Shown here one piece after another: positions 1 through 35,066 of a stretch of DNA of 35,066 nucleotides (within the stretch, counting starts at the first letter, position 1; each line of letters opens with the position of its first letter). Location: positions 3,217,804 through 3,252,869 of the forward strand of contig NC_057753.1 in assembly GCF_004010195.1 (NCBI RefSeq), given 5' to 3'. The translations under genes were made by a program, and so were the position numbers. Below the pieces are notes generated by a model. The model did no database searches. It had not been told where the DNA came from and saw only the letters and a list, made by a program, of their open reading frames with translations. Source of the DNA: Chiloscyllium plagiosum. Its lineage: Eukaryota.

Positions 1-557
1 TGTAAGCGTTCTTCTTCCTCTTTACTAGACATTCAACCTCCCTCGTCAACCAAGGTTCCCTCACATGACCATCTCTTTCCTGCCTGACAGGTACATACAT
101 ATCAAGGACACGTAGTATCTGTTCCTTGAAAAAGTTCCACATTTCAACAGCATCCTTCCCTGACAGCCTGTGCTCCCAACATATGCTCCTCAGATCCTGT
201 CTTGCAACATCGTATTTACCCTTCCCCCAATTGTAAAACCTGCCTGTTGCACGCATCTATCTCTCTCCTTAACCAAGGTGAAAGTCACAGAATTGTGGTC
301 ACCATCACCAAAATGCTCACCCACTAACAAGCCCATCACTTGTCCCAGTTCGTTACCAAGTACCAAATCCAATATGGCATCCCCGCTAGTCGGACAATCT
401 ACATACTGTGTTAGAAAAGCTTCCTGGACACACTGCACAAACACCGCCCCATCCAATCTACTTGACCTAAAGAGGTTCCAATCAATATTTGGGAAGTTGA
501 AATCGCCCATGACTACTACCCTGTGTGTTCTGCACCTTTCCAAAATCCGTTTCTCAA
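1..557 (-). mobile_element. CR1 LINE fragment, APE endonuclease region (continues left of window)
   Basis: Minus ORF 190..543 reads RVVVMGDFNFPNIDW...DAILDLVLGNE...GEHFGDGDHNSVTF, the GDFN / LDL / (S)DH endonuclease motifs of CR1 ORF2. Confidence 0.9.
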
Positions 558-889
558 AACATACAAGACATACAAGATAATCAGAGGGTTAGATAGGGTG
601 GGCAGGGAGAGCCTTTTTCCAAGTAGGGTGACGGCAAACACGAGGGGACACAACTTTAAAGTGAGGGGAGATAGGTATAAGACAGATGTCAGAGGTAGTT
701 TCTTTACTCAGAGAGTAGTAAGGGTATGGAATGCTTTACCTGTAACTGTAGTAGTAGATTTGCCAAGTTTAAGTGCATTTAAGTCGTCACTGGAATAGTG
801 TAGGTGGGATGGGCTTCAGATTAGTATAACAGGGCGGTGTAACCTCGAGGGCCGAAGGGCCTGTACTGCGCTGTAATGTTCTGTGTTCA
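558..889 (+). mobile_element. CR1 LINE 3' end
   Basis: TYKIIRGLDRV...TRGHNFK...RGSFFTQRVVRVWNALP is the CR1 ORF2 C-terminus. The 3' tail ggccgaagggcctgtactgcgctgtaatgttctgtgttc matches the subfamily at 18648-19340 and 32565-34093. Confidence 0.9.
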
Positions 890-1159
890 TGTAATAAAAG
901 AGACAGCAGCAACTTGAATATGAAATTGACTCAGAGATTGGAGATTACTGGTTAATTAATATTTGTCAGACTGAGGGAAGGTTAATAGTGGCGCTCCTGA
1001 GAGATTTCTATTAGGACTTCTGCAGTTTCTGACGTACACAGAGACACAATGTAATTTTGAATTTTGCAAAGTCTTCAGTGAGGTCAGAATGTGCGGCGGT
1101 TTCTCTTCCTGAAGGATGTTAGTAATCCAGAATGGGTTCCGTAACATAACAAAACAAAA

Positions 1160-1282
1160 CCCAAAAGACCTGCAGATGCTGTAAATCAGAAACAAGAACA
1201 ACACTTGCGGGGAAAGCTCAGCAGGTGGCGCAGCATCTGTGAAGGGAAACCACGAGTTAACGTTTCAGGTCCGTTGACCCTT
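1160..1282 (-). mobile_element. PLE terminal-repeat fragment (family C); hammerhead core truncated at a CR1 tail
   Basis: Reverse complement reads aagggtcaacggacctgaaacgttaactc...gatgctgc...cctgctgagc, homologous to 1743-1805. The CUGANGA box is replaced by the CR1 tail starting at 1283. Confidence 0.7.
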
Positions 1283-1662
1283 AGAGTCATAGAGATGTAC
1301 AGCATGGAAACAGACCCTTTGGTCCAACCTGTCTATACCAACTGCAGCACCCGGCCCATATCCCTACAAACCTTTCCTATTCATATATCCATCCAAATGT
1401 CTCTTAAATGCAACTGAACCAGCCTCCACCACTTCCTCTGGCAGCTCATTCCATACACTTACCACCCTCTGCGTGGAAAAAGTTGCCCCTTCGGTCTCTT
1501 TTATATCTTTCCCCTCTCACCCTAAACCTATGCCCTCTAGTTCTGGACTCCACAACCCCAGGGAAAAGACTTTGCCTATTTACCCTAGCCATGCCCCTCA
1601 TGATTTTGTAAACCTCTATAAGGTCACCCCTCAGCCTCCGACGCTCCAGGGAAAACAGCCCT
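1283..1662 (-). mobile_element. CR1 LINE 3' end
   Basis: agagtcatagag is the reverse-complement tail. ccctctcaccctaaacctatgccctctag and gattttgtaaacctctataaggtcacccctcagcctc are the reverse of the CR1 ORF2 C-terminus. Confidence 0.9.
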
Positions 1663-1858
1663 ATGAAAGCTGCCGCATTGTCACAGAAACCAAAACAGCG
1701 GTTGCTGCAAAAAGCTCAGCAGGTCTTCCTCTGTTCTGAGGAAGGGTCACCGGGCCCGAAATGTTAACTCTGGTCTCTCTTCACCGATGCTGCCTGACCT
1801 GCTGTGTTTTCCCAGCAAGCGCTGGTTTGGTTTCTGTAAACATGCGGCAGCTTTCATG
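1663..1858. mobile_element. PLE-derived fold-back element (family C)
   Basis: Inverted arms atgaaagctgccgca...cagaaaccaaa.cagcg.ttgctg and cagcaagcgctggtttggtttctg...tgcggcagctttcat, with a hammerhead motif inside. Confidence 0.75.
1733..1768 (+). ncRNA. minimal type I hammerhead ribozyme motif (family C)
   Basis: gtt-CTGAGGA-A-GGGTC-accg-GGCCC-GAAA-tgtt-aac. Stem I is gtt/aac, stem II is 5 bp, and the helix-III palindrome ACGT has decayed to ATGT. Confidence 0.7.
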
Positions 1859-1904
1859 GCTCCTTCTGCCTCGGGTGACCGGATTCATTAAACGCAATGT
1901 TATC

Positions 1905-1922
1905 GCCTTTGTGTTTTTGTAG
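1905..1922 (+). promoter_or_regulatory. probable splice acceptor upstream of the first ZNF coding exon
   Basis: Polypyrimidine tract cctttgtgtttttgtAG (1921-1922), with an alternative ...tcacAG at 1959. An in-frame TGA at 1982 precedes the ATG at 2000, so upstream exons would be non-coding. Confidence 0.5.
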
Positions 1923-1999
1923 GGTCTTTCACGCCTCCTGTTTTAATTCCACGTCACAGGGAGGTTTTGCAGTCGGGAAACTGACACCAAACGTCACCT

Positions 2000-3307
2000 A
2001 TGGATCTGACAGAGACGCCTGATTTATCACCATCCGAGCACCACCCGTTGCTGAACACGGAAGAAGATCTTTCTGTTCACAGCGGCGACGAGCTGTACAT
2101 CTGTTCTGAGTGTGGACTGAGCTTCCCCCAGTCATCTGGCCTGTCACAGCATAACTGCAGTCTGATCGAGGACAAGCCACCTGACCAGGAAAACCATCAG
2201 CACAGTCAGTCTGGGGGGAGGCCATTCACCTGCACAGTGTGTGGGAAGGGATTCACTCGGCCATCCCATCTGCAGGCTCACTGGCGGGTTCACACTGAGG
2301 AGAGGCCTTTCAATTGCCTGGACTGTGGGAAATGCTTTAAAAGTTCCGCGGAGCTGATGCGCCATAGGCGCGTTCACACTGGGGAGAGACCGTTCAGGTG
2401 CTCGCACTGTGGGATTGGCTTCAGGCAATCCTCTCACCTCATTAAGCACAAGAGAGTTCACACTGGGGAGAAGCCGTTCACCTGCTCCGTGTGCGGGAAG
2501 GGGTTCAGTCACTCGTTCAATCTGCTGACCCACCAGCGAGTTCACACCGGGGAGAGGCCGTTTTCCTGCTTGAAGTGTGGTGAGGTATTCACGCAGTCCT
2601 CCAGCCTGATAAGACACCAGCAAACTCACAGCAGGGCGAGGCCATTCACCTGCTCCAAGTGTGGGAAGGGATTTGCTCAGTTATCCAGTGTGCTCAAGCA
2701 CCAGCAAGTTCACACTCGGGAGAAATCCTTCACCTGCTCCGAGTGTGGGAAGGGATTCACTTGGTTGTCCAACCTGTTGAAACACCAGCCGGTTCATGCT
2801 CGGGGCACTTCACTTACCTGCTCCAAGTGTGGGAAGGGGTTCAATCGGGCGAGCTCCCTGCTGTTACACCAGCGAGTGCACACCGGGGAGAGGGCGTTCG
2901 CCTGCGCCTTGTGTGGGAAGGGATTCACTCGGCCGTCCCATCTCCAAGCTCACCTGCGGGTTCACACTGAGGAGAGACCGTTTGAATGCCAGGACTGTGG
3001 GACATGCTTCAAAAGTTCCGGGGAACTGATGCGCCACCGGCGTGTTCACACCGACGAGAGGCCCTTCAAGTGCCCTCACTGTGGACTTGGGTTCAGGCAA
3101 TCCTCTCACCTCGCTAAACACCAGAGCGTTCACACCGGGGAGAAGCCATTCACCTGCTCCGTGTGTGGGAAGGGGTTCACTCGATCGTGCAATCTGCTGA
3201 GGCACCAGCGAGTTCACACCGGGGAGAGACCTTTTACCTGCTCCAAATGTGGCAAGAGTTTCACTCAGTCATCCAGTGTGATGAGACACCAGCGAGTGCA
3301 CCAGTAA
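2000..3307 (+). CDS. tandem C2H2 zinc-finger protein (13 canonical fingers plus 1 degenerate N-terminal finger), no effector domain visible
   Basis: 435-aa intact ORF with CxxC-12x-HxxxH repeats and TGERP/TGEKP linkers. ATTAAA at ~3441 is a possible poly(A) signal. Confidence 0.93.
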
Positions 3308-3529
3308 CTGCATCGATGCGATTTTGTTGTTACTCACACCCGGGATTGAACAATGCTTATATTGACAGCTGGGTTTTGTTTCAGTTGATGTTAGTAATTC
3401 CTGTAACTTGTCTGGGGTTCAATATTCTTGAATTCGCTTAATTAAATCAGCCTTCTGTTTGACATGGTAATGAGTGATGATCTCTTCCTCATGTTCCATA
3501 TTTGGCTGATTTCCTCCTCTGTTAATGCA

Positions 3530-3890
3530 AGTTTGCATTTATATAGCACCTTTCACTATAGGAAATTTTTTGGGGGTTTTCCAGCCAATGAGGTTCTTCT
3601 GAAGTGTTTTGATTTTTCTAGTATAGAAAATGCAGTGGCGAAATTGAGCACAGTAAGTTCCCACAAATGCAAACGCGGTTATGGCCAATTAGTCTATTTA
3701 ATGTTTATTGTGAGATATGTATTCACGAGGGAGAACCCCCCCCCCCGCCACTCCTCAGAAGAACAACACAGGAGAGGATGGATGGGGCAACTGTTGAAAG
3801 TTTCACCTGAAAGTCAATTACACCTGACAATGTAGTGCTTCCTCATTGCTAGTCTGAATATGATCCTGTATTTCGGACATGGGTTCAATC
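3530..3890 (-). mobile_element. old Deu-SINE (SacSINE1-like)
   Basis: ttgcatttatatagcacctttcac is the reverse of an L2-type tail. ccaatgaggttcttctgaagtg...aaattgagcacagtaagttcccacaaa resembles the Deu central domain. Recognised from memory and highly diverged. Confidence 0.55.
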
Positions 3891-4200
3891 TCACGCAGAC
3901 ACAAGGAGAACGTGCAAATCTCTAAACTGAAGGCAAATTGTCAGATCTCAGATCTTCGGTCATACCCATTACCAACTGTGAGATGTTGGTCCAGGAGTCA
4001 CAGATTACCCAAGAACTGAGTTGAAGTCACAGGTAATTGTAAAGTAATTTATTTGAAAGCATCAGGTTTGATTTGAGTCATAGGCAGGTAAGGCCCCCAC
4101 ACGTGAGAACAGTTGATCTGGGTGTGACAGGAGGAATGTGCTACTCATCAAACCCCACTCCACTCCCTACACCGTGATTTATTTTATTTTCCTTTTTTTT

Positions 4201-4547
4201 ATAGGATCCAAACAATGTGCGAACAAGCCATTAGGCCCAACACGTCCACACCAACCCTCCGAACAGCAACCCGCCCAGATTCCCCTACCCTATTATTTTA
4301 GGTGCAGTAGCCAAAGGTGGTCTAACCGTTACATCCCTGAACTACTATGGGCAATGTAGCATGGCCAATCCCACCTAACCTGCACACCTTTGGACTGTCG
4401 GTGGAGACCGGAGCACCTGGAGGAAACTCACTCAGACAGGGGGCGAATGTGCAAACTGAACACTGACAGTTTCCTGAGGATGGAATCAAATGCAGGTCCC
4501 TGGAGCTGGGAGGCAGCAGTGATAACCACTGATCCACCATAACGCCC
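4201..4547 (-). mobile_element. HE1-type (V-SINE) tRNA-derived SINE
   Basis: Reverse of the tRNA-like head (ggcagcagtgataaccactga), the V domain (ccggagcacctggaggaaact...gaatgtgcaaact) and a CR1-like tail. Confidence 0.85.
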
Positions 4548-4556
4548 ATTAAAAAG

Positions 4557-4697
4557 CAGCACACTCGGACCCGCCTCCCTACCCTATCCCTGTAACCCTG
4601 CATTTCCCATGGCTTGTCCAGCTAGCCTGCACATCTCTGGAATTGAACCCTGTTCCCTGTTGCTGTGAGGCAGCAGTGTTAGCCACTGTGCTGACCT
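4557..4697 (-). mobile_element. internally deleted HE1-type SINE
   Basis: ctgcacatct...gaattgaaccctg...ctgtgaggcagcagtgttagccactg; the V domain is missing. Confidence 0.7.
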
Positions 4698-4932
4698 AAT
4701 TGTTTCTCCCCCCCCCCATCGCATGTTGTTATTTAAAATATGTTTTATTATTTTTATATGTAGTGAGACAGGAAAAAAAACCCCATTGTGAACAGGCTTT
4801 ATTTTATATATACTGTTTCCCCCCCAGCACGAATACACCTATGTTGGTTATATATACACACACTGCCAAGCAAAGCCTGGTCAAAACAAAAAGAGGGGTT
4901 TGAAAACAGGGAGAGAGGGTGAAGACTAAATC

Positions 4933-5032
4933 AAAATGACACAACACCAGGTTATAGTCCAAACAGGTTTATTTCGAAGTACAGGTTTTCGAGATTAACC
5001 TGTTGGACTATAACCTGGTGTTGTGAGATTTT
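4933..5032. mobile_element. short PLE-derived fold-back (family B terminal repeat)
   Basis: Inverted arms cacaacaccaggttatagtcca(a)acagg and cctgttggactataacctggtgttgtg. The same sequence follows the family-B hammerheads at 13280 and 23403. Confidence 0.75.
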
Positions 5033-5119
5033 TTTAAAAAAACTCTGCCCATGTGGGGTTTATGAGGGAAACAAAACTCTCTTCCCCCCTCCCCAGGGGA
5101 CGCCCATCCTCCATGTAGT

Positions 5120-5700
5120 TCCAATCAGCAAGGTGATCCATTCATTCAGTGTCAGCCACGCCTCCTCCTCCATTCCGATTGGTTGGAGCACCAGCAGCCT
5201 CGCCTCCTCCTCCACTCCGATTGGTTGGAGGACCAACCGCGCGCGCTCGGTCTTCCAGACCCCGCCCCCTCATTCACCCCAATTGGTTGGAGGACCAGCC
5301 GCGCGCGCTCGGACCTCCAGTCCCGCCCCTAACTCATTCATTGGTTGGACTGTCAGCCGCACCCGCTCGGCCTCCCAGTCTTGCCTCCTCATGCACTTCG
5401 GGAACCAGCCGCGCGCGCTCGGTCCTCCCTTTACCCCCCCCCCCCCCGCCTCCTTCACTCCGATTGGTTGGAGGACCAGCCGCGCGCATTGGGTCTTTCA
5501 GTCCCGCCCCCTCATTCACCCCGATTGGTCGGAGGGCCAGTCGCGGTCGCTCGGTCCTCCAGCGGCAGTCCCCACATCCGATTGGTTCAGCGATGCCGTC
5601 AATTCACTCGGCGTCTTTGCCTTTCCGGGAAAGAGCTGGTGGGAGAGTGGATGTCTATCAACGTCATCAGTGTGCGCCCAACAACAGGAAGTGGCAGTCA
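5120..5700 (+). promoter_or_regulatory. CpG-island promoter built from a ~60-bp tandem repeat of CCAAT box plus GC box
   Basis: ATTGG at 5178, 5220, 5282, 5340, 5463, 5488, 5524 and 5581, CCAAT at 5121. CCCGCCCC occurs in several units, then acgtca (CRE-like, 5661) and caggaagt (ETS-like, ~5685). High CpG content in an otherwise CpG-depleted window, directly upstream of the second ZNF. Confidence 0.8.
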
Positions 5701-6302
5701 GCTGCAGACAAGGGGAGGCTGAGAAGGAGTGGGGATGGATTTGGGTTTGAGCCCAGGGAGGAGAGAGAATACTGTATGTGGGACCTGGATTTACAGATTT
5801 GAGGGAACCAGAGCAGAAAGATGTTCCCAGGCCATTGCCTGAGCTGAATGTCTATCCTGGACTGGTCACTGCAACAGCCTGTTCTGTTTTTAAACAGTTT
5901 TTCAATGGGGAGTAGCTAAGGATGAGATGCTCAAAAGCAATGTTACAAGGTCTGCCTGAGTCGCTTGATCCATCAGGACCTGAGTGCGCAAGGAAAAAGG
6001 AAATGTTTGTTCAGTTCCGGGGGCAATATTTTGAAAGCATCGTTGTGACTAGGAGAAACACAGAGTGGAACGCGCACCAGCTATCCTGAGGAAAACTTCA
6101 GAAGGATGGCTCGATTAGTCTTTCAACCCGATACGAAGGTCGGACATCTGAGACACCAACACCGTAGTGAGGGTATTTTAGTGAATTGACTGCGGAAAGT
6201 GCTTTCGCCGAGTTTTACGGCCGGAAAATAACAGCCTCGTTTTAAGGACTGTATGCGTGTGGTGTGCGTTGACAAACTCTGGAGAGGTGTAAGAGCAGCT
6301 GA

Positions 6303-7481
6303 ATGATGGAGAAACCATGTAAATGTGGGGACTGTGGGAAGGGATTCAATTATCCATCACAGCTGGACATTCATCGACGCAGTCACACTGGAGAGAGGCC
6401 GTTCACCTGCACTCAGTGTGGGAAGAGATTTGCTTACTCATCCAGCCTCTATTTACACCAGAGGGTACACACTCGCAAGAGGCTGTTCACCAACCTTGAT
6501 TGTCAGGAACAATTTGAAGCTACGCCAAACCTCTCAACTGACCAGGTTCATTCTGATCAGAGACCTTTTAAATGTTCTGACTGTGAGAAGAGCTTCAAAA
6601 GTAAATGGGAGCTGCTAAGACACAAACGCACCCACACGGGGGTGAGACCTTATATCTGCTCCATTTGTGGAAAAGGATTCACTCAGTCATCCTACCTTCT
6701 GACACATCAACTTGTTCACACTGACCAGAGACCTTTCCCGTGTTCTGACTGTGGAAAGTGTTTTAAAAGTAAAAATGATTTACAAGTCCATCAACGCATT
6801 CACACTGGGGAGCGGCCATTCACTTGCTCCCTGTGTGAGCGGCGGTTCAGGCGTTTAGCCCAACTGCAGACACACCAAAGAGTTCACACTGATAAGAGAC
6901 CTTTTAAGTGTTCTGTCTGTGAGAAGAGCTTCAAAAGCAAACAGGATCTGTTGACACACCAGCGAGTTCACACTGGGGAGAGGCCATTTACCTGTTCTGT
7001 GTGTGGAAAGAGATTCACCCGTTCATCCCACCGTCTGAGACACCAGCGAGCTCACACTGGGGAGAGGCCATTTACCTGCTACGTGTGTGGGAAGGGATTT
7101 ACTGATTCACCTCAGCTTCTATTACACCAACGAATTCACACTGGAGAGAAACCGTTCACTTGCTCCACATGTGGAAAGGGTTTCACTCAGCCGTCGCAGC
7201 TCACTGAGCACCAGCACGTTCACACTGACCAGAGACCTTTCAAATGTTCTGACTGTGGCAAGAGCTTTAAAAGCAAAAAGTACCTGATGACGCACCAGCG
7301 AGTTCACACTGGAGAGAGACCATTCACCTGCCTCGTGTGTGGGAAGAGGTTCACTCAGTCATCCCATCTGTTGACCCACCAGCAGCTTCACACTGGGGAG
7401 ATGCCGTTCACTTGCCCGCGATGTGGGAAGAGGTTCGCTCGGTCATCCAATCTGCTGAGACACCAGAGAGTTCATAAGTGA
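6303..7481 (+). CDS. tandem C2H2 zinc-finger protein (13 canonical fingers plus 1 degenerate), no effector domain visible
   Basis: 392-aa intact ORF starting [28 protein letters not shown], with TGERP/TDQRP linkers. The third unit ([10 protein letters not shown]...DQVH) has lost zinc ligands. Confidence 0.93.
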
Positions 7482-7897
7482 TTTCAGGAGTCAGAGTTTA
7501 CTGTTTCTTCTGCCGTTAATCACATCCTGGCCTGAATCATGTTCATTTTGATAGTAGGGGTCTTGGCTACTGTTAATATTCCTGTGTTAACACTTAATAG
7601 GCTCGATAGCAATCAAATGAATCTTAAAGGGAGAAACTATTTGACCTTTAGTCTGAGTGTTCCTGAAATGCAGAACAGGCTCAGAAGGGCTGAATGGACT
7701 GATAACGACAGGCCATTCTGCTATAACGTGACGGTTGTCTTCCTGTGCAACCTTGCACTATCGGAAATCGCGCTACAGGAGGCAGCGTAGAGATCACGTT
7801 ATGGAAAATCTAGTATACCGGTTCAGCAGAAAGGTCACACCATACAAACAACGGTCACAATTCATCAATCGCATTCTTGCCAATTCACGATGAAACG

Positions 7898-8240
7898 AGC
7901 AGCACGGTGGCCTAGTGGTTAGCACTGCTGCCTCACAGTGCCAGGGACCCAAGTTCGATCCCAGCCTCAGGGCAGCTGTCTGTGTGGAGTTTGCACATTC
8001 TCCCCCCGTCTGCTTGGATTTCCTCCGAGTGCTCCGGTTTCCTCCCACAATCCAAAGATGTGCAGGTCAGGGTGAACTGGCCAGGTTAAATTGCCCACAG
8101 TGTTCATGGATGTGTAGATGTGGCACATTGCTCTACATTTAACCCTGACCAATGGGGAATGGGTTTGGGTGAGACTCTCTTCAGAGGGTCGGTATGGATT
8201 TGTTGGGCTGAAGGGCCTGTTTCCACACTGTTGGGATCCT
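7898..8240 (+). mobile_element. HE1-type (V-SINE) SINE
   Basis: A box tggcctagtgg, B box gttcgatcc, V domain tgtgtggagtttgcacattctcccc...ctccggtttcctcccaca, tail gaagggcctgtttccacactg. Confidence 0.9.
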
Positions 8241-8739
8241 ATGGAAAAACTGCCTGGAGTTGTTATCTACTTTCTCCGGAGACTTCTTCCAATGTCAAAC
8301 GTTGCTCAAGAATGGTTTCCTATTGCTGTATCTTGTCCCCCGCCAGCTCCTCCAAGCCCTTCTGTTCCTCAGCTAGGTTGGGGCCAAGTTTATTTTGAGT
8401 ACAGAACAGGAAGAGGCCATTGAGTCCCTCCGAGTTGTTCTGTCATTGATTGAGGACCACTGACTTGTGACCCAACTCCCATTCACCCAGATGTTTTATT
8501 GCCTTTCCCATTCTGTTCTGATCTGATCGAAATGGACTTGAAACATCACCCCTTCGGTTAGGGAAAAGGTGTCCCAAGATACATCTCACAACCAGAAACT
8601 TACCAATCAGACAAAACTTCATGCTGAGCCAAAGGAGATTTGGGAGGGCTGAGCAAAGTTTGATTTGCAAATATCAGCTTTTCGGAAGATGTGGGCTGGC
8701 AGGGAGAGAAGTTCCCCTTTTTTCTCAAACGTGAAAAGC

Positions 8740-9410
8740 ATGTAACGCCCATCCCTAATCGCCCTTCAGAGTGGTGGTGAGCTGCTTTCTTGAATGGCAA
8801 CAGTGTTTGGGGTGTGAGTGCAACCACGGTGCTGTCTGGGAGGGTGTTCTGCCATTTTGACCCCAGGATATCGAAGGCACAGCAGTACATCACGTACTGC
8901 TGCGTATCGCAGAGGGGGGAGGTTGTAAGTGGTGGCATTCCCATGTACCTCCTGTCCTTTTCCCTCCTCGGAGGTGGAAGTCAAGGATTTGGAAGGTGCT
9001 GTTGATGAGCTATTGTGCTGCGTTTTGCAAGTGAAACACAAGCCTAACCATTGCATCAATGGTGGAGGGAATGAAGGTTGAAGGTGGTCTGTCGTACACT
9101 GTTCATGCCGGCTACCTACTCTGCATGGTGTTGAACACCTGTGAGCTCTTGTATCCAGACAAGTGGAGAATAATCCATCACATTCCTGACTTTTGTCTCG
9201 TATGTCATCGGCAGGACTGAGGGAGACAGAAGGAGAGATACTCGCTGCAGGATTCCAAGTTTCTAATCTGCTGTTGCAGCCGGAGTATTCCCGTAGCTGG
9301 TCCAGTTCAATTTCCGGTCGGCAGTAACCCTGGGGTGTTGACATTGTGAATTCAGTGATGATAATGTCAGGAGGCGATAATCAGATTCTGTCTTAGTCAT
9401 TGCTTGGCAG
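8740..9410 (-). mobile_element. old LINE (CR1/L2 group) 3' region, degenerate
   Basis: Minus frame SKWQNTLPDSTV...FKKAAHHH resembles the WNxLP...FK C-terminus of CR1/L2-group ORF2; many disruptions. Confidence 0.55.
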
Positions 9411-9445
9411 GGTCTGCTAAGAATGTTATTCGTTATTTTTTGTTA

Positions 9446-9760
9446 TTAGGCTCCCTACAGTGCGGAAACAAGCCCTTCGGCCCAACCAGTCCACACCGAC
9501 CTTCCGAAGAGTAACCCACCCAGACCCATTTCCCTCTGACTAATAGACCTAACACTACGGGCAATTTAGCATGGCCAGTTCACCCTGGCCTGCACATCTT
9601 TGGACTGTGAGAGGAAACCAGAGCACCCGGAGGAAACCCACACAGACACAGGGGTGAATGTGCAAACTCCACACAGACAGCTGCCCTGAGACTGGAATCG
9701 AATCTGGGTCCCTGGCGCTGTGAGGCAGCAGTGCTAACCACTGAGCCACCTTGCTGCCCC
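9446..9760 (-). mobile_element. HE1-type SINE
   Basis: Full head, V domain and tail on the minus strand. Confidence 0.9.
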
Positions 9761-10004
9761 TTTGTTATTGGTGTTCTGAGCAGTGCTCGGGTGAGATTCA
9801 CTCATTCTTGATGGCTGCAGCCTGATATTCCACATTGTTCTGTGCCAGTGTAAGAAACAATGAGCAAACTGTACTTGTTCATGTCTGCCGACACCAATTT
9901 GTTCACCGTCGTTAGTTACAAAGGATCCCTTCCCCAACAGATACCTTTCTCCCAGATCAAATGAATAAATGTCAACACAGAAGCCAATGGAATGACTCTC
10001 CTTA

Positions 10005-11380
10005 TGTGTCCAGGTATTGAGGTGTCAGAGATAATGTGTTGACGTGCACGGAGAACTGGAAGGCAGACAGGAAGCAGAGAGTTTGGAATGAACGGCTGCT
10101 TTTCAGAGTGGCAGGTAGTGATGAGTGGGGTGCCACAGGGTTCAGTGCTGGGACCCCCAGCCGTTCACAGTAGGCATGAATGATTTGGACGCAGGATTCG
10201 AATGCCACGTATCCAAATCTCCAGATGACTCCTGGGTGGCTGAGAGGAGGCTGCCGGGTGACTTGGACAGACTGGCGGAACAGAAAGACGCTTGGCAAAT
10301 GCAAAATAATGTGGATAGGTGTGAGGTTATCCACTTTGGTGGCAAGAACAGGAAGGGAGATTATTATTCGAACACTGGCAGTTTAGGAAAAGGTGAGGTG
10401 CAATGAGACCTGGGTGTCATGGTGGAAGGTTGGCATCCAGGTTCAACAGGCAGTGAGGAACGCTAATGGCATGCAGGCCTTCGCAGTGAGAGGATTGGAG
10501 TATAAGAGTAGAGATGTCTTGCTGTAGTCATACAGGGTCTTGACTATTGTGCACCGTTTTGGTCTCCTAGATGGAGGAAGAACATTCTTGCTATTGAGGG
10601 AGTCCAGACTGATTCCCAGGATGGCAGGTCTGACCGATGAAGAAACGCTGATCAACTGGGCTTGTGCTCACTGGAACTTAGAAGAATGAGGGTGGGGGGG
10701 GGGAATCTCATAGAAACGTATAAAACCCTGATTGGACTGGACAGGCTAGATGCAGGAAGAATGTTCCCGCTGTTGGGCAAGTGCAGAATTGAATTGAATT
10801 TATTGTCACGCGTACCGAGGCACAGTGAAGAGCTTTGTCTTGCGAGCAATACAGGCAGATCACAGAGTTAATTAGCACAGATAAGTAAATAATAGGGAAA
10901 CAGGGCAAAAACACAGGGACAGGCGAATGTTAATAGTTTGTGAGTCCGTTCAGTATTCTAACAACAGTGGGGTACAAACTGTTAGGAAACCGGCTGGTGT
11001 GTGTGGTCAGGCTTCTGTACCTTCTCCCCGATGGTAGAGGCTGTAGGAAAACATTCCCAAGGTGGGGTGAATCTTTGAGAATGCTGGTGGCCTTTCCTTG
11101 ACAGCGGGCCTGGGAGATGGATTCGACAGATGGGAGGTTGGCCTTTGTGAGTGTCCGGGCCGAGTTCATCACTCTCTGTAACCGTCTCCGATCTTGAATG
11201 GTACTGTTACCATACCAGGTAGTGATGCATCCAGACAGCTGTGAGCTGCAGTCTAAGAATGAGGGCTGAGCTATTCAGGACTGAAATGTGGAAGGATGTG
11301 TTCACTCAGAGAGCTGAGAGCCTGCGGTATTCTCTACCACAGGAAGCTGCTGGAGCCCAGTTCATTGGATATATTCAAGA
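10005..11380 (+). mobile_element. degenerate CR1 RT/C-terminal fragment interrupted by a Rex1/Babar insertion
   Basis: SGVPQGSVLGP-encoding gagtggggtgccacagggttcagtgctgggacc, SKSPDD, WQMQNNVDRCEVIHFG, IETYKTLIGLDRLD. Resumes at ~11245 (FTQRAESLRYSLPQ). Confidence 0.8.
10786..11238 (-). mobile_element. Rex1/Babar-like LINE 3' end
   Basis: Minus ORF ...LQPLPSGRRYRSLTTHTSRFPNSLYPTVVRILN (LPSGRRYRS motif) and tail gtgacaataaa(ttcaa)n. Confidence 0.75.
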
Positions 11381-11382
11381 TG

Positions 11383-11466
11383 TGGAGGTACTGGTGTTTG
11401 ACTGGGATGGACAAAGTTTAAAAATAACACAACACCAGGTTATAGTCCAACAGGTTTATTTGGAAG
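11383..11466 (-). mobile_element. family B PLE terminal repeat (left arm of fold-back paired with 13158-13400)
   Basis: tggaggtactggtgtttgactgggatggac...cacaacaccaggttatagtccaacagg is the inverted copy of 13320-13395. Confidence 0.7.
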
Positions 11467-11910
11467 TCATAAAGAGGTACAGCACGGAAACAGGCCCTTC
11501 AGTCCCATTTTTCAGCGCTTGGCCCAGATCCTTCCTGCTCACATATCCCTCCAGATGCCTTTTAAATGCTGCAATTGTACCAGCCTCCACCACTTCCTCT
11601 GGCAGCTAATTCCATGCACAGACCACTGACTGTGTGGAAAAGCTGCCCCTTAGGTCCCTTTTATATCTTTCCCCTCTCACCCTGAATCTATGCCCTGTCA
11701 TTCTGGACTCCCCCATCCCAGGGAAAAGGGGTTGGTGATGAATCACCACGGCAGATTCACCGCCGATTAGCCAATGCTGGTTCTCCACCAGCGTTTCTCC
11801 ACTGGGGTCGTTTGACCTCTGGAGACTATTCGCCACCGGAAAGATACATATGTACTGATTGTTTTCCCTCCTGCCTGTTCTTTCATACTTCTCGGACCCC
11901 TTTATTTATA

Positions 11911-12095
11911 GGAGAAAGTGAGGTCTGCAGATGCTGGAGATCAGAACTGAAAATGTGTTGCTGGAAAAGCGCAGCAGGTCAGGCAGCATCCAAGGAACAG
12001 GAGAATTCCTGAAGAAGGGCTTATGCCCGAAACGTCGATTCCCCTGTTCCTTGGATGCTGCCTGACCTGCTGCGCTTTTCCAGCAACACATTTTC
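11911..12095. mobile_element. young PLE-derived fold-back (family A) with 15-bp TSD
   Basis: TSD ACCCCTTTATTTATA (11896-11910 and 12096-12110). Inverted arms of ~59 bp with one mismatch; the loop is a hammerhead. Confidence 0.88.
12007..12038 (+). ncRNA. intact minimal type I hammerhead ribozyme motif (family A)
   Basis: tc-CTGAAGA-A-GGGC-ttat-GCCC-GAAACGTC-ga. All core nucleotides present, GUC triplet, ACGU palindrome. Confidence 0.85.
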
Positions 12096-12299
12096 ACCCC
12101 TTTATTTATACAACTACATACTACATATTGATAAAAAAAGGTTAAATAAATATCATTTTATTGGTTTATATATAAAAATGAGTTACAAACTTTAACCAGA
12201 AAAAGGAAATATATTTTTAAAAATCTTTATAATGGCAGTAAAATCTCACATTAATATTAAACAATGAAATTTAAGTTCATTTGATAGGAATGCGCTATT

Positions 12300-12559
12300 C
12301 CTCTTTTTGCTAAAATAAAATATACCTGAGAGAATAAAATAGGGGCTATGTTGAACATACCATCCACAAACCACGTCAATTCTGCTAGATGGTGTATTCA
12401 AGATTCCCTACCAAATATGATTATACCATTACATTGGCCCCTTTGCTCACATCGCCAAAACTTAATACTTGAATCACTCTTGGATAGTTTATCAAAAATA
12501 TATATAAAACCATTGTGGTAAAACATTTTATTTCCACGTTTACTAATAATTTCTGTTTC
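12300..12559 (-). pseudogene. internally deleted FLYWCH-MULE transposase remnant
   Basis: Hand translation in a single frame: ETEIISKRGNKMFYHNGFIYIFDKLSKSDSSIKFWRCEQRGQCNG (FLYWCH N-terminal part) joined to IIIFGRES*IHHLAELTWFVDGMFNIAPILFSQVYFILAKRG (MULE WxxDGTF...PxxFxQxY motif). Stop at 12398-12400. Confidence 0.88.
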
Positions 12560-13157
12560 AATACTAAAAATTCCTGTTCCAAAAATACAAGCTTTTAAAA
12601 AAAACTCTCCCCTAACGAAAATAAGTTGCTACTGAAACAACGCAAACATTACCTTAACCAATATAACGCCAATTTTATATACCACCGATATTCAAAATAT
12701 ACGACTTACTTGCGGTGGCGAATCGTCTTCAGTGGCTAATGGGCGGTGACTAATCATTGGCCGCAAATCTGCTGTGGCGAATGGTCACATCCCAGGGAAA
12801 AGACCTTGTCTATTTACCCTATCCATGCCCCTCATGATTTTATAAACCTCTCTAAGGTTGCCCCTCAGCCTTCAATGCTCCAGGGAAAACAGCCCCAGCC
12901 TGTTCAGCCTCTCCCCATAGCTCAAATCCTCCAACCCTGGCAACATCCTTGTAAATCTTTTCTGAACCCTTTCAAGTTTCACAACATCTTTCCGATAGGA
13001 AGGAGACCAGAATTGCACGCAATAGTCCAACAGTGGCCTAACCAATGTCCTGTACGGCCACAACATGACCTCCCAACTCCTGTACTCACTTACTCTGACT
13101 GATAAAGAAAAGCATACCAAACGCCTTCTTCACTATCCTATCTACCAGTGACTCCAA

Positions 13158-13400
13158 ACTGCATATTGAAAACGACCAGGATTGTTATATATAACTTATA
13201 CAACATATCATTTCAGTTGCATCACACTGTAAACTCTGCTATAAATTCCGTGTCTTACAATTGTGTGCTCCACAACCACCTGATGAAGGAGCAGCGCTCC
13301 GAAAGCTAGTGCTTCAAAATGAACCTGTTGGATTCCAACCTGGAGTTGTGTGATTTTTATGTTCGTCCACCCCAGTCAAATACTGGCTCCTCCAAAACAT
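13158..13400 (+). mobile_element. family B PLE terminal repeat with hammerhead
   Basis: Homologous to 23330-23483 and contains the hammerhead at 13277. Confidence 0.75.
13277..13311 (+). ncRNA. intact minimal type I hammerhead ribozyme motif (family B)
   Basis: cac-CTGATGA-A-GGAGC-agc-GCTCC-GAAAGCTA-gtg. Stem I is cac/gtg, AGCU palindrome, CUA triplet. Confidence 0.85.
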
Positions 13401-13762
13401 GAGTTATAAGCTTCAAGCAATATACAAACATGAGTGTACCAGATACTCCAGCCCTTTAATTTCTCCCTGTCCAACTAGTGGACGTTCTTAAGTATCCCAA
13501 TGCAATTTTCTATGTAACTACTATTCATCTTCCTGATCTTCTGACAATTTCCTGTGGGTTGAGTTCTCTCCTGATCATTTAAAGTCAGTTTCTCTCTGGA
13601 CTATGAGTCATGACCTTGCTGGTCTCACAGTGCTGTCTCATTAGCCACTTCACGTCTGGCTGTTTCATAAGGAGCTGTACGCATTTGCGACCCGCTTTTC
13701 AGAGTGGGTTCGCCGTTAATTTACAAGTGATTACTTTCGTTTGTAACACATCATATCCTTCT

Positions 13763-14277
13763 CGCGGAGCGCTTTAGGGAACATCTCCGAGACACCCGCA
13801 CCAATCAACCCCACCGCCCCGTGGCCCAACAATTCAACTCCCCCTCCCACTCTGCCGAGGACATGCAGGTCCTGGGCCTCCTCCACCGCCGCTCCCTCAC
13901 CACCAGACATCTGGGGAAGAACGCCTCATCTTCCGCCTCGGAACACTTCAACCCCAGGGCATCAATGTGGACTTCACCAGTTTCCTCATTTCCCCTCCCC
14001 CCACCTTACCCAAGCTTCAGCCTTCCAGCACAGCACCACCATCATGACCAATTTTCCTTCATACCTATCTACTCCACTCTCTTCTCTGACCTATTACCTT
14101 CACCCCCACCCCCATCTTGGCTACCTTCTCCCCAGCCCCACCCCTTCCCATTTATCTCTCCACCCCGGAGGCTGTCTGCTTTCATTCCTGATGAAGGGCT
14201 TTTGCTTGAAACGTTGATTTTCCTGCTCCTCGGATGCTGCCTGACCTGCTGTGCTTTTCCAGCACCACTCTAATCGA
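13763..14277 (+). mobile_element. Penelope-like (Neptune-type) 3' fragment: GIY-YIG C-terminus and terminal repeat with hammerhead (core at 14188)
   Basis: ERFREHLRD...RPVAQQFNSPSHSAEDMQVLGLLH, the same family as 25480-27330, followed by ctgatgaagggcttttgcttgaaacgttga. Confidence 0.88.
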
Positions 14278-14519
14278 GACACATCATATCTGAACATACA
14301 CTGATGGCCCAATATCACAGTATACTTGCAGGTACATTGAGCAAAAGATCAACAAGGTGTCTGTCTTAACATCTCTCTGTGTGATGCTGATATTTCAGGG
14401 ACTGTCAAGGCTGTGAAATGTGGTTTCCTGAAACAAAAGTTTGAGGCAAACAATGCGAGTATTTCCATGGAAAGTTGTCAATTTATTCACCTTTCCTGAA
14501 CATACTTGAATGTTCTCGA

Positions 14520-14985
14520 AACAACAAATGCTGGAGATCACAGTGAGGTTAGACAGCATCCATGGAGAGAGAGCAAGCTGACGTTTCCAGTCTGGACAAT
14601 GCTTCATCAGAGATGAAGTGTGGAGGGGGGCAACATTGATGGTATAGTTTGGGGATGTGTGGGGGTAGTGGGTTTAGGGTGCTGGTGGAGGAACGATGTT
14701 GATAATTCAGGTTAAGTGATCGGAACGTGAGAATGTGAACTTGTTTTCTCCAGCAGCACTCGACACGCGCCCCCTCCCCCAAAACTATAGCATTAATTCT
14801 GCCTACCCCACATTTCACTTTAGCTCTGATGAAGTGCCATTTAGACTCGCCAACTTGCTCTCTGTCTCTGTCTCTCTCTCTCTCTCTCTCACACACACTT
14901 CTCTCTCCCCCCACAGATGCTGTCTGACCCACTAATATCGCCAGCATTGTTGTTTCCAGGGCTGATTCCAGCGTCTGCAGTAATT
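14520..14985. mobile_element. PLE-derived fold-back (family D) with two degenerate hammerheads and a (TC)n(AC)n tract
   Basis: Inverted arms acaaatgctgg...agacagcatc and gatgctgtct...ccagcattgttgt. Minus-strand ctgatgaagcattgtccagactggaaacgtcagct (14580-14610) and plus-strand agctctgatgaagtgccatttagactcg (core 14826). Confidence 0.7.
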
Positions 14986-15150
14986 TGTTCCTACACCAGA
15001 TTGTAGGTACATACTTGATTGATAGGTTCTCCTCAACTAGACCGAAAAAGAGTTATTCCAGTTCATTTACTATCCTATGCAATATGTTGATAACGTCTCT
15101 AAAATTCCAGGATATGACTTGGCAGGGCCATGGAGCTAAAACAAAGACTT

Positions 15151-15441
15151 GATTAGATTACCGACAGTGTGGAAACAGGCCCATCGGCCCAACCAGTCCA
15201 CACCGACCCTCCGGTCAGCAACCCCCCCCCCCGACTAATGCACCTAACATTACAGGTAATTTAGCATGGCCAATTTTTCAGCCTGCACATCTTTGGACTG
15301 TGGGAGGAAACTGGAGCACCCAGAGGAAACCCATGCAGACACTGGGAGAATGTGCAAACTCCACATGGAGTGTCGCCCAAGGCTGGGATCGAACCTGGGT
15401 CCCTGGCACTGTGAGGCAGCAGTGCTAGCCACTGTGCCACT
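15151..15441 (-). mobile_element. HE1-type SINE
   Basis: Head, V domain and tail on the minus strand. Confidence 0.9.
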
Positions 15442-15779
15442 TATTCTTGACCAAGCGAGCATAACCTCAAAGGGCTGAATAGCCTCCCTCCCTGCTCTGC
15501 CATAATGACTCGATGTTCAAAAGAGAATAGGATCAGTTACTCCAATCCCTTCGACCAACTGAAGTCCCGAATCCCTGATACCATGACATCTGATTCCACC
15601 TCCTCCCTCTCAAACTGTGGAGTCAATTCTATCATATTATGGACAACTCGGGATAAGGTAATTGGAGGGTTTGAAGAAAGAAGGAAGCAAAATGACAGGG
15701 CAAGAAGTAGTTTACACACAGAACTGTGGAAGAAGAGCAGTCATCAATTTTGCTACATTCAGAAGGGCATGAAGCAAAC

Positions 15780-16255
15780 GTAGTATCTGGATGTAGGATT
15801 GCTTGCTGAGCTGGAAGGCTCATTTTGCGATGTTTCATCATCACATCATCAGTGAGCTTCTGGATGAAGCACTGGTGGTATAGGCTGCTTTCTGTTTTGG
15901 TTTCCTTGGGTTGGCGACGGCATTTCCTCTGGTGACATCATTTCCAGTGGTGATGTCATTTGATGCTCTTTTTCTCAGGGGGTGGTGACTGGGATGCAAG
16001 TCAATGTGTTTGTTGATAGAGCTCCTGGGAATTCTTGTGCGTGTCTCTGTTTGGCTTGTCCTAGGATGGATGTGTTGTCCCAGTCGAAGTGGTGTCCTTC
16101 CTCATCTGTATGTGAGGATATTAGTGAGACAGGGTCATGTTGTTTTGTGGCTAGTTGATGTTCATGTATCCTGGTGGATAGCTTTCTGCCTGTTTGTCCA
16201 ATGTAGTGTTTGTTACAGTTCCTTGCACGGTATTTTATAAACTCAGTCGTATCAC
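15780..16255 (-). mobile_element. Penelope-like (Poseidon-type) 3' fragment with GIY-YIG endonuclease
   Basis: Minus ORF NCNKHYIGQTGRKLSTRIHEHQ...HTDEEGHHFDWDNTSIL. Collapsed hammerhead remnant ctgatga-t...gaaacatc at 15829-15852. Confidence 0.85.
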
Positions 16256-16319
16256 CTGGCATGAGAGCTCCAGGGTGCAGGTCATAGATGGTAAGAAGCT
16301 CACGAAAGCAGAAGTTTGA

Positions 16320-18230
16320 GAAAGTTAGTGGAATGTCTAAGAGGTGGATTTTTGGAGCAGCTTGTGTTGGAGCCCACTAGGGAACAGGTAAGATTGTATT
16401 AGGGAGCTTGATCAGGGAGCTTAAGGTGAAGGAAGTCTAAAGTGTGGTGCTGGAACAGCACGACCAGTCAGGGAGTATCCGAAGAGCATGAGAATCAAAG
16501 TTTCGGGCATAAGCCCTTCATCAGGACGTGGCTGAAGAGCTTCAGGGCAGAGGAGATGACCTGGGGGGGGGAGGGAGTGCAGTGAGAGGGGGACTCATTG
16601 AACTCCATGTAGAGAGAAGAGAAGAACTTCTTCAACGTAGGCATCCTTGGAAGAGGCTTCACAGTGAGGTTATAATCAACCCGGAGAAAGTGCAGGCTGC
16701 AGATGCTGGAGATAGAGTCGACAGTCAGAGATCAGAGTCGCTTATGCCCGAAATGTCGACTCTCCTGCTCCTCGGATGCCGCCTGACCTGCTGTGCTTTT
16801 CCAGCACCATACTCTTGACCCTGATCTCATTTCTTCCTCCTTCAAATGAAGGAACCCTTCGGGGGCAGTGACCATCATATGATTGAATTTACTCTGCAAG
16901 TTGAGAGGGTGAAGGTGGAGTCAGATGTAGCAGTGTTACACTTGAATAAAGGCAACTGCAGCGGCATGAGAGGAGAGCTGATCTGAATTGACTGGGAGAG
17001 GAACCCAGCAGGAAAGATAATGGAACAGCAATGGCAGAACTTTCTGGGAGTGATTCGAGAGACACGGCAGAGATTCATCCCGAAGAAAAAGAAGCGTGGT
17101 ACAGGGAGGATGAGGGAACCCTGGCTGACCAGGGAAATCAGGGATAGCATAACAGCAAAAGAGAAAGCATATAATGTGGCCAAGGGCAGTGGGAAACCAG
17201 ACGATTGGGAAGCTTACAAAGACCAACAGAGGGCAATAAGATTGAAATAAGGAAGGAGAAGTTTGAATATGAGGGTGAGCTAGCTGGTAATATTAAGAAA
17301 GACTGCAAGAGTTTCTTTAAATATATAAAGGGCAAAGAAAGGTCAAAGTGGGCATTGGGCGCTGGAAAATGAGACTGGAGAAGTAGAAATGGGGAACAAT
17401 GAAATGGCTGAGGAGCTGAATAAGTACATTGCCTCAGTCTTCGCTGTGGAAGACACAAGTGATATCTCGAAAAATTCAAGAGAGTCGGGGACAGAAATGA
17501 GAATGGTGCCCATCCCTGAGGAGAAGGGGCTGGGAAAAACGGGAAGGTCTGAAGGTGGATAAACTGCCTGGACCAGATGGACTATAACCTAGAGTTCTGA
17601 AAGAGATAGTGGAGGTTTTAGTCGTGATCTTTTCAGTATCACAGGAATCAAGGACGGCCCCAGAGGACTGGTCAGACCACATTCAGAGTATTGTGAGCAA
17701 GTTTGGGCCCCATACCTCAGAAAGGATGTATTGGCCCTGGAGCGGGGTCCAGAGGCTGTTCACAAGAATAATGCCAGGAATGAAAGGCTTAACATATGAG
17801 GAACATTTGAGGACTCTGGGACTATACTTGATGGGATTTAGAAGTTTTGAAGGGGATCTAATTGAAACATACAGAATACTGCATGGTCTGGACACAGTGG
17901 ATGTTGGGAAAATGTTCCTATAGGTAGGAGAGACTAGGACCTCAGGGCACAGAGTGAAGGGAAGATATTTTAGAACAGAGAGAAGGAAAGACTTCTTTAG
18001 CCAGAGAGTGAGGAATCTGTGGGATTCACTGCCACACAAGGTTGTGGAACCCAGGTCATTGAGTATATTTAAAACAGAGACAGATGAGTTCTTGATTGTC
18101 AAGGGGATCAAAGATACGGGGAGAAAGCAGGATAATGAGATTGAAAAGTCTGTCAGCCATGATTGAATGGTGGAGGCAGACTCGATGGGCTGAATGGCCT
18201 AATTTCTTCTCCTAGGTCTTATGGTCTTTA
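16320..18230 (+). mobile_element. internally deleted CR1 (endonuclease end to 3' tail), interrupted at 16435-16846
   Basis: ggcagtgaccat (GSDH), EPWLTREIRD, PGPDG motif, FFSQRVRNLWDSLP, tail tcttatggtctt. Confidence 0.88.
16435..16846. mobile_element. compound family A PLE insertion (permuted minus-strand unit plus inverted arm)
   Basis: Flanked by TGAAGGAA (16427-16434 and 16847-16854). Minus-strand hammerhead at 16497-16524, partial plus-strand hammerhead at 16741. Confidence 0.8.
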
Positions 18231-18647
18231 TGTTGTGGTCTGTAAATGGGTGTTTTCTTTTCTGGTTGGTGATCAGTGGCTAGTGGTGTGCCTCAGGAAG
18301 CAGTGTTGGGACTGCAGTTGTTTATATTGATGATTTAGAGTTGGAGGCCAAGTGTTGTGTGTTGAAGTTCACAGATGACACTAAAATGAGTGGGAGAGCA
18401 AAGTGCGGAGAGAACACTGGAAGTCTGCAGTGGGATATAGATAGGTTAAGTGAGTGGGCAAGGGTCTGGCAGAAGGAGTTCAATATTGGTAAATGTGAGG
18501 CAGGAATAACAACAAAATGGGCTATTATTTAAATGGTGAATAGTTGCAGCAGGCTGCGGTGCAGAGGGAGCTGGCCATCCTTGTGCATGAATCACAGGAA
18601 GTTGGTCTGCAGGAGCAGCAGGTAATTAAGAAGGCAAGTGGAGTACT

Positions 18648-19340
18648 ATAGAACATTCCAGCGCAATACAGGCCCTTCAGCCCTCGATGTTGTGCCGACC
18701 TGTCATACCAATCTGAAGCCCATCTAACCTACACTATTCCATGTACGTCCATATGCTTGTCCAATGACGACTTAAATGTACTTAAAGTTGGCAAATCTAC
18801 TACCATTGCAGGCAAAGCATTCTATACCCATACTACTCTCTGAGTAAAGAAACTACCTCTGACATCTGTCCTATATCTATCACCCCTCAATATAAAGTTA
18901 TGCCCCCTTGTGCTCGCCGTCACCATACTTGGAAAAAGGCTCTTTCTATCCACTCTATCTAACCCTCTGAATATCTTATATGTCTCTATTAAGTCACCTT
19001 TCAAACTTCTTCTCTCTAACGAAAACAGCCTCAAGCCCCTCAGCCTTTCCTTGTAAGACCCTTCCTCCATACCAGGCAACATCCTAGTAAATCCCTCTGC
19101 ACTCCTTCCACATCCTTCTAATAATGTGGTGACCAGAACTGTACACAATACTCCAAGTGTGGCCGCACCAGAGCTTTGTACAGCTGTAGCATAACCTCAT
19201 GGTTCCGGAACTCAATCCCTCTATTAATAAAAGCTAAAACACTGTATGCCTTCTTAACAACCCTGTCAACCTGGGTGGCAACTTTCAAGGATCTGTGTAC
19301 TTGGACACCGAGATCTCTCTGCTCATCTGCACTCCCAAGA
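18648..19340 (-). mobile_element. young CR1 3' fragment
   Basis: Minus ORFs RDLGVQVHRSLK...[17 protein letters not shown] and RGSFFTQRVV, with tail gttcta. Confidence 0.92.
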
Positions 19341-19433
19341 ATGTGCATCATTGCTGGAGAGATAGAGTTTAAGAAGGGGGAGGTCATGCTGCAAATGTAT
19401 AGGGTGCTGGTGAGGCCATACCTGGAGTACTGT

Positions 19434-19681
19434 GAGAAAGTGAGGACTGCGGATGCTGGAGATCAGAGTCAAGAGAGTGTGGCACTGGAAATGCAAAGCG
19501 GGTCAGGCAGTATCGAGGCGCAGGAGTATTGACGTTTCAGGCAGAAGCCCTGAATCCTGATGAAGCGCTTACACCCGAAACATCGTCTCTCCTGCTCCTC
19601 AGATGCAGACTGACCTGCTGTGCTTTTCCAGCACCACACTCTCTCGACTCTGATCTCCAGCATCTGCAGTTCTCACTTTCT
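19434..19681. mobile_element. family A PLE fold-back with degenerate hammerhead (core at 19557)
   Basis: Inverted arms of ~120 bp: agaaagtgag.actgc.gatgctggagatcagagtc and gactctgatctccagcatctgcagttctcactttct. Confidence 0.85.
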
Positions 19682-20124
19682 ATAAGGCTCTGGGCAGACT
19701 GCATTTGGAATATTACGAGCAGTTCTGAGCCCCATGTCAGGAAGGATGTGATGGCGTTGGAGGGGATCCAGAAGAGATTTATAAGTATGATCCTGGGAAT
19801 GAAGGGATTGTCGTATGAGGAGCAGGTAAGGACCGTGGGTTTATACTCAATGGAGTTTAGAACGATGAGGGAGGCATCTCATTGAAGCCCACAGAGTGCT
19901 GAGAGGCCTGGATAAAGTGGAGGTGGAGAAAATGTTTCTGCTCGTAGGAGAGACTCAGACCCAAGAGCCCAACCTCAGAGGGTCGGCATGACCCTTTAGA
20001 ACTGAGATGAGGAGGAATATCTTCAGCAAACAAGTGGTGAATCTGTGAAACCCATTTCCACAGTAGTCTGTGGAGGTTAAGCCATTGAGTGTCTATAAGA
20101 CAGAAATAGATGCATCAGGTAACA

Positions 20125-21125
20125 GATGTCCCAACCTAATCTAGTTACACCTGCCAGCACCCGGCCCATATCCCTCTCAACTCTTCCTATTTATAAACCC
20201 ATCTAGATGCCTTACAAATGTTGCAATTGTACCAGCCTCCACCACATCATCTGGGAGCTCATTCCATACAGTTTACAGAATTGTGATCACTATTCCCAAA
20301 GTAATCTCCTACTGAAACTTAAACCACCTGGCCAGGCTCATTCCCCAACACCAGGTCCAGTATGGCCCCTTCCCAAATTGGATGATTTACGCACTGCTCT
20401 CGAAAACCCTCCTGGATGCTCCTTACAAATTCTGCTCCATCCGGACCTCTAACACTAAGTGAATCCCTATCAATGTTGGCAAACTTAAAATCTCCAACCA
20501 CCACCACCCTGTTGCTCCTACATCCTTCCATAATCTGTTTACATATTTGTATGGAGGGAGCAAGTGAGTATTGCAAAAGTGTGGTGCTGGAAAAGTTGGG
20601 CAGCATCTGAGGAGTAGGAGGGTCGATGTCTCGAGCGTAAATTATTCATCAGGAAAGGTCTACCTTGATCTCACATTTCGCTGGTGTTGGCCTGTAGTAT
20701 TGCCCCAATATTGTTACTGCACCCTTCCTATTTCTGAGCTCCACCCATATAGCCTCACTGCTCGAGTCGTCCATCATGCCCTCCGGCAGCACAGCTGTGA
20801 TATCCTCTCTGACCAGTAATGCAACTCCTCCACCTCTTTTACCTCCCTCTCTATCCTGCCTAAAACATCTATACCCTGGGATGTTTAGTTGCTAATCTTG
20901 CCCTTCCCTCAAACAAGTCTGAGCCATAGCAATAACGTCATACTCCCAAGTACTAATCCAAGCCCTATGTTCACTTGCCTTACCTACTACACTTCTCGCA
21001 TTAAAACAAATTCATCTCAGACAACCAGCCCCTTTGTGTTCATCATCTGCTATTCTTCCCGTTAGTCACACTGACCTCATTATCTAGTTCCTTACAGGCT
21101 TTAGTTACTACCTCTTTACTATCCA
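20125..21125 (-). mobile_element. CR1 fragments (tail piece plus endonuclease region) with a family A PLE scrap at ~20575-20655
   Basis: RVVVVGDFKFANID...GAILDLVLGNEPG on the minus strand. The PLE scrap gtggtgctggaaaag...ttcatcagga carries a degenerate minus-strand hammerhead. Confidence 0.8.
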
Positions 21126-21134
21126 CAAAACAAT

Positions 21135-21415
21135 GGGGCAGTGTGGTGGCTCAGTGGTTAGCACTGCTGCCTCACAGCACCAGGGACCCAGCCTCGATTC
21201 TGGTGTGGAGTTTGCACATTCTCCTCGTGTCAGTGTGGGTTTGCTGTGGTTTCCTCCCACAATCCAACGATGTGGTGATTAAGTGAATTGGCTGTGCTAA
21301 ATTGTGTGCAAAGTTTAGGGATGTGTAGGGTAGGTGCATTTGTCAGGGGGAATAGGTCTGGGTCGGTGTGGACTTGTTGGGCCGAAGGGCCTGTTTCCAC
21401 ACTGCAGGTAATCTA
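21135..21415 (+). mobile_element. HE1-type SINE
   Basis: tggctcagtggttagcactgctgcctcacag head, V domain and tail. Confidence 0.88.
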
Positions 21416-21816
21416 CGATTTGATGAAAACACAATTTATTTAAACACTATAATTAAAGTTCAAACAGAAGAAAAAGGAATTTAGAATAACTTAACCAAGA
21501 GAAAAGTTAACCGAATAATAGCTACAATACCTATTACTAGTTAACTGTTTCAATGTAGTAACATTCTCTAAGTTCACCCCTTGGCAAAAAGGCAAATTCA
21601 GACACAGATTCTTACTGAGAGTTGTAGAGTCCCACAGCATGAAGACAGGCTCTTTGGCCTAAACTGGTCTGGGCTGACCAAAATGTCCATCAACACTAAC
21701 CTGCACTCAGCCCATATCCTTCTAAACCTTTCCTATCCATGTATTTGTCCAAATGCCTTTTAAATGTTGTTATTGTACCCACTTCAACCACATCCGCTGG
21801 CAGCTCATTCCATATG

Positions 21817-23483
21817 CGATGTATTGAACAAATTTCGGTTGCTGTTAGGTCTTAATCACTTAGAATGGATTGCAGGTTTTGATTCATTAATATGTCGACC
21901 CCAGAACTTTGTTCAAGTCACATTCTCGAGATAACTTAAGGTTTTATAAAATAAATGGTGACATCTCAGCTCAGACAATGCATTAAAGGTGTGAGGTTAG
22001 AGTCTGGCTGTATTCCAACCTTGAGTTAGACTGGTTCTATTTCCAAAGTAGGAATTTATAAAATGTCACATGGACCGATCGCCTACAGATTGTGTGCTTT
22101 TTGAACAAAATAAAATGTATCTGCAAAACAAATCTTCAAATGCACATTCACTCCATAGACTTATATGTGTATGTGCATGAGGGAGCGAGAGTGAGTGAGA
22201 GAGTGTATGTGTGTGTGTGTAGGAGAGAGGTTTTGTGTGTGTGTGTGTTTGATAGAGTGTCTGCACAATTGTGATGGAATATATGCATGTGAGAGGGTGT
22301 GCGCGTGAGTGTGAGTGTACCTGTGTGTGTGAGAGCATGTATATGAGAGAGGGTCTGAATAAGTGCATGAGTGTGATTTTGTGTGTGTGTGTGAGTGTAC
22401 ATTGTAGTGGGGTCACCTGCAGTGTGACATGAACCTAAGGTCCCAGTTGAGGCCATCCTCATGGCTAAGCAAACTTGGTTTTCAGCCTCTTCTTGGCCAC
22501 TATGCGTTGTTGTGTATCCCAAAGTCTGCCTTGGAGGATGGTCACCCAAAGATACAAGGCCAAATGTCCTTGACTGCTGTCTGTGTTGTAGGTCGACTTG
22601 AGTCGATTTGTGATCCATACTCCTTTCGGAGTCTTTCAGTGACATTCGGCCTTAGATATGTGGGTGATCATCCTCCAAGGTGGACTTGGGGATATGCAGA
22701 GTGGCCGAGCAGAGGCTGATAGCAATATTCGGTACCCATGGGGCTGGCCTCAACCGGACCTTGGGCTGATGTCACACTACAGGTGACCGCACTACACTAT
22801 ACACTCTCTCACATACACAGGTAAACATACACACACAAGCATACTCTTGTACACAATCACACTCACACACTCTTTCAGACCACCTCTCATACACATGCTC
22901 TCTCAGACAGATAGAGAGACACATGCAGACACACACACACTCTTTCACGCTCTCTCACTCCTTCACATGCACAAGCGCAACACATATAAGTCTATGGGTT
23001 GAATTTGCATTTGCAGATTTATATTTCCAGATACATTCTATTTTGTTCAAAAAGCGGACAATCTGCAGGCAGTTAATACAAGCAGTCAATCCGTGCAACA
23101 TTTTATAAATTCCTACTTTGGAAATAGAACCAGTCTGACTCAAGACTGGGATTCAGAAAGACTCTAACCTCACACCTTTAATGCATTATCTGAGCTGTTA
23201 CGTTACTTTCTAAAATAAAACCTTAAGTTTCCTCAAGAATGCGACTTGAAACGACTTCTAGGATTTACGTATTTACGAATCGAAACATGCAAGTCATTCT
23301 AAGTGATTAAGATTTAACAGCAATCTAGGTTTGTTCAATACATCGTATATTTTGATCTTTTACTCTAAATTCTGTGTCCTATGATCCTGCCCCATGAACG
23401 ACCGAATGAAGGAGTAGTGCTTTGAAAGCTAGTGCTTCCTAATGAACCTGTTGGTCTATAACCTGGTGTTGTGTGATTTTTTT
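21817..23483. mobile_element. large family B PLE inverted pair (GIY-YIG C-terminus plus long 3' region), with (TG)n/(CA)n tracts
   Basis: 21817-22580 is the reverse complement of ~22645-23347. Both arms encode a decayed ...ILQG.L...EQRLIA.FGTH..GLN.DLG.MSHY terminus. Degenerate family-B hammerhead at 23403-23434. Confidence 0.8.
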
Positions 23484-23592
23484 AGAACTATAAAAGCAGA
23501 TGGTCCGGTGAGACAGGGGAATTAATTAAAGCAAAGAAGAAAATGATGTTTGAGCTAAACAGGTATTTTGCACCTGTCTTCAGTGTAGAATG

Positions 23593-23686
23593 TCCTGATG
23601 AAGGGCTTTTGCCCGAAACGTTGATTTTCCTGCTCCTCAGATGCTGCCTGACCTGCTGTGCTTTTCCAGCACCACTCTGATCTAGA
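23593..23686 (+). mobile_element. 94-bp family A PLE mini-insertion beginning at an intact hammerhead (core 23595-23622)
   Basis: 15-bp TSD CTTCA(G/C)TGTAGAATG (23578-23592 and 23687-23701). tc-CTGATGA-A-GGGC-tttt-GCCC-GAAACGTT-ga. Confidence 0.88.
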
Positions 23687-23934
23687 CTTCACTGTAGAAT
23701 GAACAAAAGGAAGCCCTTCAAAATCAAACGAATTAAAATAATTCAGAAACAATTGTAATCACTGGAGACAATATACTGGGGGAAAGTACTAGAACTACAT
23801 GTTGACAAGTCCTCTGTCACTACAGGATAGAAATCCAGCACAGATAATTCTAATTGTGGCAAACATAATTTCCACTGTCAAACTAGAAATGCTGACCACA
23901 TAGTCTCCAATTTACTGGTATACTTTTTTTTAAA

Positions 23935-24243
23935 TTTAAGTTCCTTACAGTGTGGAAACAGGCCCTTTGGCCCAGCCAGTCCACACCGACCCTCTGAAGA
24001 GTAACCCACCCAGACCCGTTTCCCTCTGACTAATGCACCCAGCACAATGGGCAATTTAGCAAGGCCAATTCACCTGACCTGCACATCTTTGGGACTGTGG
24101 GAGGAAACCGGAGCACCCCGAGGAAACCCACGCAGACACGGGGAGAATGTGCAAACTCCACACAGCCGCCCGAGATTGGAACCGAACCTGGGACCCTGCT
24201 GCTATAAGGCAGCAGTGCTAACCACTGAGCTACCGTGCTGCCC
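23935..24243 (-). mobile_element. HE1-type SINE
   Basis: Head, V domain and tail on the minus strand. Confidence 0.9.
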
Positions 24244-24379
24244 ATAAAACACTCCTTCCCCTGGATTTCAGCCTAATTTTCCTCCCCAGAAGGACGTGAA
24301 TCTTTGGTCCCATTTCACAGTCACCTACTGTCCTCCACAATATATCACCCAGTCTTTGGAGATCGTTATCAACAACGAA

Positions 24380-24745
24380 AACAAACAAACAAAAAAAAAA
24401 AACAGAAATTGATGGAGAAACTCTGTGTTCTGAACAAAGGTCACTGGACCTAAGTTGTTAATTCTGATTTCTCCCCAAAGATGCTGCCAGAGCTGCTGAG
24501 TTTGTCCAGAAATTTCTGTTTTTGCTTTTTGTTTCTAATTTCCTGCACCCACAATTCTTTGGGGTTTTTTTTGGTGCAAATCTTTCTATCAGAAATCGTA
24601 ACTCGAATTGACTAAAGGGGTCTGACAATCAATTCCAGTGACTACACACAGAGGAAGCTGAAAGAAAAACTCAGCAGCTCTGGTAGCATCTATTGAGAGA
24701 AAAGCAGAGTTAATGTTTCAAAGACAACGTGACTATTCTTCAGCA
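24380..24745. mobile_element. old PLE terminal-repeat remnants with degenerate hammerheads (+ at 24430, - at ~24709-24743)
   Basis: gttctgaacaaaggtcactggacct (family C) and rc ctgaagaatagtcac...gaaacattaac. Inverted arms aacagaaatt and aatttctgtt. Confidence 0.6.
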
Positions 24746-24812
24746 CCACTTGCAGGGACATTGTTCAATGTTTGGATCGTTGTGCACATTACCCTCTAGC
24801 ATTCCCAACACA

Positions 24813-25368
24813 GAGTCATAGAGATATACAGCACAGAAACAGACCCTTTGGCCAACTCGTCCATGCTGACCATATATCTAACCTAATCTAGTCCTATTTG
24901 CCAGCATTTGGCTCATATCTCATTAAACCCTTCATATTCATATATCCTTCAAGATGCCTTTGAAATGTTGTAATTGTACCAGCCTCCACCATTTCCTTTG
25001 GCAACTCATTCCTTACACGCACCACCCTCTGTGTGAAAAAGGTGCTCCTTCAGCCCTTTTAAACCTCTTCTCCTCTCATCTAAAACCTATGCCCATTAGC
25101 TCTGGACTCCCCCAACCCAGGGAAAAGACATTCTCTATTTATCCTATCTCTGCCCCTCATGATTTTATAAACCTCTATAAGGTCACCCCTCAGCCTCCGA
25201 TGCTCCAGGGAAAACAGCCCTACTCTACTCAACCTCTCCCTTTAACTCAAATCTTCCAACCCTGGCAACATCCTTGTAAATTTTTTCAACCCTTTCAAGT
25301 TTCACAACATCCTTCTGATAGGAGGGAGAACAGAATTGCATGCAATGTTCCAACAGTGGCCTAACTAA
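24813..25368 (-). mobile_element. CR1 3' fragment
   Basis: agagtcatagag tail; the same reverse C-terminal sequence as 1283-1662 and 12794-13157. Confidence 0.9.
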
Positions 25369-25479
25369 TCTTCTTATCTCTTGGCTAAAGTGGTCTCACA
25401 GCAATTCCAGTGACTACCCACACATACACAGAGGAAGAATCTCTGTTGAGAGAGGAATAGAGTTAACATTTCAAACTTC

Positions 25480-27330
25480 GAGGAGAAAGTGAGTACTGCA
25501 GTTGCTGGATATCAGAATTGAAGAGTGTGGTGCTAGAAAAGCACAGCCATTTAGGCAGCATCCCAGGAGCTGGAGAGTCGACGTTTCAGGCATAAGCCCT
25601 TCATCAGGAATGAGGCTTGTGGGCCAAGGGGGCTGAGTTATAAATGGGAGGGGACAGGGCTGGGGGGAAGGTAGCTGAGAATGTAATGGGTAGATGAAGG
25701 TCGGGGTGAAGGTGATAGGTCAGAGAGGAGGGTGGAGTGGATAGATGGGAAGGAAGATGGACGAGTTGGACAGGTCAAGAGGGCAGTGCCGAGTTGGAAG
25801 AGTGGGATCTTGGGCGGTGGGGAAATGGGGAACCTGGTGAAATCCACATTGGTCCCGTGTGGTTGGAGGGTCCCAAGGTGGAAGATGAGGTGTTCTTCCT
25901 CCAGGCATTGGGTGGTTAGGGTCTGGCAATGGAGGAGGCCCAGGACCTGCATGTCCTTTGCGGAGAGGGAGGGGGAGTTAAAGTGTTCAGCCACGGGGCG
26001 GTGGACTTGGTTACTGCAGGTGTCCCGGAGATGTTCTCTGAAACAATCCACAAGTTGGCGTCCTGTCTCCCCAATGTAGAGGCGACTACATCAGGTGCAA
26101 CGGATGCAGTAGATGACATGTGTGGAAGTACAGGTAAATCTCTGATGGATGTGGAATTATCCTTTGGGGCCTCGGACAGAGGTGAGGAGGGAGGTGTAGG
26201 TGCAGGTTTTGCACTTCTTGCGATGGCAGGGCAAGGTGCTGGGAGGGGAGGGTGGGTTGGTTTGGATCATGGACCTCACAAGGGAGTCGTGGAGAGAATG
26301 GTCTCTCTGGAATGCAGATAGGGGTGGGAGAGAAATACCTCCCTAGTGGTGGCATCAATTTATAGGTGGCTGAAATGGCGGAGGATGATGCGGTGTATCT
26401 GGAGGCTGCTGGGGTGGAAGGTGAGGACCAAGGGGGTTCTGTCCTCGTTCCAATTGGAGGGATGGGATTCAAGAGCAGAGGTGTGGGAAGGGGAGGAAAT
26501 CCACTGGAAGGCATTGATGATCATGTGGGAGGGGAAATTACGGTCTTTGAAGAAGGAGGCCATCTGGGATGCTCTACGGTGGAACTGGTCCTCCTGGGAG
26601 CAGATGCAGTGGAGGTGGAAGAATTGGGAATAAGGGATACCATTTTTACAGGATGCAGGGTGGGGGACGTGTAGGCCAGCTAGCTGTGGGAGTCCGTGGG
26701 TTTGTAGGGGATGTCCGTGTTGAGTTGGTCATCGGAAATGGAGATGGAGGGGTCCAGGAAAGGGAGGGGAGTGTCTGAGATGGTCCAGGTGAACTTGAGG
26801 TCAGGGTGGAAAGTGTGTGTGAAGTTGATGAGCTGTTCAACTTCGTAGTGGGAGCACAAGGTAGCGCCAATACAGTCATCAATGTAGAAAGAAAAAGTGG
26901 GGGTGGTGCTGGTGTAGCTGCGGAAGATGGACTGTTCCACATCCCTAATAAAGAGGCAGGCACAGTTGGGGCCCATGCGGGTGCCCGTGGCTACCCCCTT
27001 TGGTCTGGAGGAAGTGGGAGGATTGGAAAGAGAAATTGTTGAGGGTGAGGACCAATTCAACCAGACAGATGAGGGTGTCAGTGGAAGGGTTTTGGTTGGG
27101 GTGGCGTGCGAGGAAGAAACAGAGGGTTTGGAGGCCTTTGTCATGGCAGATAGATGTGTACAGGGACTGGATGTCCATGGTGAAGATAGGGCAATGGGGG
27201 CCGGGGAAACGAAAGCCGTGGAGGAGGTGGAGGGAGTGGGTGGTGTGCTGAATGTCGGTGGGGAGTTCCTGAACTAAGGGGGGGGCAGGGTGGTGTCAAG
27301 GTTGGCAGAGATAAGTTGGGTAGGGCAGGA
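25480..27330 (-). mobile_element. 5'-truncated Penelope-like retroelement (Neptune-type): RT, Cys linker, GIY-YIG and terminal repeat with hammerhead (25580-25607)
   Basis: MDIQSLYTSI, KGVATGTRMGP and YIDD (PLE RT). PCHRKKCKTC linker, HVIYCIRCT*CSRLYIGE, FREHL...VAEHFNS...LGTLQPHG. Frameshifted and with stops. Confidence 0.93.
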
Positions 27331-27399
27331 GCAAACCGCAGCACCAATTGCAGCGACCTTGTCCCATGCTGGGACGACCGCGCACACTGCCCCCTGCCA

Positions 27400-27805
27400 T
27401 CCCCACCATCTGCTCGTCCCAATTACAGGGTTTTGGAGCTGCCGCTCGGGTCATGGCGGCGTGAAGGCCCATAATGCACTGCGAGCTGGAAAGCGCTCCG
27501 TGCCTGGGACGGGCTGCGCCTGTGAAGACGGCGGAACCACCCGCGCATGTGCGCAATGTGGCAATTGCGTTTTTCCCTTTGTCAGCTCGCGCTTTGCATC
27601 TGACCAATGGAGAGCCTCGGATGACCGGAAGGGGACTGGTCCTCCAACCAATCAGCGCGGTCCTATTGTCTGAACGCGGACGTTGGACAATGAGCATTGG
27701 AAGGTGTCCCAGCAAAGATGCTGCTGAGCCTCTCTCTCTCTCTCTCTCTGAATGAAGATTGAGCTCCACCCAGACTGCAGCTTCCTCTGTGCAATAACTG
27801 TGAGT
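27400..27805 (+). promoter_or_regulatory. CpG-rich promoter with probable first non-coding exon and splice donor
   Basis: ATGGCGGCG (YY1-like, ~27453), GCGCATGTGCGC (NRF1-like, ~27543), CCAAT at 27604 and 27648, CCGGAAG at 27625, (CT)n, and GTGAGT at 27800 followed by T-rich sequence. Confidence 0.6.
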
Positions 27806-28080
27806 TCAACACTTTCTTTTCTCCCTATTTCTATTGATTTTCTCATTTTCTGGGGTTAATTTCTTTTTTAACCTGAAAAGCAAGGGAGTGAATCCAGCCA
27901 GGGGTCAGTGTCTGGAAAGGTTGGCCAAGGTCTCTCTGAAAGACATTGACATCCTTTGCTCTCACTGTTTGACCCATTTATTTGTCTAGGTAAAAGCGTG
28001 ATCTCGTTCCCAACCTTCGTTATTCAAGGATGTTTTCCTCAGGGGATGGAGAACATTTAAGGGGCCAGGAAAATCAACCA

Positions 28081-28406
28081 TAGAGTCCCATACAGTGTAG
28101 AAACAGGCCCTTCGGCCCAACAAGTCCACACCGACCCTCTGAAGGGTAACCCACCCAGATCCATGGCTCCTACCCTATTTACCGCTAATGCACCTAACCT
28201 ACATATCCCTGAACACCAAGGGCAATTTGTCATGGCTAATCCACCCAAACCTGCACATCTTTGGGTTGTGGGAGGAAAGAGGAGCACACGCAGATACCGG
28301 GAGAATGTACAAACTCCACACAGACAGTCGCCTGAGGCTGGAATTGAACCTGGGTCCCTGACACTGTGAGGCAGCAATGCTAACCACTGAGGCACCATGC
28401 CGTCCC
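28081..28406 (-). mobile_element. HE1-type SINE
   Basis: Head, partial V domain and tail on the minus strand. Confidence 0.88.
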
Positions 28407-28519
28407 AAAAGCATGTTGGTTCGTATTAAAATTAGTACTTGTACTTCAATAATAACTTCTGGTAGTATAATCTGGTACTGTAGCTGTGTTATTTATTTCT
28501 TGTCATAGTGTCCGCATGG

Positions 28520-31245
28520 ACATAGAGCTATAAAGCATGGAAACAGACCCTTAGCTCCAACTCATCCATGCTGACCGGATATCCTAAATCTGATCTAGTC
28601 CCATTTGCAAACATTTGGCCCATATGCCTCTGAACCCTTCCTATTCATATACCCATCCAGAGCCTTTCAAATGTTGGAATTGTACCCGGCTTCACTATCA
28701 TCTCCAGTAGCTTGTTCCGTATACACGCTACCCTCTGCATGAAAACGTTTGCCTCTGGTCCCGTTTAAATCTTTCCCCTCTCATCTTAAACTTTTGCCTT
28801 CTAGTTTTGTACTTCTCTACTCTGGGGAAATTGATCTTGTTACTCACTTTATCCATGCCCTTCCTGATTTTATAAACCTGCATAACGTTTATAAATCCCT
28901 ATAAGGTACCTCAGGCTCTGATGGGAAGGTTAAAAAGCTTCAGTGAACAAAACAGCCTCTTCAGACCCTTCCCTCCAATCCCAGCAACTACCTGGTAAAT
29001 CGTTTGTAGATCTTATTTGAACTCTTTCATGATTAACAACATATTCTCAACAGCAGGGAGACCAGAATTGAATGCAGTATTCTAAAAATGGCCTCACCGG
29101 TGTCCGGTACAGCCGTGACACGATAGCCAATTCGTATACTCGATCTTCTGACCAATGAAGGCAAGCATGACAAATGCTTTCTTCACCACCCGGTCTACCT
29201 GCGACTCCACTTCCAAGGAATTATGTACCTTGGTTTCTTTATTTGCCAACGCTACCATTAACTGTATAAGCCCTGCCCTGGTTTGCCTTGCCAAAATACA
29301 ACATCTCACATTTATCGAAATTAAACTCTGTCTGCCACTCCTTGGCCCATTGGCCCATCTGATCAATGTCCTGCTGTACTCTGAGCTAACCCTCTTCGCT
29401 GTCCACTCCACCGGCAGTTTTGGTGTCATCTGCAAACTGACTAACCATACCTCCTATGTGTATGGAAGTTATTATGGCAGTAATGTCGTTAACATAATAT
29501 TGTAGTGTAGGCCCGGGATCATGTTACAGGGCTCCAGTAACAGGTAATGGTGTTGCGTTGTGATAGGCTAGTTAAATTACTGGGAGATGAGCTAGTGCTG
29601 AAGATGATGCTGTTGTAATGTGATAGGTTAATGGCCTATCATATTACAATAGCATCATCTTCAGCATTAGCTCATCTCCCAGTAATTTAACGGGGGTAGG
29701 GGGAGGAGCCTGGGAAGACATTTTGCTGGCTCCCACAGCTTTGATTTTGCAAGATTTAAAGTTTCATTTTGTGAAGGATTTTCTGCATCTCCTGGTAATT
29801 TTTTGTGGAACATTGAATGATTCTTCCACAATGTGTGCACATCCAAATCATTTGTATCAACGATGAAAAGCAGTTGACCCAGTTCTGATCCCTGCAGTAA
29901 GCTGCTGTACACAAGCCTCCAGTCTGAAAAGCAACCCTCTACCACCACCCTCTGTCTCCTACCATCAAGCCAAATTTGTAACCACTTGGCTAGCTCCCCC
30001 TGGATCTCATGTGATCGAACCTTGCTAACCATGTCTTGCTGAAACCCATGTAGAAATATCTACCGCTCTGTCATCATCTATCTATTTTTGCCACCTCTTC
30101 AAAAAAGCTCAATCAAGTTTGTGAGACATGAGTTCCCACGCACAAAGCCATGTTGATTGTCCTAATCAGTCCTTGCCTTTCCAAGTACATGTACATCCTG
30201 TTCCTCAGAATTCCCTCCAACAACTTTTACCCCCCCACTGACATCAGGCTCACTGGTCTACAGATGCCTGGCTTCTGCTTAAATAATGGCACTCCATTAG
30301 CCACCGTCCAGTCTGTAGGCACCTCACCCATATCTATTAAATATCTACCCAAATGTAATCAAATATCTCAGCAAGGGGCCCAGCACTCTTTTCCCTAGTT
30401 TCCCACGGAGTTCTGGGCTACACCTGATCAGGGTCCCGGGGATTTATTTACCTTTATGTATTTTAAAACCTCCAGCACCACCCCTTTTGAAAGACAGACA
30501 TTTTTCAAGGCATCGCTATTTATTTCCCCAAGTTCCCCTAGCTTCCAAGTCCTTCTCTACGGTAAATACTGACACAAAAAAAATTGTTTAGCACATCAGC
30601 CACTTCCTGTGATTCCACACAGAGATGGCCTCGTTGGTCTGTAACGTGTCCTGTTCTCTCGCTTTTGCCCTGAATGTGTTTCGAGAATGGCTTTGGATTC
30701 TCCTTGACCCTATTTTCCAAAACTACCTCACCTTCCCTTTTTGCCCTCCTGATTTCCCTCTTAAGTATACCCCTACTGCCTTTCTACTCCTCAAGGGAAT
30801 CATTCAATCCCAGCTGTCTATACCTGATACTTGCTTCCTTTTTCTTGACCAGAATTTTAATGTTTCTAGCCATCCAGCATTCCCTGCCAGCCTTGCTCGT
30901 CACACTAGCAGGAGCATCCTGTCCCTGAACGTTTGTCTCATTTTTGCATGTCTTCCCCTTTCCACCTGTCCTTTTACCCGCAAACAGCATCCCCCAATCA
31001 ACCTTTGAACGTTCCTGCCTGACGCCATCGAAATTGGCCAATTTAGAACTTTTAACTTTTAGATCCAGTCTATCCTTCTGCATAACTATTTTAAAATTAA
31101 GACAATTAAGATCACTTGCTTTAAAGTGCTTCCCTGACCTGACATCGCAGTCACTTCCCAAGAAAAGGGCAAGGTTTTCTCTTTCTCTGATAGGTACATC
31201 CGCACATGGAATAAGAATTTTTTTTGGGACACACTTAACTTCCTC
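28520..31245 (-). mobile_element. long decayed CR1 (tail to endonuclease end), interrupted at 29461-29830
   Basis: Minus-strand FADDTK-encoding (rc of tttggtgtcatctgcaaac), QGSELGQLLF, KENPKPFSKHI; tail at ~28520. Confidence 0.88.
29461..29830. mobile_element. solo-LTR-like insertion (370 bp) with internal 57-bp hairpin
   Basis: 5-bp TSD ATGTG (29456-29460 and 29831-29835). Termini TATGGAAG...CTTCCACA (7/8 inverted match, TG..CA type). The host CR1 rejoins across it. Confidence 0.6.
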
Positions 31246-31249
31246 TTGG

Positions 31250-32380
31250 GATGCTGTACAGGATATTATTGAGGCCACTTTTGGAATACTGTGTATAATT
31301 CTGGTCCCCTTTCGAGAGGAAGGATGTTGTAAAACTTGAGAAGGTGCAGGAAAGATTTACAAGGATGTTGCCGGAGCTGGAGGGTTTGAGTTCTCGGGAG
31401 AGGCTGGGGCCGTTTCTTCCCTGGAGTCACAGAGATGTACAGCACAGGAGCAGACCCTTCGGTCCAACCCATCCATGCCGACCAGATATCCCAACCCAAT
31501 CTAGTCCCACCTGCCAGCACCCGGCCCATATCCCTCCAAACCCTTCCTGTTCATATACCCATCCAAATGCCTCTTAAATGTTGCAATTGTACCAGCCTCC
31601 ACCACTTCTGTCGCAGCCAAATGTTGAGATATTTGTGGGTGCAGACCATAGAGTCTGTTTCCATGCTGTATGAATCAATAAGCCTTCAATGCTGTGGCAG
31701 TCCTAGACTGTGCTGGGAACATTAAAATCCTCTCTCATTACACTCCTATTATTCTGATAGATGTCTGAGATCTCCTTACACATTTGCTTCTCAGTTTCTC
31801 ACTGACTCTATAGTACAATCCCAAAAAGGTGATTATCCCTTTCTTATTTCTCAGTTCCACGCAAATAGCTTCACTGGATATTCAAAGAAGAACAAAGAAA
31901 ATGTACAGCCCAGGAACAGGCCCTTCGGCCCTCCAAGCCTGAGCCCATCCAAATGTCCCCACCTACTCATGCATCTGTCCAGACACATCTTACATGAACC
32001 TACCATACCCGCCTCAACCACCTCTGCTGGCAACACGTTCCAAACGCCCACCACCCTCTGTGTGAAGTAGTTGCCGCGTGTATCCCCCTTAAACGTTCCA
32101 CCTCTCGCCTTGAAAGCGTGACCTCTCGTTACTGAATCCTTCACCCTGGGAAAAAGCTTGACTCTATCCACCCTGTCTATACCCTTCATGATTTTGTAAA
32201 CCACAATCAGGTCCCCCCTCAATCTCCTTTTTCCTAATGAAAACAGTCCTAACCTACTCAACCTCTCTTCATAGCTAGCACCTTCCATACCAGGCAACAT
32301 CCCTGCACCCTCTCCAAAGTGTCCACATCCTTTTGGTAATGTGGCGACCAGAACTGTACACAGTATTCTAAATGCGACCA
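31250..32380. mobile_element. cluster of short CR1 3' fragments (+ 31250-31425, - 31426-31610, - 31885-32380)
   Basis: VQERFTRMLPELEGLS on the + strand; [20 protein letters not shown]...FTQRVVGVWNVLP on the - strand. Confidence 0.82.
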
Positions 32381-32564
32381 TTCCCTGAGGAATATTCTCC
32401 CCTTAGTAAAGCAGTAATGTTATCCTTAACTAAAAATGCACTCGCCCTCCTGTCTTGCTCCCCTCTGTCTTCCTTTACCATGCATCCCCTGGAACATTAA
32501 GCTGCCAGTCCTATCCATCCCTGAGCCACTTTTCTGTAACTGTTAAGACACCCCAGTCCCATTC

Positions 32565-34093
32565 TGGAAAGCCGGAAAATAGATAAGTCCCTTGTGCTGG
32601 AAGAGATTCATCCTAGGATTCTCTGGGAAGCCAGGGAGGAGATTGCCGAGCCTTTGGCTTTGATCTTTATGTCGTCATTGTCTACAGGATTAGTGCCAGA
32701 AGACTGGAGGATAGCAAATGCTGTTCCCTTGTTTAAGAAGGGGTGTAGAGATAACCCTGGTAATTACAAACCAGTGAGCTTTGGTTGTAAGAGATAGGAT
32801 TTATAATCATCCAGAGAGGAATAGTTTGATTAGGGATAGTCAACACGGTTTTGTGAAGGGTAGGCCGTGCCTCACAAACCTTATTGAGTTCTTTGCGAAG
32901 GTGACCAAACAGGTGGTTGAGGGTAAAGTGGTTCATGTAGTGTTTATGGATTTCAGTAAGGCATTTGGTAAGGTTCCCCACGGTAGGTTATTGCACAAAA
33001 TACAAAGGAATGGGATTGAGGGTGATTTAGCGGTTTGGATCAGAAATTGGCGAGCTGAAAGAAGAGCGAGGGTGGTGGTTGATTGGAAATGTTCATGCTG
33101 GAGTTCATTTAATATTAAGGTACCACAAGGATGTGATTTGGGGCCACTGCTGTTTGTCAGTTTTATAAATGACCTGGATGAGAGCATAGAAGGATGGGTT
33201 AGTAAATTTGCGGATGACACTAAGGTCGGTGGAGTTGTGGATAGTGCCGAAGGATGTTGCAGGTTACAGAGAGACACAGATAAGCTGCAGGGCTGGGCTG
33301 AGAGGTGGCAAATGGAGTTTAATGAGGAAAGCTGTGAGGTGATTCACTTTGGAAGGAGTAACAGGAATACAGAGTACTGGGCTAATGATGAGATCTTGGT
33401 AGTGTTGATGAGCAGAGAGATCTTTGTGTCCATGTATATAGACCCCTGAAAGTTGCCAATCAGGTTGATACGATTGTTAAGAAGGCATACTGTGTGTTGG
33501 CTTTTATTGGTAGGGGGATTAAGTCGGACTTTGAAGTCATGTTGTAGCTGTACAAAACTCTGGTGCGGCTGCACTTGGAGTATTGTGTACAGTTCTGGTC
33601 ACTGCATTATAGGAAGGATGTGGAAGCATTGGAAAGGGTTCAGAGGAGACTTACCAGGATGTTGCCTGGTATGGAGGGAAGGTCTTATGAGGAAAGGCTG
33701 AGGGACTTGAGGCTGTTTTCGTTAGAGAGAAGAAGGTTGAGAGGTGACTTAATTGAGACATAAAAGATAATCAAAGGGTTAGAGAGGGTGGGCAGGGAGA
33801 GCCTTTTTTCTCAGATGGTGATGGCTAGCATGAGGGGACAAAGCTTTAAACTGAGGGGTGATAGATATAGGACAGATGTCAGAGGTAGTTTCTTTACTCA
33901 GAGAGTAGTAGGGGTGTGGAATGCCCTGCCTGCAACAGTAGTAGACTAGTAGTAGGGCATTTAAATGGTCATTGGATAAACATATGGATGTAAATGGAAT
34001 AGTGTAGGTTAGATGGGCTTCAGATTGGTTCCACAGGTTGGCACAACATCGAGGGCTGAAGGGCTTGTACTGCGCTGGAACGTTCTATGTTCT
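32565..34093 (+). mobile_element. 5'-truncated CR1 with RT domain and 3' tail (frameshifted)
   Basis: PEDWRIANAVPLFKKG, QHGFVKGRPCLTNL, MDFSKAF, VPQGCDLGPLLF, KFADDTK, tail gttctatgttc. Confidence 0.94.
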
Positions 34094-34667
34094 CAACCAT
34101 GCCTTGAGTTCATTTGCATCACCAGTCAAGCCTCATGTATTGAAATAAATAGTTTAATTTATCCGTGTTAGAATTAGATTTTATTGGAATTAAAATTAGA
34201 GTTAGATTTTAACTACCATGTGTACTCGAGTGCAGGGATACAGGAGTGCACATTGAAAAGTGCACAGAGTCATCGTACCCGGTGCCATCTTCGGCACAAA
34301 GGTACAAAATCTAGAAAAATAAATAAATAAAGTTAAAACTTCAACATCACGGTTCTTCTGAAGTGCTCAGTCATGCCGGGCTCTCACTCCCCAACAAGGG
34401 CTCGTTCTCACCTTGTCACCTCAGTCTTACCTCGGTTGCTGCCATCCTCTTGCCCGCCTTGACTATTTAACTTGCTCCCCCTAGCTACTGTCCAAGCCTC
34501 AGAGTTATCTCTTTTCTCAGTGCCTCTTTGGGTCTGGAAATTTCACCCCCCCCCCCTTACCAGTTCAAAGTTTCCTGAGTAGCACCAGCCAGTGTCCCCA
34601 CCAGGATATCGGTGCCCGTCCGATTCAGGTCCATCTTATCTTTCTTGTCCCAGCCACTTGTGACCCT

Positions 34668-35066
34668 GGGTTGGCTAACGTGGTGCCACTATTTAAGAAA
34701 AGTGGTAAAGACAAGCCAGGGAACTGTAGACCGGTGAGCCTGATGTCGGTGGTCGGCAAGGGAATCCTGAGGGACAGGATGTACATGTATTTGGAAAGGC
34801 AAGGATTGATCAGGGATAGTCAGCATGGCTTTGTGGGTGGGAGATCATGTCCCGCAAACTTGATTGAGTTTTTTTGAAGAAGTAATAAAGAGGATTGATG
34901 AGGGCAGAGCAGTAGATGTGATATATGTGGACTTCAGTAAGGCATTCGACAAGGTTCCCCATGGGAAACTGAGAAGCAAGGTTAGATCTCATGGAATACA
35001 GGGAGAACTAGCCATTTGGATACAGAACTGGCTCAAAGGTAGAAGACAGAGGGTGGTGGTGGAGGG
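34668..35066 (+). mobile_element. CR1 RT fragment running off the window
   Basis: ANVVPLFKKSGKDKPGNCRPVSLMS, QHGFVGGRSC, DFSKAFDKVPHG. Confidence 0.9.

Follow-up and report, generated by a model that had tools for sequence, protein, structure and literature searches.

The window, a 35,066-nucleotide stretch of the Chiloscyllium plagiosum genome, repeatedly carries the pattern CTGANGA, a short stem, GAAA and a small palindrome, which raises the question of whether these sites are hammerhead ribozymes, which elements they belong to and whether they cut. The preferred reading, given a probability of about 85%, is that they are minimal type I hammerheads belonging to five lineages of Penelope-like elements (PLEs), where they occupy the 3'-terminal, pseudo-LTR part and, in the source elements, likely self-cleave. 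The window contains about twenty PLE stubs from these five lineages, each with a minimal hammerhead motif or its remains. These copies are dead insertions, either 5'-truncated or stubs of about 100-130 bp, often with an inverted partner. The kind of motif is known already, having been described as min-HHR (Cervera and de la Pena 2014, PMC4209133), and the members are new, so the main outcome is confirmation that PLE hammerheads can be recognised in raw sequence read without tools.

Hammerhead motifs in the window

CTGANGA alone is weakly enriched in the window: it occurs 40 times where 26.6 +/- 4.7 occurrences were expected, and one shuffle in 100 also reached 40. A strict descriptor, made up of a helix I with 2 bp or more, CTGANGA, an optional single extra base, a helix II with 4 bp or more, GAAA, pairing of 15.2 with 16.2, T and H, returned six sites (1736+, 12009+, 13280+, 14188+, 23595+ and 25607-), with none in the reversed window and none in 50 shuffles. 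A match of a loose descriptor at 30208(-), having an 11-nt loop and no family, was set aside as chance.

MAFFT gave no structural alignment of family B with the remaining families; the covariance model R1 therefore rests on families A, C and D alone, and families B and E escaped it. R1 detected 13 window sites at E <= 0.05, including 16524-, 14610-, 1282-, 24430+, 19557+ and 20652-, together with two that a sequence-only reading of the window had not listed (24743- and the partner arm 19531-19551(-)). Site 14826+ reached only E = 0.35, and neither family B site nor 15852- was detected in the window. The covariation of families B and E was read directly from their sequences.

Hammerheads are represented in Rfam by the families Hammerhead_1, Hammerhead_3, Hammerhead_II, HH9 and HH10. 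Rfam gave 0 matches at gathering scores in the window, and no hammerhead family at E <= 10 either there or in 91 bases around the intact 13280 motif, which leaves an annotation gap, as standard RNA-family annotation detects none of these motifs. The sub-threshold Rfam matches were miRNA-like and were discarded, falling on hairpins formed by inverted PLE tails. A chance likeness, in which a repeat carries CTGANGA and GAAA without ribozyme meaning, would accord with the missing Rfam matches and with the bare enrichment of CTGANGA by itself, but is highly improbable, given that every shuffled or reversed control of the strict descriptor is empty and that the same core with compensatory stems occurs in five lineages whose flanks are unrelated.

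The sequence-only reading had claimed about 15 minimal hammerheads. All 15 sites do derive from such motifs (Table 1), but only three are fully intact (12009, 13280 and 23595) and eight are broken (19557, 20652, 23403, 24430, 1282, 14610, 14826 and 15852). Three more are intact only by way of G-U wobbles, namely 1736 (15.2-16.2 as U-G), 14188 and 25607 (both G10.1-U11.1), and the remaining site, 16524, has a broken helix III palindrome (ACTT). The core (C3-U4-G5-A6-N7-G8-A9 ... G12-A13-A14, A15.1, U16.1, H17) is kept at seven sites, which are the six found by the strict descriptor plus 16524, and is lost at the other eight. Breakage falls mainly at two CpG sites within the motif, C11.1-G12 and C15.2-G16.2. 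The cuts that had been predicted after 12036, 13308 and 23622 were correctly counted, one site given as 20653(-) has its core beginning at 20652, and the proposed family groupings are right, families D and E being legible as hammerheads only through better genome copies.

Table 1. Hammerhead motifs, tails and endonuclease remnants located in the window
Feature	Coordinates	Strand	Evidence
Family C copy, 5'-truncated inside core; begins at A9/extra A, CTGANG missing	1259..1282	-	Sequence; R1 partial match, positions 12-35, E = 0.0017
Family C hammerhead gtt CTGAGGA a GGGTC accg GGCCC GAAA TGTT aac; predicted cut after 1765	1731..1770	+	Strict descriptor; R1 57.5 bits; 14 genome relatives
Inverted family A tail	11956..12006	-	Self-BLAST; sub-threshold miRNA-like Rfam match; tail locus list
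Family A hammerhead (CTGAAGA subtype), fully intact; predicted cut after 12036	12004..12041	+	Strict descriptor; R1; exact 30-base pattern class
Family B hammerhead cac CTGATGA a GGAGC agc GCTCC GAAA GCTA gtg, fully intact; predicted cut after 13308	13275..13313	+	Strict descriptor; not found by R1/Rfam
GIY-YIG endonuclease C-terminal remnant of PLE copy bearing 14188 motif	13758..14011	+	tblastn, L020 peptide: 90% and 87% identity, two pieces
Family A motif, helix II 3' strand GCTT, two G-U wobbles including 10.1-11.1; predicted cut after 14215	14183..14220	+	Strict descriptor; R1
Family D copy, helix II decayed	14575..14615	-	R1 34.8 bits; better genome copies
Family D copy, GAAA lost, head to head with 14610(-)	14821..14856	+	Sequence; R1 E = 0.35
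Family E remnant, helix II deleted	15816..15852	-	11 genome relatives
Diverged GIY-YIG remnant upstream of family E remnant	16044..16241	-	tblastn: 31% identity over 62 aa, E = 7e-6
Family A motif, core and helix II intact, helix III ACTT, non-palindromic	16492..16529	-	Sequence; R1
Family A tail, hammerhead 5'-truncated, head-to-head partner of 16524(-)	16740..16809	+	Self-BLAST; tail locus list
Head-to-head pair of decayed family A motifs, 19551(-) and 19557(+)	19531..19589	.	Sequence; self-BLAST; R1
Decayed family A motif, helix II broken, GAGA replaces GAAA; core start 20652	20639..20657	-	Sequence; R1
Family B-type GIY-YIG remnants, both strands, upstream of 23403 copy	22416..22783	.	tblastn
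Family B copy, core broken (CGAATGA)	23400..23434	+	Sequence; self-BLAST
Family A hammerhead (CTGATGA subtype), fully intact; predicted cut after 23622	23590..23627	+	Strict descriptor; R1; pattern class
Decayed family C copy, core CTGAACA, GAAA lost	24425..24464	+	Sequence; R1
Decayed family C copy, missing from the sequence-only list	24707..24748	-	R1 E = 0.048; sequence with family C tail
Family A motif, G10.1-U11.1 wobble; predicted cut between 25580 and 25579	25575..25612	-	Strict descriptor; R1
GIY-YIG endonuclease remnant of PLE copy bearing 25607 motif	25803..26354	-	tblastn: 69.5% identity/128 aa vs L020 peptide; 48.6%/109 aa vs family D peptide

One core and five sets of stems

The family forms of A to E all contain the catalytic core, every core position being identical across the five lineages and H17 never being G. 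Genome copies give the family D form as AGCT CTGATGA A GAGTC ATCTA GACTC GAAA CGTT AGCT, and 11 genome relatives give the family E form as tca CTGATGA T GTTACC TAGTAT GGTGA(C/T) GAAA CGTC tga. Between A9 and 10.1 stands one unpaired extra base, U in family E and A in the other four, which all 22 strict-descriptor matches from the window and a 400 kb genome sample required. Around this core the stems change while remaining paired. The pair 10.1-11.1 is G-C in all five forms, 10.2 is G-C, A-U (D) or U-A (E), 10.3 is G-C, A-U (B) or U-G (E), and 10.4 is C-G (A), G-C (B), U-A (C and D) or A-U (E). Likewise, 15.2-16.2 is C-G except for G-C in B, and helix I occurs as UC/GA, CAC/GUG, GUU/AAC, AGCU/AGCU and UCA/UGA. 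The helices are short, helix I having 2-4 bp and helix III 4 bp.

The stems had been described as covarying between families, and the measurement on 95 distinct copies of families A, C and D bears this out against both shuffled and slid controls. Paired cells amounted to 85.6%, compared with 79.4% in shuffles (0 of 500 reached the observed value) and 10.7-42.7% with slid partners; cells changed on both sides numbered 122 against 50.5 shuffled (0/500), and the covariation score was 0.352 against 0.242 shuffled and at most 0.103 slid. In these copies, 10.1-11.1 was G-C in 66, G-U in 18, A-U in 3 and unpaired in 8, and 15.2-16.2 was C-G in 44, U-G in 33, U-A in 1 and unpaired in 17. The helix III sequences also agree with the dimer type that had been proposed: the palindrome 15.1-15.2-16.2-16.1 (ACGT in A, C, D and E, AGCT in B) has no loop, so that its only possible pairing partner is another copy.

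When family representatives were compared, their mean identity was 0.609 in the motif (shuffled 0.517) against 0.517 upstream (shuffled 0.513), an excess of core over flank conservation. It was 0.594 in the first 60 nt of the tail (shuffled 0.539) and 0.535 beyond them (shuffled 0.533). A second conserved block is situated directly downstream of the motif, in the tails of A, C and D.

Penelope-like elements and the origin of the stubs

All five families proved to be 3' ends of Penelope-like elements with GIY-YIG remnants upstream, in agreement with the PLE origin assumed at the outset. L020, a genome copy of family A, codes for a GIY-YIG domain (Pfam PF01541, E = 3e-5), whose frame stops about 230 nt upstream of the motif, the motif itself being about 130 nt from the element's end, and GIY-YIG-like remnants lie upstream in genome copies of families B, C and D. 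The window has 169 ORFs that reach 70 aa or more, and Pfam searches of 58 of these showed no PLE domain; tblastn with locus-derived peptides located remnants in the window upstream of 14188, 25607 and 15852 and near 23403. In two genome loci (L007 and L133), a common element 5' region follows the tail, as in partial tandems. The upstream search thus recovered GIY-YIG and tandem tail-to-5'-region junctions; the RT domain was not seen there because many upstream stretches are N.

The likeness to the published PLE min-HHRs (PMC4209133) is extensive, including the core CUGANGA...GAAA, the unpaired base between A9 and 10.1, G10.1-C11.1, a short helix I, a loopless helix III with palindromic 15.2-16.2, several consensus families per genome with compensatory changes, and mostly solitary truncated elements with some close opposite-strand pairs. 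The published motifs adjoin an RT/GIY-YIG element, of which GIY-YIG alone was seen here. The family sequences here differ in being genome-specific, and family E in its extra U and 6-bp helix II. Poseidon of Anolis carolinensis (PAc, PMC11167929) is likewise a PLE with GIY-YIG, a hammerhead and a defined 'tail' at which reverse transcription begins, but its reading frame starts inside the hammerhead, whereas the family A motif lies about 230 nt past the stop codon. Canonical animal type I hammerheads (newt and Schistosoma satellites; Rfam Hammerhead_1) share the catalytic core and an open helix I; the motifs here differ from them in an unclosed helix III, absent loop-loop contacts and no score from the Rfam models.

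Random 5' truncation was dropped as the source of the stubs, since their 5' limits cluster at the motif's edge: 46 of 89 family A tail loci have this limit in the interval from -12 to +14 relative to the first base of the motif, and only 6 of the 89 are shorter than the motif. This clustering would also suit a separate non-autonomous family of 100-130 bp stubs, retrozyme-like or SINE-like, that borrows the PLE machinery; ORF-less derivatives are known (L007 and the 16524(-) copy), and a preprint derives animal retrozymes from PLE pseudo-LTRs (10.64898/2026.07.22.740005). Such a family is nevertheless quite unlikely, because the stub sequences run co-linear with the 3' ends of ORF-bearing copies and differ little from them, and an inverted partner with a 5' truncation is among the known signatures of PLE insertion (PMC8557442). 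Nor do the motif positions in the window form head-to-tail arrays of short hammerhead units, the counterpart of the tandem arrays of non-LTR animal retrozymes: same-strand motifs are irregularly spaced, 192 bp to about 10 kb apart, and come from differing families, and close pairs are head to head. Derivation from PLE 3' ends is hence preferred.

Several arrangements of the copies accompany these findings. The tail arms 11956-12006(-) and 12039-12089 make a hairpin enclosing the 12009 motif, an inverted copy of the tail of the 1731..1770 motif sits immediately upstream of it, and the 144 nt preceding the 16524(-) motif are similar to the PLE 5' region.

Abundance and possible signs of cleavage

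The exact patterns of the intact motifs matched the genome 60,845 times for the family A CTGAAGA class (a 30-base pattern, as at 12009), 22,144 times for the CTGATGA class (as at 23595) and 17,799 times for family B (as at 13280). The three classes together give 100,788 matches, and reversed controls give 0. In a random genome sample of 400,000 bases, of which 29,323 are N, the strict descriptor matched 16 times, against 0 when reversed and 0 in 10 shuffles, which suggests about 150,000 intact motifs in the genome. The very large ribozyme-motif population anticipated from the window is thereby substantiated, and at least 100,788 exact-pattern copies far exceed the PLE min-HHR copy numbers reported for coelacanth (about 4,000) and Xenopus (about 9,000) (PMC4209133).

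In the mechanism proposed, the source-element RNA was likely self-cleaved by its hammerhead after H17, two copies being joined by their loopless palindromes (A-C-G-U, or A-G-C-U in family B) into a shared helix III, and the cut would leave tail RNA with a 5'-OH. The idea of double-hammerhead cleavage through a weak palindromic helix III comes from Forster et al. 1988, as cited in PMC4209133, and is shared with the canonical type I hammerheads. Unconstrained cofolding of two copies gave other duplexes or an extended helix II, with the double hammerhead in 0 of 4 motifs.

The motif might instead be kept for another role, as a fold recognised by reverse transcriptase or another protein, or be a passenger on PLEs that rarely or never cuts in vivo. 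Published min-HHRs cleave poorly in vitro (PMC4209133). In an Anolis PLE, cleavage depended on the protein of the element, insertion in vitro could proceed without cleavage, and RNA-seq showed no ends at the cut (PMC11167929). Hammerhead-free PLE clades proliferate well, and hammerhead function is termed unclear (PMC8557442). Among 1,910 poly(A) single-cell RNA reads (X19), covering tails on both strands, no pile of starts or ends was found at 23622/23623, the library being unsuited to 5'-OH ends. The conserved block just downstream in the A, C and D tails would also fit a non-cleavage role. These readings are rated unlikely all the same, in view of core positions identical in five lineages despite flanks diverged to background, of an H17 that is never G in family forms, and of four U6 chimeras joined exactly at G1.1, where ordinary insertions do not usually start.

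Evidence for self-cleavage is indirect and consists of these chimeras. In two of the 30 best U6 loci (L109 and L126), a U6 3' end carrying a 5-T tract is fused to a family A tail exactly at G1.1, and a 20-base junction pattern from L126 has 3 genome matches (control 0), bringing the U6-tail junction loci to 4 distinct ones in total. Two of the 4 U6-PLE chimeras in the unbiased 30-locus set join within the endonuclease coding region, off the cut. Ordinary family A insertions begin at G1.1 in 1 of 89 tail loci. Chimeras at the predicted bond would be an indirect sign of cutting in vivo. RtcB ligates U6 2',3'-cyclic phosphate ends onto 5'-OH RNAs, and U6/LINE-1 chimeras consist of a full or partial U6 with a terminal 5-U tract that was fused to the 5' terminus of a retroelement RNA and copied into DNA (Moldovan et al. 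2019, PMC6789731). The partner here is a PLE tail, and 4 loci share one predicted ribozyme bond, in contrast to the variable truncation points described there. The literature searched on shark or U6 links to PLE hammerheads held nothing on point.

From these junctions it is an even question whether the weak loopless hammerheads cut in the germ line, the U6 5-U end being ligated to the ribozyme-made 5'-OH and then copied into DNA, with the 5' limit of the stubs corresponding to the start of the element RNA. If they did, the more than 100,000 intact copies would be the largest functional ribozyme-motif population counted in an animal. The U6-tail chimeras are DNA records that allow PLE hammerhead cutting in vivo to be tested.

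Hammerhead motifs in the window and their pairing

The CTGANGA heptamer alone is hardly enriched in the window (40 matches versus 26.6 ± 4.7 expected). A strict descriptor, composed in order of a helix I with 2 or more base pairs, CTGANGA, an optional single extra base, a helix II with 4 or more base pairs and a loop of 3–7 nt, GAAA, a pairing dinucleotide, T and a non-G base, matched six sites (table), and matched neither the reversed window nor any of 50 shuffles of the window. The sequence-only reading had listed 15 minimal hammerhead motifs. When each was read, three proved fully intact, three were intact only via G-U wobbles and eight were broken or truncated; in 16524(−), helix III is mismatched. 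The decay is concentrated at two CpG sites, C11.1-G12 and C15.2-G16.2 in standard hammerhead numbering. The cuts predicted after 12036, 13308 and 23622 were correctly placed.

A covariance model of families A, C and D, three of the five Penelope-like element (PLE) lineages, detected 13 window sites at E ≤ 0.05, including two additional to the list, and gave no match in the window at the family B sites or at 15852. Comparison with better genome copies (tca CTGATGA T GTTACC TAGTAT GGTGA(C/T) GAAA CGTC tga) assigned 15852(−) to a fifth family, E, whose helix II is missing from the window copy.

Pair 10.1-11.1 is G-C in all five families, while the other pairs change with the lineage: 10.2 is G-C, A-U (D) or U-A (E); 10.3 is G-C, A-U (B) or U-G (E); 10.4 is C-G (A), G-C (B), U-A (C, D) or A-U (E); and 15.2-16.2 is C-G, or G-C in B. 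Helix I occurs as UC/GA, CAC/GUG, GUU/AAC, AGCU/AGCU and UCA/UGA. Within family A, the copy at L099:9039-9076 carries helix II GAGC/GCTC, with both sides of pair 10.2-11.2 changed relative to GGGC/GCCC. In an alignment of 95 distinct A/C/D copies to the covariance model, 85.6% of cells were paired (shuffled 79.4%; partners slid 10.7–42.7%), 122 cells were changed on both sides (shuffled 50.5; slid 8–28) and the covariation score was 0.352 (shuffled 0.242; slid at most 0.103), none of 500 shuffles reaching any observed value, although these numbers lean towards structure because the alignment was fitted to it and the copies are related.

Mean identity between family representatives was 0.517 upstream (shuffled 0.513), 0.609 across the motif (0.517), 0.594 in the first 60 nt of the tail, the sequence 3′ of the motif (0.539), and 0.535 in the next 60 nt (0.533). 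As the motif thus exceeds both its upstream flank and its shuffle, the core-over-flank comparison proposed with the sequence-only reading does not refute it.

Abundance and carrier element

The inference of a very large ribozyme-motif population was borne out in the 3.56 Gb eukaryotic genome, where exact patterns for family A of the CTGATGA type, family A of the CTGAAGA type and family B matched 22,144, 60,845 and 17,799 times, respectively (100,788 in total), with 0 matches for each reversed control. A sample of 40 arbitrary stretches of 10 kb, with 370,677 non-N bases, contained 16 strict-descriptor motifs, equivalent to ~150,000 genome-wide (Poisson range roughly 90,000–250,000 by our arithmetic), and the A/C/D model found 48 loci in it by hand count, equivalent to ~460,000 remnants. 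The window, with six strict motifs in 35 kb, is ~4 times as dense as this sample. Published numbers are about 4,000–9,000 minimal hammerheads per genome (PMC4209133) and, in an excerpt of a preprint (10.64898/2026.07.22.740005), up to 14,255 retrozymes.

Many of twenty family A genome copies extend upstream of the motif, which is therefore not the start of the repeat. In the family A locus L020, a frame encoding a GIY-YIG domain (Pfam, E = 3e-5) stops ~230 nt 5′ of the motif, and the element ends ~130 nt 3′ of it; GIY-YIG-like remnants lie at the equivalent relative position in families B, C and D. In loci L007 and L133 a shared 5′ region directly follows the tail, an arrangement expected of partial tandems. 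No reverse transcriptase domain was seen in the genome copies, in which many stretches 5′ of the motif read as N. The 144 nt before the 16524(−) motif resemble the element 5′ region that comes after the tail in L133, L004 and L007, and, with 5′ region, hammerhead and tail in that order, the copy looks like a derivative without an ORF. The G before TC-CTGATGA is templated in that copy, and hence is not a cap mark there.

A ~35-nt block (GATGCTGCC.GA.CTGCTG.GCTTTTCCAGCA), 15 nt past the predicted cut, is common to the tails of families A, C and D and absent from B and E. Its sequence allows a small stem, TGCTG...CAGCA, and the block may act as another functional element, such as a binding site for the reverse transcriptase.

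For 89 family A tail loci from the sample and window, the 5′ limits, taken from local alignments and fuzzy by a few bases, lay at least 60 nt upstream in 19, at −59 to −13 in nine, at −12 to +2 in 28, inside the motif in 27 (in 18 cases no further than +14) and at the cut site in one; five were tail only. Random truncation would spread these limits, whereas they cluster at the 5′ edge of the motif. Head-to-head inverted pairs are frequent, and among the first 100 matches listed for the CTGAAGA-type pattern 12 copies belonged to pairs separated by under 60 bp; inverted 5′-truncated partners are described as a known PLE signature in the excerpted text of PMC8557442.

Evidence on cleavage

The evidence bearing on cleavage is mixed. 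An Rfam search did not recognise the motif, free cofolding did not favour the double hammerhead, and RNA reads over the tails on both strands showed no pile of ends at the predicted bond. In X19, a poly(A) single-cell RNA run, position 23663 is linked back to 23623, the base immediately past the predicted cut, by four reads that start at two places and carry one additional C at the junction; four reads are too few for interpretation, and the junction may reflect a genomic arrangement at another site.

A ribozyme cut leaves a 5′-OH end. Such ends are joined by RtcB to the U6 cyclic phosphate, according to an excerpt of PMC6789731. Among the best 30 U6 loci, two have the U6 3′ end joined to a family A tail exactly at G1.1, the base after the predicted cut, and two others have the junction inside the endonuclease gene. 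In ~11 (L107, L114, L115, L119, L124 and L127–L132) the partner of U6 is the 5′ end of a tRNA-like SINE (ggtggcacggtggctcagtggttagcac...), so U6 chimeras are common in this genome and not PLE-specific. A junction string derived from L126 had three genome matches and 0 in the control, giving four distinct U6-tail loci altogether. The U6-tail junctions at G1.1 are suggestive of ribozyme cutting in vivo, but are not proof; as an indirect in vivo signal, these chimeras are worth a proper census. U6-tail chimeras also occur in inverted, head-to-head form (L126/L135 and L134); just upstream lies a tail in inverted orientation in L134 and a U6 end plus tail, likewise inverted, in L126.

The PLE minimal hammerhead of Cervera and de la Peña (2014; PMC4209133) already has every structural feature seen here. 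The sequence-only reading is a correct one of an already known kind, here with new family members and at very high abundance. The dimer idea and low activity are restated in the consulted portion of a review (PMC6765202), and for an Anolis PLE an excerpt of PMC11167929 reports that cleavage required the protein of the element and that insertion in vitro did not require cleavage. In the library of papers that we searched, neither shark PLE hammerheads nor U6-PLE chimeras were the subject of any paper found.

Features of the window

Coordinates of features in the window
Feature	Position (strand)	Detail
Strict-descriptor motif	1736 (+)	
Strict-descriptor motif	12009 (+)	
Strict-descriptor motif	13280 (+)	
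Strict-descriptor motif	14188 (+)	
Strict-descriptor motif	23595 (+)	
Strict-descriptor motif	25607 (−)	
Site added by covariance model	24743 (−)	
Partner arm added by covariance model	19531–19551 (−)	
Head-to-head inverted pairs	1736; 12009; 16524/16740; 19551/19557	
Tail block	12050–12085; 14230–14265; 23640–23675	Equivalent stretches in other A, C, D tails
Stretch before 16524(−) motif	16530–16664 (−)	76–78% identity to element 5′ region
Endonuclease remnants	Upstream of 14188, 25607, 15852; near 23403	tblastn
Hairpin of two inverted family B tails	4942–5023	No hammerhead; mir-1422-like Rfam match below threshold (37.7 bits, gathering score 60)
Hairpin of two inverted family B tails	11420–11466	No hammerhead
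Near-perfect hairpin, arms ~38 bp	29588–29674	No relation to PLE tails; mir-556 53.6 bits (+), 49.3 bits (−), both below gathering score 84
Long C2H2 zinc-finger open frame	1985–3304 (+)	Pfam E = 6e-85
Long C2H2 zinc-finger open frame	6303–7478 (+)	Pfam E = 4e-81
LINE-type reverse transcriptase fragment	32778–33446 (+)	RVT_1, E = 6e-21
Endonuclease fragment	193–588 (−)	Exo_endo_phos_2

The PLE stubs are located around and between the exons of zinc-finger genes.
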